Source of the DNA: an uncultured Gammaproteobacteria bacterium
Lineage (GTDB): Bacteria; Patescibacteriota; Microgenomatia; UBA1406; HO2-37-13b
Length of the DNA stretch: 64,000 nt
Assembly: GCA_964413645.1 (NCBI GenBank)
Contig: CAYPSA010000002.1
Coordinates: 86,508-150,507, forward strand
Direction of reading: 5' to 3'
In this document: positions 1 through 64,000 of the stretch, piece after piece
How the letters are laid out: each line of letters begins with the position of its first letter
How positions within the stretch are numbered: the stretch's first letter is position 1
Translations under genes and position numbers: made by a program
Notes under the pieces: model-generated
Database searches by the model: none
Seen by the model: the letters and a program-made list of their open reading frames with translations, nothing else
What the model was told of the DNA's origin: nothing

Positions 1-162
1 CAAAATGGCATTGGAACAACTAAAGCTGAATATGAATTTGATATCAAGCAGACAAGTAAACTCATCAAACTTCTCACTGATGCATATGTAAAAACAAAAG
101 CCTCCCCAATTGAATCACTTCCGCTGGAAATTGCATTGATTGAGTACTCGCAATCTAACTAA
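1..162 (+). CDS. dnaX: DNA polymerase III gamma/tau subunit, C-terminal fragment (5' part outside window)
   Basis: Frame 1 is open from the window edge to TAA at 160-162. The tail ...ESLPLEIALIEYSQSN resembles the helical C-terminal end of DnaX. dnaX classically precedes ybaB-recR, which lie ~2.5 kb downstream. Only 53 codons are visible. Confidence 0.35.
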   Translation, partial: QNGIGTTKAEYEFDIKQTSKLIKLLTDAYVKTKASPIESLPLEIALIEYSQSN

Positions 163-204
163 ACATTGACAGGACTAATCACAAAACCCTATACTGCATA
201 TATC

Positions 205-1872
205 ATGCACGCGAAAAGGGGAGAGATTGCCACAATTCTAACACTAGCATCTTTGGTCGTTATGGCCGTTGGTCTTTATTTTGGCAGCACACGAAAACCC
301 GATTTATCACGCAGCAAAGCCGCTGAGGATTGTTTATATAATGCAACAGCAGTTGTCGTAAAAGGAACGGAAGATGGGCCACTATTAACACTAGAAGAAA
401 ACAATGGTGTACCACTTAAAGTGGTCAATGATAAAGGTCAAGAAGGCAATTTCATCCAAACACCTACGGGCTATTTTTATAACTTTACCCAAGATCCTTT
501 CAAGTTTGGTCCATATCATCGTCCAATCGAGGATGTTCCCGATAAGGCATATGTAGATCTGATTGGACTTGATGAAGAATCACCTAACGGATGGTATATA
601 AAAAAGACGTTTTGCACCCCTATTAACCGTAGGCTAGGCTGTGGAACGCCAACAGACCCTGTACAATTACCCCCTGATTTGCGAATCTCTAATTTTCATA
701 TTTCATGTGGAGTACATATAAGATATGGATGGGTTGTTGAAAATAAGGCAAAAGCAACGCCCACACTTACTATTGCGCCAACCGCAAAAATCCCTACAGC
801 AACCAATACTCCAACCGCCACACCTACGACAACTCCAACAAATACACCCACATCGACTCCACGACCGACAGCGACCATACGACCTACATCAACTCCAACC
901 AATACACCTACTAGCACTCCTACAAACACTCCAACTCCTATTCCAACAAGGCAGCAAGCGGTTTGTAATACAGCTATAACCGCGGGAAGATATAGTCCCG
1001 ATGCAGATATTAAATTCTGGGAAATGGGAAACACGGCGGGCACTGTTTATCTATCGTATGGAATGTATGGAATACCAGATGAACTCAAAATTTCGCATGA
1101 CGATGAAACAGTATTTGAAACCAATGGAGTAACTGCTGGAGCCAGATCAAACATTCCGATACAATACATCCCGAAAACCTCAACAAAATTCAAAGCCTCT
1201 CTTACTAGTAGTCGAGATAGAATAAATACAATTTGGTGGTATGCATTGTCGTGTCCACGCGATCCAATCCCAACAACCTCATTATGTATTGCGGCTCATC
1301 CAATAAAATCAATTTCAGGAACAATTAAATTCGATCCTCAAATTTCTGAAGCATGCAGGGATAATAATTGTAAGGTACGAGTACTACTTGAACAAAAAAA
1401 TACAGGAACCTTGGTTCAAGAAGCAACTGGACCTGATTATCGGTATTCCTTTGGAGCTGTGAAAATTGATCCGGGCACACACATAATTGTAGATAGAGTT
1501 GAAATCCCCAACAGGTCTTCGGGACTTAATGAAACAGCAATACCATCGAATTGTTTTGGATCCAGAAAAATTCGTGAACATGATACGGCGTGTGGGATTG
1601 ATATGTCAAAGGAATTTGACTGTCAAGCAACAAATGTAGACTTTATAGTAACTAATTTTGGCAGATCACCAACTGCAACGCAAAATCCGTTAATAATAGT
1701 TGATATTAATAAAGACCGACGAATAAATATTGTCGACTTAGGATTGGCACTAAAGGCTTTCGGATCAAAAGCAAAAGGCAATCCCGCAGATATTAACAAG
1801 GATGGAGTTGTTAATACTCTTGATGTCGCACGGGTAATTGGCAACCTCAGCAAGTCTGTTTCACTAGAATAG
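205..1872 (+). CDS. cell-surface/secreted protein: N-terminal membrane anchor, Pro/Thr-rich linker, Cys-bracketed beta-rich modules, C-terminal dockerin-like repeat pair
   Basis: ORF-track frame is 166..1872; the first ATG is at 205 (MHAKRGEIATILTLASLVVMAVGLYFG = TM/signal anchor). A ~70-aa TPT/NTPTSTP linker spans nt ~770-950. The C-terminus has two D-x-N-x-D-x-x-x-N-x-x-D loops (DINKDRRINIVDL and DINKDGVVNTLDV), typical of type I dockerin. Confidence 0.75.
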   Translation: MHAKRGEIATILTLASLVVMAVGLYFGSTRKPDLSRSKAAEDCLYNATAVVVKGTEDGPLLTLEENNGVPLKVVNDKGQEGNFIQTPTGYFYNFTQDPFKFGPYHRPIEDVPDKAYVDLIGLDEESPNGWYIKKTFCTPINRRLGCGTPTDPVQLPPDLRISNFHISCGVHIRYGWVVENKAKATPTLTIAPTAKIPTATNTPTATPTTTPTNTPTSTPRPTATIRPTSTPTNTPTSTPTNTPTPIPTRQQAVCNTAITAGRYSPDADIKFWEMGNTAGTVYLSYGMYGIPDELKISHDDETVFETNGVTAGARSNIPIQYIPKTSTKFKASLTSSRDRINTIWWYALSCPRDPIPTTSLCIAAHPIKSISGTIKFDPQISEACRDNNCKVRVLLEQKNTGTLVQEATGPDYRYSFGAVKIDPGTHIIVDRVEIPNRSSGLNETAIPSNCFGSRKIREHDTACGIDMSKEFDCQATNVDFIVTNFGRSPTATQNPLIIVDINKDRRINIVDLGLALKAFGSKAKGNPADINKDGVVNTLDVARVIGNLSKSVSLE

Positions 1873-1908
1873 CTTCCAGAGCCTTCGAGTATGATAAAAT
1901 AGAGGATT

Positions 1909-2583
1909 ATGGGAGCACCAGGTAAGGAAGGACTTAAATTTATTAAAAATCATCCTAAAGCCAGTGGTGGTATTGCGGCAACTGCTCTACTGATTACAGG
2001 AGTAATGTGTGCTGGCACAATGCGTGCGCTTGAACTTGGCATCGATGTTTTTGCCCCAACGGGCGAAATAGCACCCGGGCCAATAATACCCGGACGTCTT
2101 CAACCAGACACTCAACCCGCAAGTAATATTAAGCCAGAAGGTGGCTGTTTAGTGGTAAATCAAGGCGATACCCCCGCCGGTTTGCTCGCTCGAACCGGAG
2201 AACGTTTATATCCTGGCAAGAGAATAAAAGTTATCTACACTGCAATTGGACATGGCGGTGGACAAGAATATTTTCCAGCAAACGATTTAACAGATCTTGG
2301 CAAAATAAGTCGTGTCATTTGGGCTGGTGATAATTTCTGTCCTGAAAATCCAGTTCAAATTAGAACTGATACTCAATCATCAGCTGCTTGTGTAACAGTT
2401 TACGACGGCAGCACTATCTCAGGTATTATCCGCACCTTAAGCGCCCCTGACGGAATTACAGATTTCATTATAGTTAATCGTTTAGGTCAAGGTAGTGATA
2501 GAACTACCTCTATAAATCCACTCAGTGAACTCACTTACATGCGCTCAGACATCAGACGCGGAGACCAAGTATGTGTGGAATGA
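1909..2583 (+). CDS. membrane-anchored hypothetical protein with two Cys-bracketed repeats
   Basis: The ATG is preceded by AGAGGA 5 nt upstream. There is an N-terminal TM (GGIAATALLITGVMCAGTM). Two ~65-aa segments each begin and end with Cys and carry V-x-x-GDT/GST-x-x-G, weakly LysM-like. No family recognised. Confidence 0.55.
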   Translation: MGAPGKEGLKFIKNHPKASGGIAATALLITGVMCAGTMRALELGIDVFAPTGEIAPGPIIPGRLQPDTQPASNIKPEGGCLVVNQGDTPAGLLARTGERLYPGKRIKVIYTAIGHGGGQEYFPANDLTDLGKISRVIWAGDNFCPENPVQIRTDTQSSAACVTVYDGSTISGIIRTLSAPDGITDFIIVNRLGQGSDRTTSINPLSELTYMRSDIRRGDQVCVE

Positions 2584-2655
2584 TACTTTTACCCCATGAC
2601 TTCCCGGGCAAAATATGGTACTCTTTGACCAGTTATTATTTGAATATTTATTCAT

Positions 2656-2919
2656 ATGTTTAATCCACTAAAAGGCCTTGGAGACTTGCGACAAATGCAA
2701 CAGCAAGCACAGAAAATGCAGGCAGCATTACAGTTAGAAGAAGTTATTATTGAAAAAAATGGCGTAAAAGTTGTTTTGCGCGGCGATCAGCACGTAAAAG
2801 AAATTGAAATCGATGGAGTTTCTGAACATCGAGTAGTCGAAGCTATTAATGAAGGTGTTAAAAAGACACAAGAACTTGCAGCTCGAAAGCTCATCGAAAT
2901 TAGCCAAGCACAAGGATAA
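2656..2919 (+). CDS. ybaB: YbaB/EbfC family nucleoid-associated protein
   Basis: 87 aa. The N-terminus MFNPLKGLGDLRQMQQQAQKMQ and the size are typical of YbaB. It sits in the ybaB...recR neighbourhood. Confidence 0.85.
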   Translation: MFNPLKGLGDLRQMQQQAQKMQAALQLEEVIIEKNGVKVVLRGDQHVKEIEIDGVSEHRVVEAINEGVKKTQELAARKLIEISQAQG

Positions 2920-2928
2920 GCCTGTTTT

Positions 2929-3876
2929 ATGAAACTATTTTCTACTACCGCAAGCGCGGATTTAGCTACTGAAGTTGCACAAAAACTTTCGTTTTCTTTA
3001 GGAAAAAGTGAAATTATCCGATTTGAAAATTCAGAAGTGCGCATTCGAATTACAGAAGATGTAGCAAATGAAACATGTTTCGTTTTAGGCTCCAGTTCTA
3101 ACCCCACCGACCAACATTTAATGGAACTATTCTTCTTCGCCGATGCGTTAAAACGTTCCGAAGCTGCAAAAGTAATTGGAATTATTCCGTATTTTGGATA
3201 CGCACGTCAAAACATTCAACACCGACCGGGCGAAAGCGTGTCGGTAAATGTCGTCATTCGATTCTTGGAGCAGATCGGATACGATGAAATTGCACTATTC
3301 GAAATGCACGACGAAGCGACGGCAGGAGTGTTTACTATTCCATTTAATGCGTTAAGTGCGTTTCCACTATTGGCCCCAGCGATTAGGTCTCACTTAGAAT
3401 CTACAGGGGTATCCCACGATGTAACTGATTGCGTTGTTGTAACTCCAGACCAAGGTGGAGTGGAACGTGCTCGACACTTTGGAGAATTTTTGTATGGAAA
3501 TTCAGAATTTGATATTGGAGTAGTCGAAAAAAAACGCGACCAAGACCTTGTACATACTTCTAAAGCACTAGATTTATACGGCAATGTGAATGATAAAGTT
3601 GTAATTTTAGTTGACGATATCATTACCTCCGGAGGAACGCTTATTAACGCAGCTAATATTTGCAAAGAAAAAGGAGCAAAACAAGTTGTTGCAGCAGTTA
3701 CGCATTATGATATCGGGTACGATAGAGCGAAAGCATTACAAGAAAGTGCGATTGATGCTTTTTTCACCACCAACAGCATTGCAATTTCACCGGAAAATAA
3801 ATTTAAAAAACTGCACACAATCTCAATCGCCCCGCTTATCGCTGATTACATTTCCGGTATGACTACTTTTTCATGA
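2929..3876 (+). CDS. prs: ribose-phosphate pyrophosphokinase
   Basis: 315 aa with an N-terminal Prs domain (IRFENSEVRIRI) and the PRPP-binding loop VLVDDIITSGGTLINAA. Its stop overlaps the recR start (ATGA). Confidence 0.9.
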   Translation: MKLFSTTASADLATEVAQKLSFSLGKSEIIRFENSEVRIRITEDVANETCFVLGSSSNPTDQHLMELFFFADALKRSEAAKVIGIIPYFGYARQNIQHRPGESVSVNVVIRFLEQIGYDEIALFEMHDEATAGVFTIPFNALSAFPLLAPAIRSHLESTGVSHDVTDCVVVTPDQGGVERARHFGEFLYGNSEFDIGVVEKKRDQDLVHTSKALDLYGNVNDKVVILVDDIITSGGTLINAANICKEKGAKQVVAAVTHYDIGYDRAKALQESAIDAFFTTNSIAISPENKFKKLHTISIAPLIADYISGMTTFS

Positions 3877-4481
3877 ACAAGCTTCCTAATTCACTCCAGA
3901 AAACGATCGACTTTTTTGAAAAGCTTCCATCTATTGGTGGCAAAACCGCTCGAAGACTCGGGTTTTACTTACTTCGTATGCCCCAAGCAGATTTAGAGGA
4001 GTTTGCGCAATCAATTTTAGAACTTAAAAAAAAGTCTCTTTATTGCAAAACATGCATGAATTTGACCGAAGATGAATTTTGTTTCATATGTTCACAGTCC
4101 GACCGCGACAAGAATGTTATTACCGTTGTAGAAGATGTGATCGACCTGCTCTCCATGGAAGCAGGTAATCAATACAAAGGAGTGTATCACGTTCTTCACG
4201 GCCGCATAGACCCATTAAATTATATTGGACCCGACGATATATATATTCCACAACTCTTGACCCGACTTAAAGAACATGAGAGCATACAAGAGATTATTTT
4301 GGCAACAAATCCAAATACTGAAGGCGAAGCAACCGCACTGTATTTAAAAAAGCAAATTCTAGGAATTCGGCCAAATATTCGCATTAGCAGACTCGCATAC
4401 GGACTACCTATTGGAGCAGATTTGGAATATGCAGACTATTTGACGCTCCAAAGGGCAATGGAAGGAAGAAATGAGTTTTAA
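3873..4481 (+). CDS. recR: recombination protein RecR
   Basis: 202 aa with HhH LPSIGGKTARRLGFYLL, C4 zinc finger CKTCMNLTEDEFCFIC and Toprim ILATNPNTEGEATALYL. Confidence 0.92.
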   Translation: MNKLPNSLQKTIDFFEKLPSIGGKTARRLGFYLLRMPQADLEEFAQSILELKKKSLYCKTCMNLTEDEFCFICSQSDRDKNVITVVEDVIDLLSMEAGNQYKGVYHVLHGRIDPLNYIGPDDIYIPQLLTRLKEHESIQEIILATNPNTEGEATALYLKKQILGIRPNIRISRLAYGLPIGADLEYADYLTLQRAMEGRNEF

Positions 4482-6148
4482 ACGCTAATAATCTCTACGC
4501 TCACCAGTGGCTTACGGCCAGTTTTAGTTAGAAAATATTGTTCCAAATTTCGTGCCGTCTCCGCTCGCACTATCGTATCGTTAAACGGATGATCTTTTTT
4601 CGGCTTCAATACCCGTTCAACAACTTCTTGTGCGCCACCAAAAATTGCTGCTTCGTCGTTTTTAAAAATAAATCCATGCGAAATAAATTCAGGTTTTCCA
4701 ACTAATTTATATGTCGCATCCATAACGAGTACGGCAACTGCTATACCATCCGTCGAGAGTGTTTTTCGATCGCGTAAAATTACGTTTCCAACATCACCCA
4801 CACCATACGCATCAACAAAAATGTTTCTTGTTTCAATTCTTTCTCCTGCATGGGTACTTCCACGTTCAAACACATATGTTTCTCCTTCTTTTAATAAATG
4901 GACCATTTCCGATCTGAATCCTAGTTTTTTTGCCATATCACCGTAAATTCGCTGATGTAACACCGTTCCGCCAATAGGAATTAAATGCTTTGGTTTGGTA
5001 AGTCGGGCCAAGAGTTTTAGATCTTCCTCGTTACCGTGTCCTGAAGCATGCAAACCCTCAGCGATACCAGAATACACAACTTCTGCACCGCAGCCATAAA
5101 GTCGCTCAACCAGCTCATTCACTTCTTCTTCCTGACCAGGAATAGGGTCTGCTGAAAAAAATACCTTGTCTCCAGCTTCAATTTTTATGAATTTATTTTT
5201 ATCGTTGGCGATTTTAGAAAGTGCGCTGTCGTATTGTCCTTGAGAGCCAGCAGCAATGATACATAAACTCGAAGGTCGCATACGCGACGCTTTTCGTTCA
5301 TCAACTAAAAATCGTTCATGAATTGGAAAGTAGCCAATTTCTCGCGCAATATCTGAATTCCCCTTCATGGATCGCCCCATAAACACAATTGAACGATTAT
5401 ATTTAACCGCAGCTTCGGCGCATTGGCGGATACGGGAAATATTGCTGGAAACGGTGGTCATTATAAATTTACCTTTGGTGGTTCGGATTTCGTCTTCAAA
5501 AGCTTTTCCAACAATGTTTTCTGAAAGTGTAAATCCTTCACGCGCCACTCCCAAACAATCGGAAAGTAGGCAATCCACACCTTCTTCTCCGGCTTTAGTA
5601 ATTTCATAAAAATCTGGGGGCTCGCCATATGGAGGTGTTAAGTCCAATTTGAAATCAGGACCATGATAAAAATTTCCAACAGGGGATTTTATATAAATAT
5701 GCGTTGCATCAGGAATTGAATGCGTCATGTGTATAAAACGCGCGGTCATATTTCCAAATGAATAGTTTTGACGAAAAGCAATTTGATTTACTTTAATGCG
5801 TTTCTCATATTCTTTAAACTTCTCCTCAACAAGGAGTGAAGTGAGTTTACTTGCGTATACCGGAGGAGAACCTAAGGCTTCGTAATGAAACCGTAGCGCA
5901 GAAATATGATCTTCATGCCCGTGGGTAAGTAAAATCGCACGAATTTTATGAACCTTATCTTTCAAGTACGAAATATCGGGAATAATAAAATCGACGCCTA
6001 AATCTTTCTCACGGGGAAACCCAATACCGCAGTCGACAATAAGAATATCTTCAATCTCGCCGTTTTTATACAATTCATACACATACATGTTTTTGGTAAC
6101 ATCTACGATTCCGCCTAAGGGGATAAACCGGAGTTTAAATTGATCCAT
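4478..6148 (-). CDS. rnj: ribonuclease J (metallo-beta-lactamase/beta-CASP)
   Basis: 556 aa with the motif LTHGHEDHISAL and overall RNase J domain order. Its 3' end overlaps the recR stop by 4 bp (convergent). Confidence 0.9.
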   Translation of the reverse strand: MDQFKLRFIPLGGIVDVTKNMYVYELYKNGEIEDILIVDCGIGFPREKDLGVDFIIPDISYLKDKVHKIRAILLTHGHEDHISALRFHYEALGSPPVYASKLTSLLVEEKFKEYEKRIKVNQIAFRQNYSFGNMTARFIHMTHSIPDATHIYIKSPVGNFYHGPDFKLDLTPPYGEPPDFYEITKAGEEGVDCLLSDCLGVAREGFTLSENIVGKAFEDEIRTTKGKFIMTTVSSNISRIRQCAEAAVKYNRSIVFMGRSMKGNSDIAREIGYFPIHERFLVDERKASRMRPSSLCIIAAGSQGQYDSALSKIANDKNKFIKIEAGDKVFFSADPIPGQEEEVNELVERLYGCGAEVVYSGIAEGLHASGHGNEEDLKLLARLTKPKHLIPIGGTVLHQRIYGDMAKKLGFRSEMVHLLKEGETYVFERGSTHAGERIETRNIFVDAYGVGDVGNVILRDRKTLSTDGIAVAVLVMDATYKLVGKPEFISHGFIFKNDEAAIFGGAQEVVERVLKPKKDHPFNDTIVRAETARNLEQYFLTKTGRKPLVSVEIISV

Positions 6149-6196
6149 AAGCAGAGTATAGCATATAATATCATCCTTAGAGTCCTCATCTGCTTG

Positions 6197-6250
6197 CCCT
6201 GAGCTTGCCGAAGGGTCATTCTGATCCGCCAGTAGGCGGAGAAGAATCTG
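6197..6250 (+). repeat. composite short hairpin repeat: module A (CCCTGAGCTTGCCGAAGGG) fused to module B (GTCATTCTGA..GAAGAATCTG)
   Basis: Module A is at 6197-6215. Module B is at 6215-6250, where the outer ATTCT/AGAAT stem encloses an inner TCCGCC-AGTA-GGCGGA hairpin. Related copies are at 7144, 7185, 17672, 21848, 61726 and 63107. Confidence 0.75.
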
Positions 6251-6274
6251 GGTGTTTCGTGTTAAAATATAAAC

Positions 6275-6577
6275 ATGGATCCCAAACTAAAAACAAAAAT
6301 AATGAAAAAATTGAACGATGTTATGGATCCTGAACTCTATATTTCTATCGTCGATTTGGGCCTCGTATATGATCTTTCCATGCGCTCCGATGTTGTTACT
6401 GTAAAAATGACCCTTACCACCATGGGTTGTCCATTATTCGATATGCTAGAAGCTGATATTAAGAAAAAAATCATGAGCATTAAAACCATAAAGGATGTTC
6501 GAATTAATTTAGTTTTTGACCCGCCCTGGAACACGGAAATGATGACCGAACAGGGTCGGGCTCAAATGGGTCTATAA
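6275..6577 (+). CDS. DUF59/MIP18-family metal-sulfur cluster assembly protein
   Basis: 100 aa with the core VMDPELYISIVDLGLVYD...TLTTMGCP typical of DUF59 (SufT/PaaD-like). Confidence 0.8.
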   Translation: MDPKLKTKIMKKLNDVMDPELYISIVDLGLVYDLSMRSDVVTVKMTLTTMGCPLFDMLEADIKKKIMSIKTIKDVRINLVFDPPWNTEMMTEQGRAQMGL

Positions 6578-6579
6578 CT

Positions 6580-7071
6580 ATGAATAACTCACGTTTTGGA
6601 GACGATTCCTACGAAAAAGCCGCAGAAGCTGGCTACGGTATGCAACAAAAAGCAAAAAAAGCCGTAAAAAGCCAAGTAAAGCAACTTGCGAAAGATTTTT
6701 TCGATGGTTTTACTGGAAAAGAGAGTAAGCCAGCTGGTCCGCGAAATTACGATGCCCTAACAAGCGCGCATTTAAACAAATTCAAGAAAAATTTCGAAGC
6801 CCAAGATGCCCAGAAAATGGAGAATCTGAAAGCCGTCCTTTTTAAGCATGTAAACGAGGATGCCGCTCAAGCAGTTCAAGCACGTGAACAAGCGGAACGG
6901 GAACGTTTACGCCAAATGGAGGAAGAGGAAATGAGAGATCAACAAGAAAAAGCACAAGAGCAGGGAGGTATGGTTACGGCTCCCCAAGGAAAGGCACAAC
7001 GAAATACATTAGGCAAACAAGCAAAAAAGAATACCCAAGCAGAAACCCGAGGAGGAAAGAGTCAGTTTTAA
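6580..7071 (+). CDS. hypothetical Lys/Gln/Glu-rich protein
   Basis: 163 aa, highly charged and low-complexity (ERERLRQMEEEEMRDQQEKAQEQ). It starts 2 nt after the upstream stop. No family recognised. Confidence 0.5.
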   Translation: MNNSRFGDDSYEKAAEAGYGMQQKAKKAVKSQVKQLAKDFFDGFTGKESKPAGPRNYDALTSAHLNKFKKNFEAQDAQKMENLKAVLFKHVNEDAAQAVQAREQAERERLRQMEEEEMRDQQEKAQEQGGMVTAPQGKAQRNTLGKQAKKNTQAETRGGKSQF

Positions 7072-7143
7072 CGGGATGTAGTTCATCGGTAGAATTCTCC
7101 GTTCGGGACGGAGAGGCACCGGGTTCAATTCCCGGCATCCCGA
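7072..7143 (+). tRNA. tRNA-Pro (anticodon CGG)
   Basis: Manual cloverleaf: acceptor CGGGATG/CATCCCG, D stem GTTC/GAAT, anticodon stem CTCCG/CGGAG. The anticodon loop is TTCGGGA (U33, CGG, G37) and the T arm is CCGGG-TTCAATT-CCCGG. Discriminator A73 and C1:G72 match bacterial tRNA-Pro. CCA is not encoded. Confidence 0.9.
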
Positions 7144-7203
7144 CCCTTCGACAAGCTCAGGGTCTTTGACTGCTTGGAGAAGGGCTCTGAGCCTGCCGAA
7201 GAG
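7144..7203. repeat. inverted pair of module-A repeats forming an imperfect long hairpin immediately 3' of tRNA-Pro
   Basis: CCCTTCGACAAGCTCAGGG (7144-7162) is the reverse complement of the module-A type seen at 6197. CTCTGAGCCTGCCGAAGAG (7185-7203) is a diverged forward copy. 15 of 19 positions can pair. Confidence 0.7.
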
Positions 7204-7214
7204 CAGATTGCGAT

Positions 7215-7243
7215 TTGTGCTCTTACCCCACACTTGTTACAAT
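7215..7243 (+). promoter_or_regulatory. putative sigma70-type promoter of the MurF-like operon
   Basis: TTGTGC (7215-7220), a 17-nt spacer, then TACAAT (7238-7243). The ATG follows 5 nt later, with no SD. Confidence 0.4.
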
Positions 7244-7248
7244 AAGAT

Positions 7249-8520
7249 ATGTTCTCATCATTCAAGCGCACGTTATATTTCCCAATAGCATCATATTTTG
7301 CCTTTTTCGCCCGAATTAAGCTGAATCGGTGGAACCCAAAGATTGTTGCCATAACCGGTTCGAGTGGAAAAACGACAGTTTTGCATTTAATTGAAGCGCA
7401 GCTGGGAACTGAGGCGCATTATTCGCATCACGCAAACAGTGCATTTGGCGTGCCGTTTAACATTCTAGGATTAGAAAGAAAGACGCTTTCCAAATGGGAA
7501 TGGCCACTTTTGTTCTTAAAGGCGCCTTTTGCTACATTTGGAACATACCCTACTCAAAAACTTTATATCGTAGAAGTTGATACTGATCGCCCTGGCGAAG
7601 GAGCATTTTTGGGAAAACTCTTACAGCCAAATATTACGCTCTGGATTTCAAGCTCGCGCACACATAGTGCAAATTTTGATATTTGCGTTAGTAAAGGATG
7701 GTGTTCCACTGTTGAAGCAGCAATTGCAAACGAGTATGCATTTTTACCGCAATACACCAAAGAAACTGTTTACGTGAATGCCGACAATCCGCTGATGGTA
7801 ACTCACGTAACGCGAACGAAAGCATCAATCCGCGAAATTAGAATGGACAATACATTTTCACATACGGTATTCAAAAGTAAAACAGATTTCAAAATAGGAA
7901 ATACGACGTATACATTCAGCTATTTACTACCAAAGGAACTCTATTATGGTTTACGTATGACCATTGATCTAATTACATCCCTCGGATATCCTATCGACCC
8001 TACATTTTCCCGTCTTTCGCTTCCTCCGAGCCGGAATTCACTTTTTGAAGGTATTAAAGATACAACCATCATTGATAGTACCTATAATGCCAACTTATCT
8101 TCATTTAGCGCAATTCTTTCATTATTTTCTCAGTATCCTGCACACAATAAATGGCTGGTGCTTGGAGGCATGCTTGAACAAGGGAAAAGTGAGCAAGAAG
8201 AACACGAAAAACTTGCAGATTTAATAGCCGCCCTTGAGCCAAAAAAAGTTATACTAATGGGCGACAAGGCGGGAACGTACATGTATCCAAAACTTAAAGT
8301 TGCATTTGATGGAAAAGTTGAGGTTTTGAAATTTGCAACACAAAAACAGGTACTTGACTACATTCAAGAAAATCTTAAAGGTGGAGAAACACTGCTATTT
8401 AAGGGCGGAACATTGATGGAAGGGGTTGTTGAACATTTACTAGCAAATAAAGACGATAGCAACAAGTTATGCAGGCGCGAGAACGTATGGGTCGAGCGCC
8501 GTAAAAACGCAGATTTATGA
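7249..8520 (+). CDS. Mur ligase family protein (MurF-like, short N-terminal domain)
   Basis: 423 aa with P-loop VAITGSSGKTTV, and SAFGVPFNILG and IDSTYNAN motifs as in MurF. Only ~35 residues precede the P-loop. Confidence 0.8.
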   Translation: MFSSFKRTLYFPIASYFAFFARIKLNRWNPKIVAITGSSGKTTVLHLIEAQLGTEAHYSHHANSAFGVPFNILGLERKTLSKWEWPLLFLKAPFATFGTYPTQKLYIVEVDTDRPGEGAFLGKLLQPNITLWISSSRTHSANFDICVSKGWCSTVEAAIANEYAFLPQYTKETVYVNADNPLMVTHVTRTKASIREIRMDNTFSHTVFKSKTDFKIGNTTYTFSYLLPKELYYGLRMTIDLITSLGYPIDPTFSRLSLPPSRNSLFEGIKDTTIIDSTYNANLSSFSAILSLFSQYPAHNKWLVLGGMLEQGKSEQEEHEKLADLIAALEPKKVILMGDKAGTYMYPKLKVAFDGKVEVLKFATQKQVLDYIQENLKGGETLLFKGGTLMEGVVEHLLANKDDSNKLCRRENVWVERRKNADL

Positions 8521-9206
8521 AAACAGTATACATTTTACACGGATGGACATATTCTACAAACAAATGGAAACCTCTCCAGACCAAACTTGAAAAAGAAAAA
8601 GTAAACACTATTTTACTGCGAATTCCTGGGCTTACCACCACAATCGATAGAGCGTACTCGATTGATGACTATGTTAACTGGCTCGACATGGAACTTCCCA
8701 AAGATGAAAAAGTCGTTATTGCCGGACATTCCAATGGGGGACGACTCGCACTGCACTTTGCCAAAAAATTCCCTGAACGAGTTGAGCATTTATTTTTAAT
8801 CGATAGTGCAGGGGTGTATCATGACGATTTGTTCTCAAAAATAAAACGAGGATCTTTTCGACTAGCAGCAAAAATCGGGAAAAAATTTACCAGTTCTGCC
8901 ATAGCTCAAAAACTTCTATATAAGGCTGCTCGAGAATCGGATTATCACAATGCAAATCCGGTAATGAAGCAGACAATGAAAAACTTACTTGAAAGCGACA
9001 AAACACTCTCGCTAACTGCCGTAAACGTGCCTACTACAATTATTTGGGGCGAAAAAGATATGACGACACCGCTTATTGACGGACTTATTATGCACGCAAA
9101 AATTAAGAATTCGAAAATGTATACCATCAGCGAGGCAATGCATAGTCCTCAATTTAGTCACCCTGAAAAAGTTGCTGCAATTATTGTGCAATTATTCGAG
9201 CAATAG
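8517..9206 (+). CDS. alpha/beta hydrolase
   Basis: 229 aa with the nucleophile elbow GHSNGG and a C-terminal His region (MHSPQFSHPEKV). ATGA overlap with the upstream gene. Confidence 0.75.
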   Translation: MKTVYILHGWTYSTNKWKPLQTKLEKEKVNTILLRIPGLTTTIDRAYSIDDYVNWLDMELPKDEKVVIAGHSNGGRLALHFAKKFPERVEHLFLIDSAGVYHDDLFSKIKRGSFRLAAKIGKKFTSSAIAQKLLYKAARESDYHNANPVMKQTMKNLLESDKTLSLTAVNVPTTIIWGEKDMTTPLIDGLIMHAKIKNSKMYTISEAMHSPQFSHPEKVAAIIVQLFEQ

Positions 9207-9209
9207 CGT

Positions 9210-10427
9210 ATGAATATTTTTAATTCGCTGGGATCAAACTATTCCAAATCGTTTGTAAAAAAAGCGCTATTTGCCAAAAATAATGTAGCAGACGTTGATA
9301 AATTGATTGGGTTTTTGGGGCAAACATACGATGGGGAAGTGCATGTAACACATAAGGGCCGCGATGCACTTACGCTTGCTCTTCAAGCTGCACATATACC
9401 TCCACAGGCAAAGGTGGTCATTAACGGGTTTACGTGTATCGCCGTTTATAATGCCGTTGTAAAAGCAGGGTGCACGCCCGTAGTACTCGATATTGACCCA
9501 GCCACCTTGCATTTTGAACCTGAAACACTGAAAAAAGTTCTGGAAAAAGATGGTGCAATTAAAGCTGTCATCGTGCAAAACACGCTTTCATACCCATGTA
9601 ATATTGTCACATTAAACGACGTCTGCAAAAAGTACAATTGCATCCTCATCGAAGATGGAGCTCATTGCGTAGGAACCAAATACGATAACGGTAAACATGT
9701 AGGAACTGTTGGGGATTTGGTCGCACTTTCATTTTCACAAGATAAAATTATCGATGGAATAAGTGGGGGAGCGCTTATTATCCGAAATAAATCATTTCAG
9801 CGATTTTCTCCGCCCAGTCCCATTACTCGAAGTCAGCGTATGGAGATAAAGGACCGATTGTACCCACTCCTGACAACGCTCATCCGCCGAACCTATCCGT
9901 ACTTCGTAGGTCGCATACTCCATTTTTTCTTAAAAATATTCAACGTACTTCCTAAACCAGTCGCTATTAATGATAAGAATTACACACTTTCATCATTTTG
10001 TGCCCAGTTAATCCTGTACGCATACGAAAGAAGTGCGCGCAATATTTCCCACCGCCAACATATTGCACAAATATATCATCAATATATTGACCCGTCAGTC
10101 CAATCGGGCTTTATCGGGAAGCATATTTTAACGAGCGCTAATTTGCGATTTCCAATTTTTGTACAAAATAGGGACAAACTCATCTCTCACCTCGCCGCGC
10201 AGGGAGTGTATGTAGGCGATATTTGGTACGACGCTCCAATCGCTCCCGCTTCAAACATACAATATGAGATCGTGGGAGAGAATGGAGAGACAATTGAAAA
10301 AAGCGCTTCAAACGCTCAAAAAATCGCCGACACAATTATTAATTTACCCACACACGAACATGTTACCAGCGCGCACGCAATGGCAATAAGTGAGATAATA
10401 AACCAATGGTTGAAACAAAACAAATAA
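9210..10427 (+). CDS. DegT/DnrJ/EryC1/StrS-like PLP-dependent aminotransferase family protein
   Basis: 405 aa with GRDALTLAL, FTCIAVYNAVVKAGCTPVVLDID, IEDGAHCVG and SFSQDK (candidate PLP lysine). Confidence 0.7.
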   Translation: MNIFNSLGSNYSKSFVKKALFAKNNVADVDKLIGFLGQTYDGEVHVTHKGRDALTLALQAAHIPPQAKVVINGFTCIAVYNAVVKAGCTPVVLDIDPATLHFEPETLKKVLEKDGAIKAVIVQNTLSYPCNIVTLNDVCKKYNCILIEDGAHCVGTKYDNGKHVGTVGDLVALSFSQDKIIDGISGGALIIRNKSFQRFSPPSPITRSQRMEIKDRLYPLLTTLIRRTYPYFVGRILHFFLKIFNVLPKPVAINDKNYTLSSFCAQLILYAYERSARNISHRQHIAQIYHQYIDPSVQSGFIGKHILTSANLRFPIFVQNRDKLISHLAAQGVYVGDIWYDAPIAPASNIQYEIVGENGETIEKSASNAQKIADTIINLPTHEHVTSAHAMAISEIINQWLKQNK

Positions 10428-11425
10428 TTGAAAAGGGGGAGTGGGATGCTTTTTTACAAACTCATGATGAGGCGAATTTTCTACAATCATGGGAATGGGG
10501 AGAGTTTCATGAACGAATCAATCATCCGATAATTAGAACCGGATTTTATGAGAATAATACTTTAATAGGGGTAATGCTTGCGGTTGTTGAGCCTGCTCGC
10601 CGCGCACGGTATCTTACAGTGCCAGGCGGGCCAATTATTGACTGGGAAAATCTTGAACTGATTAATTCAGTCGGTAATGCAATGAGGAATATTGCGAAAG
10701 AAAACAATTGCGTCTTTGTGCGCGTACGTCCTCAGCTACTCAATACGCATGTCTCAAATGGAATTTTCAAGCACATAGGATTTATTCCTGCACCAATCCA
10801 TTTGCACGCACAGCTAACGCTCCAACTTGACCTAACTCAAAGCGAGGAAGAAATCATGATGCAAATGCGCAAAAATACGCGGTACGAGCTTAAAAAGGCA
10901 CTGTCTGGAGACATTTCCGTGAAAACTTCTACAAATCCCGAAGATATAAAGCCGTTTTACGATCTTCAACTTGAACTCGCAAAGCGTCAAAAATTTGTGC
11001 CATTTTCCTACGAATATTTACATGAGCAATTTAGCGTATTTGCCACACAAAATATGGCTTCACTCATGAGTGCATACCACGGGGAAAGCTTACTGGCTCA
11101 AGCTTTCATTATTTTTTATGGAAATGAAGCAATATATCATTACGGTGTAAGCACTCCTGCTGGTCGTGAGTATCCGGGCGCATATTTGCTACAATGGGAA
11201 GCGATAAAAGAGGCTAAAAAACGAGGCATGAAACGCTATAACTTCTGGGGCATTGCCCATGAGCACGAAAAGTATCATCGATTTTATGGATTATCTATTT
11301 TTAAACGAGGATTTGGTGGGGAAGAAGTGGAATATTTGCCAGCACAAGATTTGATAATAAGTAGTGCGCGATATTTTGTGAATAAAGCTATTGAAAATGT
11401 AAGAAAACGGGTAAGAGGAGTTTAA
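10406..11425 (+). CDS. FemAB-family peptidoglycan bridge-forming aminoacyltransferase (FemX-like)
   Basis: 339 aa with FLQSWEWGEF, MRKNTRYELKKA, YHYGVS and FKRGFGG, characteristic of the FemA/FemB/FemX family. Overlaps the upstream gene by 22 nt. Confidence 0.8.
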   Translation: MVETKQIIEKGEWDAFLQTHDEANFLQSWEWGEFHERINHPIIRTGFYENNTLIGVMLAVVEPARRARYLTVPGGPIIDWENLELINSVGNAMRNIAKENNCVFVRVRPQLLNTHVSNGIFKHIGFIPAPIHLHAQLTLQLDLTQSEEEIMMQMRKNTRYELKKALSGDISVKTSTNPEDIKPFYDLQLELAKRQKFVPFSYEYLHEQFSVFATQNMASLMSAYHGESLLAQAFIIFYGNEAIYHYGVSTPAGREYPGAYLLQWEAIKEAKKRGMKRYNFWGIAHEHEKYHRFYGLSIFKRGFGGEEVEYLPAQDLIISSARYFVNKAIENVRKRVRGV

Positions 11426-11631
11426 TCACCATTGCCACCCCGCCATGTTAACTCATCTGCCTGGGCCCCTTCCATACCTCGATCTTGAACAAGGTCATTT
11501 GCGGCTGAACGAGAACTTCTCCCTTCTTGTGTTTCGATTCCTTTGTCCTGCTTTATTGGTTGACCATTCACATCAAAAATGGAAGCTGGAAGCCTATCTC
11601 GATTAAATCCTTGTCCTTCGGGTCCTGACAT
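11422..11631 (-). CDS. hypothetical small Gly/Arg/Asp/Gln-rich protein (possibly spurious)
   Basis: 69-aa ORF filling the only gap between the FemX-like stop and the cysS promoter. Looks disordered; no family recognised. Confidence 0.3.
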   Translation of the reverse strand: MSGPEGQGFNRDRLPASIFDVNGQPIKQDKGIETQEGRSSRSAANDLVQDRGMEGAQADELTWRGGNGD

Positions 11632-11679
11632 AATATTTTTAGAAGTAATTTACGTATATAGTAGCGCAGATTTTTCATA

Positions 11680-11708
11680 TTGTCAATTAGTATTTTATTG
11701 ACTACAAT
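11680..11708 (+). promoter_or_regulatory. putative cysS promoter
   Basis: TTGTCA (11680-11685), a 17-nt spacer, then TACAAT (11703-11708). The ATG follows 6 nt later at 11715, with no SD. Confidence 0.45.
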
Positions 11709-11714
11709 ACCCAT

Positions 11715-13121
11715 ATGAAGCTTTACAATACGTTTTCCCGACAAATTGAAGAATTAAACCCACTCAACCCTCCTGCCGTTACGTTTTACAGCTGTGGACC
11801 TACGGTATATGATTTTACTCATTTAGGACACTTAAGAAAATTTACCAATGACGATCTGCTCAAGCGCACGCTTACTATGCTTGGTTACAAAGTAAATCAT
11901 GTAATGAATATTACCGATGTGGGGCATTTAACAGGCGATACGGATGATGGGGAAGACAAGCTTGAAAAAGGCGCAAAGAAAACCGGTAAAGATGTGTGGG
12001 AAGTTGCAGAATTTTACACGAAGCAATTTGTTGATTCGCTTAATACACTCAATATCCTGCCTCCTTCCACAATGCCTAAAGCTACAGATCATGTGGCGGA
12101 AATGATCGAACTCATCAAGAAACTCCAGAAAAAAGGATTTACCTACACGACAACTGAAGCCATATATTTTGATACTCAAAAATTCGCTGATTACGGAAAA
12201 CTTTCAGGCCAAAAATTAGAAGAAAAAAAAGTGAGTGTTCGTGAAGAAGTACATACAGACCCTCAAAAAAAACATCCGGCTGATTTTGCCTTATGGTTTT
12301 TTACCGTTGGTCGATTTGCCGACCATGTTATGCGCTGGGACGCCGACTTTGGAGAAGGGTTTCCTGGCTGGCACATAGAATGCAGTGCTATGAGCATGAA
12401 GTATTTGGGGGAATCGATCGATATTCACAGTGGGGGAGTTGATCATATTCCCGTACATCATGAAAATGAAATCGCTCAAAGCGAAGCCGCAACCGGAAAA
12501 CCATTTGTTCAGCTTTGGTTTCACAGTGCTTTTTTAAATGTTGAAGGACAAAAAATGAGTAAATCATTAGGAAATTTCTACCGCATTGAAGATCTGGTCG
12601 AAAAAGGAGTGTCTCCGATGGCTCTACGCTATTTGTACTTGCAAACCCACTACCGTCAACCCATGAATTTTACGTTTGATGCGGCCAAAGGAGCTACGAG
12701 CGCGTTCAATAACTTACGAGAGATGATTCTAGCTCTCAAAAGCCAGACAGAGAGAACGACACTTTCAACCGACAAATTAGATCAACTCGATGATTATCGT
12801 CAACAATTTTTAACCGCTATTCAAAATGATTTACAAATTCCACAGGCACTTGCAGTTATGTGGTCAATGTTAAAATCAAATATTCCATCGGGCGATAAAT
12901 ACGATCTGGCTCTGGAGTTTGATGAAGTATTTGGATTGGGACTGGCACATGTTTCAGAAGAAGAAATTCCCGAGGAAATTATTGCGTTAGCTCAAAAGCG
13001 CCTCGAAGCCCGAAAAGCAAAAGATTATGAGACAAGCGATATGTTGAAAAAAGAGATCGCGGAGAAAGGGTATAGCGTGGAAGATTCAGCTGAGGGTTTT
13101 AAAATAAACTTGAAAAAGTAA
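11715..13121 (+). CDS. cysS: cysteine--tRNA ligase
   Basis: 468 aa with class I motifs HLGH and KMSKS, plus the conserved CGPT and HIEC regions. Confidence 0.93.
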   Translation: MKLYNTFSRQIEELNPLNPPAVTFYSCGPTVYDFTHLGHLRKFTNDDLLKRTLTMLGYKVNHVMNITDVGHLTGDTDDGEDKLEKGAKKTGKDVWEVAEFYTKQFVDSLNTLNILPPSTMPKATDHVAEMIELIKKLQKKGFTYTTTEAIYFDTQKFADYGKLSGQKLEEKKVSVREEVHTDPQKKHPADFALWFFTVGRFADHVMRWDADFGEGFPGWHIECSAMSMKYLGESIDIHSGGVDHIPVHHENEIAQSEAATGKPFVQLWFHSAFLNVEGQKMSKSLGNFYRIEDLVEKGVSPMALRYLYLQTHYRQPMNFTFDAAKGATSAFNNLREMILALKSQTERTTLSTDKLDQLDDYRQQFLTAIQNDLQIPQALAVMWSMLKSNIPSGDKYDLALEFDEVFGLGLAHVSEEEIPEEIIALAQKRLEARKAKDYETSDMLKKEIAEKGYSVEDSAEGFKINLKK

Positions 13122-13129
13122 ATATTCGA

Positions 13130-13137
13130 TGTATAAT
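13130..13137 (+). promoter_or_regulatory. extended -10 box (TGTATAAT) of the leader upstream of the ATP-grasp operon
   Basis: TGTATAAT lies 6 nt before ATG 13144. The 15-mer TATAATATAGCTATG is identical to the hisS -10/start region (20601-20615). Confidence 0.45.
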
Positions 13138-13143
13138 ATAGCT

Positions 13144-13212
13144 ATGGTTCGAAAAAATTTATCAATTATTATTAACTGGTTTTACCTTACGCCTCGGCGG
13201 AGGTTTATATAA
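13144..13212 (+). CDS. candidate 22-codon leader ORF (MVRKNLSIIINWFYLTPRRRFI)
   Basis: The ATG has the leaderless geometry. Codons 18-20 are CGG CGG AGG. The stop lies inside an AT-rich hairpin (13202-13234). Speculative. Confidence 0.25.
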   Translation: MVRKNLSIIINWFYLTPRRRFI

Positions 13213-13234
13213 GTTGTAAACTTATATTTAAACC

Positions 13235-13260
13235 AAACCGCCTTAAGGGCGGTTTTTTTT
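13235..13260 (+). terminator. intrinsic terminator (cysS terminator and/or attenuator of the downstream operon)
   Basis: AAACCGCC-TTAAG-GGCGGTTT stem-loop (CCGCC 13238-13242 / GGCGG 13248-13252), followed by a T8 tract (13253-13260) that runs directly into ATG 13261. Confidence 0.7.
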
Positions 13261-14292
13261 ATGGGAAACAGAAAAGAAGAGACAATTAAACACCTTTCCA
13301 CACGTATTGACCAGCATAGTATTGACCATGTCGATTTTGGTGATTGGCAGTTCAATAGAGGGCCAGAACTTGCTGTGCAAAAAGATGAGGGGTTATTACC
13401 ATCACAAGAAATGCTGGATCGATTTGCTAGAGAATATTCACCTAGGCCTGGATATAGCAATTGGATGTACGATAATCTAGGAGTTCCCTCTCCCATAATT
13501 CGTGTAGATTTTTCACCAGAGAAACCTGATTATCCATATGAATTTGAAGCGCGACCTGCGGGCTTAGGTATTTATACAGAATTTTTTGGCGGTAAAGAAC
13601 AAGTCGGCAGGTATTTTGCGGGTTTGAGCGAATATTTAGGAAGACCTCTTGGTGTTCAAGTTCTTCCCAGCGTATTCGGTGGTGAAGGTAAAAAAGATCG
13701 CAGTTTAGACTCTCGGACCTTTGCAAAAAACGCCGGCCTACCTTTTTTTGAAAATGGTACAAGACCTAATGAGGAATATTTATTATGGGCTCGCGGCGGA
13801 GAAGAAGATATTGAAGCTGTTGGTTCTGATAGACTTTCTGCAATTGAAGCACAATCGCTAACTCCGGTGAGAGACCATGGAAATAAGGAGTATTTAGCTC
13901 GGATGGGACTTGCTACTGTATTATGCGATACAGCTGAAATAGATTTCGATACAGCTTTTTGTATTAAACCAATATATGGCTCTAAATCTGATGGTGTAGG
14001 AATATTTGTGCCTGATGGAAAAAAATTACCAGGGACTTCTACTCGTACCCAAATTCTGCGCTTAAGGGATTATAATGATGCAAAAGGAGGATCTCTTGTG
14101 CAGGAATATATACCACCAGCACTTGTTTCGGAAGAAGGTCAAAAACAGCAATTTATGATTTTCAGAATATTCGCCGCATTTATGCCTGAAACAGGTCAAT
14201 ATGAAATGTTTGGAGGTACGTATTTCACTCGACCAAATGTTAAAATTCATGGCGCAAGTGATGCTTTAGTTGGTAAAGTTGAAATTACATAA
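13261..14292 (+). CDS. GspS-like / circularly permuted ATP-grasp amidoligase (predicted)
   Basis: 343 aa. Motif order is RVDF (81-84), YEFEARPAGLG (93-103), HGNKEYL (206-212), IKPIYGSKSDGVG (235-247), LVQEYI (279-284), FRIF. The E-x-[N/E]-A-x-P metal/ATP segment lies N-terminal to the K-P..G-x-G loop, as in glutathionylspermidine-synthase-like permuted ATP-grasp enzymes. Confidence 0.6.
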   Translation: MGNRKEETIKHLSTRIDQHSIDHVDFGDWQFNRGPELAVQKDEGLLPSQEMLDRFAREYSPRPGYSNWMYDNLGVPSPIIRVDFSPEKPDYPYEFEARPAGLGIYTEFFGGKEQVGRYFAGLSEYLGRPLGVQVLPSVFGGEGKKDRSLDSRTFAKNAGLPFFENGTRPNEEYLLWARGGEEDIEAVGSDRLSAIEAQSLTPVRDHGNKEYLARMGLATVLCDTAEIDFDTAFCIKPIYGSKSDGVGIFVPDGKKLPGTSTRTQILRLRDYNDAKGGSLVQEYIPPALVSEEGQKQQFMIFRIFAAFMPETGQYEMFGGTYFTRPNVKIHGASDALVGKVEIT

Positions 14293-15236
14293 TGAAGAAG
14301 AGTCAAATACATCTTTATACAGATATTTCAGGAAATAAAATTAATACTACTTTATATAAATTTGGTTCTACAAATAAAAAAGGCATTTATATACAAGGAG
14401 GTATTCATGGTGGTGAGGTAACATATTTTATTTTTGCAAAATTATATCAATGGCTTACTAAAAACGAAGCCAATCTTAAGCAAAATATAACACTTGCTCC
14501 CATGATAAATCCAGTTGCCTGGAATCAGCGTATCTATTACTATACTGCTGGCAAATTTGACTTATATAAAGGTAAGGATTGGAATCGAAGTTACGGGAGT
14601 GAAAAGCAAAATACGTTGTCCGAACGAATGTCAAAAAGCATTCTTGATATGGCGAGGGCTCACGACTTTGTGATAGACTTACATACGGCCCGCACTAGCG
14701 CTCCTTATTTAATCTACACTGATAATTCGTTGCGGACCTATATTCTAAAATACGGGCTTGCATATAATTTTTTCATAGACCTTAATAAAGAAAGCAATAA
14801 AAAGTTCGAGGGTACACTCAATCATGCCTTGAAGGAATTAGGTATACAGTGTGTAACATACGAATGTGGCTCTCATGACTCACATAATGAAGAAGACATT
14901 AATGAAGTTTCTAGATCGATACTCTCATATTTACAAGATTCTTCCACCGCTACCTCGACTAGTAAGCCCGATCAAAAACGCTCAATTTTCACTCAAGTTA
15001 ACACGATCTTTGCAGAAATAAGCGGTTTCATTAATTATCTAATATCTCCTCGAATGCATGTAGAAAAAGGTACGCCTCTAATGGAAATATACTCATCAGG
15101 CGATTTAAAAACAACTTATGTTATTAAAAGCCCAATTGACGGTATAATTCTTGAATTATCAAAGACTCACATTTGTTGGGAAGGAGACGAGCTTATTAGA
15201 ATTGTCCCCACCGAGGCAATTCAAAATTATGATTGA
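14292..15236 (+). CDS. succinylglutamate desuccinylase/aspartoacylase (AstE/AspA, M14-like) family zinc deacylase
   Basis: 314 aa with zinc-ligand motifs GGIHGGE (H-x-x-E) and DLHTA, and a C-terminal beta-hybrid tail VEKGTPLMEI..SPIDGIILEL. 1-nt TAATG overlap with the upstream gene. Confidence 0.75.
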   Translation: MKKSQIHLYTDISGNKINTTLYKFGSTNKKGIYIQGGIHGGEVTYFIFAKLYQWLTKNEANLKQNITLAPMINPVAWNQRIYYYTAGKFDLYKGKDWNRSYGSEKQNTLSERMSKSILDMARAHDFVIDLHTARTSAPYLIYTDNSLRTYILKYGLAYNFFIDLNKESNKKFEGTLNHALKELGIQCVTYECGSHDSHNEEDINEVSRSILSYLQDSSTATSTSKPDQKRSIFTQVNTIFAEISGFINYLISPRMHVEKGTPLMEIYSSGDLKTTYVIKSPIDGIILELSKTHICWEGDELIRIVPTEAIQNYD

Positions 15237-16539
15237 TACGAATAGTACCGTCAACACCCATGGCAGATATGGGCGGTTTTTAGAGAAATATATTTCATTC
15301 AAATCTGTTTCAACCAGTCTATTATACAAATCTGAGCTTAAAGAGTGTTCTGTATGGTTAAAAAATATTTTTGAGGAAAATGGCTTTTCCACTCAACTCC
15401 TTACCGGCTATGGAAACCCCATAATTTTAGCCTCGTATCAAGTAAATACATCTCTCCCAACGTGCCTCATTTATGGTCACTACGATGTTCAACCCGCCGA
15501 TGTAAGTGATGGGTGGGATAGTGACCCGTTTACCCTCCGAAATGATGGAAACAAACTCTACGCGCGGGGAGTTGCGGACAATAAAGGACAAACGCTTATT
15601 CACATGGTAAGTGTGTTTGACCTAATTAAAGAGAATAAACTAGGTATGAATGTCATTTTTTTACTTGAAGGAGATGAAGAAACAGGCGGGGCAGATTTTA
15701 ATAGATTTATCGCCGATCATAAAGAAAAATTAAACGCAGATTTTGTACTAATTTCCGATGGGGAAATGAAAGGAAATAAACCCACTATTGAGGCTGGATT
15801 ACGAGGTGGGTTTAATATGACGCTCACTGTTACTACTGGTCAAAAAGACCTTCATAGCGGCTTGTATGGTAGTGCAGTACCCAATGCGATCCACGAGCTC
15901 TCAAAAATTCTTAGCAAAATTCATGGCGAAAGAAACAAAATTTTAATACCCGGATTTTATGATAACGTCGATCCGCTACCCGTTACAAACTCTATGAGCA
16001 GCGTGAGTTCTCCAAGAGAGCATACACTGGAGAATTTTAGTGAACACAATTTTTACAATCAAACAGGACTCATGCCTGCAATTGAGGTCTCAGGTATTCA
16101 AGCAGGCTATAGTGGAGAAGGGTATAGAAATAGTATTCCCGCATCAGCTACTGCAAAAATCAATGTTCGGTTAGTTAAAAGCCAAGAGCCAGAAGTGCTT
16201 TTTAACATGTTTGAACAATTTATTAAAGACTCTCTTCCTCTTTATGTCTCCTACCTACTTACATTTGATCATGCACATAATGCAATTAAGCTCGATACAG
16301 ATAATAAATACGTTCTAAAAGCCTCAACAATTATCAAGAATGTCTATAACATGGAACCAATATTTACCTATTCCGGCGGCGCTATTCCGGTAGTGGAATT
16401 ATTCACCAATCATCTCAAAATACCCACTATCTTGGCAAATTTAGCAAATGAAGACTGTAATATGCATGCGCCTAACGAGAATTATGACATTGAGTTCATA
16501 AAAAAGGGTCTACAATTCTCAAAACAGTTCTTTTCGTAA
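15229..16539 (+). CDS. M20-family metallopeptidase (dipeptidase/deacylase, ArgE/DapE/CNDP-like)
   Basis: Start taken at ATG 15229 (MIDTNS...), overlapping the upstream stop by 8 nt; the ORF-track start 15151 lies inside the upstream gene. Motifs: LIYGHYDVQP, RGVADNKG, LLEGDEETGG. Confidence 0.85.
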   Translation: MIDTNSTVNTHGRYGRFLEKYISFKSVSTSLLYKSELKECSVWLKNIFEENGFSTQLLTGYGNPIILASYQVNTSLPTCLIYGHYDVQPADVSDGWDSDPFTLRNDGNKLYARGVADNKGQTLIHMVSVFDLIKENKLGMNVIFLLEGDEETGGADFNRFIADHKEKLNADFVLISDGEMKGNKPTIEAGLRGGFNMTLTVTTGQKDLHSGLYGSAVPNAIHELSKILSKIHGERNKILIPGFYDNVDPLPVTNSMSSVSSPREHTLENFSEHNFYNQTGLMPAIEVSGIQAGYSGEGYRNSIPASATAKINVRLVKSQEPEVLFNMFEQFIKDSLPLYVSYLLTFDHAHNAIKLDTDNKYVLKASTIIKNVYNMEPIFTYSGGAIPVVELFTNHLKIPTILANLANEDCNMHAPNENYDIEFIKKGLQFSKQFFS

Positions 16540-16546
16540 CCATCTA

Positions 16547-16575
16547 TTGCAATTTCCCCCTTAATTTGATAAAGT
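16547..16575 (+). promoter_or_regulatory. putative rpsF operon promoter
   Basis: TTGCAA (16547-16552), a 17-nt spacer, then TAAAGT (16570-16575). The ATG follows 6 nt later at 16582. Confidence 0.45.
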
Positions 16576-16581
16576 ATACCC

Positions 16582-16860
16582 ATGACAAACACGGGAAACA
16601 CGTACGATCTAGTCATCATAACTCGCGATGAAAAAGCAGAACAAATGGACGCAGTTAAAGCTATGATTACCGGATTTGAAGGTACAGTAACAGCTGAAAA
16701 AAAATGGGGAAAGAAAAAATTTGCATATCCTATTAAAAAAGAAGGAATCGGATACTATCAATCGTGGACCGTTTCATTGAATGCACCGCACATTGCGCCA
16801 TTCAAACGAAAGCTCGATCTTGACGAAAATGTATTACGATACCTACTTATTAAGCAGTAA
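16582..16860 (+). CDS. rpsF: 30S ribosomal protein S6
   Basis: 92 aa with YDLVIITRDE..., GKKKFAYPIKK. Sits in the classic rpsF-ssb-rpsR order. Confidence 0.9.
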   Translation: MTNTGNTYDLVIITRDEKAEQMDAVKAMITGFEGTVTAEKKWGKKKFAYPIKKEGIGYYQSWTVSLNAPHIAPFKRKLDLDENVLRYLLIKQ

Positions 16861-16862
16861 AT

Positions 16863-17384
16863 ATGGCGAGTAAATCAGTAAATAAAGTTATTTTAATTGG
16901 AAATCTTACTCGAGATCCAGAATTAAAGTACACACCTTCGGGAACGGCAGTATGTACATTTGGTGTTGCAACCAACCGAGCTTGGACAACAGCAGAAGGC
17001 GAAACGAAGGAAGATGTTCAATTTCACCGAATTGTAGCTTGGCAAAAATTAGCAGAACTTGTTTCAAAATTATTAACAAAAGGACGAAAAGTATATTTAG
17101 AAGGACGAATTTCATATAAAGAATTCGTTGGAAAAGATGGCTTAAAAAAGAATCTTACGGAAATTATCATGGATGATTTCGTAATATTCGACGATCGCCG
17201 AGCTCAGGGAGCTGACGAGTCAGCACCAACAGGCGCACCTATGAATGCACCTGCAAAAGAAGCAGAAATTCCGGTTGTAGATATTGATGAAGTTGAGGAG
17301 AAACCCGCCGGGCAGAGCCCTCTGGGCGGCGCCAAAAAGCCAGAAAATACCGATGTTATAACGGATGATGATATACCATTTTAA
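16863..17384 (+). CDS. ssb: single-stranded DNA-binding protein
   Basis: 173 aa with an OB fold (VNKVILIGNLTRDPELKYTPSG), a disordered linker and the acidic tail DDDIPF. Confidence 0.92.
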   Translation: MASKSVNKVILIGNLTRDPELKYTPSGTAVCTFGVATNRAWTTAEGETKEDVQFHRIVAWQKLAELVSKLLTKGRKVYLEGRISYKEFVGKDGLKKNLTEIIMDDFVIFDDRRAQGADESAPTGAPMNAPAKEAEIPVVDIDEVEEKPAGQSPLGGAKKPENTDVITDDDIPF

Positions 17385-17386
17385 TT

Positions 17387-17611
17387 ATGAAAGACTGTTT
17401 TTACTGTTCACATAAAACCAATCCAAGCTTTGAAGACGTTGCAAATTTGCAAAAGTTTTTAACTGCTCGAAAAAAAATCACTACGCATGAGCGAAGCTTG
17501 CTTTGTGCAAAACACCAACGCAAACTTGCAAAAGCAGTAAAGTACGCACGATTCTTAGCGCTACTTCCTTACACCGCCTACCAAACCGATCAAGCGGGTC
17601 TGGAAAGCTAA
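17387..17611 (+). CDS. rpsR: 30S ribosomal protein S18
   Basis: 74 aa with LQKFLTARKKI and KHQRKLAKAVKYARFLALLPY, typical of S18. Confidence 0.9.
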   Translation: MKDCFYCSHKTNPSFEDVANLQKFLTARKKITTHERSLLCAKHQRKLAKAVKYARFLALLPYTAYQTDQAGLES

Positions 17612-17671
17612 TCTCCTTGGCAAATTCTCAAAAAAGCTGTATACTAATTTCTTAGTGTGATTCATATCTTT

Positions 17672-17698
17672 GTCATTCTGAGCGAAGCGAAGAATCTC
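17672..17698 (+). repeat. module-B hairpin repeat, canonical copy (GTCATTCTGAGCGAAGCGAAGAATCTC)
   Basis: Lies in the rpsR/ctp intergenic region. Shares the 5' flank CTTTGTCATT with the copy at 61726. Confidence 0.75.
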
Positions 17699-17709
17699 CG
17701 TCATCCATA

Positions 17710-18924
17710 ATGAAATTCAACAAACCTACTAATATCATTCTTGCGCTATGCGCAGCAATTCTTCTTTTTGGATCTGGCTACAAAATCGGACAATACAATC
17801 TCACTTCACGAGGTAACTCTGCATTTTCATACTTTACCAATACAGCTTCCCAAAAAAATGTGGACTTTTCTTTATATTGGGAAACATGGGATAAACTGTC
17901 GGAAAAATACGTAGATCAAAAGAAAATTGACGAAAAAAAACTCTTTTACGACAGTATTAAAGGCATGGTTGCTTCTGTTGGAGATCCATACACATTTTTC
18001 CTGACTCCAGAAGAAAATAAATCAAGTAAAGATGAACTTGGAGGAAAATTTGAAGGTATTGGCGCACAGCTTGGTTTAAAAGAGGGAAAAATAGTAGTCG
18101 TTGCTCCGCTTAAAGATTCTCCAGCACAAAAAATTGGCATCAAGGCAGGCGATGTAATTACAGAAGTAAATGGAAAATCTACAGATAAATGGACTATCGT
18201 ACAAGCCGTTTCCAAAATTCGAGGAAAAGGTGGAACCACCGTTAAACTAGGCATTCTGCGAGGCGATAAAAAACTCGTTTTTCCCGTTGTGCGTGCAGAA
18301 ATTTTTGTTCCGACTGTAGAACTCACGTATGAAAAAAACGTAGCAATACTTAAACTTTCTCGCTTTGGCGATGATACAAACGCTCAATGGGACAAGGCAG
18401 TTTCAGAAATTGAACAAAAAATTGAAAATGGACAAGTAAAAGGAATGGTACTAGATATGCGCGACAACCCAGGAGGCTACTTGCAAGGAGCTGTATATGT
18501 TGCGAATGAATTCTTACCTGCAAATAAAATCGTCGTATCTCAAGAATACACCGACCTACCAAAAGAAGAATATAAAACAGATCGAGATGGAAAGTTACAG
18601 TCACTTCCTCTCATTACGCTTATTAATGAAGGGTCAGCTTCCGCTGCAGAAATTGTTGCGGGCGCCCTAAAAGATTATGGCAAGACACGTCTAGTAGGTA
18701 AAAAATCATTTGGCAAAGGCTCTGTGCAAGAAGCAATAGATTTGCGCGACGGCGCTGGACTTCATGTAACAATTTCCAAGTGGATCCTTCCAAAAGGAAA
18801 ATGGATAAATGGAGTAGGTGTAAAGCCCGACATTGATGTGGAGAACAAAATTACTGAAGGAAATACGTTGGAGCGGGCAAATGACGTCCAACTTGAAAAA
18901 GCCATAGCAGAAGTTGTAAAATAG
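17710..18924 (+). CDS. S41 family C-terminal processing peptidase with PDZ domain
   Basis: 404 aa with an N-terminal TM, a PDZ domain (GIGAQLGLKEGKIVVVAPLKDSPAQKIGIKAGDVI), DMRDNPGGYL, LINEGSASAAEIVAGAL and GKKSFGKG. Confidence 0.88.
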   Translation: MKFNKPTNIILALCAAILLFGSGYKIGQYNLTSRGNSAFSYFTNTASQKNVDFSLYWETWDKLSEKYVDQKKIDEKKLFYDSIKGMVASVGDPYTFFLTPEENKSSKDELGGKFEGIGAQLGLKEGKIVVVAPLKDSPAQKIGIKAGDVITEVNGKSTDKWTIVQAVSKIRGKGGTTVKLGILRGDKKLVFPVVRAEIFVPTVELTYEKNVAILKLSRFGDDTNAQWDKAVSEIEQKIENGQVKGMVLDMRDNPGGYLQGAVYVANEFLPANKIVVSQEYTDLPKEEYKTDRDGKLQSLPLITLINEGSASAAEIVAGALKDYGKTRLVGKKSFGKGSVQEAIDLRDGAGLHVTISKWILPKGKWINGVGVKPDIDVENKITEGNTLERANDVQLEKAIAEVVK

Positions 18925-18933
18925 GATTCTTGT

Positions 18934-20055
18934 ATGAAAAAGTTACTGATAGTTCTACTGATTTTGTTGGCGTTTCACTTTGTCACTACTCAAAAGCTTC
19001 CTTTTAATAGCCTGCGCAATGACCCCATCATTAATAATACGACTGTCGTAAATAACGAAGAGTCAGCAACAATTCAGGCAATTCAAAAAGCGCTTCCATC
19101 AGTAGTTACTATCCGTATCGATAAAACTACTTCAAATCCTGGAAGAATAGAACTTGATCCATTCGATCCTTTTTCTCCATTTCGTCGAATACCAAGTAGC
19201 GAACAGAAAATTGAACAGAATATTGGATCAGGCTTCATAATTGACAAAGACGGACTTATCGTAACGAATAAACATGTCGTTGTAGATACTGAGGCTAGCT
19301 ACAAAGTATTAACAAATGATAATAAGGCATTCACCGTACAAAAAATTTCCCGCGACCCATTAAATGACTTAGCAATTCTTAAAATAGATGCAAAAAATTT
19401 AACACCGTTATCGCTTGCCAATTCTTCTCAACTAAAGCTAGGCCAACATGTAATTGCTATTGGAACACCATTCGGAGATTTCACCAATAGCGTTACCGCA
19501 GGAATTATTTCTGGCTTAGGCAGAGGAATAACTGCTGGATCTGCTTATGAACAGTTTGTGGAAAGATTGGATAATGTTATTCAGACCGATGCTGCAATAA
19601 ATCCGGGAAATTCAGGAGGAGCACTTATTAATTTATCCGGCCAGGCTGTTGGGGTAAATACAGCCGTTTCAGGACAAGGACAAAATATTGGCTTTGCAAT
19701 CCCTATAAACGTCGTAAAAGACTTACTTAACAATTTTGATAAGAATGAAGGGAAAGTAAATCGTCCATTTGTAGGAATTCGATATCAAATAATTTCTAAG
19801 CAGAATGCTCTAACCAATGAAGTCCCCGAAGGTGCCCGAATTATTGAGGTGATAGACGATTCGCCAGCGCAAAAGGCAGAATTGCAAATCGAAGATATTA
19901 TTACTGAATTTGAAGGGGTTCGAGTAAGTGAAAAAGACGACAAAATCATTCAGAGCAAAATTGCGACACACAAGATAGGGGACCGCATTCAAATAAAAAT
20001 CTGGAGAGAAGGAAAAGTACTCGACAAAACCATTACACTCGAAGCGTTTCAATAA
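18934..20055 (+). CDS. HtrA/DegP-like trypsin-fold serine protease with PDZ domain
   Basis: 373 aa with catalytic-triad contexts TNKHVV, DLAILKI and GNSGGALIN, and a C-terminal PDZ domain (IIEVIDDSPAQKAELQIEDII). Confidence 0.88.
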   Translation: MKKLLIVLLILLAFHFVTTQKLPFNSLRNDPIINNTTVVNNEESATIQAIQKALPSVVTIRIDKTTSNPGRIELDPFDPFSPFRRIPSSEQKIEQNIGSGFIIDKDGLIVTNKHVVVDTEASYKVLTNDNKAFTVQKISRDPLNDLAILKIDAKNLTPLSLANSSQLKLGQHVIAIGTPFGDFTNSVTAGIISGLGRGITAGSAYEQFVERLDNVIQTDAAINPGNSGGALINLSGQAVGVNTAVSGQGQNIGFAIPINVVKDLLNNFDKNEGKVNRPFVGIRYQIISKQNALTNEVPEGARIIEVIDDSPAQKAELQIEDIITEFEGVRVSEKDDKIIQSKIATHKIGDRIQIKIWREGKVLDKTITLEAFQ

Positions 20056-20502
20056 TTAATCCGCACGGATAGCAAGGGAGTTCTCAATAGTAAGAAGTCT
20101 TCCATCAACCGTATCAAATTTCTCACCGAACATATTGATAATCGTAAATACGTCGCGCTCGATTCCGGCCATACGACAGTCAACTTTAAAAAATTGTAAT
20201 TCCATACCCGTTATTCGATGTTCAAATGCACTAAATCGGTGATTCAGTATTAATAGATCTTGTTTAATAGTCACGATATCAGTTTTAACCTGCTCAATAT
20301 CTTTCTCTATTGTTGCAAATCTTCGATCAATTGCGTCAAACCTTTCATCAATTGCATCAAATCTTTCTTCAATCGAAGTAAATCGACCATCGATTGAAGA
20401 TAATTCTTTTTGGACCGCATTATGAACTTCTTCTCGAATTATTAGCCGTAATTGGTCAAAATCTTGCATCGTCAACATGGCACCACTATACAAAAACAGC
20501 AA
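20056..20502 (-). CDS. hypothetical heptad-repeat coiled-coil protein
   Basis: 148 aa with ~15 consecutive 7-residue units [I/V]-[D/E]-x-R-F-x-x (IDGRFTS IEERFDA IDERFDA IDRRFAT...). The start could also be M9 or M12. Its stop abuts the htrA-like stop. Confidence 0.55.
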   Translation of the reverse strand: MLFLYSGAMLTMQDFDQLRLIIREEVHNAVQKELSSIDGRFTSIEERFDAIDERFDAIDRRFATIEKDIEQVKTDIVTIKQDLLILNHRFSAFEHRITGMELQFFKVDCRMAGIERDVFTIINMFGEKFDTVDGRLLTIENSLAIRAD

Positions 20503-20597
20503 AATTTTGTCAACGGTCTAAAAGTCCCATAATATACCTTTTAGAGCTTTACAATAACCCCTTTTCAAGCTTATGCGGCTGGCCATACAAGCACTTC

Positions 20598-20606
20598 TGG
20601 TATAAT
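20598..20606 (+). promoter_or_regulatory. extended -10 box of hisS (TGGTATAAT)
   Basis: TGnTATAAT lies 6 nt before ATG 20613, with no SD. Confidence 0.5.
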
Positions 20607-20612
20607 ATAGCT

Positions 20613-21857
20613 ATGTCAGACGACAAAATTCAAACATTAAAAGGATTTCGGGATTTTTTGGGGCCGCAGGCTCGAGCTCGCCAGTGGATGATTACTCAAA
20701 TCAGAGAAGTTTTTGAACTTTTTGGCTTTGAACCCCTTGAAACTCCTGCGTTGGAGTATTCTGCGCTTTTAACTGGGAAATACGGGGAAGAAGCTGATAA
20801 ATTGATGTACACATTTCAAGATCGTGGCGGTCGCGATGTTGCGCTCCGTTATGACCAGACCGTGCCTACTGCACGCGTTATTTCACAGTATAAAAATGAT
20901 CTAGCGATTCCCTATAAACGATATCAAATCCAACCAGTATGGAGAGCAGACAAACCTCAGAAAGGAAGATATCGCGAGTTTTTCCAATGCGATATTGACA
21001 TTTTAGGAAGCACCTCGCCATTAGCCGACGCAGAAATCATGACATGCACCTATGCGGCTTTTAAGAAAATTGGGTTCAAAAATGTAAAACTTCTCATTAA
21101 TGATCGAAAAACACTCGTTGCCACACTCGAAAAATACGCTACCGGTAGTGCTTCAGTATTTTCGATTATACAAACTATCGATAAATTGGACAAGGTTGGT
21201 AACGATGGAGTTGTTAATGAACTTACTCAGAAAGGACTAACCCCGCAAGTAGCAGAAAGGGTTCTTAACGACACCCAAAACATTCCAATTTCGGACAATC
21301 TTGGGCAAATTTCTAACCTAACTTCTTCTCTAGGGGTTCCTGCTGAAAATTTGGTCTATACTCCTACTTTAGCTCGAGGTCTAGACTATTACACCGGCCT
21401 TATTTTTGAAGTTATCGTACCTGAATATCCTACAGGCTCACTAGGCGGAGGAGGACGATATGACAATTTGATTAATCAGCTATCGGGAACCGATATGCCC
21501 GCTGTGGGAATAGCATTTGGCTTTGATCGAATGATAGATGCGGCCCAAGATTTGAATTTGATTACAGATGCTCAAAAGGGGACAGACGTACTTGTAACCG
21601 TGTTTAACGAAGAACTCGCACAAACATCAGCGCAAGTTGCAAATCAGCTACGCTCTGCTGGGGTTAAAACCGAGATTTATCCTGCTGCCGATAAGCTTGA
21701 AAAGCAACTTAAATTTGCCGATAAAAAAGGAATTTCTTACGTAGTCGTTATCGGACCCGAGGAAGTAGAAAAAGATTCGGTTACTCTAAAGAATCTAAAA
21801 ACCCGCGATCAAAAAACGCTAACACTATCAGAACTTGTTGCATCGCTGTCATTCTGA
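20613..21857 (+). CDS. hisS: histidine--tRNA ligase
   Basis: Start at MSDDKIQTLKGFRDFLG (the ORF-track start 20394 is an upstream extension overlapping the divergent gene). Class II motifs are present: FRYDQTVP-like ALRYDQTVP, YRYQPVWR-like, GGGRYD. Confidence 0.93.
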   Translation: MSDDKIQTLKGFRDFLGPQARARQWMITQIREVFELFGFEPLETPALEYSALLTGKYGEEADKLMYTFQDRGGRDVALRYDQTVPTARVISQYKNDLAIPYKRYQIQPVWRADKPQKGRYREFFQCDIDILGSTSPLADAEIMTCTYAAFKKIGFKNVKLLINDRKTLVATLEKYATGSASVFSIIQTIDKLDKVGNDGVVNELTQKGLTPQVAERVLNDTQNIPISDNLGQISNLTSSLGVPAENLVYTPTLARGLDYYTGLIFEVIVPEYPTGSLGGGGRYDNLINQLSGTDMPAVGIAFGFDRMIDAAQDLNLITDAQKGTDVLVTVFNEELAQTSAQVANQLRSAGVKTEIYPAADKLEKQLKFADKKGISYVVVIGPEEVEKDSVTLKNLKTRDQKTLTLSELVASLSF

Positions 21858-21925
21858 GTAGAGCGAAGAATCTCGGTGTTATTTCAGACCCAGATTCTTC
21901 AGTCATTTCTCTCCTTTAGAATGAC
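21848..21925. repeat. inverted pair of module-B repeats spanning the hisS stop and prfA start
   Basis: GTCATTCT (21848-21855) pairs with AGAATGAC (21918-21925). GAAGAATCT (21865-21873) pairs with AGATTCTTC (21892-21900). The hisS TGA (21855-21857) and the prfA ATG (21921-21923) lie inside the arms. Confidence 0.75.
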
Positions 21926-22622
21926 AATACATAATATGACAATTAATCCAAATATCGTAATAATCGAAGCGAATGGCGGCGTAGGTGGCGATGAAGCCAA
22001 ATTATGGGCTTCCGACATGCTAACTTCATATCTAAAATATGCAACGCGCAAGGGATTTACCGTAACGCTTGTAGAAGACAATATTGCTCGGATCAAAGGA
22101 GAAGGAGCTTTTAATGTCTTTAAAAATGAAACAGGAGTTCATCGGGTACAACGAATCCCATCTACCGAGAAAAGAGGAAGAGTTCATACGTCTACCGCGG
22201 TCATACTTGTTCTTCCTGAAATAATTCAAGCTGAACAAACCATTAATCAAAACGATATTCAATGGGATTTTATTCGAAGCGGAGGACACGGAGGACAAAA
22301 TGTTAATAAGGTCGCTACTGCTGTTCGACTTACGCATAAACCTACAGGCATTGTAATTAACGCCTCACGTGAACGTTTCCAGCAAGCAAATCGTCAAATC
22401 GCGCTCGCAATTCTCGCCTCAAAGCTTTATCAGCTAGAATTAGAAAAACAACAAGGACTACGATATTCATTTGTGAAAGATGTTGGAACGGGTGACCGAT
22501 CGGAAAAAATCCGCACCTATAATTTCCCACAAAATCGGCTAACCGACCATAGAATTAACAAAAGTTTCCATAATTTAGAAGATATTATTGACCAGGGACG
22601 ATGGGAAAAGGTTTTGGGATAA
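21921..22622 (+). CDS. prfA: peptide chain release factor 1, lacking the N-terminal domain 1
   Basis: Contains the P-x-T type codon-recognition motif ([14 protein letters not shown]), the GGQ motif ([12 protein letters not shown]) and the C-terminal [15 protein letters not shown]. Only ~233 aa; an in-frame TAG at 21858 limits any N-terminal extension. The start could also be 21936 or GTG 21876. Confidence 0.8.
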
Positions 22623-22650
22623 ACACCACTGGAAAATAGCGCACGAATTA

Positions 22651-22659
22651 TGGTATAAT
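22651..22659 (+). promoter_or_regulatory. extended -10 box of rpmE (TGGTATAAT)
   Basis: TGnTATAAT lies 11 nt before ATG 22671. Confidence 0.45.
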
Positions 22660-22670
22660 AGTCATCACTT

Positions 22671-22964
22671 ATGAAAGCAGCAATTCATCCACAATATTTT
22701 ACCGATACCATCGTAACCTGTTCATGCGGGAATACCTTTACATCGGGCTCCATTAAAAAAGACATTCGCGTTGAAGTTTGCTACAAATGCCACCCTTTAT
22801 ACACCGGTGAAAAACGATTTGTCGACACCTTGGGTCAAGTCGGAAAATTCCAAAAGAAACAAGAAGCAGCCAAAGGATATGTTCCTTCAGCTAAAAAACT
22901 TGATAAGAAAAATAGCAAAACTGGAAACAATAAATCTCTCAAAGAACTCCTCATGGAAGCTTAA
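22671..22964 (+). CDS. rpmE: 50S ribosomal protein L31
   Basis: 97 aa with MKAAIHPQY, CSCGN...CYKCHPLYTG (zinc-ribbon type A) and a Lys-rich C-terminal extension. Confidence 0.9.
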   Translation: MKAAIHPQYFTDTIVTCSCGNTFTSGSIKKDIRVEVCYKCHPLYTGEKRFVDTLGQVGKFQKKQEAAKGYVPSAKKLDKKNSKTGNNKSLKELLMEA

Positions 22965-22990
22965 TTCTCTCTTTTTTTACGCATAGCCTA

Positions 22991-24959
<1,969 letters not shown>

Positions 24960-25028
24960 AAAATCCGCTCAGTCATGCTGGGCGATATCATAGAATCGGA
25001 TTATTAATAATTACAAATTTATAAAAAT

Positions 25029-25541
25029 ATGGACATATCAAAACTAACACCAGGAGACAAAGCTCCAGAAGAAATCACTGTCGTTGTGGAAATTCCACAA
25101 GGGGGTACAACAAAGTTTGAAATCGATAAAGATTCGGGAGTTATGTTTGTCGATCGTTTCTTACCAGTTTCTATGGCATATCCTGTTAGCTACGGTTTCA
25201 TTCCCGGAACTCATGCCGAAGATGGCGATGCCGTCGATGTACTTCTACTTTCAAGCCAACCAGTTCCTGTTGGATGCGCTATTAAAGCACGTGTAATCGG
25301 AATGCTTGAAATGGAAGACGAAGCAGGAATAGATACTAAAATTATCGCTGTACCTATGCCAAAAGTAGATTATTTTTATAAGAGCGTATCTGCAGTAAGC
25401 GATCTTAATGAAAATGTAAAAGCACAAATTAAACATTTTTTCGATCACTATAAAGATTTAGAACCAGGCAAATGGGTAAAAACCGGTGAATTTTTAGAAA
25501 AAGATGCAGCATTGGAAGTTGTAAAAAAAGGAATGCAGTAA
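25029..25541 (+). CDS. ppa: inorganic pyrophosphatase (family I)
   Basis: 170 aa with VVVEIPQGGTTKFEIDK, YPVSYGFIPGTHAEDGDAVDVLLL. Confidence 0.92.
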   Translation: MDISKLTPGDKAPEEITVVVEIPQGGTTKFEIDKDSGVMFVDRFLPVSMAYPVSYGFIPGTHAEDGDAVDVLLLSSQPVPVGCAIKARVIGMLEMEDEAGIDTKIIAVPMPKVDYFYKSVSAVSDLNENVKAQIKHFFDHYKDLEPGKWVKTGEFLEKDAALEVVKKGMQ

Positions 25542-25550
25542 CAAAAATAT

Positions 25551-28148
25551 ATGGATGACGAAATGAGAATCAGAGACAAAAACAATACTACAACCGAAAT
25601 TTCTTCGGAAATGAAACGTGCGTATTTGAATTACGCGATGTCAGTTATTGTTTCACGTGCACTTCCTGACGTGCGCGATGGTCTAAAACCTGTGCATCGT
25701 CGTATTTTATACGCGATGTATCGTATTGGACTTACTGCAAGTGCTCGATTCTCAAAATCCGCAACTGTTGTCGGAGAAGTATTGGGTAAATATCATCCAC
25801 ATGGTGACGCTCCTGTTTATGACTCATTGGTCCGCATGGCACAAGAATTTTCGATGCGGTACCCACTCATTAAAGGTCAGGGAAACTTTGGGTCAATTGA
25901 CGGCGATCCTCCCGCTGCAATGCGGTACACAGAAGTAAAGCTCACAAAAATTGCAGAAGAAATGCTTTTTGACATCGACAAGGCTACCGTTGACTGGATG
26001 GACAATTTCGATGCTAAATTACAAGAACCACAATTCCTTCCTGCAAAGCTTCCTAATTTGCTTCTGATGGGAGCTGAAGGTATTGCTGTTGGAATGGCAA
26101 CTAAAATTCCTCCGCATAATTTGTCAGAAATCGTAGATGGAATTTGCTTGATGATCGACAGAACAAAACGAGCCGATGCGCCAACCGTAACTCCAGAAGG
26201 AACAACTACAGAGACTAATTCAACCGATACAAAAACAACGAGTATAAAGAATGAAAAAAACACGATCGATACAGAAGTCGCCAAAGACCATATCGATCGA
26301 TTAAGTTTTGACACATCGCTTGGAGATTTAATGAAACATATCAAAGGTCCTGATTTCCCAACTGCCGGACACATTTACGGTGGAGACGAAATTGTTCAAG
26401 CATATGCAACGGGCCGAGGAAAAATGATGGTTCGAGCCGAAGTTGACAGCGAAGATTTAGGAAAAGGAAAGACTGCGATTATTGTTAATGAATTGCCATA
26501 TCAGGTTAATAAGGCAAACTTAGTGGCAAAAATTGCCGACCTTGTTCGAGATAAAAAAATTATTGGAATTTCTGATTTACGCGATGAATCTGACCGTGAT
26601 GGTATTCGAGTCGTTATTGAACTAAAGAGAGATGCTTCATATAAGAAAATTCTCAATAATTTGTATAAACATACCGATCTACAGACTTCTTATCCTATGA
26701 ACATGGTTGTTTTGGTCGACGGCATGCCGCAAACACTGTCACTAAAATCAATTCTAGAAAATTATCTCAAACATCGCTGTACAGTCATCATCAAGCGTTC
26801 TGAATTTGAACTTGCACAAGCAAAAGCACGTGCACATATTCTTGAAGGTCTTTTAATCGCCCTTGATAACATAGATGAGGTTATTGCAATTATTCGAAAA
26901 TCTGCAAATGAACCTGAAGCAAAAGAAAAATTGATGAGTAAGCTTGGGTTGTCCGACCTTCAATCGCAGGCAATTTTGGACATGCAGCTTAAACGACTCA
27001 CCGGTCTTGAACGCGCAAAGATTGAAGAAGAACTTAAGGCTTTGCAAGAACGTATTGCATATTTAGAAGATTTGTTAAAAGACATTTTTAAGATCTTAGC
27101 AATCATCAAAGAAGAACTCTTATATTTGAAAGAAAAATATGGAGATCCCCGCCGAACAAAGATTTTCAAAAACCAACCTGGAAAATTTTCAGAAGAAGAA
27201 CTCATTGAAAACAAAGAAGTTCTTATTACCTTAACCAAGCAAGGCTACGCAAAATCAGTTCCACGCGACACATTTAAAGTACAACATCGTGGTGGAAAAG
27301 GAGTTGCGGGGATGGATACCAATGAAGAAGATGATGTGTACTTTATCACTGCCGCAAAGACACATGATTCAATATTATTCTTCACCAATGCCGGAAAAGT
27401 TTATCAAACACGAGTCTGGGAAATTCCTGCCGGGTCGCGAACTTCCAAAGGGAAAGCGCTGATTAATCTTATAAACATTGGTCCCGAAGAAAAAGTAACA
27501 TCGGTATTAACGTACAGTCAAGACCAGGTGAAGTCAAAAGAAAAACAATTCATCCTCATGAGTACTCGCATGGGTACAGTCAAAAAAACACCACTGGCTG
27601 ACTTTGCAAATATTCGATCGAATGGAATCATTGCAATTAAGCTTGAAAAAAACGATCAACTGTTATGGGCAATGCTTACCGACAGTAATAAGCGAATTAT
27701 TTTTGCAACAAAAAAGGGCCAATCATTGGCATGCGATGAAAAAGATATCCGCCCAACCGGGCGTTCAAGCCAAGGTGTTATAGGTATGCGCCTGGACAAA
27801 GGCGATCTGATTACTTCCATGGACATTTTTGAGAAAGACAGTACATTTGACTTGCTTGTTTTGTCAGAAAATGGCATAGGAAAGCGTACGCCCCTTAAGC
27901 TATTTCCTGTTCAAAAACGGGGAGGCAAGGGTGTAAAAATTGCAAGCCTCGATTCACGCACAGGTGAAATCGCATTTTCTGGGGTAGTCAGCAATGAGGT
28001 TGAAACACTTATAATTACTACTCAAAAAGGACAAGTAGTAAAAATTCCACTTAGTAATATTCCCAAACTGTCACGAGCCGCAAAAGGCGTCATTCTGATG
28101 CGATTCAGTAAATCGGATGCAAAAATTGCTGGAGCAACATTTGTGTAA
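25551..28148 (+). CDS. gyrA: DNA gyrase subunit A (with a Thr-rich insertion)
   Basis: 865 aa with [29 protein letters not shown], the catalytic Tyr in AAMRYTE, and C-terminal beta-pinwheel repeats. Confidence 0.95.
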
Positions 28149-28165
28149 AAACCTACCACTTCTTT

Positions 28166-29047
28166 ATGGAAATTAATGGAAAAGAGATTGCGAATAAAAT
28201 TCTTGAACACTTGCGTGATGAAGTAAAAGAACAGGGACTTACTCCGAAGTTGGTCGTTTTTTCGATAAATCCTTCTGAAAGCGATCAAATTTATATTAAA
28301 TTAAAACGCGAGGCAGCAACGCTTATTGGTGCCGAATTTGAAGTTGTATATTTTAAAAAGACGCCTCGATTTGAGGAGTTTGCTAATGTTTTACGCACCA
28401 AAGCTGATAGTATTCAAACAAGCGGTCTAATTATTCAACGACCACTTCCTTCTCAGCTTTCGACAGAAACAGTATTTAATTACGTACCTACCGTAAAGGA
28501 AATTGAAGGTCATAAAGCAAAATCCCCGTTTTTGCCTCCTCTTGGTTTGGGAGTACTCACGATGATTAAATATATTTATGATCCCGCTAGTAAAGAAAAT
28601 CCTGACAATTTAATCGTAGATATTAAAAAAGACATGACTTTTTTCAAAAATGTATTGCGTCGAAAAAAAATCGTACTTATGGGCAGGGGAGAAACAGGTG
28701 GTAAGCCAATCGGAAAAATTTTAAGTACGTTGCGTATTAATTATATTAATACACATAGCAAAACATCCCCAGAAAGTGAATTTTACGCAGATGCAGACAT
28801 AATAATTACCGCCACAGGTAAAAAAGTTGTAACTTCAGCAATGATAAAACCAGGAGTAATTTTGCTAAATGTCGGGTTCCGACGTGAATCTGGACGTTCA
28901 AAAGGGGACTATGATATGGAAGAAATTAAAGATATTGCCAGTTTTTATACACCAACACCCGGTGGAATTGGCCCGCTTGAAATTGCTTATTTAATGAGTA
29001 ATTTAGTTGAATCAGCAAAGATTCAAAAAGCAAAATTTAGTTCTTAA
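28166..29047 (+). CDS. folD: bifunctional methylenetetrahydrofolate dehydrogenase/methenyltetrahydrofolate cyclohydrolase
   Basis: 293 aa with IYIKLKREAA, GRGETGGKPIG, PTPGGIGPLEIAYLM. Confidence 0.88.
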   Translation: MEINGKEIANKILEHLRDEVKEQGLTPKLVVFSINPSESDQIYIKLKREAATLIGAEFEVVYFKKTPRFEEFANVLRTKADSIQTSGLIIQRPLPSQLSTETVFNYVPTVKEIEGHKAKSPFLPPLGLGVLTMIKYIYDPASKENPDNLIVDIKKDMTFFKNVLRRKKIVLMGRGETGGKPIGKILSTLRINYINTHSKTSPESEFYADADIIITATGKKVVTSAMIKPGVILLNVGFRRESGRSKGDYDMEEIKDIASFYTPTPGGIGPLEIAYLMSNLVESAKIQKAKFSS

Positions 29048-30749
29048 ATAACTTTAAGAATACTTCTTTAGGAATTTCAACGGATCCAATATTCTTCATT
29101 AATTTCTTTCCGGCTTTTTGCTTCTTTAACAACTTATCTTTTCGACTTCTATCTCCTCCATATAGACCTGATGTAACGTCTTTTCTAAAAGGCGCAATTC
29201 TGTTCGAAGCAATAATTTTTCCTTTATATTGTGCTTGGATTTTTACTTCGTATTGCTGACGAGGAATAAGTTCCTTTAGTTTTGAAGTAAGCTCAGAACC
29301 CCTTTCATATGCTTTCTCTGCAACAATGTATTCAGAAAATTCGTCGACCGGTTCTAAATTCAACATAATTACCAGTTTATCTGCATCTACCCGTCGATAC
29401 TCTTTAAACTCCCATTGAAGAGACGCATATCCAGAAGTAATTGTTTTAAGTCGATCAAAAAAACTTCCCATAAGTTCGGCCATTGGAATTTCGTAGGAAA
29501 GATACACGTGAGATTTATTATCCATATGCAGGAATGTTGCTCGCGCTTCATCAGCTTGTCGCATAACTGCACCCACATATTCTTGCGGAGTAACAATATC
29601 AACCGACGCAATGGGCTCTTCAAATACTTTTTTTCCATGTTCCATTGCTTCATGATAATCAACCGTAGGCGAAGTAAGCACAATATTTGCATTGAATTCA
29701 CGTTCAAGTCGCTGTCTAACAACGTCCGCGTGAAGTAGACCCAGAAATCCTACTCGCAATCCCGACCCAAGGGCTTTGCTAAATATTGGTTCAAACGTTA
29801 ATGCTGAATCATTGAGCGTTAGTTTTTCCATTGCATCAATAAGGCTCACATACTCATCGGGATCCGTTGGGAACATCGATGAAAATACCATTGGCTGCAC
29901 TTTTCGATATCCTGGAAGCGCGTTAGAAGGGGAACTGGCAAGTGTTATAGTGTCTCCAACCTGTACTTGATGAATGTCTTTAAGATTGGTAACAATATAT
30001 CCAATTTCTCCGGCACCGAGCGTTTCTGTCGGAATCAATGCGGGCTTGAATATTCCCACCTCAGTTCCTTCGAATGTCAAATTAGTTGCATGTAAATGTA
30101 CTTTCATCCCTTTTTTTAAGCTTCCATCTACAATACGTACGAATGCTATAACTCCTCGATACTGATCGTAATATGAATCAAAAATCAGCGCCTTAACGCT
30201 CTCAGTTTGTGCAAGCGGAGCAGGGGGAACTTTCTTTATAACCTCTTGCAATAATTCACCTACACCTTGTCCGGTCTTTGCAGAAATTTCAAATATTTCA
30301 CTCTCATCGATTCCTAAAAATTGAGAAATTTCTACTTTTGTCCCAGCAACCCGTGCTGCTGGCATATCGATTTTATTCACCGCCGGAATAAGAACAATAT
30401 TTTGTTCTAGGGCTTTGTAGGTGTGTGCAATAGTTTGCGCCTGAATTCCTTGAGTTGCATCAACCAATAAAATTGCGCCCTCCACGCAAGCAAGTGTACG
30501 CTCCACTTCGTATGAAAAATCTACATGACCTGGTGTGTCGATAAGATTAAGAGCTACACCCTGGTATTCCATCTTCACTGGAGCAAGCTTAATCGTAATT
30601 CCGCGTTCGCGTGAAATTGGATTTGCGTCAAGCATCTGCGCCTCGTGTCGATCTTTATCAACCGTACCTGTGAGCTCCAAAAGTCTATCGGCAAGAGTAG
30701 ACTTACCATGATCAATATGGGCGATAATAGCAAAGTTTCTAATGTTCAT
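29037..30749 (-). CDS. lepA: translation elongation factor 4
   Basis: 570 aa with IRNFAIIAHIDHGKSTLADRLL, DTPGHVDF, NKID and the LepA C-terminal domain. Its 3' end overlaps the folD 3' end by 11 bp. Its start overlaps the stop of the upstream GT-C gene (ATGA). Confidence 0.95.
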   Translation of the reverse strand: MNIRNFAIIAHIDHGKSTLADRLLELTGTVDKDRHEAQMLDANPISRERGITIKLAPVKMEYQGVALNLIDTPGHVDFSYEVERTLACVEGAILLVDATQGIQAQTIAHTYKALEQNIVLIPAVNKIDMPAARVAGTKVEISQFLGIDESEIFEISAKTGQGVGELLQEVIKKVPPAPLAQTESVKALIFDSYYDQYRGVIAFVRIVDGSLKKGMKVHLHATNLTFEGTEVGIFKPALIPTETLGAGEIGYIVTNLKDIHQVQVGDTITLASSPSNALPGYRKVQPMVFSSMFPTDPDEYVSLIDAMEKLTLNDSALTFEPIFSKALGSGLRVGFLGLLHADVVRQRLEREFNANIVLTSPTVDYHEAMEHGKKVFEEPIASVDIVTPQEYVGAVMRQADEARATFLHMDNKSHVYLSYEIPMAELMGSFFDRLKTITSGYASLQWEFKEYRRVDADKLVIMLNLEPVDEFSEYIVAEKAYERGSELTSKLKELIPRQQYEVKIQAQYKGKIIASNRIAPFRKDVTSGLYGGDRSRKDKLLKKQKAGKKLMKNIGSVEIPKEVFLKLFKN

Positions 30750-32434
30750 GTTCGTTTATATATTCGTATAACTGGGTGATCAAAAACACTCCACGTTTCA
30801 TCATACTGTTCATCGGGGAATTCGATGAGTGTTTTTCCAAATAATTCAATCTTGGGATATGAAGTAAATCGTTTAATTTCAGAGTATTCTAATTCACCCG
30901 ATAGTAGTTTATCATAATATTCATTCGTAACGGGGAACAAACGCTTTAAGTCCTCACATCTTCTCTTGGAAAATCCCCAATTATTTTTCCCACTTTCCAT
31001 TGCGCACGTTACCGATCCAGCTACTCTGCGTGAGGGAATAACAATATAATCAGACTCTTGTATGGCTTGTACCAAAGTAGTTTGTAGCGTTTTATCATGG
31101 TCGACTTGATAGAAATCAAAGTTAATTATTTGGTGATTAGGAATTACTCGACTTGCATTCTCTGGTACGGGAATATTTATAACGTTACCTGCTTCTGAAA
31201 AAATCTGAGCTTGTTCTGGAATAGTATCAAATATCCAAATAGATGCCTGAAAACGGACATCGTGATTTTGATAAATCGATACATATGCAATTCCAGGGAG
31301 AGATATGAGAAATATTGAGACTCCAAGAAAAATTCTTTTTACTTTATAATTCCGAATATGTAATAAAATCCTAATTAAAAACAACACTCCAAAAATACTT
31401 GCAATAGCCAATGCTGGAGCCTCAAACCGTGTCCACTTAACAAATAAAAATGATGAAGGGATGAAATATAGTAAAAACGCTATTCGTAAAATTACCAATC
31501 GAATATCGCGCCATTTCAAAAATACAAATCCTCCAAAAAAAAGGGTAAAAGTTCCAATACCTAGGGCGACTGGAAAAATATTTACTAGCTGATAGATAAC
31601 TGGAATACTAAATAAAAATTGTCGTGTATAAAAAACTGCAATTGCACCAGATGCAATTTTTGATTCATAAGTAATAGTAGAAATAAAATCGAGAGTAGAT
31701 ATAAGCATATGTGGCGATGCGAGGAATGCAAACAAAACTGTGACAAAAGTCAAAATGGAAATTTGGTTAATGAAATTCAGTAGAAAAAGGTAGAGTTTCG
31801 CTTTTGTTTTATATAAAGTCCATGTAGCGACCAACAGTGGTAACGCCAAAAAGGTTGCGGATGAAATTTTTGTACCAATTGCTAAACCAGCTAGTATTCC
31901 AAGTGACAAAAGTGAGCGGCGAGTAATTTCTTTATTAACGCCAATCTTAAGTGAAAGATACAAAATACCCAAATAAAAACTAGTCAACATTGATTCAGTT
32001 GTTCCAAAATGTGCAAATTGAATAGCGTACGGTGAGAAAACAAACAGGAACATACAAACAATCAGAGATAATTTACCGAAATATTCCCAAAAAAAATCCT
32101 TTAATATTCGATAGATAATCCACAAACTCGCCCACGATGACAAAACAGAAATATATCGAAGCGCAATTGTTGCGGATTCGAATGAAATGTTTTCTTTGAA
32201 AGCTCCTTGCAATATAAAACTCAAAACTTGAACTAAAAAATATGCGATATATAACGGTAATTGGCCATAAGCAAAAAAATGAGGATTCAATTGTTCTGAC
32301 AATTTGAGAGATTGTACCGCTACGGCCATGTTGCGCTCATCGGGATGCATTGGATAGGGAAGACCCCACGTAATTCCAACCAATCTAGAATATAGTGCAG
32401 ATGCAACTAGTAACACAATGAGAAATCTCTTCAT
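30746..32434 (-). CDS. GT-C fold polytopic membrane glycosyltransferase (GT39/ArnT/PMT-like)
   Basis: Start taken at MKRFLIVLLVASALYSRLVGITWGLPYPMHPDERNMAV (the ORF-track start 32536 would overrun the divergent gene). Has a first-loop DE motif, ~12 predicted TM segments and a soluble C-terminal domain. Confidence 0.75.
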   Translation of the reverse strand: MKRFLIVLLVASALYSRLVGITWGLPYPMHPDERNMAVAVQSLKLSEQLNPHFFAYGQLPLYIAYFLVQVLSFILQGAFKENISFESATIALRYISVLSSWASLWIIYRILKDFFWEYFGKLSLIVCMFLFVFSPYAIQFAHFGTTESMLTSFYLGILYLSLKIGVNKEITRRSLLSLGILAGLAIGTKISSATFLALPLLVATWTLYKTKAKLYLFLLNFINQISILTFVTVLFAFLASPHMLISTLDFISTITYESKIASGAIAVFYTRQFLFSIPVIYQLVNIFPVALGIGTFTLFFGGFVFLKWRDIRLVILRIAFLLYFIPSSFLFVKWTRFEAPALAIASIFGVLFLIRILLHIRNYKVKRIFLGVSIFLISLPGIAYVSIYQNHDVRFQASIWIFDTIPEQAQIFSEAGNVINIPVPENASRVIPNHQIINFDFYQVDHDKTLQTTLVQAIQESDYIVIPSRRVAGSVTCAMESGKNNWGFSKRRCEDLKRLFPVTNEYYDKLLSGELEYSEIKRFTSYPKIELFGKTLIEFPDEQYDETWSVFDHPVIRIYKRT

Positions 32435-32471
32435 ATCCCAATTATACAAAGATCTGTCATATAATAGAGCA

Positions 32472-33731
32472 ATGCTTAAACATGCGCATTCTCTATCAAA
32501 AAATAAATTTGTGCGCGGAGGAATAATTGTTACCACTACTTCTTTTCTCGCAAACGTTTTAAATTATTTTTTTCAGAGTTTACTAGGACATACCCTTGGC
32601 AGTTCTGGATTCGGCGAAATCGCTGCGCTTTTTTCATACATTGCGCTCATTTCAGTTCCATTATCAGTAATCACAACAATTATTATTCAAAAGGTTAGCT
32701 CTTCAAAAGATAGTATCGCATATGCACATGAACTCGAAAGCTTCTTTGTCGATAAATTACGAAAGTGGTGGTTTTTACTCGTGATTCCATTTCTTGCAAT
32801 TCCATTTATTCCGCGACTTACTAATCTTTCTGTCGTCACCTCATATATGCTTGTTCCTTTTCTCATTATTTCACTTGTTTCAATCTTTCACACTTCTGCA
32901 CTACAAGGCTTGGCACTTTTTTTTGAATTTTCAATCGTAAACTTACTCGCAACAGTTTTTAAATTAATGGGGCCTCTGTTGGTTTTGTTTCACGTTGGAG
33001 GCTTACCTACGGTATTACTATTCATACTTCTATCGGCACTATTTTCACTTATTGCCCAAGTGAGCATATTTAGAAAATATGTTGCCAAACATGCCTTAGA
33101 ATCCAAAAACATGCACATTGAAAAACGGCTTATTTCTTTCCTTTCAAACAAACAATTTGCTATTACGTTATTTTCACTTTTGTCTATTGTTGCATTGAAT
33201 AACATCGACATCATTCTAGTAAAGAAATTTTTTTCGAGTACCGATGCAGGATTGTATGCCGCATGGTCACTATTTGGAAAAATAATCTTTTATCTTTTTA
33301 GTCCTGTTGCTTCTGTATCGTTCGTTTTTTTTGCGAAAAACCATGGAAAGCGTGCGCAGAACGCAATGCTTCTATTTTTCATGTGTATGCTCGTAATTAC
33401 AATCAGTGCATACCTAGGTTATCACTATTTAGGTAGAATATTTATTCCACTTTTCTTTGGGAACCAATTTATCGCAGTTATTCCACATCTTGGTCTTGCT
33501 AGTTTATTTGGATCTTTATACACCGTAATCTTTTTTATAAATAATTACTTTCTTGCAAAGGTAAGTAAGTTCGCGCTCATTTTGCCGTTAAGTATTCCGC
33601 TGTATGTTGCGGCTATTTATTTCTCACAACACACAATAGAATCAATATTTCTCATTGATGTATATTTTGTAACGGGACTTACAGTACTGTACAGTGGAGC
33701 ATATGCTCTAAAAATCAGACGCGAAGCTTGA
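32472..33731 (+). CDS. MOP-superfamily oligosaccharide flippase (Wzx/PST-like)
   Basis: Start at MLKHAHSLSKNKFVRGGIIVTTTSFLANVLNYFFQSLLGHTLG (TATAAT 32460-32465 lies 6 nt upstream). ~12 TM segments. The N-terminal pattern is typical of polysaccharide transporter family proteins. Confidence 0.7.
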   Translation: MLKHAHSLSKNKFVRGGIIVTTTSFLANVLNYFFQSLLGHTLGSSGFGEIAALFSYIALISVPLSVITTIIIQKVSSSKDSIAYAHELESFFVDKLRKWWFLLVIPFLAIPFIPRLTNLSVVTSYMLVPFLIISLVSIFHTSALQGLALFFEFSIVNLLATVFKLMGPLLVLFHVGGLPTVLLFILLSALFSLIAQVSIFRKYVAKHALESKNMHIEKRLISFLSNKQFAITLFSLLSIVALNNIDIILVKKFFSSTDAGLYAAWSLFGKIIFYLFSPVASVSFVFFAKNHGKRAQNAMLLFFMCMLVITISAYLGYHYLGRIFIPLFFGNQFIAVIPHLGLASLFGSLYTVIFFINNYFLAKVSKFALILPLSIPLYVAAIYFSQHTIESIFLIDVYFVTGLTVLYSGAYALKIRREA

Positions 33732-34125
33732 TGGTTTTTGTTGTTGAGGTACCATCTTGAAATGTAATTACCACTGTTAAAACCGCATTTTTGAGGTTCT
33801 TATGATACCTACATACTTTATTTGAACACGTTCCAAAAAGCAATTTTCTACTTAAACTATATTTGCCCTTAGTAGTGATAGTTCCTCCCGCTCCTTCTTG
33901 CTTGCCATTAGTAAGGTAACTAAGCTGATACTGAACATTTTTAGTTTTTTGTAAATTCGCTAAATACACTGTAACCGACTGTTTATTTGGAGCAACTGAT
34001 GAGCTCACAACTACATTTGCCTTTTTAGGAACTTTTTTTGCAGCATGCACATTCTCGTGTGAAGAAAGTGAGAATACAGCTAGTAATAGAACAGAAATAG
34101 TCACGAGCGATTTTTTGATAAGCAT
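33715..34125 (-). CDS. small secreted hypothetical protein
   Basis: 136 aa with signal peptide MLIKKSLVTISVLLLAVFSLSSHENVHA and a beta-rich, Lys/Thr-rich body. Its 3' end overlaps the flippase 3' end by 17 bp. Confidence 0.55.
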   Translation of the reverse strand: MLIKKSLVTISVLLLAVFSLSSHENVHAAKKVPKKANVVVSSSVAPNKQSVTVYLANLQKTKNVQYQLSYLTNGKQEGAGGTITTKGKYSLSRKLLFGTCSNKVCRYHKNLKNAVLTVVITFQDGTSTTKTIKLRV

Positions 34126-34317
34126 ACTTTACTGTATCAGTATTAATGAGTTTTGTAAAGTATTTTCTATGCGAGCGGGTGCGCCGACCTGCCTTGCCGT
34201 CAGGCAGGCCCCGCAAGCAGACTCAATTATTAAGAAGCTGTGTATCCCGCGGAACATATAGAGCCTATTAGCAACATGCACATAGATTTTTACACAATTT
34301 ATGTATAAAATACTCAC

Positions 34318-35085
34318 ATGGACTCCAAAAAAAATACTCATTTTTTAAGTCTTATTGTTCCGGTATATCGCCAGGAAAAAACAATCGTTGCTAACTTGAA
34401 AGAAATCTCACGAGTGCTTGAAGAAATTCGATATGATCATGAAATTATCGCAGTTATTGATGGACTTGTAGATGACGCGTACAAGAAAATTAAAACTGCG
34501 CATATTCCAAAAGTAAAAACAATTGCTTACAAAAAAAATCAAGGAAAAGCATGGGCGCTTCGACTTGGTCTAGCCAATGCAAAAGGGGATTACGCAATGT
34601 TTATCGATTCAGGACTTGAAATTGACCCGAATGGAATTTCAATGCTTTTAGAACACATGGAATGGTATAACGCCGATGTTATCGTTGGATCAAAACGTCA
34701 TCCGGCTTCGCAAGTGCACTATCCACTAAACCGCAGAATATTGAGTTATGGATATTACCTACTAGTAAAAAGCCTTTTTGGAGTAAAAGTACAAGATACT
34801 CAAGCGGGAATAAAAATTTTCAGAAAGCCAGTTTTAGAAAAAATTCTACCTCGTCTTCTTGAAAAAAAGTTTGCAGGAGACCTAGAAATGCTTATTGCTG
34901 CACGTAGTATGGGCTTTACACGCATTTTTGAGGCACCAATAAAAATGGATTATTCAATAAGCCCGCTTACATCTGCGGCAACTGTTAATTCGATCATAGG
35001 TATTTTTGTCGATACGTTGGCACTTTTTTATCGCGCTAATATTCTGCGCTATTACAGTCCAAAAAGGAGTAAAGTTGTAGTATGA
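34318..35085 (+). CDS. GT2 glycosyltransferase (polyprenol-phosphate sugar synthase-like)
   Basis: 255 aa with LSLIVPVYRQEKTI, AVIDGLVDD, AMFIDSGLE and QAGIKIF, typical of DPM1/GtrB-like GT2 enzymes. Confidence 0.85.
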   Translation: MDSKKNTHFLSLIVPVYRQEKTIVANLKEISRVLEEIRYDHEIIAVIDGLVDDAYKKIKTAHIPKVKTIAYKKNQGKAWALRLGLANAKGDYAMFIDSGLEIDPNGISMLLEHMEWYNADVIVGSKRHPASQVHYPLNRRILSYGYYLLVKSLFGVKVQDTQAGIKIFRKPVLEKILPRLLEKKFAGDLEMLIAARSMGFTRIFEAPIKMDYSISPLTSAATVNSIIGIFVDTLALFYRANILRYYSPKRSKVVV

Positions 35086-36116
35086 AACAGTCGTTTGTTT
35101 CCGTAATTATTCCGCTTTTAAAACTTTCTGATACGTTGATCGAGGAAAGTTTGCCCGCCTTTGACCAACAAACACTCAAGCATTTTGAAGTAATTATGCT
35201 TCCTAACGAATCCTCAAGTATCGACAAAGAACTACTAAGAAAGTACAAATTCCTCAGAATTATACCTACAAAGAATATTACCCGACCCGCATTAAAACGT
35301 GATATCGGTGCGGAGAATGCGAAAGGAGATATTTTAGCATTTATTGATGACGACGCATATCCACAAAACGGGTGGCTTAAAAACGCAGTGCATATTTTCA
35401 ACAAAAAGAATGTCGCGGCCGTTTGTGGTCCAGGAATTATTCCAAAAAACGCCCCTCTTTGGGAGAAAATATTTGATGAAGTTCTTAAAACTAAAATGGG
35501 GAGTGGGGGCTTTGCATACCGGTTTGTCAAACAACCAGCTAGGTACGTTGACGACTATCCTTCAATGAATTTTCTCATAAAGAAAAGTGTCTTCAATACT
35601 TTAGGAGGCTTTAATAACGACTTTTGGCCGGGTGAAGACAGCAAGTTATGTGAAGATATTGTATATAAATTAGGCGAGAAGATATATTATGATCCTACAG
35701 TCACTATTTATCATCATCGTCGTAACGACTTAAAAGGATATTTGCGTCAGCATGGAAACTATGGTTTTCACCGCGGAGCATTTTTTGCCCATGGCGACAA
35801 AAATTCTCGCCGAATTACATATCTGATCCCCACATTCTTTTTACTATATATATTTTTTCTTACATCCTTAGGGCTATTTATTCTTTTAAGAGGATCTGCA
35901 CTAACTCTATACATATATATTTGCACCTCTCCGGCCATTCTTTATGCTTTACTATTACTTTTACAGGTACGAAGTGCTTTCAAAAACACAAAGAGCTTGA
36001 AAATATCGATTCTATCAGCTATAGTCTTATTTTTAACACACGTAATTTACGGAGTTGAATTTGTTAAGGGGTTTTATACAGGTCTAACAAAAAATGAAAA
36101 AATCTATGGCAAGTGA
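35082..36116 (+). CDS. GT2 glycosyltransferase with C-terminal transmembrane domain
   Basis: 344 aa with VSVIIPLLK, DxD in FIDDDAYP, GEDSKLCEDI, and three to four C-terminal TM segments. ATGA overlap with the upstream gene. Confidence 0.85.
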   Translation: MKQSFVSVIIPLLKLSDTLIEESLPAFDQQTLKHFEVIMLPNESSSIDKELLRKYKFLRIIPTKNITRPALKRDIGAENAKGDILAFIDDDAYPQNGWLKNAVHIFNKKNVAAVCGPGIIPKNAPLWEKIFDEVLKTKMGSGGFAYRFVKQPARYVDDYPSMNFLIKKSVFNTLGGFNNDFWPGEDSKLCEDIVYKLGEKIYYDPTVTIYHHRRNDLKGYLRQHGNYGFHRGAFFAHGDKNSRRITYLIPTFFLLYIFFLTSLGLFILLRGSALTLYIYICTSPAILYALLLLLQVRSAFKNTKSLKISILSAIVLFLTHVIYGVEFVKGFYTGLTKNEKIYGK

Positions 36117-36351
36117 TGTGCAAAGCATAAAACGAGGCGATATTGAAATTAAAATTACTCGACCAACGTGTATTTCGGCCGCAACATGTGTTGTGTATGC
36201 ACCAAACACATTCGACTTAGATGAAGAGAATATTGCAATCATTAAAGAAGGCGAATGGGACAAAGTAGAGAAAATCATTGCCGCAGCACAATCATGTCCG
36301 GTTTTAGCAATTGAAATTTGGCAAAAGGGAACAAAAGTTTACCCAAAGTAA
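36094..36351 (+). CDS. small single-cluster ferredoxin
   Basis: 85 aa with the three-Cys pattern C-x5-C (CISAATC) ... CP (SCPVLAI), as in mono-cluster 3Fe-4S/4Fe-4S ferredoxins. The start may be 36106. Confidence 0.65.
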   Translation: MKKSMASDVQSIKRGDIEIKITRPTCISAATCVVYAPNTFDLDEENIAIIKEGEWDKVEKIIAAAQSCPVLAIEIWQKGTKVYPK

Positions 36352-36357
36352 AGAGCC

Positions 36358-36386
36358 TTGACATCTTCTAGTTGTCATGACATACT
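36358..36386 (+). promoter_or_regulatory. putative promoter of the radical SAM gene
   Basis: TTGACA (36358-36363), a 17-nt spacer, then CATACT (36381-36386). ATG 36395 follows 8 nt later. Confidence 0.45.
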
Positions 36387-36394
36387 AAATAAAT

Positions 36395-38122
36395 ATGCCT
36401 TCCAAAGCAATAAAGCAACCAGTTTTGACTAAAACCACCAATACTCGAGGTGTTACAATCAAAAAGCTCAAAGACATAGTTGCGGTTGTAGGGTATCCTC
36501 CAATCGAATCAAAAAAGGGAACTCCGCTTCTTTCTCAAAATCGACAATTTCAATACTTTAACGCACCTACTTATATTTATCCGATGGTTCCTGCTTATGC
36601 TGCTTCGAATTTAAAAAAACATGGATATAAAGTATTTTGGATGGATGGAATTTCTGAAAGAAAAAAATATGACGCATGGATGGATGAACTTGCCGCAACT
36701 GGAGCAGATTATTTACTCGTCGAAACAAAATCTCCAATCGTAAAAACACATTGGAAGCAAATAAATGATATCAAAAAAAAGCTTCCATTCTTAAAGCTCA
36801 TCTGGGTTGGTGATCACATTACTGCTTTTCCCATTGAAACAATGGAAAATAGTAATGTCGATTACCTAATCACCGGAGGCGACTACGATTTTGTAGTTGC
36901 CAATTTGTTAAATCATATTTATCTAGGAGAAAAGTTAGAACCAGGTGTCTATTGGCGACAAGGCGATAAAGACATTAAAGCTCGTGCAAAAGTTAAAACT
37001 CATTTGAAAAATGGGGGAGTGGCCTGCACATTAGGAGGCGCTGTTATACGACATGCGCTTGATGAATTACCATTTGTTGATCGCACCCTTACCAAGTGGG
37101 AACTGTATGCGTATGAAAATGGAAACTACAAATATACACCTGCAACATACATGTATTCTGGACGCGATTGCTGGTGGAATCGATGCACTTTCTGTGTATG
37201 GGATCACACACTAAATCCAATTGGATCATATCGAAGTTTTTCACCTGAACGCTTATTTGCAGAAGTAAAACATGTTGTTGATAAATATGGGGTAAAAGAA
37301 ATTTTTGATGATGCAGGCACATTATTTATTGGACCCCGACTTAAAAAGTTTTGCGAACTACTCATAAAAAGCGGCTACAACAAGAAAGTGAGATACGGAT
37401 GCAATATGCGTTTTAATGCGGTCAATCAAGAATACTACGATCTTATGGGTAAAGCAGGATTCCGATTTATTTTGTACGGAATGGAATCGGGAAACCAAAA
37501 AACACTCGATAGACTCGATAAAGGCACAAAGGAAGCCGACGCTATTGTCGGTCCTATGATGGCCCGAAAAGCTGGTTTAGATCCTCATATCACAATCATG
37601 TTGGGGTATCCATGGGAATCATATAAAGATGCAAAAAGAACCATTGAAATTGCAAAATATGCTTTTAAGAAAGGGTATTACGAAACAATGCAGGCTACTA
37701 TTGTTATTCCGTATCCGGCCACACCTTTATGGAAACAATGCAAAGAAAATGGATGGCTTCTTACGGAAGATTACGATAATTATGATATGCGTCAACCAGT
37801 TATGAAATTACCATTCCCTCATAAAAAAATTCTTGAACTCGAACAAGATCTATACTCAGCCTTTATGACACCGCAATACATTACCCGAAAAATTCTAAGT
37901 ATTCGAAGTCCTCACGATTTTATGTACTTGTTTTACATGGGTAAGAAACTTTTAGGACATTTACTTGACTTTGATCCAAATCAAACAAAAGTCAGCTATA
38001 TTTCTCCACGATTTTGGAAAAATGCAATCGGGAAACTTGGATCGCACTTTTTTGCACCAAAAACATCGGTTGATGCTGAAAAAAGTGCTATTCGCTTGGT
38101 AGATTCTGCTGTAAATATTTAA
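36395..38122 (+). CDS. B12-binding domain-containing radical SAM protein
   Basis: 575 aa. The N-terminus has a Rossmann-like B12-binding layout (LKKHGYKVFWMDG...ADYLLVETKS...). The Cys cluster is SGRDCWWNRCTFCVW (nt 37169-37195), followed by a radical SAM core (FILYGMESGNQKTLD). Confidence 0.8.
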   Translation: MPSKAIKQPVLTKTTNTRGVTIKKLKDIVAVVGYPPIESKKGTPLLSQNRQFQYFNAPTYIYPMVPAYAASNLKKHGYKVFWMDGISERKKYDAWMDELAATGADYLLVETKSPIVKTHWKQINDIKKKLPFLKLIWVGDHITAFPIETMENSNVDYLITGGDYDFVVANLLNHIYLGEKLEPGVYWRQGDKDIKARAKVKTHLKNGGVACTLGGAVIRHALDELPFVDRTLTKWELYAYENGNYKYTPATYMYSGRDCWWNRCTFCVWDHTLNPIGSYRSFSPERLFAEVKHVVDKYGVKEIFDDAGTLFIGPRLKKFCELLIKSGYNKKVRYGCNMRFNAVNQEYYDLMGKAGFRFILYGMESGNQKTLDRLDKGTKEADAIVGPMMARKAGLDPHITIMLGYPWESYKDAKRTIEIAKYAFKKGYYETMQATIVIPYPATPLWKQCKENGWLLTEDYDNYDMRQPVMKLPFPHKKILELEQDLYSAFMTPQYITRKILSIRSPHDFMYLFYMGKKLLGHLLDFDPNQTKVSYISPRFWKNAIGKLGSHFFAPKTSVDAEKSAIRLVDSAVNI

Positions 38123-38298
38123 GTGACACTCTAAGGCATATTTACTTTCGTATGAGTCTGGCGTAAGAAATACTGAACCGCCATCAGTGTCTCCATTATT
38201 TCCTTTTGCCGAAGTTGACGCACAGCACCTAACCTGAACTCGATACGGATCGGGACTTCTGGATACAGCTCCATCAATTCCTCGATAAGATCAGCGAG

Positions 38299-39159
38299 TT
38301 AAGTTTGTTGACCCGCTAGGGTGCCTTGTAATTCTCGATCATTTAGAGCTTGAAAATCTATAAGTTTAACATCATTACCAATTGCTCTAAGAACTTCGCC
38401 GTGGTTGTTAAATGCGGGAGTGACGGGTCTACCTGGTCTACTTTGCATACGTGCCAATTCGTCACCACGCAAATCTCTACGCGCATGATTTGTGTCAAAC
38501 ACTACTCCTGAGAGTATGTCAGATGTTAATTGGTTGCCCCGATATCTCTCAGGTGGCAATCGTTGCTCTTCAGTCCTGTCTATATCTAATGCTTGCCTTA
38601 CGCCATCCAAAGTAAGTTGATCGCCAAAGAGATCTGTCATTCCAGGATTAATTTCGAGAAGTGACCTTACGCGAACTTCGGATGCCGGGGGTGCTTCATG
38701 TATTTCATTTAGACCATGTTTAATGATGTATGCATTTGGATTAGCCGCGAGCATGTGATCGAGTCTAGCCCTTGATTCATGCTTTCCAGGAAACGCCAGC
38801 CAGTCTTGAAGATGTGGAGCCGTAGCATCATTTGCAAGTCGACCTCGAGCAACCTGCACTAAACCCACTAGCGGATTATTCGAATCGGTTGGGTTCCAAG
38901 CATCTTCAACAAAGCGTACAGGTGAACCCTCCGTATCTCCCATCTGAGGAAATTTTGCTATATCAAGTTCTCCGCGAAAATTCCGCACCGGCATCATACT
39001 TACAAAATGAAATCCTCGATCACTTAATTCGCCAACAACATCTCCTACATGTCTTACCATTAACCCCGGGAGAAGAGTTGCCAAATTTACACCAACTTTA
39101 AGTTCGGGCCTAGGGCTTGGGCTCCGCCTGTAATCTTGCAATATTTCATGAGTGATCAT
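38299..39159 (-). CDS. xylose-isomerase-like TIM-barrel (sugar phosphate isomerase/epimerase-like) protein, apparently truncated by an in-frame TAA
   Basis: 286 aa with strand-end motifs LLEINPG, VVFDTNHA and KLIDFQ, reminiscent of AP-endonuclease-2/xylose-isomerase-like barrels. Visibly higher GC than its neighbours. 55 further in-frame codons follow the stop. Confidence 0.5.
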   Translation of the reverse strand: MITHEILQDYRRSPSPRPELKVGVNLATLLPGLMVRHVGDVVGELSDRGFHFVSMMPVRNFRGELDIAKFPQMGDTEGSPVRFVEDAWNPTDSNNPLVGLVQVARGRLANDATAPHLQDWLAFPGKHESRARLDHMLAANPNAYIIKHGLNEIHEAPPASEVRVRSLLEINPGMTDLFGDQLTLDGVRQALDIDRTEEQRLPPERYRGNQLTSDILSGVVFDTNHARRDLRGDELARMQSRPGRPVTPAFNNHGEVLRAIGNDVKLIDFQALNDRELQGTLAGQQT

Positions 39160-39208
39160 ATATATAGTATATATTATACAATTATTCTATTAAACGTAGG
39201 AGAGTAGC

Positions 39209-40786
39209 TTATTGAGACAAGCCTTCGAGCAATTTTTGCGCCTCAGCTTCTCGCTTTAGCTTCACAAGAACTATTGCAAGATTTCGGCGAATGTTGGGCT
39301 CTTGGGGAGCAATTTCAAGGGCTTTTCGCAAAACAACTTCAGCTTCGGAAAATTTATTCTGGACAAAATATATATATCCGATAGCCTGATATGACTGCCA
39401 AAGATTTGGGTTAACCGTAATTGCTTTTTCGTAATATAGAATTGCGTTTGGCAAATCATTTTTTTGTTGATAAGTCGTTCCTAAATTATGTAAAGCATCT
39501 CCATAACGAGGGTTCAATTCTATTGCGCGCTTAAACTCTATTATTGCCTGATCAAAATCACCCTTTCTTGAATAGTAATCACCTAAATTATTGTGATTTT
39601 GTGGGCTTGTCGGGGAGGTTTTTCCAGTTGCAAGCCACAAAAAGTCCTGATTTCTCCAATCCAGATTTCGAAGCAATGTTACGGGGATAAGCAAAAGTAT
39701 TACAAGTGCAAATAGGGTGTACCCAATATATTTAGTGCTTTCATTCTGGACAAGTTTTGCCAAACCCCATGCAAATACAGTGCCTAAAGCTGCAACTCCC
39801 AAATACGCATATCTTTCGGCAACGACCCATGCGATTGGTAAGGGAGTAAGTGTGGGTAGGAGGGTAATTGTAAGTATGCCGAGCCAAAATGACACGAATT
39901 TTTGTTTTTTGAAAGCAATAGCCAAGAAAATAAAATAACTAATTACCAAAACGCAGCGCATGAAAAATTCCACTTTTGAAAATACTAACTCTGAGTGATA
40001 AAAACTAAGTGACGCGGGAAATATAAAAAGAATTAGATATGAAGAAAGAGCAATGGGAATTTGATGGAGCGGATTCATAAGTCCACTATTCTGATAAAAA
40101 TTGGTTTGCAACGACTCGACCCGCTGACCAACTTGACTTATGTAAAAAACAGCCAATGCCCCTGCTAGCGCAAAATAAGGAAGTATCTTTTTATAACGTT
40201 GCTGTAATGACCCAAAACACCATTCATACCAAACCAGTACGAGTGGAAAAACAACTGCTTTTTCTGACGTCCAAATTGCAAATATGAAAAAAACTATAGA
40301 CAGTAAATACCTTTTCATACTTGCGCGAGCAAGTATATAGAGCAAGAATGCTGCCAAAAAGAAAAACCCGTACATGGCGTAGGTCCCACCCGATATCCAG
40401 GTCACCGACTCAGTTACCAACGGATGTACCGCAAAAATACTTGCAGCAAAAAAGGCAACTAGTTCAAACCCCATTACGCTTACGATTGCATATAGTAAGA
40501 GTACAGACCAGGCATGAAACAAAATATTTGATAGTCTAAATAGCGCTGGATCTGCTCCAACGATAGTATAAATGACCGCATATAAAAGACTGCGAAGCGC
40601 CGACTGTGGTCGAACGAAAGCATTTGAAAAATCACCAACAAGCGGATTGTTTTGGATTACCGCAATGTCATCGGACAAAAATGCATGATTCAAGGTTAAT
40701 ATGTAACATCCAACTACTAAAAAAAATAGAAAAAGCAATCTTGTTGCATGTTCCCGAAGCCATTTCTTTTGGAAAGTTGTAAACAT
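39209..40786 (-). CDS. GT-C-like membrane protein with C-terminal TPR repeats (TMTC/PMT-like O-glycosyltransferase architecture)
   Basis: 525 aa with an N-terminal loop FLSDDIAVIQNNPLV (DD motif) and ~11 TM segments. The C-terminus has four to five TPR units (NLGDYYSRKGDFDQAIIEFKRAIELNP...). Confidence 0.75.
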   Translation of the reverse strand: MFTTFQKKWLREHATRLLFLFFLVVGCYILTLNHAFLSDDIAVIQNNPLVGDFSNAFVRPQSALRSLLYAVIYTIVGADPALFRLSNILFHAWSVLLLYAIVSVMGFELVAFFAASIFAVHPLVTESVTWISGGTYAMYGFFFLAAFLLYILARASMKRYLLSIVFFIFAIWTSEKAVVFPLVLVWYEWCFGSLQQRYKKILPYFALAGALAVFYISQVGQRVESLQTNFYQNSGLMNPLHQIPIALSSYLILFIFPASLSFYHSELVFSKVEFFMRCVLVISYFIFLAIAFKKQKFVSFWLGILTITLLPTLTPLPIAWVVAERYAYLGVAALGTVFAWGLAKLVQNESTKYIGYTLFALVILLLIPVTLLRNLDWRNQDFLWLATGKTSPTSPQNHNNLGDYYSRKGDFDQAIIEFKRAIELNPRYGDALHNLGTTYQQKNDLPNAILYYEKAITVNPNLWQSYQAIGYIYFVQNKFSEAEVVLRKALEIAPQEPNIRRNLAIVLVKLKREAEAQKLLEGLSQ

Positions 40787-40815
40787 ATAGTCTTCATTAT
40801 TTTACTAGATATTTT

Positions 40816-40836
40816 GTTACAATACATGTTTGTAAC
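40816..40836. promoter_or_regulatory. candidate operator palindrome GTTACAA-N7-TTGTAAC
   Basis: Perfect 7-bp inverted arms in the 53-nt divergent region between genes 39209-40786 (-) and 40840-41841 (+). It overlaps a TACAAT (40818-40823). Confidence 0.3.
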
Positions 40837-40839
40837 GCT

Positions 40840-41841
40840 ATGAATCCTAAAAAATACACCCCACTTCTTTCCATAATTATTCCAACTCTAAATAACGAAC
40901 GAGACATGTTTGTGCTCATGAAATCAATTTCAAAACAGACATATCCTCAGAAGCGTGTTGAGCTCCTTGTCTTGGATGGTGGTTCAAAAGATAAAACTAT
41001 TCAAATCGCAAAAAAATATGGCGCTAAAGTATTTCACAATAAAGATATTATGGCTGAGCCAGGTGTTAATGTGGGTATGGAAAAGGCGAAAGGGGACTTA
41101 ATGATGATTCTTGCTGTCGATAATATTTACGAAGATAAACGAGCGTTTGAAAAAATTGTGAGCGTTTTTGAAGATCCAACCATTTTCGCTGCATTTCCAA
41201 AGCACGACAGCAATGCAAGCGATAATCTCTTCACAACATATCATAATACTTTTACCGACCCGTTCAATCATTTTGTATACGGCGATAGCGCAAACGGCCG
41301 AACATTCCACCGAGTTTACAAAACTATCGCATCTAATAATATTTACGACGTATACGATTTCAATTCAAACCCAATGCCCCCAATGATAGCTTTCGCACAG
41401 GGTATAACCGTACGAGGATCATACCGCCGAAGCAAACAAGATGCATTCGATGATATTTCCCCAATAATTAAATTGATCAAAAGTAAGAAAAAAATTGCGT
41501 ATGTCCATTCCGTTTCCCTGATGCACCATACAACGCGCGATATTCATCATTTCATTCGAAAACAACGATGGGCAACACACAATGCACTTTCAAAAATAAA
41601 CTATGGAATTTCATATCGAACCAATTATATTCCCCAAAAAAATCAACTACGCATGAAATTATGGCCTGTGTACGCTTTTAGTATCATTGGACCTTTAATA
41701 ACTTCTATTACTGGAGCAATTCGCGATAGGAATTTGATATGGTTATTTCACCCTGTCGCAGCGTTGGTAAGCGCATTTGCAAGCACTATTGAATTTTTGG
41801 TATATACTATTAAGAAGCAGTCACGAATAAGTCGACAGTAA
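40840..41841 (+). CDS. GT2 glycosyltransferase
   Basis: 333 aa with LSIIIPTLNNERDMFVLMKSISKQTYPQKRVELLVLDGGSKDKT and a C-terminal TM region. Confidence 0.85.
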   Translation: MNPKKYTPLLSIIIPTLNNERDMFVLMKSISKQTYPQKRVELLVLDGGSKDKTIQIAKKYGAKVFHNKDIMAEPGVNVGMEKAKGDLMMILAVDNIYEDKRAFEKIVSVFEDPTIFAAFPKHDSNASDNLFTTYHNTFTDPFNHFVYGDSANGRTFHRVYKTIASNNIYDVYDFNSNPMPPMIAFAQGITVRGSYRRSKQDAFDDISPIIKLIKSKKKIAYVHSVSLMHHTTRDIHHFIRKQRWATHNALSKINYGISYRTNYIPQKNQLRMKLWPVYAFSIIGPLITSITGAIRDRNLIWLFHPVAALVSAFASTIEFLVYTIKKQSRISRQ

Positions 41842-41846
41842 TATTT

Positions 41847-42248
41847 ATGGATTTCACACTAAAAAAATTTAGAAAATTCAGTGATAAAAGAGGCGATCTT
41901 ATCGTGTTTCTACAACGGGGCGATTTGGCAGATGCGTATAAGACCTTCGGACAAATATATTTTGTTACTTTTTCACAAAAAGGTATAGTGCGAGGAAATC
42001 ATTATCACAATGCATGGCATGAATGGTTTGGAGTAGTTGCCGGAAAAGTGCGCGTAACTCTTGAAGATATCAAAACAAAAAAAAGAAAAGTCTTCATTTT
42101 GGACGCGAAAAAAGATCAATATACTCGTCTGGAAATTGGCCCGGGCATTGCTCATAAAATTGAAAGTCTTACAAAATATGCAGCGTTATTAAATTATGCT
42201 GATGGGGAATGGAGTTCTGACGACAGCATTCCGTACCAAATAGTGTAA
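41847..42248 (+). CDS. WxcM/FdtA-like cupin (sugar-nucleotide 3,4-ketoisomerase-like)
   Basis: 133 aa with FSDKRGDLIVF, RGNHYH, EWFGVVAGKV. Its size and its adjacency to an LbH acetyltransferase and a DegT aminotransferase fit FdtA/QdtA. An RmlC-like epimerase is not excluded. Confidence 0.6.
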   Translation: MDFTLKKFRKFSDKRGDLIVFLQRGDLADAYKTFGQIYFVTFSQKGIVRGNHYHNAWHEWFGVVAGKVRVTLEDIKTKKRKVFILDAKKDQYTRLEIGPGIAHKIESLTKYAALLNYADGEWSSDDSIPYQIV

Positions 42249-42250
42249 TT

Positions 42251-42814
42251 ATGGATTTTTTTGCTCATAAAACAGCCATTGTTGAATCGAAAAATGTCGG
42301 GAAGGATTCTCGAATATGGGCTCATACGCACATATTACCAGGCGCAAAAATTGGAGAAAATGCTAATATCTGCGATTTCTGCTTTATTGAAAACGACGTA
42401 ACACTTGGTAACGATGTTACCGTTAAATGTGGCGTGTACTTATGGGACGGAATAACTATTGAAGACAACGTCATGATTGGTCCTGCAGCAGTTTTCACAA
42501 ATGACTTATTCCCACGTAGTAAAAATACAAATTATGATCATCGAAAGACGGTTCTCAAAAAAGGATGTAGTATTGGGGCCAACGCAACAATTATTGCTGG
42601 ATTAACGATCGGGGAGCATGCTATGGTTGGAGCTGGATCAGTAGTAACCAAGTCTGTCCCAGATTACGGACTTGTGTATGGAAATCCTGCAACCATGCAT
42701 GGCTTTATATGTGTTTGTACCAAAAAAATGCTGTTTGAGGCTGAAAAATATATCTGTGAATGTGGGAGAAAATATGGTACAAAGAACGGTGCAACTGTAG
42801 AAGCACTCGTATGA
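42251..42814 (+). CDS. left-handed beta-helix (hexapeptide) sugar N-acetyltransferase (FdtC/QdtC-like)
   Basis: 187 aa with hexapeptide turns IWAHTHILPGAKIGENANICDFCFIENDVTLGNDVTVKCGVYLWDGITIEDNVMIGPAAVFTND. The C-terminus has the Cys pair CVC...CEC. Confidence 0.78.
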   Translation: MDFFAHKTAIVESKNVGKDSRIWAHTHILPGAKIGENANICDFCFIENDVTLGNDVTVKCGVYLWDGITIEDNVMIGPAAVFTNDLFPRSKNTNYDHRKTVLKKGCSIGANATIIAGLTIGEHAMVGAGSVVTKSVPDYGLVYGNPATMHGFICVCTKKMLFEAEKYICECGRKYGTKNGATVEALV

Positions 42815-43818
42815 AAAAACCCACAAGTCTAGTTACCGGAGGAGCAGGCTTTATTGGAAGCCATGTTGTAGATCATTTGATTTCAATGGGCCACAACGTA
42901 GTGGTCCTAGATGATTTAAGTGGAGGATTTACTCGCAATGTACCAAAAGATTCGATATTCGTAACAGGTAGCATTCTTAATGAAAAACTTCTCGATCAAT
43001 TATTTGAAACATGTCGTTTCGATTATGTATACCATTTAGCAGCGTATGCCGCCGAAGGGCTAAGTCATTTCATTCGACATTTTAACTACGACAATAATTT
43101 AATTGGTTCGGTAAATCTTATTAACCGAAGTATTCTACATAATGTAAAGCGTTTTGTGTTTACGTCAAGCATAGCAGTATACGGAGCTAATCAAACTCCT
43201 ATGCGCGAAGATATGCAACCACAGCCTGAAGACCCGTATGGAGTTGCTAAATATGCTGTTGAACTTGACCTAAAGGCCGCCTACCATATGCATGGACTTG
43301 AATATACCATCTTCCGCCCTCACAATGTATATGGCGAACGCCAGAATCATGGGGATCCATATCGTAATGTTTTAGGAATTTTTATTAACAACATGATGCT
43401 GGGAAAACCTATGACAATTTTTGGTGATGGCACTCAAACAAGAGCTTTTTCCTATATCGACGATGTTGCCCCCTATATAGCCAATTGTGTCGACAATAAA
43501 AAAACAGTAAACGAAATTTATAACATCGGCGCCGATAAACCCTACACCGTTAACGAACTTGCGCAAGTCATGGCAGATTCATTGGGAATTAAACCCACCA
43601 TTAAGCATTTAGCTGCTCGTAAAGAAGTTTTACATGCATTCTCAGATCATTCCAAAGTTGCTCGGGATTTTAACATTCAACATTCAGTTGATCTGATATC
43701 GGGAATAAATAAAATGGTTACATGGGCAAAAGAAATTGGACCATTGCCTACCACCAAATTCAAGAATATCGAGATTTACGAAAATTTGCCGCCATCATGG
43801 CAAAAGATGGTCGAATAA
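42811..43818 (+). CDS. NAD-dependent sugar-nucleotide epimerase/dehydratase (extended SDR)
   Basis: Start at [20 protein letters not shown] (ATGA overlap with the upstream stop). Catalytic YxxxK in [10 protein letters not shown]. Confidence 0.85.
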
Positions 43819-43819
43819 T

Positions 43820-44914
43820 ATGGATATAAAATTTTTAGACTTTGAGCGGCAATATAAAACGGTATCTGCGGAAATTGAGAAAGCGATTTCACGTGTATTA
43901 AAGCGTCAAATATTTATTTTAGGTCCCGAGCTTGAAGCATTTGAAACTGAGTTTGCAAAATATCTGGGAGTTAGGTATGTAGTTGGACTAAACTCTGGCA
44001 CTGACGCGTTGGAGTTTTGTTTGCGTGCGTTGGAAATCGGACCCGGTGATGAAGTTATTACCCCTGCAAATAGTTATATTGCCACTTCACTCGCAATATC
44101 ATATGTTGGTGCAAAACCTGTTTTAGTAGATTGTGATCCTAATACCTATCAAGTAGATATTTCCCAGATTGAGAAGAAAATTACCAAAAAAACAAAAGCC
44201 ATTCTACCGGTGCATTTATATGGCGCTCCTTGTGAAATAGACAAAATTACGAAATTTGCTAAAAAACACAATCTATTCGTAATTGAAGACGTTGCACAAG
44301 CAGTCGGAACAACATTAAATGGAAAAAAAATGGGATCGTTTGGCGATATTAATGCATTTAGCTTTTATCCGGGCAAAAATTTGGGAGCATATGGAGACGC
44401 AGGAGCAGTTGCCACAAACAGTAAAAAACTGTATGAGAAAGCACGGTTTTTGCGCAATTACGGGCAAACAAAAAAATATCACCACGTCACGTTTGGTCGC
44501 AATAGTCGACTCGATGAAATTCAAGCTGCTGTTCTACGAGTTAAACTAAAATACATTGATGAATGGAATAAAGCCCGAAGTGAAGTCGCAAATATCTACT
44601 ATGAAACTCTCTCAAAAGTCAAAACGCAAGCTCTACTTCCTAAAGGAGAATCAAATTATCATTTGTTTGTAATAGAAACAAAAAAGCGTGATCAATTACA
44701 GAAGTTTCTTGAAAAAAATAATATCGGCACACTTATTCACTATCCGATTCCTATTCATTTGCAAAAAACATATTCTCATTTACAATACAAAAAGGGTCAT
44801 TTTCCCGTTGCAGAAAAGGTAGCCAAAAGCATCCTGAGTTTACCAATTTATCCAGGGCTTTCTAAAAAGGAAATTACTCATATCTCGCATAAAATCGCGT
44901 CTTTTTTCTCATGA
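43820..44914 (+). CDS. DegT/DnrJ/EryC1/StrS sugar aminotransferase (FdtB/QdtB-like)
   Basis: Start at [13 protein letters not shown]. Motifs [22 protein letters not shown] and [16 protein letters not shown] (PLP lysine present). Confidence 0.88.
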
Positions 44915-45813
44915 CAACAATTTTTATAACCGGGTCTACAAGTTTTTTAGGTAAGTCAGTCATTGCTCGACTTGAAAAAAGTAAAAAATATACCTTAGTA
45001 AAAACATCGCTCTCGGGTGATTCAAAAAACGGTATACAAAAATTAGATCTTCTTGATTTCAAAAAAACACGAGCGCTGTTGCTCAAAACCAAGCCGCACA
45101 TTATCTTACATCTGGCTGCTCTTGTAAATTTAACGCGTGATTTTGAAACTGCACGCAAATGTGTAGACGCAAATATTATTGCAACGCTTAACCTTCTTGA
45201 AGCAACAAAGAATTTGAGTGTAAAAAAAATAATATTCGCAAGCACTGAAGAAGTATATGGCGATAACAAGCCCCCTTATAAAGAACATCAAAATCCACGA
45301 CCTCCTTCGATGTATTCAATCAGTAAAGTCGCCGGAGAAAATTTGCTGCAATATTACAGTATTTTGCATGGGTTTTCATTTATCGCGCTTCGCTTTGGTA
45401 CATTTTTTGGGCCAGGTAGCCAGCCCGATCGTTTTTTAACACAAATCATAAAAACGGCATTGAGTAATAAACAAATATTATTAAACTCCGGGCAGTTAAA
45501 ACGCGATTACATTTTTATTGATGATGCGGTTTTAGCAGTAGAGCAAGCTATAAAAACAAATATCTCTAAAAATGAGATTGTAAATATCGGTGGAAAAACG
45601 GCGATTTCATTACATTCCTTTGTAAAAAGAGTTGTCATACTTTCTAAAAGTTCCTCAAAAATTATCCTTAATGCTTTTCCGGATCGGGTAGGGGAAGCTC
45701 GCTATCAAAAACTAAGCATTTCACGTGCGAAGAACATTTTAAAATGGGCACCAACGACAAGTTTAGACGATGGTATCAAAAAGTCCGTTGATTTTTTCCG
45801 TCAAAACAACTAA
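44911..45813 (+). CDS. NAD(P)-dependent sugar-nucleotide epimerase/reductase (SDR)
   Basis: 300 aa with [12 protein letters not shown] and YxxxK in [14 protein letters not shown] overlap with the upstream gene. Confidence 0.8.
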
Positions 45814-45814
45814 T

Positions 45815-47155
45815 ATGGTAGCGATGAAAACTCAAGACCCCGAAGCAAAACTTCGATCTGAAATTGAAGCAAAAATTGAAAAAATTTTCGCACTTAGACA
45901 GAAGAATAAAAAATTTATCCCTGGAAAATCATGGATCCAGTATTCCGGAGGAGTATTTGACCATAAGGAAATTAACGCTGCCACAAGCTCACTTATTGAT
46001 GGCTGGTTTGGTCTTGGCGCAAAAGGAGAGCAGTTTGAGCAAAAAATGGCAAAGTTCGTTGGCGCCAAGGGGTCTATTTTAACTAATTCAGGTTCAAGTG
46101 CAAACTTACTAGCCGTTACTTCGCTTCTTTCTTATTTTTTTCCTAATCATTTAAACCCCGGGGATGAAGTTATTACCGCCGCATGTGGATTTCCTACAAC
46201 CGTTAATCCATTAATTCAAAACAACCTGAAGCCTGTTTTCATCGATGTTAATCCCGATACCCTCAATATCAATGTTGAAGATTTGGAAAAAGCTGTCTCA
46301 AAGAAAACTCGTGCCATTATTATGGCACATACATTGGGAAATCCTTTTGAAGTAGATAAGGTTGTTGAATTTTGCAAGGCACACGATCTATTTTTTATAG
46401 AAGATAACTGTGATGGACTAGGTTCTGAATACGATGGAAAACGAACAGGAGGATTTGGAATTTTAGGAACGCAATCATTTTATCCACCACATCATATGAC
46501 CATGGGCGAAGGAGGAGCAATTCATTATAACGATTTGCGTTTTGAGCGTATTACTCGCTCGCTACGCGATTGGGGACGATCATGCTGGTGCCGAGGCGAT
46601 GAAAAACGCACATGGGGAACCTGCCAAGCCCGATTTAATTATAGAATCGATGGAAAAATGTACGACCATAAATACATGTTTAATCAAATTGGCTACAACC
46701 TAAAACCCATCGAAGCACAAGCGGCAATGGGGCTTGAACAATTAAAACGAATGCCTACATTCATAAAAAAGCGAGAACATAATTTTAAGCGTTTATATAA
46801 ATATTCAAAAGAATGGGAAAAGTACTTTTATTTACCCACTTCACTGCCAAAAGCAAAGCCTTGTTGGTTTTCATTTCCATTAACAATTCGTGACGATGTA
46901 AAGTTTACTCGACATAAATTAACACTCTTTTTAGAAGACCGTATGATTCAAACGCGTCCACTATTTGCTGGAAATATAACCAAACAGCATGCGTATGCCA
47001 AATCTCGAGTGAATTATCGCCAAGTTGGAAACCTCGACAACTCGACACGTGTTTTACACAATACGCTCTTTGTTGGAATCTACCCAGGGAATGGAGATGA
47101 GGAAATTGATTTCATTGCCGAAAGCATTAGTGACTTTTTGAAGAAAGAAGGATAA
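45815..47155 (+). CDS. E1/RfbH/ColD-type PMP-dependent sugar-nucleotide 3-dehydratase
   Basis: ~446 aa (start 45815 or 45824). RfbH-like N-terminus (FIPGKSWIQYSGGVFDHKEINAATSSLIDGWFGLG). The DegT lysine is replaced by His (SFYPPHHMTMGEGG). Cys cluster SCWCRGDEKRTWGTC. Confidence 0.8.
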   Translation: MVAMKTQDPEAKLRSEIEAKIEKIFALRQKNKKFIPGKSWIQYSGGVFDHKEINAATSSLIDGWFGLGAKGEQFEQKMAKFVGAKGSILTNSGSSANLLAVTSLLSYFFPNHLNPGDEVITAACGFPTTVNPLIQNNLKPVFIDVNPDTLNINVEDLEKAVSKKTRAIIMAHTLGNPFEVDKVVEFCKAHDLFFIEDNCDGLGSEYDGKRTGGFGILGTQSFYPPHHMTMGEGGAIHYNDLRFERITRSLRDWGRSCWCRGDEKRTWGTCQARFNYRIDGKMYDHKYMFNQIGYNLKPIEAQAAMGLEQLKRMPTFIKKREHNFKRLYKYSKEWEKYFYLPTSLPKAKPCWFSFPLTIRDDVKFTRHKLTLFLEDRMIQTRPLFAGNITKQHAYAKSRVNYRQVGNLDNSTRVLHNTLFVGIYPGNGDEEIDFIAESISDFLKKEG

Positions 47156-47192
47156 GGCCCTTCATAATTGAGTATATCAACGATTAGGAATT

Positions 47193-48332
47193 TTAACCCT
47201 TCAGCGACTTCTTCATTTGCACCGTAATATCAAACTCCTTAGCGAGTTGAAGACAAGTTTTTTGAAGACTTTCTAAATTCTTTTTATCAAGAAACTTTTT
47301 CAAAGAATTATCATTTGGAATTTTATTATGTGATTTTAACAAATATGCGGCTCCGGATTCTTTAATTGCCTTGCCGAGCGACGGTTCGCATGAAATAATA
47401 AAAGGCAACCCGCATAGCAAAAAATCCCAAATCTTTAATGGCTCAATAAATTTCGTCGATCCAAATTTATCATCATATACTGCAATTCCCACGTCACATG
47501 TTGTTGCAAATTCTTGCCATTCTCGACGGGAAGTTAAATGATGCACCTTCCATTTTTTTAGCTTGTATTTTCTGCAATTTTCCTCAAACGCATCATGATT
47601 TCCCACGGGAGCAAAATGAAATTCCATGCTAGGCCTAATTTTCTGAATTTTTTCAAGCACCGAAAATAAAATTGCAAATTGTCGTGGGGTTATACAGCTA
47701 CCTGTCCAACACATTTTATTCCCGGTTCTTTTATTTTTTCCTTTTCTAAACAACTTTGAGTCATATTGATTTGAATTGGGAATATAATCTGCGTCAACAT
47801 GTAAATATTTTCTTTTGTACTCAACAAGTCCTTCGCATACTGCCCATACAAAATGAGATTTCTTACTTGCTAGTTCATCCGCTTTTTCATACAAAAATTG
47901 CATGATCTTGTTTTTAAACCGGTTTTGATTAAAGTCGACGGCATAGAATGCAAGTTCAAACATCATGAATTTTCTTAAAACAACTAATGCGAGTGTCGAA
48001 AGGGGATCAATTCCAATATATACCACTTTATTCTGTTTATTCTTTGCCAAATAGTCTTGCGCCAAGTAAAAGACAATAAGTGTATCGATAATATATTTTA
48101 TAGGAGCAATTTTTCCTAAAAATACAGGTATTCTAAGTTTTCTTTCTTTTTTCCATTTCCCAACCAAAATAGGTCGATCATAATTTTCCAGGGGGAGTTG
48201 AACGGTGTCCACATACAATCCGGCACTTGTGAGCCCATTACACACCGATGAATAAGGACCCTCAAGCGCATCAAAGGGTTCGCTTTTCCGATATACAATA
48301 TGCGTTACTACAAAAGCCTTTGCAAAATACAT
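47193..48332 (-). CDS. GT-B fold glycosyltransferase (GT4-like), tentative
   Basis: 379 aa. The C-terminal half resembles the GT1/GT4 donor-binding domain (FIEPLKIWDFLLCGLPFIIS). TATAAT lies 7 nt upstream of the ATG on the minus strand. Confidence 0.6.
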   Translation of the reverse strand: MYFAKAFVVTHIVYRKSEPFDALEGPYSSVCNGLTSAGLYVDTVQLPLENYDRPILVGKWKKERKLRIPVFLGKIAPIKYIIDTLIVFYLAQDYLAKNKQNKVVYIGIDPLSTLALVVLRKFMMFELAFYAVDFNQNRFKNKIMQFLYEKADELASKKSHFVWAVCEGLVEYKRKYLHVDADYIPNSNQYDSKLFRKGKNKRTGNKMCWTGSCITPRQFAILFSVLEKIQKIRPSMEFHFAPVGNHDAFEENCRKYKLKKWKVHHLTSRREWQEFATTCDVGIAVYDDKFGSTKFIEPLKIWDFLLCGLPFIISCEPSLGKAIKESGAAYLLKSHNKIPNDNSLKKFLDKKNLESLQKTCLQLAKEFDITVQMKKSLKG

Positions 48333-48367
48333 GTGGTGTATTATACTATGCCAACAATCAAAAGATT

Positions 48368-49408
48368 ATGAGTAATCCAAAAATCAGTGTCGTACTTCCA
48401 ACTTACAACCGTCCCGATTACATAGTTCTTTCAATTCAATCGATCTTAAATCAAACATTTAAGAACTTCGAAATTCTGGTCCTCGACGACGCATCGACCG
48501 ATAACACGCAAGAAGTTGTTCTTGGATTCAACGATAAAAGAATCATTTACATAAAGAATAAAAAAAATATGGGATATGCAGCTAATATTAAAAAAGGGTT
48601 TAGCATGTCAAAAGGGAAGTATATTTTTATGATCTCTGATGATGACATGATTATGAGCACTACACTTTTTGCCGAGATTGTGAAAGTAATGGATAAAAAT
48701 AACGCCGGCTACGCTCAAACGGGCCTTGTTTATTACGATAAAGACCATTACAAGCCATCTGTTATTGATCATGTTGCAACAAAACTTATTTTTGAAAAAC
48801 CATCGCCTGAAATATTCTATAAAACATCAAATTGGCATTATGGATTTATGTCGGGAAATGTTTTCCGAAAGGATTTTATTAATATTAATCGCGACTTCCA
48901 TGAAACCGATATTTGGTGGCCTTTTCTTAAAGCAGCTTACAACGCAATCAAAGACCATGGTGCAGTTTATTTTGGAAAACATTTTATCGTTGCTCGAACT
49001 AGTACGACAGGGCTGATTGCATGGCTTGATATCGACAAAAATGGAAGTTTTTACATGGATCTATTATTTGATATTTATAAAGAGTTCGACAAAGATCCCG
49101 CCCGATTTCAAAAATATTTAAAAAATCGCCTTGATGTAGTTGTAGGAACATTACCCGGAATTAAATATTACACATCCAATAAGAACATTAAGGGAATGGC
49201 TTACGCGATTGTCAAACACCGTCCCGAATATATTTTTGAACGTTCATTTTGGATTAATGTAATTGGAGCGCTGATTGCGCCTAAACTTATACTAGGCCTA
49301 CTTCGACCCATTCGAACATTTGTTGGTCAACAGCGTTTAAACGCGTTTCTTGAGAAAATTCAACTTCAAAAGAATCTTGATTTAGCATTGGCTAATCATA
49401 AAAAATAA
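48368..49408 (+). CDS. GT2 glycosyltransferase
   Basis: Start at MSNPKISVVLPTYNRPDYIVLSIQSILNQTFKNFEILVLDDASTDNT. DxD in MISDDD. Confidence 0.85.
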   Translation: MSNPKISVVLPTYNRPDYIVLSIQSILNQTFKNFEILVLDDASTDNTQEVVLGFNDKRIIYIKNKKNMGYAANIKKGFSMSKGKYIFMISDDDMIMSTTLFAEIVKVMDKNNAGYAQTGLVYYDKDHYKPSVIDHVATKLIFEKPSPEIFYKTSNWHYGFMSGNVFRKDFININRDFHETDIWWPFLKAAYNAIKDHGAVYFGKHFIVARTSTTGLIAWLDIDKNGSFYMDLLFDIYKEFDKDPARFQKYLKNRLDVVVGTLPGIKYYTSNKNIKGMAYAIVKHRPEYIFERSFWINVIGALIAPKLILGLLRPIRTFVGQQRLNAFLEKIQLQKNLDLALANHKK

Positions 49409-49418
49409 TTTATCACAC

Positions 49419-50342
49419 ATGAAGAATTATCTTATTACCGGAGGTTTTGGTCTCATTGGCTCAACTCTTGCGTCAAAATTAAAAGGAAATATAACATTGG
49501 TAAGTCGCTCAAAAAAACACATTCACCGAATTGATCCAAAAAAATATACAGTAATCCTTAAGCCTGTCGAAAAACTATCTAAGGAGGATATTCAAGATAT
49601 TGATATCATTTACCATTGTGCAAGTACCGTAGATAACTACCATATTCTTTCTGATCCGCATATTGATGTAGATACAAACATTAAAGCCACTATTCATCTT
49701 TTAGAACTCTGTAAAGACCTAAAAAAGAAACCAAAAATTGTCTATTTCTCCACTTTTTTTGTTTACGGCAATATATACGAACAAACCAAGAAAAAAATAA
49801 CCGAGACTTCTCCTACTGATCCGCTCGCATTATATCCGGCCACTAAACTATGTACAGAAAGTATTATCAAAAGTTATCACGCAATTTTTGGCATTCCGTA
49901 TCTGATTGTTCGACTTACTAATGTTTACGGAGAAACTGAAGATTTTAATAACAAAAAAAAGGGTGCTTTAAATTGGCTGATTATGCAAGCAGTACAAGGT
50001 AATGAATTACCTATTTACAAAGGAGGAAATTTTTATCGAGATTACATTCATGTTGACGACGTTGCTCGAGCCGTAATTTCATTGAATACAAAATCAAATG
50101 ATACGTATTTGATTGGTTATGGAAAGCCTGTGTATTTTAAAAAATTAATTGAGTATATATTACATGGCACTGACCACAAATCTACTGTAAAAGAAATTGA
50201 TCCACCTGTTTTTCACAAACATGTTGGTGTCCGCAATTTCGTTGCAAACACTGCAAAAATTACCAAAACAGGCTGGAAACCAACTATTAGTCCAAAAAAG
50301 GGAATACTACGTGTTGTTGAAAACTATAAAAATCAAGCATGA
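49419..50342 (+). CDS. NAD-dependent sugar-nucleotide epimerase/dehydratase (SDR)
   Basis: 307 aa with ITGGFGLIGSTLASKL and YxxxK in LYPATKLCTE. Confidence 0.85.
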   Translation: MKNYLITGGFGLIGSTLASKLKGNITLVSRSKKHIHRIDPKKYTVILKPVEKLSKEDIQDIDIIYHCASTVDNYHILSDPHIDVDTNIKATIHLLELCKDLKKKPKIVYFSTFFVYGNIYEQTKKKITETSPTDPLALYPATKLCTESIIKSYHAIFGIPYLIVRLTNVYGETEDFNNKKKGALNWLIMQAVQGNELPIYKGGNFYRDYIHVDDVARAVISLNTKSNDTYLIGYGKPVYFKKLIEYILHGTDHKSTVKEIDPPVFHKHVGVRNFVANTAKITKTGWKPTISPKKGILRVVENYKNQA

Positions 50343-51346
50343 AATCTCCACTAATCTCAATTATCATCACCAATTTTAACGCTAAACGCTGGCTCGATAA
50401 ATGCCTAGGTTCTATTCGCGAGCAAAAGTTCAAAGATTATGAAATTGTATTTGTAAATGACGGGTCTACTGACGGATCGTTTGAGTACGCACAAAAAAGA
50501 TTCCCCGAATGTGTGTTTGTTAACAGTATTGCAAATGCAGGCTTTGCTCGGGCAAATAATTTGGGTGCAATGTCTGCTCGAGGAGAATATTTATTTATAC
50601 TAAATGCGGATACATATCTTGAGAAAGATACGCTTACAAAATTAGCCACAGTGTTAAAGAAACATCCTCGATATAAAATCGCGCAACTAGATATTCGTCG
50701 ATATGACAAAGCAAATATGGAGGGGGAAGCGTGCACATTTCAAATTGATCGATTTGGGTATCCTATATGGTCAGGAAAAGATGAAAATCCATTTTATGCC
50801 GATGCTGCCGCAATGATAATAAAGAAAGATTTGTTTTTCAAAATTGGAGGATTTGATGATCGATTTTATATATATCTTGAAGATCTAGACCTGGCGTGGC
50901 GTGCTCGATTACTTGGAAATACCGTTTATTACCTTCCAAAAATCTATGTATATCATTACGCAGGAGGAACTTCGGTATCTACCCAAATAAAAGAGGGGAC
51001 TTACGCAACATCATTACGCCGACGATACGACGCACAAAAGAACAATCTACGCACACTTATTAAAAATGTTGAACTTTCCAACCTATTATGGCGACTTCCT
51101 GGATCCACCATACTTGCTTCCGGAGAAGGATTTTTGTACTTATTAAAAGGTAATGTAGCGGGTTTTTTGGCTTTGCATAATGCAATCCTTTGGAATATAC
51201 TGAACTTAGTTGATTCATTGAAGGAGCGAGCAAAAGTTCAGAAAATGCGCAAAGTAAGCGATATTGAAATTTTCAAAAAAGCTGATAAACGCATTTCTAA
51301 ACTTGCCTCACTTATTTCATACGGCATTCCAAAAATGAACCAATAA
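50339..51346 (+). CDS. GT2 glycosyltransferase (rhamnosyltransferase-like)
   Basis: 335 aa with ISIIITNFNAKRWLDKCLGSI, VFVNDGSTDGS, ILNADT, YLEDLDLAWR. Confidence 0.88.
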   Translation: MKSPLISIIITNFNAKRWLDKCLGSIREQKFKDYEIVFVNDGSTDGSFEYAQKRFPECVFVNSIANAGFARANNLGAMSARGEYLFILNADTYLEKDTLTKLATVLKKHPRYKIAQLDIRRYDKANMEGEACTFQIDRFGYPIWSGKDENPFYADAAAMIIKKDLFFKIGGFDDRFYIYLEDLDLAWRARLLGNTVYYLPKIYVYHYAGGTSVSTQIKEGTYATSLRRRYDAQKNNLRTLIKNVELSNLLWRLPGSTILASGEGFLYLLKGNVAGFLALHNAILWNILNLVDSLKERAKVQKMRKVSDIEIFKKADKRISKLASLISYGIPKMNQ

Positions 51347-54300
51347 TGGTCATGAAGAATTTGCTTTTAAAGATATATCCAGCACTCGCTATTCTTTTGT
51401 TCCCTGTATTTTTTGTTCATCGTCTTTTTAAAGACAACTATTTATTCTATGGAGAAGAGCGGGGATTTTTAAACTACGACTTTGTAAATTATCGCTACGA
51501 CTCTGTATGGGAAACAGCAAAAAATTTTGGCGCGATAACTTCGAACCATTTCAATATATTTACCACTGGCCTATTCTGGAAAATTACAAGTTATTTTGGA
51601 GTTTCAAACCTTCATGCTGAAATGCTTTTCTATTACTTCATAACATTGGTAACTATTTTATTCGGATATTTAGCATTCAAAAAGGTTTCAAACGGCAAAG
51701 GATTATCACTACTAATGAGTCTCACCTACATAACCACATATAACTATTATGCTACCATCACCACTACTCCGAAAATGCTTCATGTCATTATTCTACCTAT
51801 GACCTTATATTTTTGGTTGGAATTTATTGATACTAAAAAGCTGCGTTATTTCATGTTAAATACATTATTCCTTGGACTATTTTTAGGAATTGGAATTAAC
51901 CCTCCTCAGATGATCGGCGCATACATGTTTATATTCTTATATATTGGGTTTTTTAATTTTCAACGAAAAAATATTCCATATATCGCCCTTTTTTTAGCTC
52001 CGTTCTTATTAAACGTATTATTCGTTCTAATTCTAAATATTATAGTTATTCATTTCAGCGGACAAGTTTTTTCGTACGATATTTTTAAAGAAGTTTTCAG
52101 TGCGACAAAATCAGTTGCTTATGAAATTATGCGATTTTTTGGGGCTTGGTGGGACTACGCGGGTAGTGGAGGACTGTTTTATAATCATATTGGTCCATAT
52201 TATCATTCAATACCCGGAGTCATTATCACGTTTATTCCATTCGCGTTATTTTTATACCTCATTTCAGAACAAGCAAGAGAGAATATACCGCTACGAAATA
52301 AGTTAATCGCGCTTACATTATTACTATTGTTTTTCGTAAAAGGAGGCGCGATGCCATTTGGGGAATTGTTTGATAAAGCATATCAAAATATCGGCTTATT
52401 GCGAATATTCCGAGAACCGTGGGCTAAATTTATTGTGAATTTTATTTTTGCTGTTTATTTGAGCATTGTATATTTATACACAACAACTCACGAACGCGCT
52501 AAAAATATTGTGTTATATGCAATTACATTTTTATTCATATATCAACTCATCCCGCTTATGCTAGGTCTGGTTATTGACCACCGAAATATATCCTGGAAAA
52601 TTAGCGACGTAAATGTTCCAGCTTATTGGAACAACATTCAAGTCTGGACAAAGCAAAATACCCAAGACAAGCGCATGCTCGTACTACCAGCACGGGTCGA
52701 TGATGGAGGAACATTGATACAAAATTGGAAACCATACTATTTTATTGGGTATCCAGATGACTATTATATTTACGGAGATATTATTAATAGTCAATATAAC
52801 AGTGACGAGGACAAATATATTACTCAGAATTTCCTAAAAAATCTTACGCCTCAGCTATTACAAATGGCTTCGGTCGAATATGTTGTCGAAAAACTAGATG
52901 TTGCTCCGCAACAAGATCAAATATTAATTGAAAGCAACTCGGTTAATGATGTTTTAAATGAGCAGGAAAAACTTCGATTCGATGGTGTAAACATTTTTCC
53001 TCTTAAACCAAATGCAAAAACCCAACGACTACGTCCAATGAGCAAAATTCTTTCAGCTCCTCAAGATTGTTCCGTTTTTTTCAAGAAATATAAAACGTCT
53101 GACTTTGCATCAAATTCATACATTCATACAAATGTACCTGCAATTGCCGGAAATGTTTCAAAATCAAATCCTCAAATTTCACGAATCGATAAAACAGAAT
53201 ACAAAGTGGATTTTGATCAAACAGCAGAATCGAATACTGCGCTTTTCCTGGCAGAATCTTTTAATGCGGGGTGGCAATGGTACTCATCTACCAGCATATT
53301 TGCTCGTCCTGTTGAAATAGAAAGTAATCATCAAAAAGCAAATTGCTTTGCAAATTTATGGATTTTCCCAAAGAATGAAACTCTAGCAAATCCCACACTG
53401 TATTTACGCTACACTCCTCAAATTATGTATGATCGCATGAAACTTGCGTACATTGTAATTATTTCCGTTCTAATAATGATCGGTTTTGTAATTACCCGAA
53501 AGCGAAAATCAACTCAAACGAATGACGGACAAGTAAATGTCTTTTCGCCTCATCGTGTTATTACCTCACTTTTTATGAAGTTCAAACCAAAACACTTTGG
53601 AAGAATTAACATTGAATACCGACTTATTTTCTTGGCAATAACGCTTACAATGCTTTTGTTTGATTTTCTGGATCCCCGGGCATATCACGACCTTTTTGTA
53701 GTTGTGTTTACTATTTTCTGGATGGTTACGAGTATTGCCTATAAATTCAATCCTCGCGTAAATATGTATGCAGCTTATTTTTTCTTGTTTTTGGTTATCA
53801 TAAATCGCCTCACTTCGTTTGTATACATGGCAGATAAGCTAGGAGTGTGGACGATTATGTTTATTACATATATAGGGCTTTATTCGCTTATCTACGATTA
53901 TATTACTGTTGAACGTACAAACACGTTTGAATTATTCATGAAAAAAGTTAAGGAAGATATTGCTTATTTCGAAAAATATCACAATACAATTCTTTCAAAA
54001 TCTCTTTGGTTTTTACATAGAATTTTAGAAAGATCTCGATACTGGATAATTCGTATTTACGGAATGAAAGGTAAGACAACTCGTGATTGGCTACTATTAT
54101 GGAGTAAGATCGCAGTTACAGCAGTCATTCTGAGTATTGGATTTTATGTCTTCAACAAAGTTGATAGTAAATTAAACCGATTCTCGTTTGATCCGGTTGT
54201 TAAAAAAGTTGAACCACAAATCATCTACTCATCAACAAAAGTTATTATTTGGGGAAAAAACTTTGGATGGAAAGAACAGGATGGGTCAATACTCCAAAAT

Positions 54301-54558
54301 CAATACGGTGAGGTACGTACGGAAATGTGGACTGATACAAAGATAGTTTTTGAAGCACCTCTTTCATGGGTGCCAGGTGAAATGCAATTCAGAATAGTAA
54401 AACCAAGTAATTACGAAGGTCGTCATATTTATGCAGTAAGTAAGATTTTCAAACTTCAACTTCTACCACGTGGAAATGGATTCACTCCAATGGACGATGA
54501 GTTTTTTAGACAATTAAAGGATCTTGATCCTGAAACACGTCAAATAAATGGATACTAA
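51346..54558 (+). CDS. giant polytopic membrane protein: GT-C-like N-terminal module, extracytoplasmic domain, second TM bundle, C-terminal IPT/TIG-like Ig domain
   Basis: 1070 aa. ~12 TM segments in residues 1-410, a soluble region ~420-700, six more TM segments ~705-930, and a C-terminal beta-sandwich (PVVKKVEPQIIYSSTKVIIWGKNFG...MQFRIVKPS). Confidence 0.7.
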   Translation: MVMKNLLLKIYPALAILLFPVFFVHRLFKDNYLFYGEERGFLNYDFVNYRYDSVWETAKNFGAITSNHFNIFTTGLFWKITSYFGVSNLHAEMLFYYFITLVTILFGYLAFKKVSNGKGLSLLMSLTYITTYNYYATITTTPKMLHVIILPMTLYFWLEFIDTKKLRYFMLNTLFLGLFLGIGINPPQMIGAYMFIFLYIGFFNFQRKNIPYIALFLAPFLLNVLFVLILNIIVIHFSGQVFSYDIFKEVFSATKSVAYEIMRFFGAWWDYAGSGGLFYNHIGPYYHSIPGVIITFIPFALFLYLISEQARENIPLRNKLIALTLLLLFFVKGGAMPFGELFDKAYQNIGLLRIFREPWAKFIVNFIFAVYLSIVYLYTTTHERAKNIVLYAITFLFIYQLIPLMLGLVIDHRNISWKISDVNVPAYWNNIQVWTKQNTQDKRMLVLPARVDDGGTLIQNWKPYYFIGYPDDYYIYGDIINSQYNSDEDKYITQNFLKNLTPQLLQMASVEYVVEKLDVAPQQDQILIESNSVNDVLNEQEKLRFDGVNIFPLKPNAKTQRLRPMSKILSAPQDCSVFFKKYKTSDFASNSYIHTNVPAIAGNVSKSNPQISRIDKTEYKVDFDQTAESNTALFLAESFNAGWQWYSSTSIFARPVEIESNHQKANCFANLWIFPKNETLANPTLYLRYTPQIMYDRMKLAYIVIISVLIMIGFVITRKRKSTQTNDGQVNVFSPHRVITSLFMKFKPKHFGRINIEYRLIFLAITLTMLLFDFLDPRAYHDLFVVVFTIFWMVTSIAYKFNPRVNMYAAYFFLFLVIINRLTSFVYMADKLGVWTIMFITYIGLYSLIYDYITVERTNTFELFMKKVKEDIAYFEKYHNTILSKSLWFLHRILERSRYWIIRIYGMKGKTTRDWLLLWSKIAVTAVILSIGFYVFNKVDSKLNRFSFDPVVKKVEPQIIYSSTKVIIWGKNFGWKEQDGSILQNQYGEVRTEMWTDTKIVFEAPLSWVPGEMQFRIVKPSNYEGRHIYAVSKIFKLQLLPRGNGFTPMDDEFFRQLKDLDPETRQINGY

Positions 54559-56041
54559 AAAAATTTCATTAATCGTTCTTTCCATCATAATCGCTGCGGG
54601 TCTCTATTTTCGGATCGTAGGTATTCAAAAAAATTTGTCTTTTTGGAATGATGAATCGCATGCGGCAATTTATTCGCGCGGAGTTGCACAGACTGGCCTT
54701 CCACGCGATACAGAGGGTCGCGGACGAGGTATTTATCAGATCGGGCTGTACTATGTAACCGGTGCAAGCTTTAAGCTATTTGGAATTTCGCAAACCAGTG
54801 GACGGATTCCTTCGGTTGCAATAGGAACTATTCTCATTGGCGTCATATATTTTGTAACAAAAAGGGTGACGAAAGGGGAATTACCCGCGCTTCTATCGAG
54901 TTTTTTGATAGCATTTTCGCAAATACAACTCGCTTGGTCTACACAACTTCGGCCATACATTTGGCTAGAACTTTTTTCGCTACTGGTCTTTTACTTAGTA
55001 GTTAAGTCATTGGAGAGTAAAGCACGGATCTTTGATAAATATTTTTTAATCGCCACAACACTCGGGGCACTTTCGTATTTATTTCACCCAATTGGATTCT
55101 TTAACATAATTTTCTTATTCGGTATTTTTTCTTACAAGAGTTTGATGGCTAAGAAATGGTGGTATTTGTTTTCAATTATTCCGCTTGGAATTATTACATT
55201 CTTTTTAATTTATTTTTCTATTGGACGAAACATTGGCGACTTAATTACATTCGTATTAAAGATCAATACCAACACGCTTCACTATCGAGTTTTTTTGAGA
55301 GCCAATTACGATTGGCTACTTTTAGGTGCGGGAATTGGGGCTCTGTATTTGTCTAAATTAGAGAGAAAAATGGCGATCGCACTGACGAGCTTCATTGGAC
55401 TCATTTTGTTTCTAGCGATTTTTAAAATTAATGCATCGTATGTTCGTTATTGTTTACCAGCTTTCCCACTAATATACATCTTATTTAGCGCGGGAATTGA
55501 AGGACTCAGTGTATATTACGCAAACTATACGAAAAAGAGAAAATTATATGCGCCATTTTTTTTACTCTTTGCTGTGATTTTTCTATATTTCCCCATGCAG
55601 CGAAATAAAATTCTAACAAGTCCTCGTTTTTATTACACCATTAACGGCGATATGCGCGAAAATCCAATAGTCGATTATCAAAAAGCATTTGACCAAATTT
55701 CACAGATGATCGAGGGAAAAGATTCGCTCATTCTTATGGACGCGTGGAACGATCGAATTCCGTGGTATTTGCCAGGAAGAAAATATATTTTCTTAGTTAA
55801 AAATGAGAAAAAGATTGATCCAACATTTAACGAACCTATGATCGGTACTATTGAAGGGTTTGAACAGGAAAAGAAAAAATACAAAAGCGGTCTAGTTATT
55901 GTTGAAAATTGGGAAAGCCTAACACCGCCCGATTTGCAAAAGCATATTCGCGATACGCTACATCATGACTTTGATGTTCAAAATTTACCGTATAATGAAG
56001 CAGATAGATGGGGGATTAGTATTTACAGTTGGGGATTATGA
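54548..56041 (+). CDS. GT-C fold membrane glycosyltransferase (GT39/GT83 ArnT-like)
   Basis: 497 aa with the first-loop motif FWNDESHAAIYSRGV, ~11 TM segments and a soluble C-terminal domain. Confidence 0.75.
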   Translation: MDTKKISLIVLSIIIAAGLYFRIVGIQKNLSFWNDESHAAIYSRGVAQTGLPRDTEGRGRGIYQIGLYYVTGASFKLFGISQTSGRIPSVAIGTILIGVIYFVTKRVTKGELPALLSSFLIAFSQIQLAWSTQLRPYIWLELFSLLVFYLVVKSLESKARIFDKYFLIATTLGALSYLFHPIGFFNIIFLFGIFSYKSLMAKKWWYLFSIIPLGIITFFLIYFSIGRNIGDLITFVLKINTNTLHYRVFLRANYDWLLLGAGIGALYLSKLERKMAIALTSFIGLILFLAIFKINASYVRYCLPAFPLIYILFSAGIEGLSVYYANYTKKRKLYAPFFLLFAVIFLYFPMQRNKILTSPRFYYTINGDMRENPIVDYQKAFDQISQMIEGKDSLILMDAWNDRIPWYLPGRKYIFLVKNEKKIDPTFNEPMIGTIEGFEQEKKKYKSGLVIVENWESLTPPDLQKHIRDTLHHDFDVQNLPYNEADRWGISIYSWGL

Positions 56042-57318
56042 TAAAAAAAGGATTTGTTACAACTATAATATTCGCACTCAGCACGCTTGTGCAGCTCATA
56101 AGCCAGATCATCGTGACTAGAATATATGGAGCGTCGCTGTCACTTGATATTTTTCTTGCCTCTGTAGCAGTTCCAACAGTAATCGTAACGGTCATTTATG
56201 CCACACTTAACGATACATTTCTTCCAGAACTTGCTTCAAAAAAAGAAGAAGATCGTGAAGAATTTTTGCTCGGTAATTTGCTGACAATTGGCGGTGTTAC
56301 CTTCATTGTTTCGGTTCTTACCAGCTTCTTATCTGATTCAATTAGCTTGTGGTTATACGCCCCTCGTGGAGCTGAATTCGTATATCAAGTCTCATTTCAG
56401 ATGCGATATCTATTTTTAAGTATTCCGCTTTCTGTTATTGCGACAATGCTTGGAAGTTATTTTTATGCGAAAAAAGATTTTGTTCGATTCCCAATCGCTC
56501 AACTGGTGGGGAGCTTAGTAAATGTTCTCATGATTGTTGTACTTGCCCCAATAGTAGGAATTTGGGCGCTTATTAGCGCATTTGTCGTAAACATTCTCAT
56601 TCAAATACTTTTTGTCATTCCAAAAGCTTTGTTTACCACAACACCGCTTTTCTCAAATCCAATCGCGCTGTTACTTACCTGGCTTCCCCTTATCGTTGGA
56701 AACTTTGCAATGCGCTCGGATGCAATTCTTATTCGCTCACTTGGGGCAGATTTGCCCAGTGGATATTTGGTGTATTTAAATTTAGTTACAAAAATCTTTG
56801 CGCTTGCAACAAGCGTGGCAACAATTGGCGTACAAGTATTATTGTTACCACACCTGGTAGAGTACTTTAATAAGCAGGAACTTAATAAGGCATTCTCGAC
56901 CGTTAGGAGAGCAAAGGTGGGCGCCATACTTATTTCGGTTGCAGTTACGATCCTGCTAGTTTTTGTTGCTCCAATCGTTATTTCACTTGTTTTCGTTGGC
57001 GGTCAATTTACTCAGCATGACGCTCAAGTCACCAGTTCTATGATTCCTCTCTTTATTGTCCCTGCAATAGGGTGGGGAATAAATTCAATATTTATGCAAC
57101 CGCTTATCGCATTAAAAAAACGCTATTTAGTAGGCACTATTAACGTAGGATCTATGATTATGGGATTTGGTGTTGGGAATCTTATAAATTCTCAACTGGG
57201 TCCTTTACAAGGAATTGTTTGGGGTCTAACTACGCTTATTTTTTCTGGTATCATTGGAAATGAACTCGTATGGCAATACTACAAACGAAAACTCCAAAAG
57301 TCTCAGTTGTTATCGTAA
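56038..57318 (+). CDS. MOP-superfamily flippase (MurJ/MviN- or Wzx-like)
   Basis: Start at MIKKGF (ATGA overlap with the upstream stop; the ORF-track TTG is at 56029). 12-14 TM segments. The N-terminus LISQIIVTRIYGASLSLDIFLASVAVP resembles MurJ-family proteins. Confidence 0.72.
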   Translation: MIKKGFVTTIIFALSTLVQLISQIIVTRIYGASLSLDIFLASVAVPTVIVTVIYATLNDTFLPELASKKEEDREEFLLGNLLTIGGVTFIVSVLTSFLSDSISLWLYAPRGAEFVYQVSFQMRYLFLSIPLSVIATMLGSYFYAKKDFVRFPIAQLVGSLVNVLMIVVLAPIVGIWALISAFVVNILIQILFVIPKALFTTTPLFSNPIALLLTWLPLIVGNFAMRSDAILIRSLGADLPSGYLVYLNLVTKIFALATSVATIGVQVLLLPHLVEYFNKQELNKAFSTVRRAKVGAILISVAVTILLVFVAPIVISLVFVGGQFTQHDAQVTSSMIPLFIVPAIGWGINSIFMQPLIALKKRYLVGTINVGSMIMGFGVGNLINSQLGPLQGIVWGLTTLIFSGIIGNELVWQYYKRKLQKSQLLS

Positions 57319-58058
57319 ATTACCACACTGACCAGCTTGTTTTGAATTTATTGTCACAGTTAGGTGATAATAGCGATATTGAAATATTACTTGTCGATAA
57401 CAGCTCCACTTCTAGTTTAGAGAGTAAGCTACCAAAGTATAAATCGATAATTTATTTATTTCAAAATAAAAATCGTGGTTTTTCGGGCGGAAATAATGTG
57501 GGAATCAAGCGGGCGACAGGGGAGTGGGTGTTTTTATTGAATAGCGACACCCTTACATCGGGGAAAGAAATTCTCAAGCTAGTAGATGTTTGCGAAAGAA
57601 CAAATGTATCAGTTGGGGCTCCCTGCTTGGTAAATGAAGATGGATCATTTCAGCAATCAGCTGGATATTTTAATGCTCCGCATAAAGGAGTAGTTAACTG
57701 GCTTCTGGCACGTCCGCGTTTTATTGGTGGTTCGGTTGCAGAGAATATGCAGGTTGATTTTGCAACGGGTGCCGCGCTATTAATTAAGAAATCTATATTT
57801 GAAAAGATAGGACTATTGGATGAAAAAAGTTTTTTCATGTATTTTGAAGATATTGATTTTTGTTATCGACTGTGCAAAGAAAAAATTTCTATCTTATATA
57901 CTCCTTTAATTAAAATCACTCATTTCAGCGGCAAAAGTGCCGATCAAAATTTGCATGAAAAAAATGTGAATTATACTAACGCACGAAATGCATACATAAA
58001 AAAACACCGAGGAAGTTTTGTATTATTACTAAATAATGTTTTTAAATTATTTGTGTAA
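57270..58058 (+). CDS. GT2 glycosyltransferase (rhamnosyltransferase-like)
   Basis: 262 aa with VSVVIVNYHT, LLVDNSS, LLNSDT, FMYFEDIDFCYR. Confidence 0.85.
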   Translation: MAILQTKTPKVSVVIVNYHTDQLVLNLLSQLGDNSDIEILLVDNSSTSSLESKLPKYKSIIYLFQNKNRGFSGGNNVGIKRATGEWVFLLNSDTLTSGKEILKLVDVCERTNVSVGAPCLVNEDGSFQQSAGYFNAPHKGVVNWLLARPRFIGGSVAENMQVDFATGAALLIKKSIFEKIGLLDEKSFFMYFEDIDFCYRLCKEKISILYTPLIKITHFSGKSADQNLHEKNVNYTNARNAYIKKHRGSFVLLLNNVFKLFV

Positions 58059-58088
58059 TCCGGCAATTCTGGAGATGAGACATTTCAT

Positions 58089-59519
58089 ATGAATAGTAAA
58101 ATAAATGCAAAGATTCTGTCGCTATTTATCGCAATTCTTTCATTTTTAGTCCTTTCTTACAAGCTAACCTCATCGTTCATTTTTCACCCTGATTTTGCTC
58201 GTGATGTATTTGATATTACCCGAATTTCACAAGGGAAAATGATGCTCGTCGGTCCAAAACTTACATTTGGAGGAATTTATTCAGGACCATACTACTACTA
58301 TTTATTACTCCCAGTTTTTGCACTGTCAAACTATTCAATCAATGCGTTACTCTATTTCAACACTGCTCTTTTTGCGCTGGCTTTAGGGTTCTTTTTTTAT
58401 GAGCTCTCTAAACGATTCTCCGTCTATAAAAGCATCTTGGGGGTATTGATTATTCTATTTTCGCCCTTTTATTTAATCGCATCTCGTAACCCAAGTAACG
58501 CGTTTACCTACATTCCATTTTTACTAGTACTCATGACAATTCTTTACTTTTATAAAATTTCTAAACCAAGACAATTACTTATACTGGGAATATTTGCAGG
58601 AATTCTCATAACCTTTCATTTAGTTGTTGGTAGCGTAATTCTTTTCACGACTCTTCTCTTACTCACTGATGTTAAAAAAAAACGTGATTTTTTCTGGTAC
58701 TTTCTAGGCTTTCCAATAGCATTTCTCCCACTCATTCTTTTTGAATTTAAACATAATTTCATCATGCTCAAAAATACGTTTGTCGATAAATCATATCTAC
58801 TTTGGATAAAAAATAGCAATATTCCCGATGGAATTACCGGCAAGAAAAATCCAGTAGAAAACTTTATTTTTATTAGTCAAGCAATTCAAAAATTCACCGT
58901 TGCAAGTCCACTTGTATTATTTTTCTTAGCAGGTATAAAACATTTTTTTCGCAAATTTAAAGGAAAAGATAGTCTATTACTGATAAGCAGTTTACTCTCA
59001 TTGGCATTCTTAGCGTTATTTATGCGCTTCCAATTTATTTATCATTACCTATTCGCAACAATTTTGCTTTTACTATTTACTACTGTAATTATTTTTCTTA
59101 GGCAAAAGTGGCACGTATTACTATTTATTCTTCTTGCATTTGAACTAGCCAATATTCCAAAAGAGATTTATGATAAGTCCTGGCGCACGTATCAGGCATT
59201 TGAACAAGCCGTTGACCATGTTCTAGAGAATAAATTACTTCTTAAAGGTGAAAATTTTAATGTAATTCAAGTCACTGAACCTGATTTACTTTCTCCAAAT
59301 GGATTTGAGTATCGATATAATTTGCAACGTAACGGGTTTAAGCCAACATCGGAATTTGAATATAAAACGTCAAGAAAGTTATTAATCTTTAGTGAAAAAC
59401 CAGAATATGATATAAAGAAACTTGACAGTTGGGAATCACGTGAATTTGGCGTGCAACATTTGACAAAAGCTAAAAAATATTCATCAGGAAAAATCACCAT
59501 TTATGTCACAGAAAAATAA
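58089..59519 (+). CDS. polytopic membrane protein, GT-C-like (ArnT/PMT_2-like), tentative
   Basis: 476 aa with a first loop carrying D-rich FHPDFARDVFDI, ~11 TM segments and a ~110-aa soluble C-terminus. Confidence 0.65.
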   Translation: MNSKINAKILSLFIAILSFLVLSYKLTSSFIFHPDFARDVFDITRISQGKMMLVGPKLTFGGIYSGPYYYYLLLPVFALSNYSINALLYFNTALFALALGFFFYELSKRFSVYKSILGVLIILFSPFYLIASRNPSNAFTYIPFLLVLMTILYFYKISKPRQLLILGIFAGILITFHLVVGSVILFTTLLLLTDVKKKRDFFWYFLGFPIAFLPLILFEFKHNFIMLKNTFVDKSYLLWIKNSNIPDGITGKKNPVENFIFISQAIQKFTVASPLVLFFLAGIKHFFRKFKGKDSLLLISSLLSLAFLALFMRFQFIYHYLFATILLLLFTTVIIFLRQKWHVLLFILLAFELANIPKEIYDKSWRTYQAFEQAVDHVLENKLLLKGENFNVIQVTEPDLLSPNGFEYRYNLQRNGFKPTSEFEYKTSRKLLIFSEKPEYDIKKLDSWESREFGVQHLTKAKKYSSGKITIYVTEK

Positions 59520-60345
59520 AAAAGTTAGCATTATAGTTGCGGCATATAACGAGGAAAAACGAATAGAGGAGTGTTTGGCTTCTCTTTCTAAACAGGACTA
59601 CGGATCGTATGAAGTTATCCTCACCGATGACGGATCGTTTGACGACACTGTTTCAATTGCAAAAAAATTTCCGATCAAAATCATAAAGAACAATCATCTG
59701 GGTACTGCAAAAAGTCGTAATAAAGCAGCTTCTCAAGCTACCGGAGAGATTCTTGCTTTTTTGGATGCTGATATGACATTTGAACCCAATTTCCTAAGCA
59801 AACTAGTGCTTCCCATAAACAATGACGAATCAAAAGGAACTTTTTCCAAACTTGAATACGTAAAAAATTGGAACAATCCAATCGCTCGCTTATGGAATTG
59901 GGTTAATAATCCCGAGCTTCCTGATAAATATCGAGTATCGCAAAAAAGTAACACAGGCGAGGATTTCAGAGCACTTTTAGCTTCAGAATTCCATAGAGTC
60001 GGGGGGTTTGACGACACAGGGTATACCGATACGTGGAGTTTGGCAAAAAAGCTTAGCTACAAACCAACGAATGCGGCAGGGGCCATGTATTATCATTACA
60101 ATCCTGAGTCTTACGAGGAGGTCTTACATCAAGCGGCGTGGATAGGGAGACGGACTTACAAATTTGGAATCTTGGGAGACTTGATCGCGTTTGCGCGAGC
60201 AAATCCAGTATCTTCGGTACTCAAAGGAATAGTTCTAATGTTCAAGAAAAAGGAACTGCGAGCAATTCCATTTCAATTACATTATGATGCAGGCATTATG
60301 ACAGGATTACTTTCTCGACTATTCTCGGGGAAACTGAGTAAATAA
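59503..60345 (+). CDS. GT2 glycosyltransferase
   Basis: 280 aa with VSIIVAAYNEEKRIEECLASLSKQDYGSYEVILTDDGSFDDT and FLDADM. Confidence 0.85.
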   Translation: MSQKNKKVSIIVAAYNEEKRIEECLASLSKQDYGSYEVILTDDGSFDDTVSIAKKFPIKIIKNNHLGTAKSRNKAASQATGEILAFLDADMTFEPNFLSKLVLPINNDESKGTFSKLEYVKNWNNPIARLWNWVNNPELPDKYRVSQKSNTGEDFRALLASEFHRVGGFDDTGYTDTWSLAKKLSYKPTNAAGAMYYHYNPESYEEVLHQAAWIGRRTYKFGILGDLIAFARANPVSSVLKGIVLMFKKKELRAIPFQLHYDAGIMTGLLSRLFSGKLSK

Positions 60346-61356
60346 TTATTCCTCCCATCCGTTTGGATGATTTGTATACCAGGTCACGAGAGATCTTACA
60401 CTATCTTCGAGTGAATGCGTTGGTTGCCAGCCTAAAACTGATGTAATTTTTTTATTTGAAGCAACTGCCCGCGACACATCTCCTTTTCTAAGATCGCCCT
60501 CTCCAATTTCGAATTCCTTACCAGTAATTTTTTTAACTGCATTTATAATCTCCAAAACTGAATTTCCAACACCAGTTCCCAAATTAAAAATATCTGACCC
60601 ATCATTTGTTTCTAAATATTGCACTGCCTTTATATGAGCGTTGTTTAAGTCAACCACATTTACATAATCTCGGATTGGTGTTCCATCCGCCGTGTTAACT
60701 TTAGGACATGTCAGCTTAAATTCAGCAATTCCCAAAGCCCCACGAACTGCATTCTGCATTAAATGAAATGAGGGTTTTTTTGAGTCGCCAATACTTCCAT
60801 CATCCGTTGCTCCACACACATTAAAATATCGCAAGAAGATGTATTTAATTCCATAAATTTTGGAATACCAATCTATGACCCGCTCGCTCATATATTTTGA
60901 TTCACTATATGGATGTGATTGTGGACTAATAGGATGTGATTCATCAAAAAATTCTGTTTGAGGTTCACCGTAAATAGAGCATGTGGATGAGAATACGAGT
61001 TTTTTGAGCCCGTGTGCTCTCATTGCCTCCAAAAGCGATACGGTAGTTGCAATATTATTTCCAAAATATAATTCTGGATGCAGCTCCGATTCTCCGACAT
61101 TACAAAATGCAGCGTAGTGAATTACAGTATCAATATTTGGTTCTTTAGAAAAAACTTCGTCCATGCCCGTTCGAATATCGACCTTGTAAAATCTAATTTT
61201 ATTCTCGCCATGTTTTTCTTGCAGAGCTTTCAGAGGACCCGAAAAACCGCGAACATAATTATCAACTCCCACAACTTCATACCCGGCATCTAAAAAAAGG
61301 GAACACGCAACAGATCCAATATAACCGCCAGCTCCGGTGATTAAAATCTTTTTCAT
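60346..61356 (-). CDS. galE: UDP-glucose 4-epimerase
   Basis: Start at MKKILITGAGGYIGSV. Motifs SSTCSIYGEP, YSESKYMSE, LRYFNVCGA, DGTPIRDYVNVVDL. Confidence 0.85.
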   Translation of the reverse strand: MKKILITGAGGYIGSVACSLFLDAGYEVVGVDNYVRGFSGPLKALQEKHGENKIRFYKVDIRTGMDEVFSKEPNIDTVIHYAAFCNVGESELHPELYFGNNIATTVSLLEAMRAHGLKKLVFSSTCSIYGEPQTEFFDESHPISPQSHPYSESKYMSERVIDWYSKIYGIKYIFLRYFNVCGATDDGSIGDSKKPSFHLMQNAVRGALGIAEFKLTCPKVNTADGTPIRDYVNVVDLNNAHIKAVQYLETNDGSDIFNLGTGVGNSVLEIINAVKKITGKEFEIGEGDLRKGDVSRAVASNKKITSVLGWQPTHSLEDSVRSLVTWYTNHPNGWEE

Positions 61357-61379
61357 GGTACTATGATACAATAGATCAC

Positions 61380-61718
61380 ATGAAAAAACCAATCTGTAGT
61401 TTTGACGATTTTATAAAAGCTGATTTACGTGTAGGTCAGGTTACTGCTGCCGAAAATGTTGAAGGATCTGAAAAACTTATCGCACTTACGGTTGATTTTG
61501 GCCAAGACTGGGGAATCGTAGAGATTTTGACAGGACTGCAAGCTTTTTACTCTCCAGAAGATTTTATTAATCAGAAATATGTATTTATTGTGAATTTAGA
61601 ACCGCGAAAAATGATGGGGCGAATGTCAAATGGTATGTTGCTAGCAGCCGATTCTGCCGACAAACCCGTTCCTTTGCAAATGCCTGAAACTGCTCCAATT
61701 GGAAGTTCGGTTGTATAA
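61380..61718 (+). CDS. tRNA-binding domain protein (CsaA/Trbp111-like)
   Basis: 112 aa with FIKADLRVGQVTAAENVEGSEKLIALTVDFG and MSNGMLLAA, as in EMAP-II-like OB-fold tRNA-binding proteins. Confidence 0.85.
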   Translation: MKKPICSFDDFIKADLRVGQVTAAENVEGSEKLIALTVDFGQDWGIVEILTGLQAFYSPEDFINQKYVFIVNLEPRKMMGRMSNGMLLAADSADKPVPLQMPETAPIGSSVV

Positions 61719-61725
61719 CCTCTTT

Positions 61726-61752
61726 GTCATTTCGAGCGTAGCGAGAAATCTC
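61726..61752 (+). repeat. module-B hairpin repeat, covarying variant (GTCATTTCGAGCGTAGCGAGAAATCTC)
   Basis: The outer stem is ATTTC/GAAAT instead of ATTCT/AGAAT (a compensatory double change). It has the same CTTTGTCATT 5' flank as the 17672 copy. Confidence 0.75.
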
Positions 61753-61789
61753 AGCTTGAAATCTACGTTCCGTTTGGTATTCTATACTT

Positions 61790-62545
61790 ATGGATCAACA
61801 AAAAGCTCGAACTTCCTCAGACACTCTCAGCGGAGCTTTGGTACTCGCATTTATCGGCTTGCTTCTCATGCATTTTCTAAATATTCGCGTTCCTGTTTCG
61901 GTTACCACAAGTGCGCAAAGTGGGGAACTAGCTGTAGTAGGAGAAGGAAAAGTTGATATTGTTCCCGATATTGCATATGTAGACCTTGGCATTAATGTTA
62001 ATGGAGTTACTAGTGTACAAGAAGCGCAAAACAAGGTTGATTCAGTAAACAATGCCGTTCTAGTCGCAGTCCAAAAACTAGGAATATCTAAAAGAGATAT
62101 AAAAACAACAAATTACTCAATCAACCCTAACTATGTATATACAGGAGGTCGTGATCAAATAAATGGATACAATGGAAACGCAACAATCACCGTAAAAACA
62201 AATAAAACCGATTTGGTTCCTACTATTATTCAAGTAGCAACGACTGCTGGAGCAAATCAGGTTCAAGGAGCCCGGTTTAGCATTGAAAAACCGGAAAGTT
62301 ACCGCGCACAAGCTCGAAATAAAGCAATCGAGAACGCAAAAGAACAAGCTAAATCACTCGCTTCCGACTTAGGTATTAAACTTGGAAAAGTCACGAATAT
62401 TGTAGAATCTACTGGCGTGGGCGGTGGACCTATACCTGAAATGATGAAAGCGTTGCCGGTTGGTGGTGGTGCCGATACTCCTACAATAGAGCCAGGTACC
62501 CAAACCATTTCTTCGACTGTTACTCTGTATTTTGAGAAAAACTAA
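61790..62545 (+). CDS. SIMPL/DUF541 family periplasmic protein
   Basis: 251 aa with an N-terminal TM/signal, LAVVGEGKVDIVPDIAYVDLGI, NYSINPNY and a C-terminal IEPGTQTISSTVTLYF, typical of SIMPL-domain proteins. Confidence 0.8.
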   Translation: MDQQKARTSSDTLSGALVLAFIGLLLMHFLNIRVPVSVTTSAQSGELAVVGEGKVDIVPDIAYVDLGINVNGVTSVQEAQNKVDSVNNAVLVAVQKLGISKRDIKTTNYSINPNYVYTGGRDQINGYNGNATITVKTNKTDLVPTIIQVATTAGANQVQGARFSIEKPESYRAQARNKAIENAKEQAKSLASDLGIKLGKVTNIVESTGVGGGPIPEMMKALPVGGGADTPTIEPGTQTISSTVTLYFEKN

Positions 62546-62562
62546 TATAGTAAAATATAACA

Positions 62563-63438
62563 ATGAACAAGCTCATTGTTATAACTGGCCAAACAGCAAC
62601 GGGAAAGACTTCTCTTGCCCGCAAACTCGCGTTAGAAAAGAATGGGGAGCTTATTAACGCCGATTCTCGCCAGATATATAAACATCTCGATATTGTTACG
62701 GGTAAAGAGCGATTAGCTGACATTCCCGTATGGCTGTACGACGTTGTAGAGCCTAATACGCCGTTTTCTTCAAGTGAGTATGCCCAACATGCCCGCGAAG
62801 TAATTCAAAAGATTACATCACGTGGAAAAACACCCATTGTAGTCGGCGGCACTTACTTATATATAAAAAATCTGCTATACGGTTTTGAAACAGAATCAAT
62901 CGGACCTGACTGGAATTTGCGTGAGGAGCTAAATAAAGCCTCCCTAGAGGATTTGAAAATGCGACTTATGGATATGAATTATGACGTATTTAATAGTATG
63001 AATAACTCCGATCAGAATAATCCGAGAAGACTTATTAGGAGGATTGAGATACTTTCACACCGAGATCCTTCGGTCGCTGCACTCCCTCAGGATGACAACC
63101 TTACTCGTCATCCCGAATATATTTCGGGATCCCATATAGAGATTATTGGTCTTCGCTTTGCAGATGATGAAAAACTCAGGGCAACCATTGAAAAAAGAGT
63201 TCAATCCCGTATTGCAGAAGGAGCAATCGAGGAGACTCGTAATCTACTTTCCATGGGCTACAAAAAGACCGATCCTGGACTGCAAACTATTGGGTATAAA
63301 CAAATTATTCAGTTTTTAGATGAAGAAATTTCAGAAGAACAAATGATATCTTTTTGGATAACAGCAGAAGTCCAATACGCTAAAAGGCAATACACTTTTA
63401 TGAAAACTAACTCCGCCATTACGTGGCATACTGTCTAG
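62563..63438 (+). CDS. miaA: tRNA dimethylallyltransferase
   Basis: 291 aa with the P-loop VITGQTATGKTSLA, DSRQIYKHLDIVTGK, VVGGTYLYIKNLL, NPRRLIRRIEI. Confidence 0.9.
   Translation: MNKLIVITGQTATGKTSLARKLALEKNGELINADSRQIYKHLDIVTGKERLADIPVWLYDVVEPNTPFSSSEYAQHAREVIQKITSRGKTPIVVGGTYLYIKNLLYGFETESIGPDWNLREELNKASLEDLKMRLMDMNYDVFNSMNNSDQNNPRRLIRRIEILSHRDPSVAALPQDDNLTRHPEYISGSHIEIIGLRFADDEKLRATIEKRVQSRIAEGAIEETRNLLSMGYKKTDPGLQTIGYKQIIQFLDEEISEEQMISFWITAEVQYAKRQYTFMKTNSAITWHTV
63084..63132. repeat. module-B-like hairpin repeats embedded in frame inside miaA
   Basis: GGATGAC (63090-63096)/GTCATCC (63107-63113) and ATCCCGAA (63110-63117)-TATAT-TTCGGGAT (63123-63130). The GTCAT[stem]..[stem]C architecture matches the intergenic repeat family. 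Confidence 0.6.
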
Positions 63439-63695
63439 AGTTATCTTCAACGAAATGTATTGCCCTTTAGCATATCTCTCGATCTTATCGGCAAGCCATG
63501 TGTCCCCAACAGGAAACCCATTGAGCACATCGATCGACAACTGGAGCACACATACTAACAACTGGCGCGCACCAATTCCATGCCATTCCACATAAATACA
63601 TCATAGTGTTTGGTTTAAACTTGTAACAAGTTCAGGGTAATTTTTCCTAGAATAAAAGTCAAGAGGACTAACTATATAAAACCGTACAAACTTTT

Positions 63696-64000
63696 TTACT
63701 TTGTATTTTGCAAACGCTTTAAATCAGCTTCTACCATCATGGTAACCAGTTGTTCAAAGCTTACCTTAGGCTTCCAGCCAAGCTTTTCATGTGCTTTTGT
63801 GGCTTTTCCTTGTAAATAATGTACTTCTGCAGGCCGCATAAATCGTGGATCCATTTTTACGTATTGTTCCCAGCCTTTGATTTCAGCTGCTTCAAAAGCC
63901 GCTTCTACAAATTCTCGCACTGAATGTGCTTCTCCGGTTGCCACTACATAATCGTCAGGCGTTTCTTGTTGCAGCATTAAATACATAGCTTCAACATAAT
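63696..64000 (-). CDS. gmd: GDP-mannose 4,6-dehydratase, C-terminal part (5' end beyond window)
   Basis: YLMLQQETPDDYVVATGEAHSVREFVE...DPRFMRPAEVHYLQGKATKAHEKLGWKPKVSFEQLVTMMVEADL is a near-textbook Gmd C-terminus. The frame stays open to the window edge. Confidence 0.9.
   Translation of the reverse strand, partial: YVEAMYLMLQQETPDDYVVATGEAHSVREFVEAAFEAAEIKGWEQYVKMDPRFMRPAEVHYLQGKATKAHEKLGWKPKVSFEQLVTMMVEADLKRLQNTK

Follow-up and report, generated by a model that had tools for sequence, protein, structure and literature searches.

Within the 64,000-nucleotide stretch of DNA analysed here (the window), the first start codon of an operon encoding a putative ATP-grasp ligase and two hydrolases, at position 13261, directly abuts the U-tract of an intrinsic terminator. 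To our knowledge, gene regulation in CPR bacteria is almost unknown; these uncultured organisms have genomes of about 1 Mb and few recognisable regulators. The initial annotation of this DNA had proposed a ribosome-mediated attenuator with obligatory read-through into the operon, and every sequence feature that it described was located on direct reading. The proposal agrees with the architecture found at all four homologues of the first gene, with helix covariation across a wider family and with folding under ribosome masks, and we consider it probable that positions 13110-13260 constitute a self-contained cassette that controls the ATP-grasp/hydrolase operon by ribosome-mediated transcription attenuation. 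The genes and signals of the locus are as follows.

11715-13121, + strand: cysS (cysteine--tRNA ligase), the upstream gene (TIGR00435, E 5e-131, above cutoff)
13110-13137, + strand: sigma-70-type promoter, with -35 TTGAAA at 13110-13115, a 16-nt spacer and -10 TATAAT at 13132-13137
13144-13212, + strand: leader ORF of 22 codons plus TAA, encoding MVRKNLSIIINWFYLTPRRRFI, read from the sequence and predicted to be translated from a leaderless mRNA
13261-16539, + strand: operon (Pfam, NCBIfam; genes called in L001)
13261-14292, + strand: 343-aa putative ATP-grasp ligase (Foldseek on a weak model)
14292-15236, + strand: AstE/AspA-family hydrolase (Pfam/NCBIfam)
15229-16539, + strand: M20 dipeptidase-like protein (Pfam/NCBIfam)

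The promoter (TTGAAA-16-TATAAT) matches the consensus at 11 of 12 positions and was the top plus-strand site of a consensus scan across 12 kb; its -35 hexamer falls within the 3' end of cysS, and its -10 hexamer is contained in TGTATAAT (13130-13137). The leader ATG at 13144 lies 6 nt downstream of the -10 hexamer, and both GATGTATAAT and this 6-nt spacing are conserved in L003, L006 and L198, with the spacer sequence changed in L006. The 15-mer TATAATATAGCTATG, noted at the outset for its identity to the -10 and start region of hisS, has an exact second copy at 20601-20615, upstream of a HisRS-like ORF, where 0.22 chance matches were expected. The hisS-like ORF and cysS both share the leaderless layout seen at the leader ATG, and a -10 box is located 5-9 nt upstream of the ATG in 10 of the 46 large ORFs of the window, cysS among them. 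The leader ORF has no SD; its predicted mode of translation is leaderless, from an AUG at or beside the 5' end of the mRNA. It had also been argued that position 13261 leaves no room for a promoter or an SD; the zero spacing was confirmed, but the argument from the SD carries little weight, since an SD-like motif, even by lax definition, was present in just 5 of the same 46 ORFs.

The nucleotide sequence of the element appears to be under selection. Between the window and L198 the element (13144-13260, 117 nt) is 98.3% identical (115/117), relative to 82-83% for the 3' end of cysS and 64-67% for the downstream gene. Synteny at cysS is kept in L001, L003, L006 and L198, and a terminator scan of 12 kb revealed no terminator belonging to cysS itself before 13235. 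In orthologous regions, whose comparison had been suggested initially as a check on conservation of the leader ORF, the same architecture lies upstream of each of the four homologues known for the 343-aa gene (69%, 61% and 40% identity).

The operon start at 13261 fits the aligned N-termini of three homologues, in which M1 is invariant. The 343-aa protein had no sequence match in Pfam, NCBIfam or PDB (the last by profile search), a search of genome contigs with this protein alone returned no relatives, and its family comprises four clusters among 5.8 billion. An AF2 model built from four sequences reached a pLDDT of 55, and its Foldseek matches were all ATP-grasp enzymes, at TM values of 0.2-0.3; the ATP-grasp identity given to this gene in the initial annotation is thus retained tentatively, on predicted structure and not on sequence searches. 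The two hydrolases had been offered as a hint of arginine or ornithine metabolism. This hint was not upheld, as the M20 protein scored best as a dipeptidase (E 1e-97), ahead of ArgE, and an S51 peptidase takes the place of the M20 gene in L005; the suggested link of the operon to arginine through AstE and ArgE is weak.

Predicted RNA structures of the leader

The leader contains the following elements, several of which share nucleotides.

13165-13185, + strand: candidate regulatory codons Ile8-Ile9-Ile10-Asn11-Trp12-Phe13-Tyr14, proposed because a P-site at codon 13 or earlier leaves the anti-terminator free
13184-13193, + strand: segment 1, ACCUUACGCC, the partner of segment 2 in a weak anti-antiterminator hairpin
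13196-13206, + strand: segment 2, GGCGGAGGUUU, the 5' strand of the anti-terminator, a GGCGG(G)AGG motif that includes CGG CGG AGG
13202-13234, + strand: A/U-rich 14-bp hairpin spanning the leader stop codon (MFE folds; -8.7 kcal/mol alone)
13230-13242, + strand: segment 3, AAACCAAACCGCC, paired to segment 2 in the anti-terminator and to segment 4 in the terminator
13235-13260, + strand: intrinsic terminator, a AAACCGCC-UUAAG-GGCGGUUU stem-loop plus U8 (scan rank 1 in 12 kb)

The terminator has a stem of 8-9 bp (nine pairs in the scan), including five G-C pairs, is followed by T8 at 13253-13260, and folds at -12.1 kcal/mol; terminator-like sites were not enriched across the scanned 12 kb (11 versus 10.8 expected). 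Copies of GGCGG occur at 13196-13200 and 13248-13252, with CCGCC at 13238-13242. The first GGCGG lies within leader codons 18-20, CGG CGG AGG (13195-13203), upstream of the stop codon at 13210-13212, and it had been proposed that it could pair with the CCGCC arm of the terminator. This pairing was recovered in the predicted folds: segment 2, which corresponds to the invariant columns 67-71 of family alignment A2, pairs with 13230-13242 in the MFE structure of the nascent RNA, and the resulting 2:3 anti-terminator (13196-13242) folds at -18.8 kcal/mol. When each conformer was forced, the anti-terminator form reached -28.9 kcal/mol and the terminator form -31.0 kcal/mol, approximately 2 kcal/mol apart. 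The fold z-score was -2.4, and the 14-bp hairpin anticipated at 13202-13234 was present in the MFE fold; we propose from these models that it may nucleate and extend the anti-terminator. The hairpin formed by segments 1 and 2 (13184-13205) has a folding energy of -9.5 kcal/mol, and a C-to-U change in L006 converts its loop to a C(UUCG)G tetraloop.

Folding of the window copy under a ribosome mask yielded no anti-terminator with the P-site at codons 14-22, whilst the anti-terminator formed with the P-site at codon 13 or earlier, or with no ribosome. The anti-terminator strand is masked equally by a ribosome that has moved on 8 nt from the Arg codons to the stop codon.

We infer that transcription begins at or beside the AUG at 13144. 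As the RNA emerges, GGCGGAGGUUU (13196-13206) would bridge the A/U hairpin by pairing with AAACC..CCGCC (13230-13242), thereby blocking the terminator at 13235-13255. A fast ribosome on the stop codon or any of the eight sense codons before it would cover GGCGGAGG, including the rare CGG CGG AGG, in which case the terminator would form and transcription would stop at the U8. Were the ribosome absent, or delayed at codon 13 or earlier, GGCGGAGG would be free, the anti-terminator would form and RNA polymerase would enter the operon, the first ATG of which directly follows the U-tract; an SD would be unnecessary there in an SD-poor organism.

A leader family in Patescibacteria

The element belongs to a large family, probably of leader-peptide attenuators, that is absent from Rfam 15 and from the literature searched, and is apparently undescribed. 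This family, designated the Microgenomates 'GGCGGGAGG' leader family, was sampled with the DNA pattern GGCGGRRGK..CCGCC..GGCGGKKTTTTT, filtered for an A/U-rich middle, and then filtered further with nhmmer and a covariance model (model R1, alignment A2; 50 aligned members, the window row included). The specificity of the pattern was lower than estimated, in that many G+C-rich terminators of unrelated phyla also matched. A total of 109 full-length matches were retrieved, 88 of which were unique, with 83 of the unique ones carrying the GGCGG motif; the records derive from Candidatus Roizmanbacteria, Levybacteria, Pacebacteria and other Patescibacteria MAGs. These leaders share an SD-less ATG with a -10 box 6-16 nt ahead of it and a hydrophobic ORF of 13-25 codons, followed by GGCGG(G)AGG, an A/U-rich hairpin, CCCGCC/GGCGGG with a U-tract and then the next gene. 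Every element lies directly upstream of a gene and in the orientation of that gene, with the gene start no more than 3 nt from the U-tract in at least 14 members besides the window copy, and up to three copies occur within 13 kb, some in tandem. The window copy scored 73.2 bits against R1 (E 1.3e-11, model positions 1-121, cmsearch), a score somewhat inflated because the window sequence is among the 50 rows that build the model, and had an nhmmer E-value of 7.4e-16. No second copy was identified with R1 in the 64-kb window, the remaining matches having E >= 0.99.

Rfam 15 returned no family at gathering score for the window element or for 14 typical loci (25.8 bits for Trp_leader, 26 for Phe_leader and 20.4 for Leu_leader, where 41, 55 and 50 are required); the sub-threshold matches, to leaders and sRNAs, were driven by the terminator. 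No account of attenuators in CPR bacteria emerged from the literature searched.

An ATG-initiated ORF ending between -7 and +21 of GGCGG was present in 76 of the 83 unique full-length matches carrying the motif, in comparison with 34% of shuffles and 9-21% in other frames, and all but one of these leaders (75/76) had no SD. A -10 box was located 6-16 nt upstream of the leader ATG in 61 of 73 members, against 29% in shuffles. Codon position 2 was the most conserved, and the synonymous fraction was 0.35 in frame as opposed to 0.24 and 0.09 out of frame, a coding signal that is moderate and confounded with RNA pairing. These comparisons argue that the start, length and stop position of the family leader ORF are constrained. 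The encoded peptides, of 13-25 residues, are rich in L+I+V+F (52% of residues versus 27% in neighbouring proteins) and variable in their C-terminal residues, with conservation exceeding composition at L-S-I and V-L positions; much of the conserved peptide coincides with a paired RNA strand.

Across the family, the proposed structure was 86% paired, relative to 41-55% with slid partners, and compensatory changes were observed in 15 pairs, values that none of 500 shuffles reached. In the long-range helix that joins codons 4-12 of the ORF to the segment following GGAGG, 10 of 14 pairs covary, and the terminator stem was 97.7% paired in the 50 aligned members. The anti-terminator was 89% paired, with an invariant GGCGG/CCGCC core; as the sampling pattern contains and thus fixes this core, covariation is uninformative for the anti-terminator helix. 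Separately, where the register of the terminator is shifted in a variant, the upstream motif is changed along with it, an observation that provides anecdotal support for the anti-terminator. Two further interpretations were considered and rejected. One took TTATCAATCA for an inverted repeat acting in DNA, either DnaA-box-like or an operator, but its arms covary as RNA pairs including G-U; the other took GGAGG for the SD of a mini-ORF further downstream (TTG TAA in the window copy, GTG.. elsewhere), which is not conserved.

Folding models support textbook attenuator behaviour in typical members. In L053, where the 1:2 anti-antiterminator helix reaches -36 kcal/mol, and likewise in L044 and L005, the 1:2 helix and the terminator formed with no ribosome mask, a stall at codons 6-12 gave the anti-terminator, and with a ribosome near the stop codon the anti-terminator did not form. 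The window copy shares with the family a -10 box near the ATG, the TTTATCAAT (Leu-Ser-Ile) codons, TTACC, GGCGG(G)AGG, a CCGCC/GGCGG terminator with U-tract and a gene start abutting the U-tract, but it has 8 nt less between TTATCAAT and TTACC, and as a result its frame runs through GGCGGAGG and gives RRR. In addition, the long-range helix of the family consists mostly of non-canonical pairs in the window copy, where the local hairpin 13202-13234 substitutes for its 3' strand, as also occurs in L020 and L067. Owing to this replacement the window copy is left without a strong anti-antiterminator helix, such that it may read through by default and may have a small dynamic range.

Sensed codons and competing explanations

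The candidate regulatory codons of the window copy are mixed, with no clean run (three Ile and one each of Asn, Trp, Phe and Tyr). Mixed hydrophobic regulatory codons resemble those of ilvL. The same leader position reads VFFWFF in L004 and YVFHIW in L005, and Trp together with Phe or Tyr was found at the stall-sensitive position in all leaders of the ATP-grasp operon. Elsewhere in the family, FY-rich leaders lie upstream of genes for DAHP synthase, prephenate dehydratase, transaldolase and an aminotransferase, and other matches between leader and gene include WW with TrpB, LLLL with LeuA, M-rich with MetE and HHHH with HisG. The signal is most likely slow decoding of hydrophobic or aromatic codons, either because charged tRNA for Ile, Trp, Phe or Tyr runs short or because translation slows in general.

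Arginine is probably not the signal. Sensing of Arg-tRNA had been suggested from the RRR codons, but these are absent from the most distant ortholog, L005, which has ..VRAGG and a stop in their place, and from most family leaders. Of the 76 family ORFs, 49 end 2-7 nt short of GGCGG and the other 27 cross it in three frames (AGG and a stop, GGR.., and RRK or RRR); thus RRR is what one reading frame makes of the conserved RNA motif (C/A)GGCGGAGG. If the attenuator reading is right, the annotation of this locus is corrected in that its conspicuous Arg codons are an RNA motif rather than a sensor. Moreover, since the Arg codons are themselves the anti-terminator strand, a stall on them blocks the anti-terminator in the folds, and a shortage of Arg-tRNA would raise termination, the opposite of classical relief. 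An attenuator responding to arginine in this reversed sense, the one direction that the geometry permits, is conceivable: scarce Arg-tRNA would cause a pause on the anti-terminator strand and more termination, whereas with plentiful arginine the ribosome would soon leave the strand and read-through would increase, so that the operon would be arginine-induced. The window clade and L004 retain RRR, the latter through an in-frame 3-nt indel, and the Arg codons may thus have a role in this clade; no Arg codons are rarer in window genes than CGG and AGG (6.8% and 4.8% of Arg codons), and an AstE/AspA-family hydrolase is encoded downstream. Nonetheless, we regard this explanation as unlikely, given that an invariant RNA motif dictates the codons, that the masking of the same strand by a ribosome at the stop codon leaves the Arg codons little discrimination, and that the third gene is dipeptidase-like, or is replaced by an S51 peptidase gene in L005.

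Several readings dispense with sensing by tRNA supply. The terminator could be no more than that of cysS, plain and possibly leaky, with the mini-ORF and GGCGG repeat incidental and constitutive partial read-through from the promoters of cysS and at 13110-13137; cysS has no other terminator, the strong 1:2 helix is absent from the window copy, and the frequency of terminator-like sites in the region is that expected (11 versus 10.8). This account is distinctly improbable, as the element accompanies every homologue of the ATP-grasp gene, even that of L005 with 40% identity, is conserved far above either flanking gene and matches the family model, with its ORF and GGCGGAGG motif, at E 1e-11; a conserved promoter, ATG and ORF end would also be superfluous for a mere terminator. 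The transcript of approximately 117 nt could instead itself be the product, as a membrane micro-protein, a type I toxin-like peptide or a trans-acting sRNA, with operon control secondary. Its complete promoter-to-terminator unit and the strongly hydrophobic family peptides would suit such a role, and attenuator peptides and sRNAs functional in trans are known, e.g. peTrpL/rnTrpL (PMC7298713, PMC7968998), but the constant placement of the elements immediately 5' of a co-oriented gene, often with 0-3 nt from U-tract to ATG, the agreement of leader amino-acid content with the downstream pathway, and the shortness (13-25 residues) and variable C-termini of the peptides make it, if anything, more doubtful still. 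The least probable explanation, in our estimation, is a nascent-peptide arrest sensor of the ErmCL/ErmAL/TnaC type, in which L-S-I-I-F-V-L / S-I-A-V-I would stall only with a small molecule. The L-S-I and V-L positions of the family are conserved beyond composition. IFVI, IAVV and +x+ are macrolide arrest motifs, which counts in its favour; however, the window peptide does not have the IFVL core, much of the conserved peptide overlaps a paired RNA strand, and other leaders at these loci are plainly amino-acid-specific. The genes downstream are metabolic, and a macrolide-type arrest peptide was rejected as the main reading on the grounds that no resistance genes lie downstream.

Attenuation by a ribosome delayed on hydrophobic or aromatic codons may also extend beyond this operon. 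It is possible, although we hold this only tentatively, that one modular cassette stands before dozens of unrelated metabolic genes per CPR genome and that the window copy is a derived form of it. The cassette would consist of a leaderless hydrophobic/aromatic ORF, a shared GGCGGGAGG/CCCGCC/GGCGGG RNA core and a terminator, and would constitute a ribosome-read 'ribulon', a global regulon for amino-acid supply, in Microgenomates and other CPR bacteria with few transcription factors; in the window copy, a ribosome braked on the three rare Arg codons, over the anti-terminator strand, would replace the lost RNA anti-antiterminator. If the attenuator reading of this locus is right, ribosome-mediated attenuation of the classical kind works on leaderless CPR transcripts, a single RNA scaffold is reused with differing sensory codons before many genes, and genes of unknown function (those for proteins of 560-1200 aa and the ATP-grasp/hydrolase operon) become linked to amino-acid supply, which would provide a functional handle.

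Comparison with known systems

The combination of a leader peptide with a terminator and anti-terminator is shared with bmrB-bmrCD of B. subtilis (PMC4191407) and with mef/mel (PMC4335068), in which any slowing of ribosomes on the leader induces read-through (PMC4191407, PMC4335068). Those systems control efflux or resistance genes, whereas no resistance genes are found downstream here. Leaderless polycysteine short ORFs of mycobacteria, the 'Cys ribulon', are described (Canestrari et al., bioRxiv 10.1101/834739) as having ribosomes that pause on regulatory codons and thereby remodel the downstream RNA. The Cys ribulon resembles the leader family in that a leaderless short ORF comes first and one kind of sensory ORF serves many independent loci as a ribosome-directed regulon, but it unmasks a ribosome-binding site and thus acts in translational control, whilst the output at the window locus would be an intrinsic terminator (bioRxiv 10.1101/834739). 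The two also differ in their sensory codons, Cys runs as opposed to hydrophobic or aromatic codons in the window copy and its family, and have no sequence relationship.

A parallel in design is provided by the classical attenuators (trpL, pheL, hisL, leuL, ilvL/ivbL; RF00513, RF01859, RF00512), with which the window element has no homology of sequence or structure. Unlike these, the window element is leaderless, has no SD and resides in a CPR host, its operon encodes an ATP-grasp ligase and peptidase-like hydrolases rather than a biosynthetic pathway, its leader ORF passes through segment 2, and its 1:2 anti-antiterminator is weak. In common with the classical attenuators, the window element has a short leader ORF and, immediately ahead of the first structural gene, an intrinsic terminator; it would also share their three or four RNA segments that pair in mutually exclusive ways, and in both the position of the ribosome would select anti-terminator or terminator, with a ribosome at the stop codon masking segment 2.

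Leader signals and signals for translation

The segment between cysS, identified by profile search, and the operon was read directly from the sequence, and the positions given in the initial annotation for the leader, the terminator and the ATG codons were all correct.

Features of the leader region (window coordinates, strand)
13130-13137, +: TGTATAAT
13144, +: leader ATG
13144-13212, +: leader ORF MVRKNLSIIINWFYLTPRRRFI, 22 codons, stop TAA at 13210-13212
13195-13203, +: CGG CGG AGG codons within the leader ORF
13196-13200, +: GGCGG, upstream copy
13238-13242, +: CCGCC, terminator 5' arm
13248-13252, +: GGCGG, terminator 3' arm
13253-13260, +: U8 tract
13261, +: ATG of the operon's first ORF

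A consensus scan of 12 kb revealed that a -35 box is also present, giving TTGAAA-16-TATAAT at 13110-13137 (11 of 12 consensus positions), the top promoter-like site of the plus strand; the hairpin with its T-tract was the top terminator-like site. The 15-mer TATAATATAGCTATG, noted earlier as shared with the hisS start, does have an exact second copy at 20601-20615, before a HisRS-like ORF (0.22 chance matches expected).

In the window (38% G+C), a lax SD-like motif precedes only 5 of the 46 large non-overlapping ORFs, and a -10-like hexamer lies 5-9 nt 5' of the ATG in ten of the 46, cysS included (TACAAT-6-ATG). Such hexamers were seen close to the ATG of cysS (11715) and at the ORF starts 6148 (-), 34318, 39159 (-) and 62563. 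SD sequences seem to be little used and leaderless mRNAs frequent in this organism, and the -10/ATG spacing together with the scarcity of SDs suggests widespread leaderless translation in its genome, which makes it credible that the mini-ORF is translated from a 5'-terminal AUG. Of the earlier argument that there is no room for a promoter or SD before 13261, the promoter part stands, the operon having none of its own 3' of the terminator, but the SD part loses force in so SD-poor a gene set.

The operon, its orthologues and the leader family

Sequence searches of Pfam, NCBIfam and PDB returned no match for the 343-aa protein (13261-14292), whose family is extremely rare (four clusters among 5.8 billion proteins, P0001-P0004). 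A low-confidence structure model showed weak fold-level likeness to ATP-grasp ligases only (YjfC, Ddl), and the ATP-grasp assignment is tentative. The second gene was placed in the AstE/AspA hydrolase family by a family profile search; the proposed tie of both hydrolases to arginine/ornithine families is weak, as the M20 protein scores best as a dipeptidase. The mechanical M20 ORF begins at TTG 15151 and ends at 16539, which gives an 86-nt overlap with the AstE-like gene; on identical contigs the called gene starts at the equivalent of 15229 (436 aa), and the resulting 8-nt overlap suggests translational coupling inside the operon. Just 5' of cysS, within 9210-11425, are genes for a DegT-family aminotransferase and a FemAB-family peptidyltransferase; the small minus-strand ORFs between these and cysS vary by strain (69 aa in the window; 82 and 93 aa in the related locus L006).

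The locus recurs, exactly or nearly so, in aquatic metagenomes, and a 69%-identical version (L198) was found in a Candidatus Roizmanbacteria MAG (JAYPGZ010000003.1), which places the window in a CPR/Microgenomates bacterium. The same kind of element lies directly 5' of all three other 343-aa homologues, L003/L198 (69% identity), L004 (61%) and L005 (40%). In L003/L198, 115 of its 117 nt match the window, while identity falls to 82-83% over the cysS 3' end and to 64-67% in the downstream gene, a sign of strong selection on nucleotide sequence. Every orthologous element retains GGCGG(G)AGG, as well as the A/U hairpin and the terminator formed by CCGCC/GGCGG. The leader peptides are (MA)VFFWFFTRANRRRYL in L004 and MNNYFLSIIYVFHIWTLTIVRAGG in L005; RRR is kept in two lineages of 343-aa-gene leaders and lost in the third (L005), which has an S51 peptidase in place of M20. 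In the close strain L006, at about 2985-2995 (window 13190-13199), a C-to-U change converts Pro17 to Leu and the loop of the small 1:2 (anti-antiterminator) hairpin to a C(UUCG)G tetraloop, and the other two differences in the leader ORF are synonymous (ATT to ATC, AAC to AAT), a pattern consistent with selection on both RNA hairpin and coding frame.

A search pattern derived from the four 343-aa-gene leaders, which fixes the GC core, retrieved many unrelated G+C-rich terminators plus a large set of A/U-rich elements with the consensus ATGAAAAAnCAGGTTTTATCAATCATTTTCGTCCTCTTTATTCTTATTACCGCTTAATAT-GGCGGGAGG-ATGAGTGATTGATAAAACC-(A-rich)-CTCCCGCC-loop-GGCGGG-U7. With nhmmer, 109 full-length copies (88 unique) were recovered, many closely related, such that counts are of non-independent events. 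Searches with R1, the covariance model of the family, placed it in Roizmanbacteria (11 records), Levybacteria, Pacebacteria, Microgenomates and 'Patescibacteria group' MAGs, and also in some TPA MAGs labelled Gammaproteobacteria. The window copy, itself a row of the alignment behind R1, scored 73 bits (E 1e-11), with no other copy in the 64 kb; some other contigs carry two to three copies within 8-13 kb, some in tandem.

Microgenomates-type elements occur in 'uncultured Gammaproteobacteria bacterium' TPA MAGs (L132, L151, L158, L161, L164, L182, L186, L196, L200, L201, L215, L224, L225) and in a Limisphaerales-titled MAG (L179/L228). Since some are highly similar to elements of CPR MAGs (L151 to L213, L200 to L191), probably either these labels are in error or the contigs are mis-binned.

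An ATG ORF of 13-25 codons was present in 76 of the 83 unique full-length matches carrying the GGCGG motif, its stop lying 2-7 nt 5' of GGCGG in 49 and 8-21 nt past the GGCGG start in 27. A -10 box ends 6-16 nt 5' of the leader ATG in 61/73 members (29% in shuffles), 33 of these 61 with an extended TG, and only one of 76 leaders has an SD-like motif. The peptides are hydrophobic (L+I+V+F 52% of residues versus 27% in neighbouring proteins; D+E 1% versus 13%). Conservation is highest at codon position 2, indels in the ORF body are multiples of three, and the synonymous fraction of single-nucleotide differences is 0.35 in frame versus 0.24 and 0.09 in the other frames.

A 22-bp long-range helix joins ORF codons 4-12 to the segment after GGAGG. 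Across 50 members aligned with MAFFT, the family structure (long helix, inner hairpin and terminator) was 86% paired, versus 41-55% with slid partners, with compensatory changes at 15 pairs; the observed values were reached by 0/500 shuffles. GGCGGGAG, the predicted anti-terminator strand, complements CUCCCGCC, a stretch overlapping the terminator 5' arm; this helix is 89% paired, and its core is invariant because the search pattern required it, so that covariation is silent here. In non-pattern copies with a shifted terminator register (GGGCGG, GCGGGG, GGCGGGGU), the upstream motif is altered in parallel.

Candidate sensor codons and downstream genes

When the codons 12-36 nt 5' of GGCGG were taken as a 'sensor window', the recovered leaders sorted into classes matching the downstream gene.

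Sensor codons, downstream gene and source
FY-rich (YFTYFYF, SSYYFYFF, LFYFYFY): DAHP-synthase family, PF00793; three lineages
FY-rich: prephenate dehydratase; L084
FY-rich: transaldolase; L060 (5913-6035)
FY-rich: class I/II aminotransferase; L053 (1236-1326)
WW: TrpB-like enzyme; L072/L156, Pacebacteria
LLLL: LeuA-like HMGL protein; L052 (14435-14516)
M-R-M-I-M: MetE; L201 (4832-4957)
HHHH: HisG; other phyla
VLSIIFVLFILITA (largest class): very diverse genes, namely ATP sulfurylase/APS kinase, class III aminotransferase-like proteins, methyltransferases, GCS2-like ligases and many 560-1200 aa proteins without family match

Outside the largest class, this correspondence is the signature of amino-acid-responsive attenuation and supports the architecture. 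Amino-acid-specific leaders with the family's terminator design were seen in L123/L153, L132, L143 (two in tandem), L084, L060, L053, L072/L156, L052 and L201. CPR bacteria are supposedly auxotrophic, and several of the genes behind such leaders are unexpected there.

A 560-aa protein family with the motif LYWLRHPSYRWNGSSW (L040 8632-10451, L103 5616-7423, L185 3796-5609), which had no Pfam or NCBIfam match, always has a poly-Phe leader at its 5' side (NFFFFFYFY, TNFFFFFFN, SFGFFFF); the leaders hint that it works in aromatic amino-acid metabolism. A second leader type, MEEVAKFLMVIFFLIILFAFD, follows the first terminator in tandem (L064 149-242) and occurs 3' of elements in L022, L024, L034, L059, L101 and others. 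Its stop TAG lies inside the terminator hairpin 5' arm (TAGGCGG...CCGCCAGCCTA plus T7), and finished translation should disrupt that terminator, a logic opposite to that of the first element.

The sensor windows of the ATP-grasp-operon leaders read SIIINWFY (window), AVFFWFFT (L004) and YVFHIWTL (L005). As all contain Trp plus Phe/Tyr, we infer that the window element most likely responds to slow decoding at its aromatic and Ile codons or to a general translational slowdown.

Predicted folds, arginine codons and known systems

The predicted folds of typical members (L053, L044, L005) follow the textbook attenuator scheme. Without a ribosome, the nascent RNA folds a long 1:2 helix (-36 kcal/mol in L053), leaving the terminator free to form; with the ribosome footprint masked, the anti-terminator folds when the P-site is on codons 6-12, and not when the ribosome is near the stop codon. 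The window copy appears to be a derived form, 8 nt shorter than the family between TTATCAAT and TTACC, with a local A/U hairpin (13202-13234) replacing the 3' strand of the long helix.

Predicted folding energies, window copy
13184-13205, +: 1:2 hairpin, -9.5 kcal/mol
13196-13242, +: anti-terminator, -18.8 kcal/mol
13235-13255, +: terminator, -12.1 kcal/mol
full-length conformer with terminator, +: -31.0 kcal/mol
full-length conformer with anti-terminator forced, +: -28.9 kcal/mol

The pairing proposed between GGCGG of the arginine codons and the CCGCC arm is thermodynamically sound: in nascent RNA 13144-13246 the anti-terminator is predicted to fold without a ribosome and with the P-site up to codon 13, but not once the P-site is on codons 14-22, the three Arg codons and the stop codon included.

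The suggestion that the leader senses Arg-tRNA was not supported by comparison. The 8-nt shortening shifts the frame, so that the invariant motif (C)GGCGGAGG becomes CGG CGG AGG in the window ORF; in other read-through leaders the same motif is read as A-G-G-stop, G-G-R or R-R-K, the nucleotides being conserved and the encoded amino acids not. A ribosome held on the Arg codons would, furthermore, occupy the anti-terminator strand, so scarce Arg-tRNA would favour termination; an arginine-induced variant of the attenuator is a minor alternative to aromatic/Ile or general slow decoding. Among Arg codons, CGG and AGG are the two least used by the window's genes, and we speculate that they could serve as an intrinsic brake over the anti-terminator strand, standing in for the lost RNA anti-antiterminator.

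In mechanism, the window element is, as modelled, a classical leader-peptide attenuator. It belongs to none of the Rfam leader families, and no family member reached a gathering score when typical loci were searched against Rfam; literature searches found neither the leader family nor attenuation in CPR bacteria described. The closest conceptual relatives are the mycobacterial polycysteine attenuators, which share the leaderless short ORF but exert control via RBS access (10.1101/834739), whereas the output here is a terminator. The attenuation principle is familiar; the host group is new, as are the apparent leaderless format, the putative sharing of one RNA scaffold among leaders that differ in their sensory codons and the predicted 'ribosome-as-anti-antiterminator' layout derived in the window copy.

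Follow-up and report, generated by a model that had tools for sequence, protein, structure and literature searches.

The window, a 64,000-nucleotide stretch of a Candidatus Roizmanbacteria genome (CPR/Patescibacteria), contains an island of 27 genes bounded by lepA (29037-30749) and a csaA-like gene (61380-61718). The island covers ~30 kb, is ~97% coding with closely packed genes, and has a GC content of 0.368, compared with 0.40 in its flanks. Our gene calls, with starts adjusted by eye, agreed with the positions given by an earlier sequence-only reading (Table 1; genes are named below by their first coordinate). That reading described nearly every gene as glycan-related, and family searches confirmed this: family evidence linking them to glycans is significant for 22 of the 27 contiguous genes, and 32472 adds one sub-threshold match. 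This density is far above chance expectation.

Table 1. Genes of the island between lepA and the csaA-like gene, with strand and principal evidence.
Positions	Strand	Feature	Evidence
30746-32434	-	Core GT-C (PMT_2/GT22/TMEM260-like family), 562 aa, 9+ TM	Family-level Pfam, hhalign
32472-33731	+	Probable MOP/PST-type flippase, 419 aa, about 11 TM	Sub-threshold Polysacc_synt
33715-34125	-	Secreted protein, 136 aa, N-terminal signal/anchor	Conserved with module
34318-35085	+	GT2, polyprenyl-phosphate sugar synthase-like (DPMS/GtrB/ArnC-like), 255 aa, no TM helix	PF00535 79.5 bits
35082-36116	+	GT2, 344 aa, three C-terminal hydrophobic helices	PF00535 50 bits
36094-36351	+	Ferredoxin-like ORF, 85 aa	Cys motif seen in ORF
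36395-38122	+	B12-binding radical SAM enzyme, HpnJ-like, 575 aa	Radical_SAM 51.3 bits
38299-39159	-	ORFan, 286 aa, GC 0.45	Singleton cluster
39209-40786	-	GT-C with C-terminal TPR repeats, TMTC-like architecture	TPR families; homologues match PMT_2
40840-41841	+	GT2, 333 aa, two C-terminal hydrophobic segments	PF00535 59 bits
41847-42248	+	FdtA-like 3,4-ketoisomerase	Pfam
42251-42814	+	Hexapeptide acyltransferase, NeuD/PglB/VioB-like	Pfam; 93 bits
42811-43818	+	SDR	Pfam
43820-44914	+	DegT aminotransferase	Pfam
44911-45813	+	SDR	Pfam
45815-47155	+	RfbH 3-dehydrase	539.5 bits vs equivalog cut-off 423
47193-48332	-	Conserved protein without assigned family, 379 aa	Orthologs in L003, L007
48368-49408	+	GT2, 346 aa, one C-terminal hydrophobic helix	PF00535 111.4 bits
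49419-50342	+	SDR epimerase/dehydratase, 307 aa	Family match
50339-51346	+	GT2, 335 aa	PF00535 86.8 bits
51346-54558	+	AftD-like GT-C, 1070 aa	AF2 fold match
54548-56041	+	PMT_2-family GT-C, 497 aa	PMT_2 40.3 bits vs gathering threshold 26.1
56038-57318	+	MurJ-like MOP flippase, 426 aa	PF03023 64.7 bits, above gathering threshold
57270-58058	+	GT2, 262 aa, soluble	PF00535 74.6 bits
58089-59519	+	GT-C, ArnT/ALG-like fold, 476 aa	AF2 model, PDB fold matches
59503-60345	+	GT2, 280 aa	PF00535 115.2 bits
60346-61356	-	UDP-glucose 4-epimerase GalE	TIGR01179 318 bits vs cut-off 262

The entire island is conserved in a relative at the 83% level (L007). In a relative at the 44-58% level (L003/L021), the left two-thirds are conserved and the right end differs, including there a YfhO-type GT-C. 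A set consisting of a PMT_2 protein, a MurJ-like flippase, two GT2s and a 58089-like protein recurs in a complete Roizmanbacteria genome (L008); the two proteins compared are 50-55% identical to their counterparts. The island can be divided into a left sub-module (30746-36116: core GT-C, flippase, donor synthase, GT2), a middle sub-module (36094-51346: ferredoxin, radical SAM enzyme, TPR-fused GT-C, GT2, sugar genes and further GT2s) and a right sub-module (51346-60345), in which the AftD-like GT-C is followed from 54548 by translationally coupled genes for a PMT_2 GT-C, a MurJ-like flippase, a GT2, a GT-C and a GT2. Start and stop codons overlap throughout 50339-58058.

Each of the five polytopic proteins that had been proposed as GT-C-like has 8-14 hydrophobic spans. 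The proposal held: all five are assigned to the GT-C superfamily, based on a Pfam match for 54548, predicted AF2 folds for 51346 and 58089, and family-level Pfam matches for 30746 and 39209. Alignments revealed an acidic motif conserved directly after TM1 in all of them (DE32-33 in 30746, DD39-40 in 39209, EE37-38 in 51346, DE35-36 in 54548 and D35 in 58089). The 30746 sequence itself had no match in Pfam; among 35 aligned members of its family, PMT_2 was matched by 18 (best 8e-12), GT22 by 10 and a TMEM260-like family by 6, and hhalign related it to the 58089 family with 89% probability. It has 794 homologues, an invariant H30-P31-D32-E33-R34 after TM1 and a conserved C-terminal soluble domain. 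The membrane domain of 39209 is PMT_2-like, with about 10 TM helices, an invariant D39-D40 and 28,064 representative relatives; PMT_2 was matched by 7 of 10 homologues tested (P0195 at 41.3 bits), and Pfam confirmed the C-terminal TPR families. For 54548, there was also a weak Agl23 match in NCBIfam, and the gene is conserved in L007 and L008.

The AF2 model of 58089 (pLDDT 93, pTM 0.92) had GT-C enzymes as all of its best 25 PDB matches, including ALG12, ArnT (TM 0.58), PglB, ALG9, AftA, AftB and Pmt4. Its near-invariant residues are D35, R38 and D39, and distant homologues carry PMT_2. The model of 51346 (pLDDT 74) matched AftD best (6wbx; E 1.2e-9, 881 columns), followed by STT3, PglB and DPY19. 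Its N-terminal GT-C membrane domain, with invariant E37-E38 and GAWWDY 266-271, precedes a beta-rich soluble domain (about 420-690), a second helical membrane bundle (about 690-945) and, according to structure matches, a C-terminal IPT/TIG-like domain. Only 14 homologues of 51346 were found; the family occurs in CPR phyla and one DPANN MAG, and 11 of 15 members match PF11847 weakly.

The two MOP flippases of the sequence-only reading fared differently. 56038 belongs to the MurJ family and scores 76.6 bits against the TIGR01695 MurJ equivalog (cut-off 235). 32472 reached 25.7 bits over 275 residues with Polysacc_synt (E 9.4e-6; gathering threshold 28.2), and neither PDB profile searches nor hhalign against MurJ-like proteins supported it; an ortholog of 32472 is retained in L021. 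A GtrA-type flippase is absent.

The name supercluster, implying a single unit, did not survive comparison with other genomes. In two of them (L005 and L006), 30746 homologues (~42% identity) lie in a housekeeping block, flanked by S6/SSB on one side and SIMPL or cysS on the other, and no GT2, flippase or other glycan genes adjoin them. 30746 is a lineage-wide core GT-C, found among housekeeping genes in other genomes, and the locus is a composite of this core enzyme, a conserved left two-thirds and a variable right end. Because 30746 stands alone elsewhere, its function may have nothing to do with the island. Part of the gene arrangement could then be an accident of adjacency, with a housekeeping GT-C, and possibly the cell's own peptidoglycan lipid II flippase (which 56038 could be), beside an ordinary variable polysaccharide island that has fewer dedicated components than counted. 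A SIMPL gene (61790-62545) flanks the island here too, and the MurJ assignment of 56038 fits this explanation. However, in the 58% relative (L021) 30746 still sits beside its flippase and two GT2 genes, and 56038 overlaps its GT-C and GT2 neighbours, falls far under the MurJ equivalog cut-off and retains its context in L008, whose flippase is 55% identical. We consider this explanation somewhat unlikely.

All seven proposed GT2 enzymes exceeded the PF00535 gathering threshold of 23.3 bits. The suggestion that 34318 resembles a polyprenol-phosphate sugar synthase was also supported, as its closest solved structures over residues 7-180 are DPMS (5mlz, 4e-9), GtrB (5ekp, 8e-8) and ArnC (3e-6); weak NCBIfam matches were PgfS, ArnC, PpgS and AglJ. 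35082 matched an MftF-like NCBIfam family at 86 bits, under its cut-off, and the PDB matches of 40840 (e.g. TarS) and 57270 were generic GT2 enzymes. A lipid-phosphate sugar synthase is recognisable in only one of seven GT2s, set against five GT-Cs.

The predicted sugar tailoring genes were recovered as an FdtA-like gene, an acyltransferase, three SDRs and DegT, with RfbH and GalE passing their equivalog cut-offs. The GT-B-like label given to 47193 found no support in Pfam, NCBIfam or the PDB, where the protein had no match; its 90%-identity cluster has 7 members. Four genes had gone unmentioned in the sequence-only reading: 33715, 36094, 36395 and 38299. The counterpart of 33715 in L021 has 139 aa. 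The radical SAM gene 36395 (HpnJ 141 bits, cut-off 577) is conserved in L003/L021 and L008, and Fer4 genes orthologous to 36094 precede it in L021 and L008. 38299 matched no family, is replaced in L003 by a different gene of 156 aa, and is probably not part of the pathway.

The O-antigen-like sugar genes (FdtA-like, DegT, RfbH), together with two MOP-family proteins, six non-synthase GT2s and a low-GC island with a variable, serotype-locus-like right end, would suit a Wzx-dependent locus for a repeat-unit polysaccharide or S-layer glycan. An initiating phosphoglycosyltransferase encoded elsewhere would prime undecaprenyl phosphate, repeat units assembled by the GT2s would be exported through the MOP flippases, and at least one of the divergent GT-Cs would then act as polymerase or ligase and not as a single-sugar decorator; the large soluble and IPT/TIG domains of 51346 could bind polymer. 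Family searches of all cluster ORFs of at least 100 aa, however, found no Wzy_C or O-antigen-polymerase, Wzz, ABC-transporter, LCP, WecA/MraY-type or WbaP/PglC-type protein, in agreement with the sequence-only reading, which by eye had recognised no Wzy polymerase, Wzz/PCP, ABC exporter or initiating phosphoglycosyltransferase. The folds of 51346 and 58089 match lipid-phosphate-sugar GT-Cs and OSTs, with no WaaL- or Wzy-like structure among the matches listed for them. An initiating transferase could be encoded outside the window, elsewhere on the 153-kb contig; overall, a Wzx-dependent locus seems quite improbable.

Protein O-glycosylation as the main output would assign the PMT_2-type and TPR-fused GT-Cs to the transfer of sugars from a 34318-made polyprenyl-phosphate donor onto Ser/Thr of secreted proteins, with Pro/Thr-rich linker proteins such as 205-1872, pilins or S-layer proteins as candidate acceptors. 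Three or four of the five GT-Cs are near PMT_2, TMEM260 or GT22, 34318 is DPMS-like, and the TPR fusion of 39209 resembles the eukaryotic TMTC O-mannosyltransferases (PMC7801869). The acceptor put forward earlier, 205-1872, does exist within the window as a membrane-anchored dockerin protein whose Pro/Thr linker spans some 65 residues, but it sits 29 kb from the island among housekeeping genes, and nothing ties it to the locus. Moreover, the PMT_2 family extends to enzymes that modify lipids and polymers, ArnT among them, and simple O-mannosylation needs neither many cytoplasmic GT2s nor deoxy-amino-sugar genes. We regard O-glycosylation as the main output as unlikely.

Taken with gene order and conservation, the family and fold assignments suggest, with somewhat better than even confidence, that the island serves surface-glycan biosynthesis through at least one multi-component transmembrane glycosylation system, in partial support of the earlier interpretation. 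Several points weigh against this: a single GT2 resembles a lipid-phosphate sugar synthase, a GtrA-type flippase is missing, 32472 stays sub-threshold, 56038 could instead serve peptidoglycan, 30746 may be unrelated, and an initiating enzyme could be encoded elsewhere on the contig. In the flow of sugars that we propose, cytoplasmic enzymes would produce unusual nucleotide sugars, possibly of the 3-acetamido-3,6-dideoxyhexose type (FdtA-like gene, DegT, acyltransferase) and the 3,6-dideoxyhexose type (RfbH), as well as UDP-Gal (GalE). GT2 enzymes would place sugars on polyprenyl phosphate, 34318 probably making a single-sugar lipid donor and the other six probably building or extending a lipid-linked glycan. 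The MOP-family flippases (56038 firmly assigned, 32472 probable) would carry the lipid-linked sugars to the membrane's outer face, where the GT-Cs, with their conserved acidic motif predicted in the first external loop, would pass them to extracytoplasmic acceptors, which may be proteins, a lipoglycan or a wall polymer.

The combination of a GT-A enzyme, a Wzx- or MATE-type flippase and a GT-C has precedent (PMC8035078; PMC11127046). [quoted passage not shown] The island looks like one more surface-glycan system of a type already known, and not a new kind.

Housekeeping genes fill the first 30.7 kb of the window and include prs, recR, cysS, hisS, gyrB, gyrA, folD and lepA as well as genes for RNase J, S6, SSB, an S41 protease, HtrA and a release factor. 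Content of this type returns beyond 61.4 kb, with genes for a csaA-like tRNA-binding protein, SIMPL and miaA. The intervening island (30746-61356; its genes are named here by their start coordinates) holds 27 genes and is ~97% coding, with almost no intergenic space and many overlapping start and stop codons. Its GC content is 0.368, against 0.40 in the flanks. Island boundaries set by tRNAs or mobile elements were considered and rejected; the sole tRNA lies at 7072-7145. To the left of the island, a block with a Mur-ligase-like gene (see table) may be a separate set for peptidoglycan stem-peptide or sugar modification. Named homologues come from Roizmanbacteria, Microgenomates and other Patescibacteria, and the source organism is a Candidatus Roizmanbacteria (CPR/Patescibacteria). 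The sequence-only reading had described the island as a glycan-assembly supercluster with five GT-C enzymes, seven GT2 enzymes, two MOP flippases and one GT-B-like enzyme. This inventory was borne out except for the GT-B label and one weak flippase; its gene list had also missed a small ferredoxin-like ORF.

When the five polytopic proteins, the flippases and the proteins of unknown family were compared with one another by BLASTP, all against all, no pair was significant. The five are thus not recent paralogues and, given this lack of pairwise similarity, each was tested individually for being a polytopic membrane protein with a GT-C fold. 54548 matched PMT_2 above the gathering threshold. For the AlphaFold model of 58089 (pLDDT 93, pTM 0.92), the best 25 PDB matches were all GT-C proteins, including ALG12, ArnT, PglB, ALG9, AftA, AftB, AftD and Pmt4. 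The 30746 protein itself had no Pfam match; among 35 aligned relatives, 18 matched PMT_2, 10 GT22 and 6 a TMEM260-like family, and hhalign of the 30746 profile with the 58089 family gave 89% probability. 39209 ends in a C-terminal TPR region, and 28,064 representative relatives were found for its membrane domain; its relatives match PMT_2, one of them above the gathering threshold. Profile searches against PDB sequences were uninformative for 30746 and 58089 and their families and gave only TPR proteins for the 39209 family, while hhalign of the 51346 family (8% against 30746, 51% against 58089) was too weak for use.

An acidic motif directly after TM1 is conserved in all five proteins (see table). 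This position, just after the first helix, is a hallmark of GT-C catalytic residues (ArnT, PMT, PglB). Judging from the Lys/Arg-rich N-termini, the motifs would lie outside the membrane in the first extracytoplasmic loop. All five proteins can be placed in the GT-C superfamily, 54548 by its PMT_2 score, 51346 (see below) and 58089 by predicted fold, and 30746 and 39209 by family-level matches. This agrees with their original designation, and the HMM searches did not move the polytopic proteins to unrelated families.

Features of the window and acidic motifs of the five polytopic proteins
Feature	Position	Strand	Remarks
Mur-ligase-like, alpha/beta hydrolase, DegT aminotransferase and FemAB-family block	7249-11425	+	
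Ferredoxin-like ORF, 85 aa	36094-36351	+	Cys-x2-Ala-x2-Cys ... Cys-Pro; directly upstream of the B12-radical SAM gene
B12-binding radical SAM enzyme	36395-38122	+	HpnJ-like, 141 bits, far below the equivalog cut-off
ORFan, 286 aa	38299-39159	-	GC 0.45 vs ~0.37 in neighbours; no family match; singleton at 90% identity
Acidic motif of 30746	D32-E33		invariant in alignment
Acidic motif of 39209	D39-D40		invariant in alignment
Acidic motif of 51346	E37-E38		invariant in alignment
Acidic motif of 54548	D35-E36		read from a single sequence
Acidic motif of 58089	D35 and D39		conserved in at least 90% of sequences

The 1070-aa protein 51346 (51346-54558) is a member of a rare family; 5.8 billion clusters yielded 14 homologues. 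PF11847, the AftD GT-C model (GT-C_AftD), matched 11 of the 15 family members weakly (best E 5.9e-6); 51346 itself, with 11.6 bits, fell short of the gathering threshold of 26. Foldseek with its AlphaFold model (pLDDT 74) returned mycobacterial AftD (6wbx) as the best PDB match, with E 1.2e-9 over 881 columns, followed by STT3, PglB and DPY19, and the C-terminus matched the fold of an IPT/TIG-like domain. A profile search against the PDB also placed AftD at the top with collinear segments, but at an E value of only 0.39. From the predicted model, the closest solved fold appears to be AftD, with the GT-C and soluble domains collinear.

A GAWWDY motif (residues 266-271) is near-invariant in the family (14/15 members) and sits in a long loop, modelled with low confidence, between helices 207-237 and 297-308. 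WWDYG is the signature of oligosaccharyltransferases (OSTs) and follows the last TM helix in STT3, PglB and AglB. Because the loop of 51346 lies inside the membrane domain and not past the last TM helix, its position is not equivalent, and the motif was rejected as an argument for OST membership. GAWWDY is absent from a PF11847-positive paralogue in a metagenomic locus (L004:4996-7593). Besides this AftD-like gene, that locus (4996-19287) encodes a 702-aa 51346 homologue and two unannotated proteins of similar length (704 and 712 aa), and it further contains a PMT_2 GT-C together with a GT2 and a PST flippase; GT-C-dense loci are therefore recurrent in these lineages.

Members of the AftD-like family turned up in CPR phyla (Roizman-, Moran-, WWE3 and Saccharibacteria) and otherwise solely in a Micrarchaeia MAG and in a single MAG with the label "Planctomycetia". 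The Micrarchaeia relative (L015 10001-12037; 23% identity, E 2e-30) comes from a DPANN archaeon, a hint that the gene may be shared by CPR bacteria and DPANN archaea. Further relatives with 35-83% identity occur in four public MAGs titled "uncultured Gammaproteobacteria" (L009, L011, L012 and L013), titles that look wrong. The gene in L009 is 83% identical, and the same 345,331-bp contig carries other cluster proteins.

All seven GT2 enzymes counted by eye pass the Pfam gathering threshold. The best solved relatives of 34318 are Pyrococcus dolichol-phosphate mannose synthase (DPMS), GtrB and ArnC, which align with its whole catalytic domain and have C-terminal TM helices that 34318 lacks. These relatives support its early likening to a polyprenol-phosphate sugar synthase and point to a putative GT-A (GT2) polyprenyl-phosphate sugar synthase-type component. 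Such a role was rejected for 40840, 57270 and 59503, whose PDB matches were generic GT2 enzymes. The nucleotide-sugar genes and galE likewise found their families: the sugar block encodes an FdtA-like ketoisomerase, a hexapeptide acyltransferase, a DegT aminotransferase and three SDRs, and both RfbH (539 bits, cut-off 423) and GalE (318, cut-off 262) exceed their equivalog cut-offs. For the RfbH equivalog (CDP-4-keto-6-deoxyglucose 3-dehydrase; 45815-47155, + strand), no E3 reductase, cytidylyltransferase or CDP-glucose 4,6-dehydratase equivalog could be recognised in the cluster. The GT-B-like label of 47193-48332 found no support, as Pfam (E up to 10) and NCBIfam gave no match and the PDB only a spurious one to ribosomal protein eS10; the position of this gene is conserved in relatives.

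The B12-radical SAM gene is conserved within the glycan cluster in three Roizmanbacteria genomes. One possible role of the enzyme is sugar modification, such as C-methylation or a rearrangement of the ring. Its pairing with a Fer4 gene recurs in L021 (5219-5464 and 3453-5180), a locus of the relative GCA_034680565.1, and in L008 (19826-20041 and 18166-19824), the complete Roizmanbacteria genome CP066689.1. In L003, also from GCA_034680565.1, the slot of the ORFan holds a different, YdjM-like gene of 156 aa.

The two proposed MOP flippases fared differently. 56038-57318 is a clear MOP member (Pfam MurJ family, 64.7 bits) that is conserved within its module. It stays far below the cut-off for a MurJ lipid II flippase equivalog (TIGR01695, 76.6 bits against 235.55). 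32472-33731 scored 25.7 bits on Polysacc_synt, under the threshold of 28.2, and further searches gave no support: hhalign with MurJ-like/PST proteins yielded 4.9% probability, PDB profile search no match, and BLASTP no match to the PST flippase of CP066689.1. No GtrA family match was found in the locus, whose gaps are too small for an unannotated gene.

In the overlapping series 54548, 56038, 57270, 58089, 59503, GT-C enzymes are encoded together with GT2s and a flippase. Read most economically, the island would encode several multi-component transmembrane glycosylation systems; this upholds the sequence-only interpretation in part. Nucleotide sugars would be produced in the cytoplasm, GT2s would load sugars onto polyprenyl phosphate, MOP proteins would flip the loaded lipid across the membrane, and GT-Cs would transfer the sugar outside. 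An ALG- or arabinogalactan-like scheme, with a lipid-linked glycan made inside and finished outside, also fits and accommodates the six extra GT2s and the two flippases.

As in the reading by eye, no classical Wzy-pathway parts were recognised in the locus ORFs by family searches. PF00953 and PF02397 (WecA/MraY-type and WbaP/PglC-type initiators) had no match in cluster ORFs of at least 100 aa or in the scanned upstream genes, and the Wzy_C, O-antigen polymerase, Wzz, ABC-2 permease/ATPase and LCP ligase families had none in the locus. Every polytopic protein of the locus is accounted for as GT-C or MOP, and the gaps are too small to conceal a gene for a phosphoglycosyltransferase (PGT), Wzy, Wzz, LCP, GtrA or ABC exporter. 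A Wzx-type repeat-unit pathway would fit with its initiator encoded elsewhere, and here too the six extra GT2s and two flippases find a place.

Proteins are plausible acceptors, in view of the affinity to PMT_2 and of a TPR fusion like that of TMTC proteins. A membrane-anchored protein at 205-1872 (+ strand) ends in a type I dockerin domain and has a Pro/Thr-rich linker of ~65 residues (roughly 197-262 in the 166-start ORF); nothing connects it to the island. A dockerin recurs near the 30746 homologue of a more distant genome, L006, in an M4 peptidase. A fuller scenario, which we regard as rather improbable, is that a CPR surface glycan would be assembled "inside-then-outside", analogous to eukaryotic ALG or mycobacterial arabinogalactan. 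A GT2-built lipid-linked core, without a canonical phosphoglycosyltransferase in the locus, would be flipped by MurJ-like MOP proteins and extended outside by several GT-Cs, among them the CPR/DPANN-restricted AftD-like enzyme (GAWWDY hinting at an oligosaccharyltransferase-like acceptor-binding role), and surface proteins would receive the glycan from the TPR-fused GT-C.

A relative with 83% identity in the AftD-like protein keeps the genes from the 40840 GT2 through galE, csaA, SIMPL and miaA; its retrieved region does not include the left end. GCA_034680565.1 (44-58%) has lepA, a 30746 homologue, a flippase, a small protein, two GT2s, ferredoxin, radical SAM, TPR-GT-C, another GT2, sugar genes, an unknown 377-aa gene, a GT2 and the AftD-like gene, past which the contents differ (AsnB, GT1 and a YfhO-type GT-C). 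CP066689.1 carries the set of PMT_2, MurJ-like, GT2 and GT2 genes and also a 58089 homologue, in an order slightly different from that of the window and again beside B12-radical SAM genes, with 50% identity for the 58089 homologue and 55% for the flippase. In this genome, an intein-containing phage-type integrase (LAGLIDADG domain) and GIY-YIG fragments adjoin the glycan module (L008 1673-3874 and 9262-9830).

Homologues of the 30746 gene (- strand) number more than 794, with identities of about 40-45%, and some of them are fused to DUF192 (PF02643). In distant genomes (~42% identity) the homologue stands alone between S6/SSB and SIMPL or cysS, within a ribosomal-protein/tRNA-synthetase block (L005 8001-9782, L006 8001-9662). 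These contexts identify 30746 as a core lineage-wide enzyme. The remainder resembles a variable island in which the core is conserved and one end can be replaced, in the manner of serotype-type glycan loci.

The surface chemistry of CPR/Patescibacteria, which live attached to other microbes, has hardly been studied. Glycosylation in Saccharibacteria was called "unexplored" in a 2024 preprint on the pili of that group (PMC11623550). In 2016, dolichol-phosphate mannosyltransferase-like genes were noted as generally abundant in CPR, with ~8 of them in Peribacteria (PMC4736985). Our search of the literature on CPR and GT-C found no prior description of such a locus. It offers a specific and conserved set of genes for a surface glycan of Roizmanbacteria. 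Among them are a probable synthase of lipid-phosphate sugars, a GT-C/GT2 module with its MurJ-like flippase locked in, and a rare AftD-like GT-C that has so far been seen almost exclusively in CPR and one DPANN genome. The set is amenable to testing in heterologous hosts, and structure prediction can assign Pfam-negative CPR membrane proteins to GT-C.

The architecture fits known multi-component glycosylation systems and overturns no model; it is a well-resolved further example of a known system type in a poorly studied lineage. A Wzx-type flippase, GacK, takes the place of GtrA in GacI/J/K/L of Streptococcus pyogenes (PMC8035078), and a MATE-family flippase accompanies the GT136 GT-C in three-component pentofuranose systems (Kelly et al., 2024; PMC11127046), so the use of such a protein in place of GtrA is not new. 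As is likely for the locus, GacIJKL, CsbB/GtcA/YfhO and the lactococcal CsdAB/CD/EF (PMC8035078) encode a GT-C together with its flippase and with a GT2 that makes the lipid-phosphate sugar, and such Gram-positive systems also sit in larger wall-polysaccharide clusters with many GT2s. The YfhO-family GT-C at the equivalent position in GCA_034680565.1 adds to the likeness with CsbB/GtcA/YfhO. In contrast to these systems, the locus has five GT-Cs from four subfamilies and one recognisable donor synthase only, lacks an ABC exporter, LCP ligase and GacO/TagO-type initiator, and belongs to a CPR bacterium with an uncharacterised envelope.

Wzx/Wzy O-antigen and capsule loci share the low GC, MOP flippase(s), many GT2s and FdtA/DegT/RfbH-type deoxy-amino-sugar genes, but in place of a PGT, Wzy, Wzz/PCP and ligase, none detectable here, the locus has GT-C enzymes. 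Like those proposed here, the systems of Kelly et al. (2024; PMC11127046) pair a MOP-superfamily flippase with a GT-C for post-assembly extracytoplasmic glycosylation, whereas their donor synthase is a polyprenyl phosphoribose synthase, not a GT2, and its gene is absent from the locus. In mycobacterial arabinogalactan and lipoarabinomannan synthesis (AftA-D, EmbA-C), several GT-Cs extend a flipped lipid-linked glycan outside, as those of the island may do, yet the locus has no decaprenyl-phosphoarabinose genes (UbiA, DprE). In AftD (PDB 6w98/6wbx) as in 51346, the GT-C domain is N-terminal and precedes a large soluble domain; in 51346, a second membrane bundle and the IPT/TIG domain replace AftD's C-terminal architecture. 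Identity to characterised members of the PMT, TMTC, TMEM260 and ArnT families is negligible, and membership thresholds are reached by 54548 alone. As in eukaryotic and actinobacterial protein O-mannosylation (PMT, TMTC1-4, TMEM260) and in ArnC/ArnT, PMT_2-type GT-C enzymes carry an acidic pair after TM1, the TPR fusion of 39209 is TMTC-like, and the candidate donor synthase 34318 resembles DPMS and ArnC.
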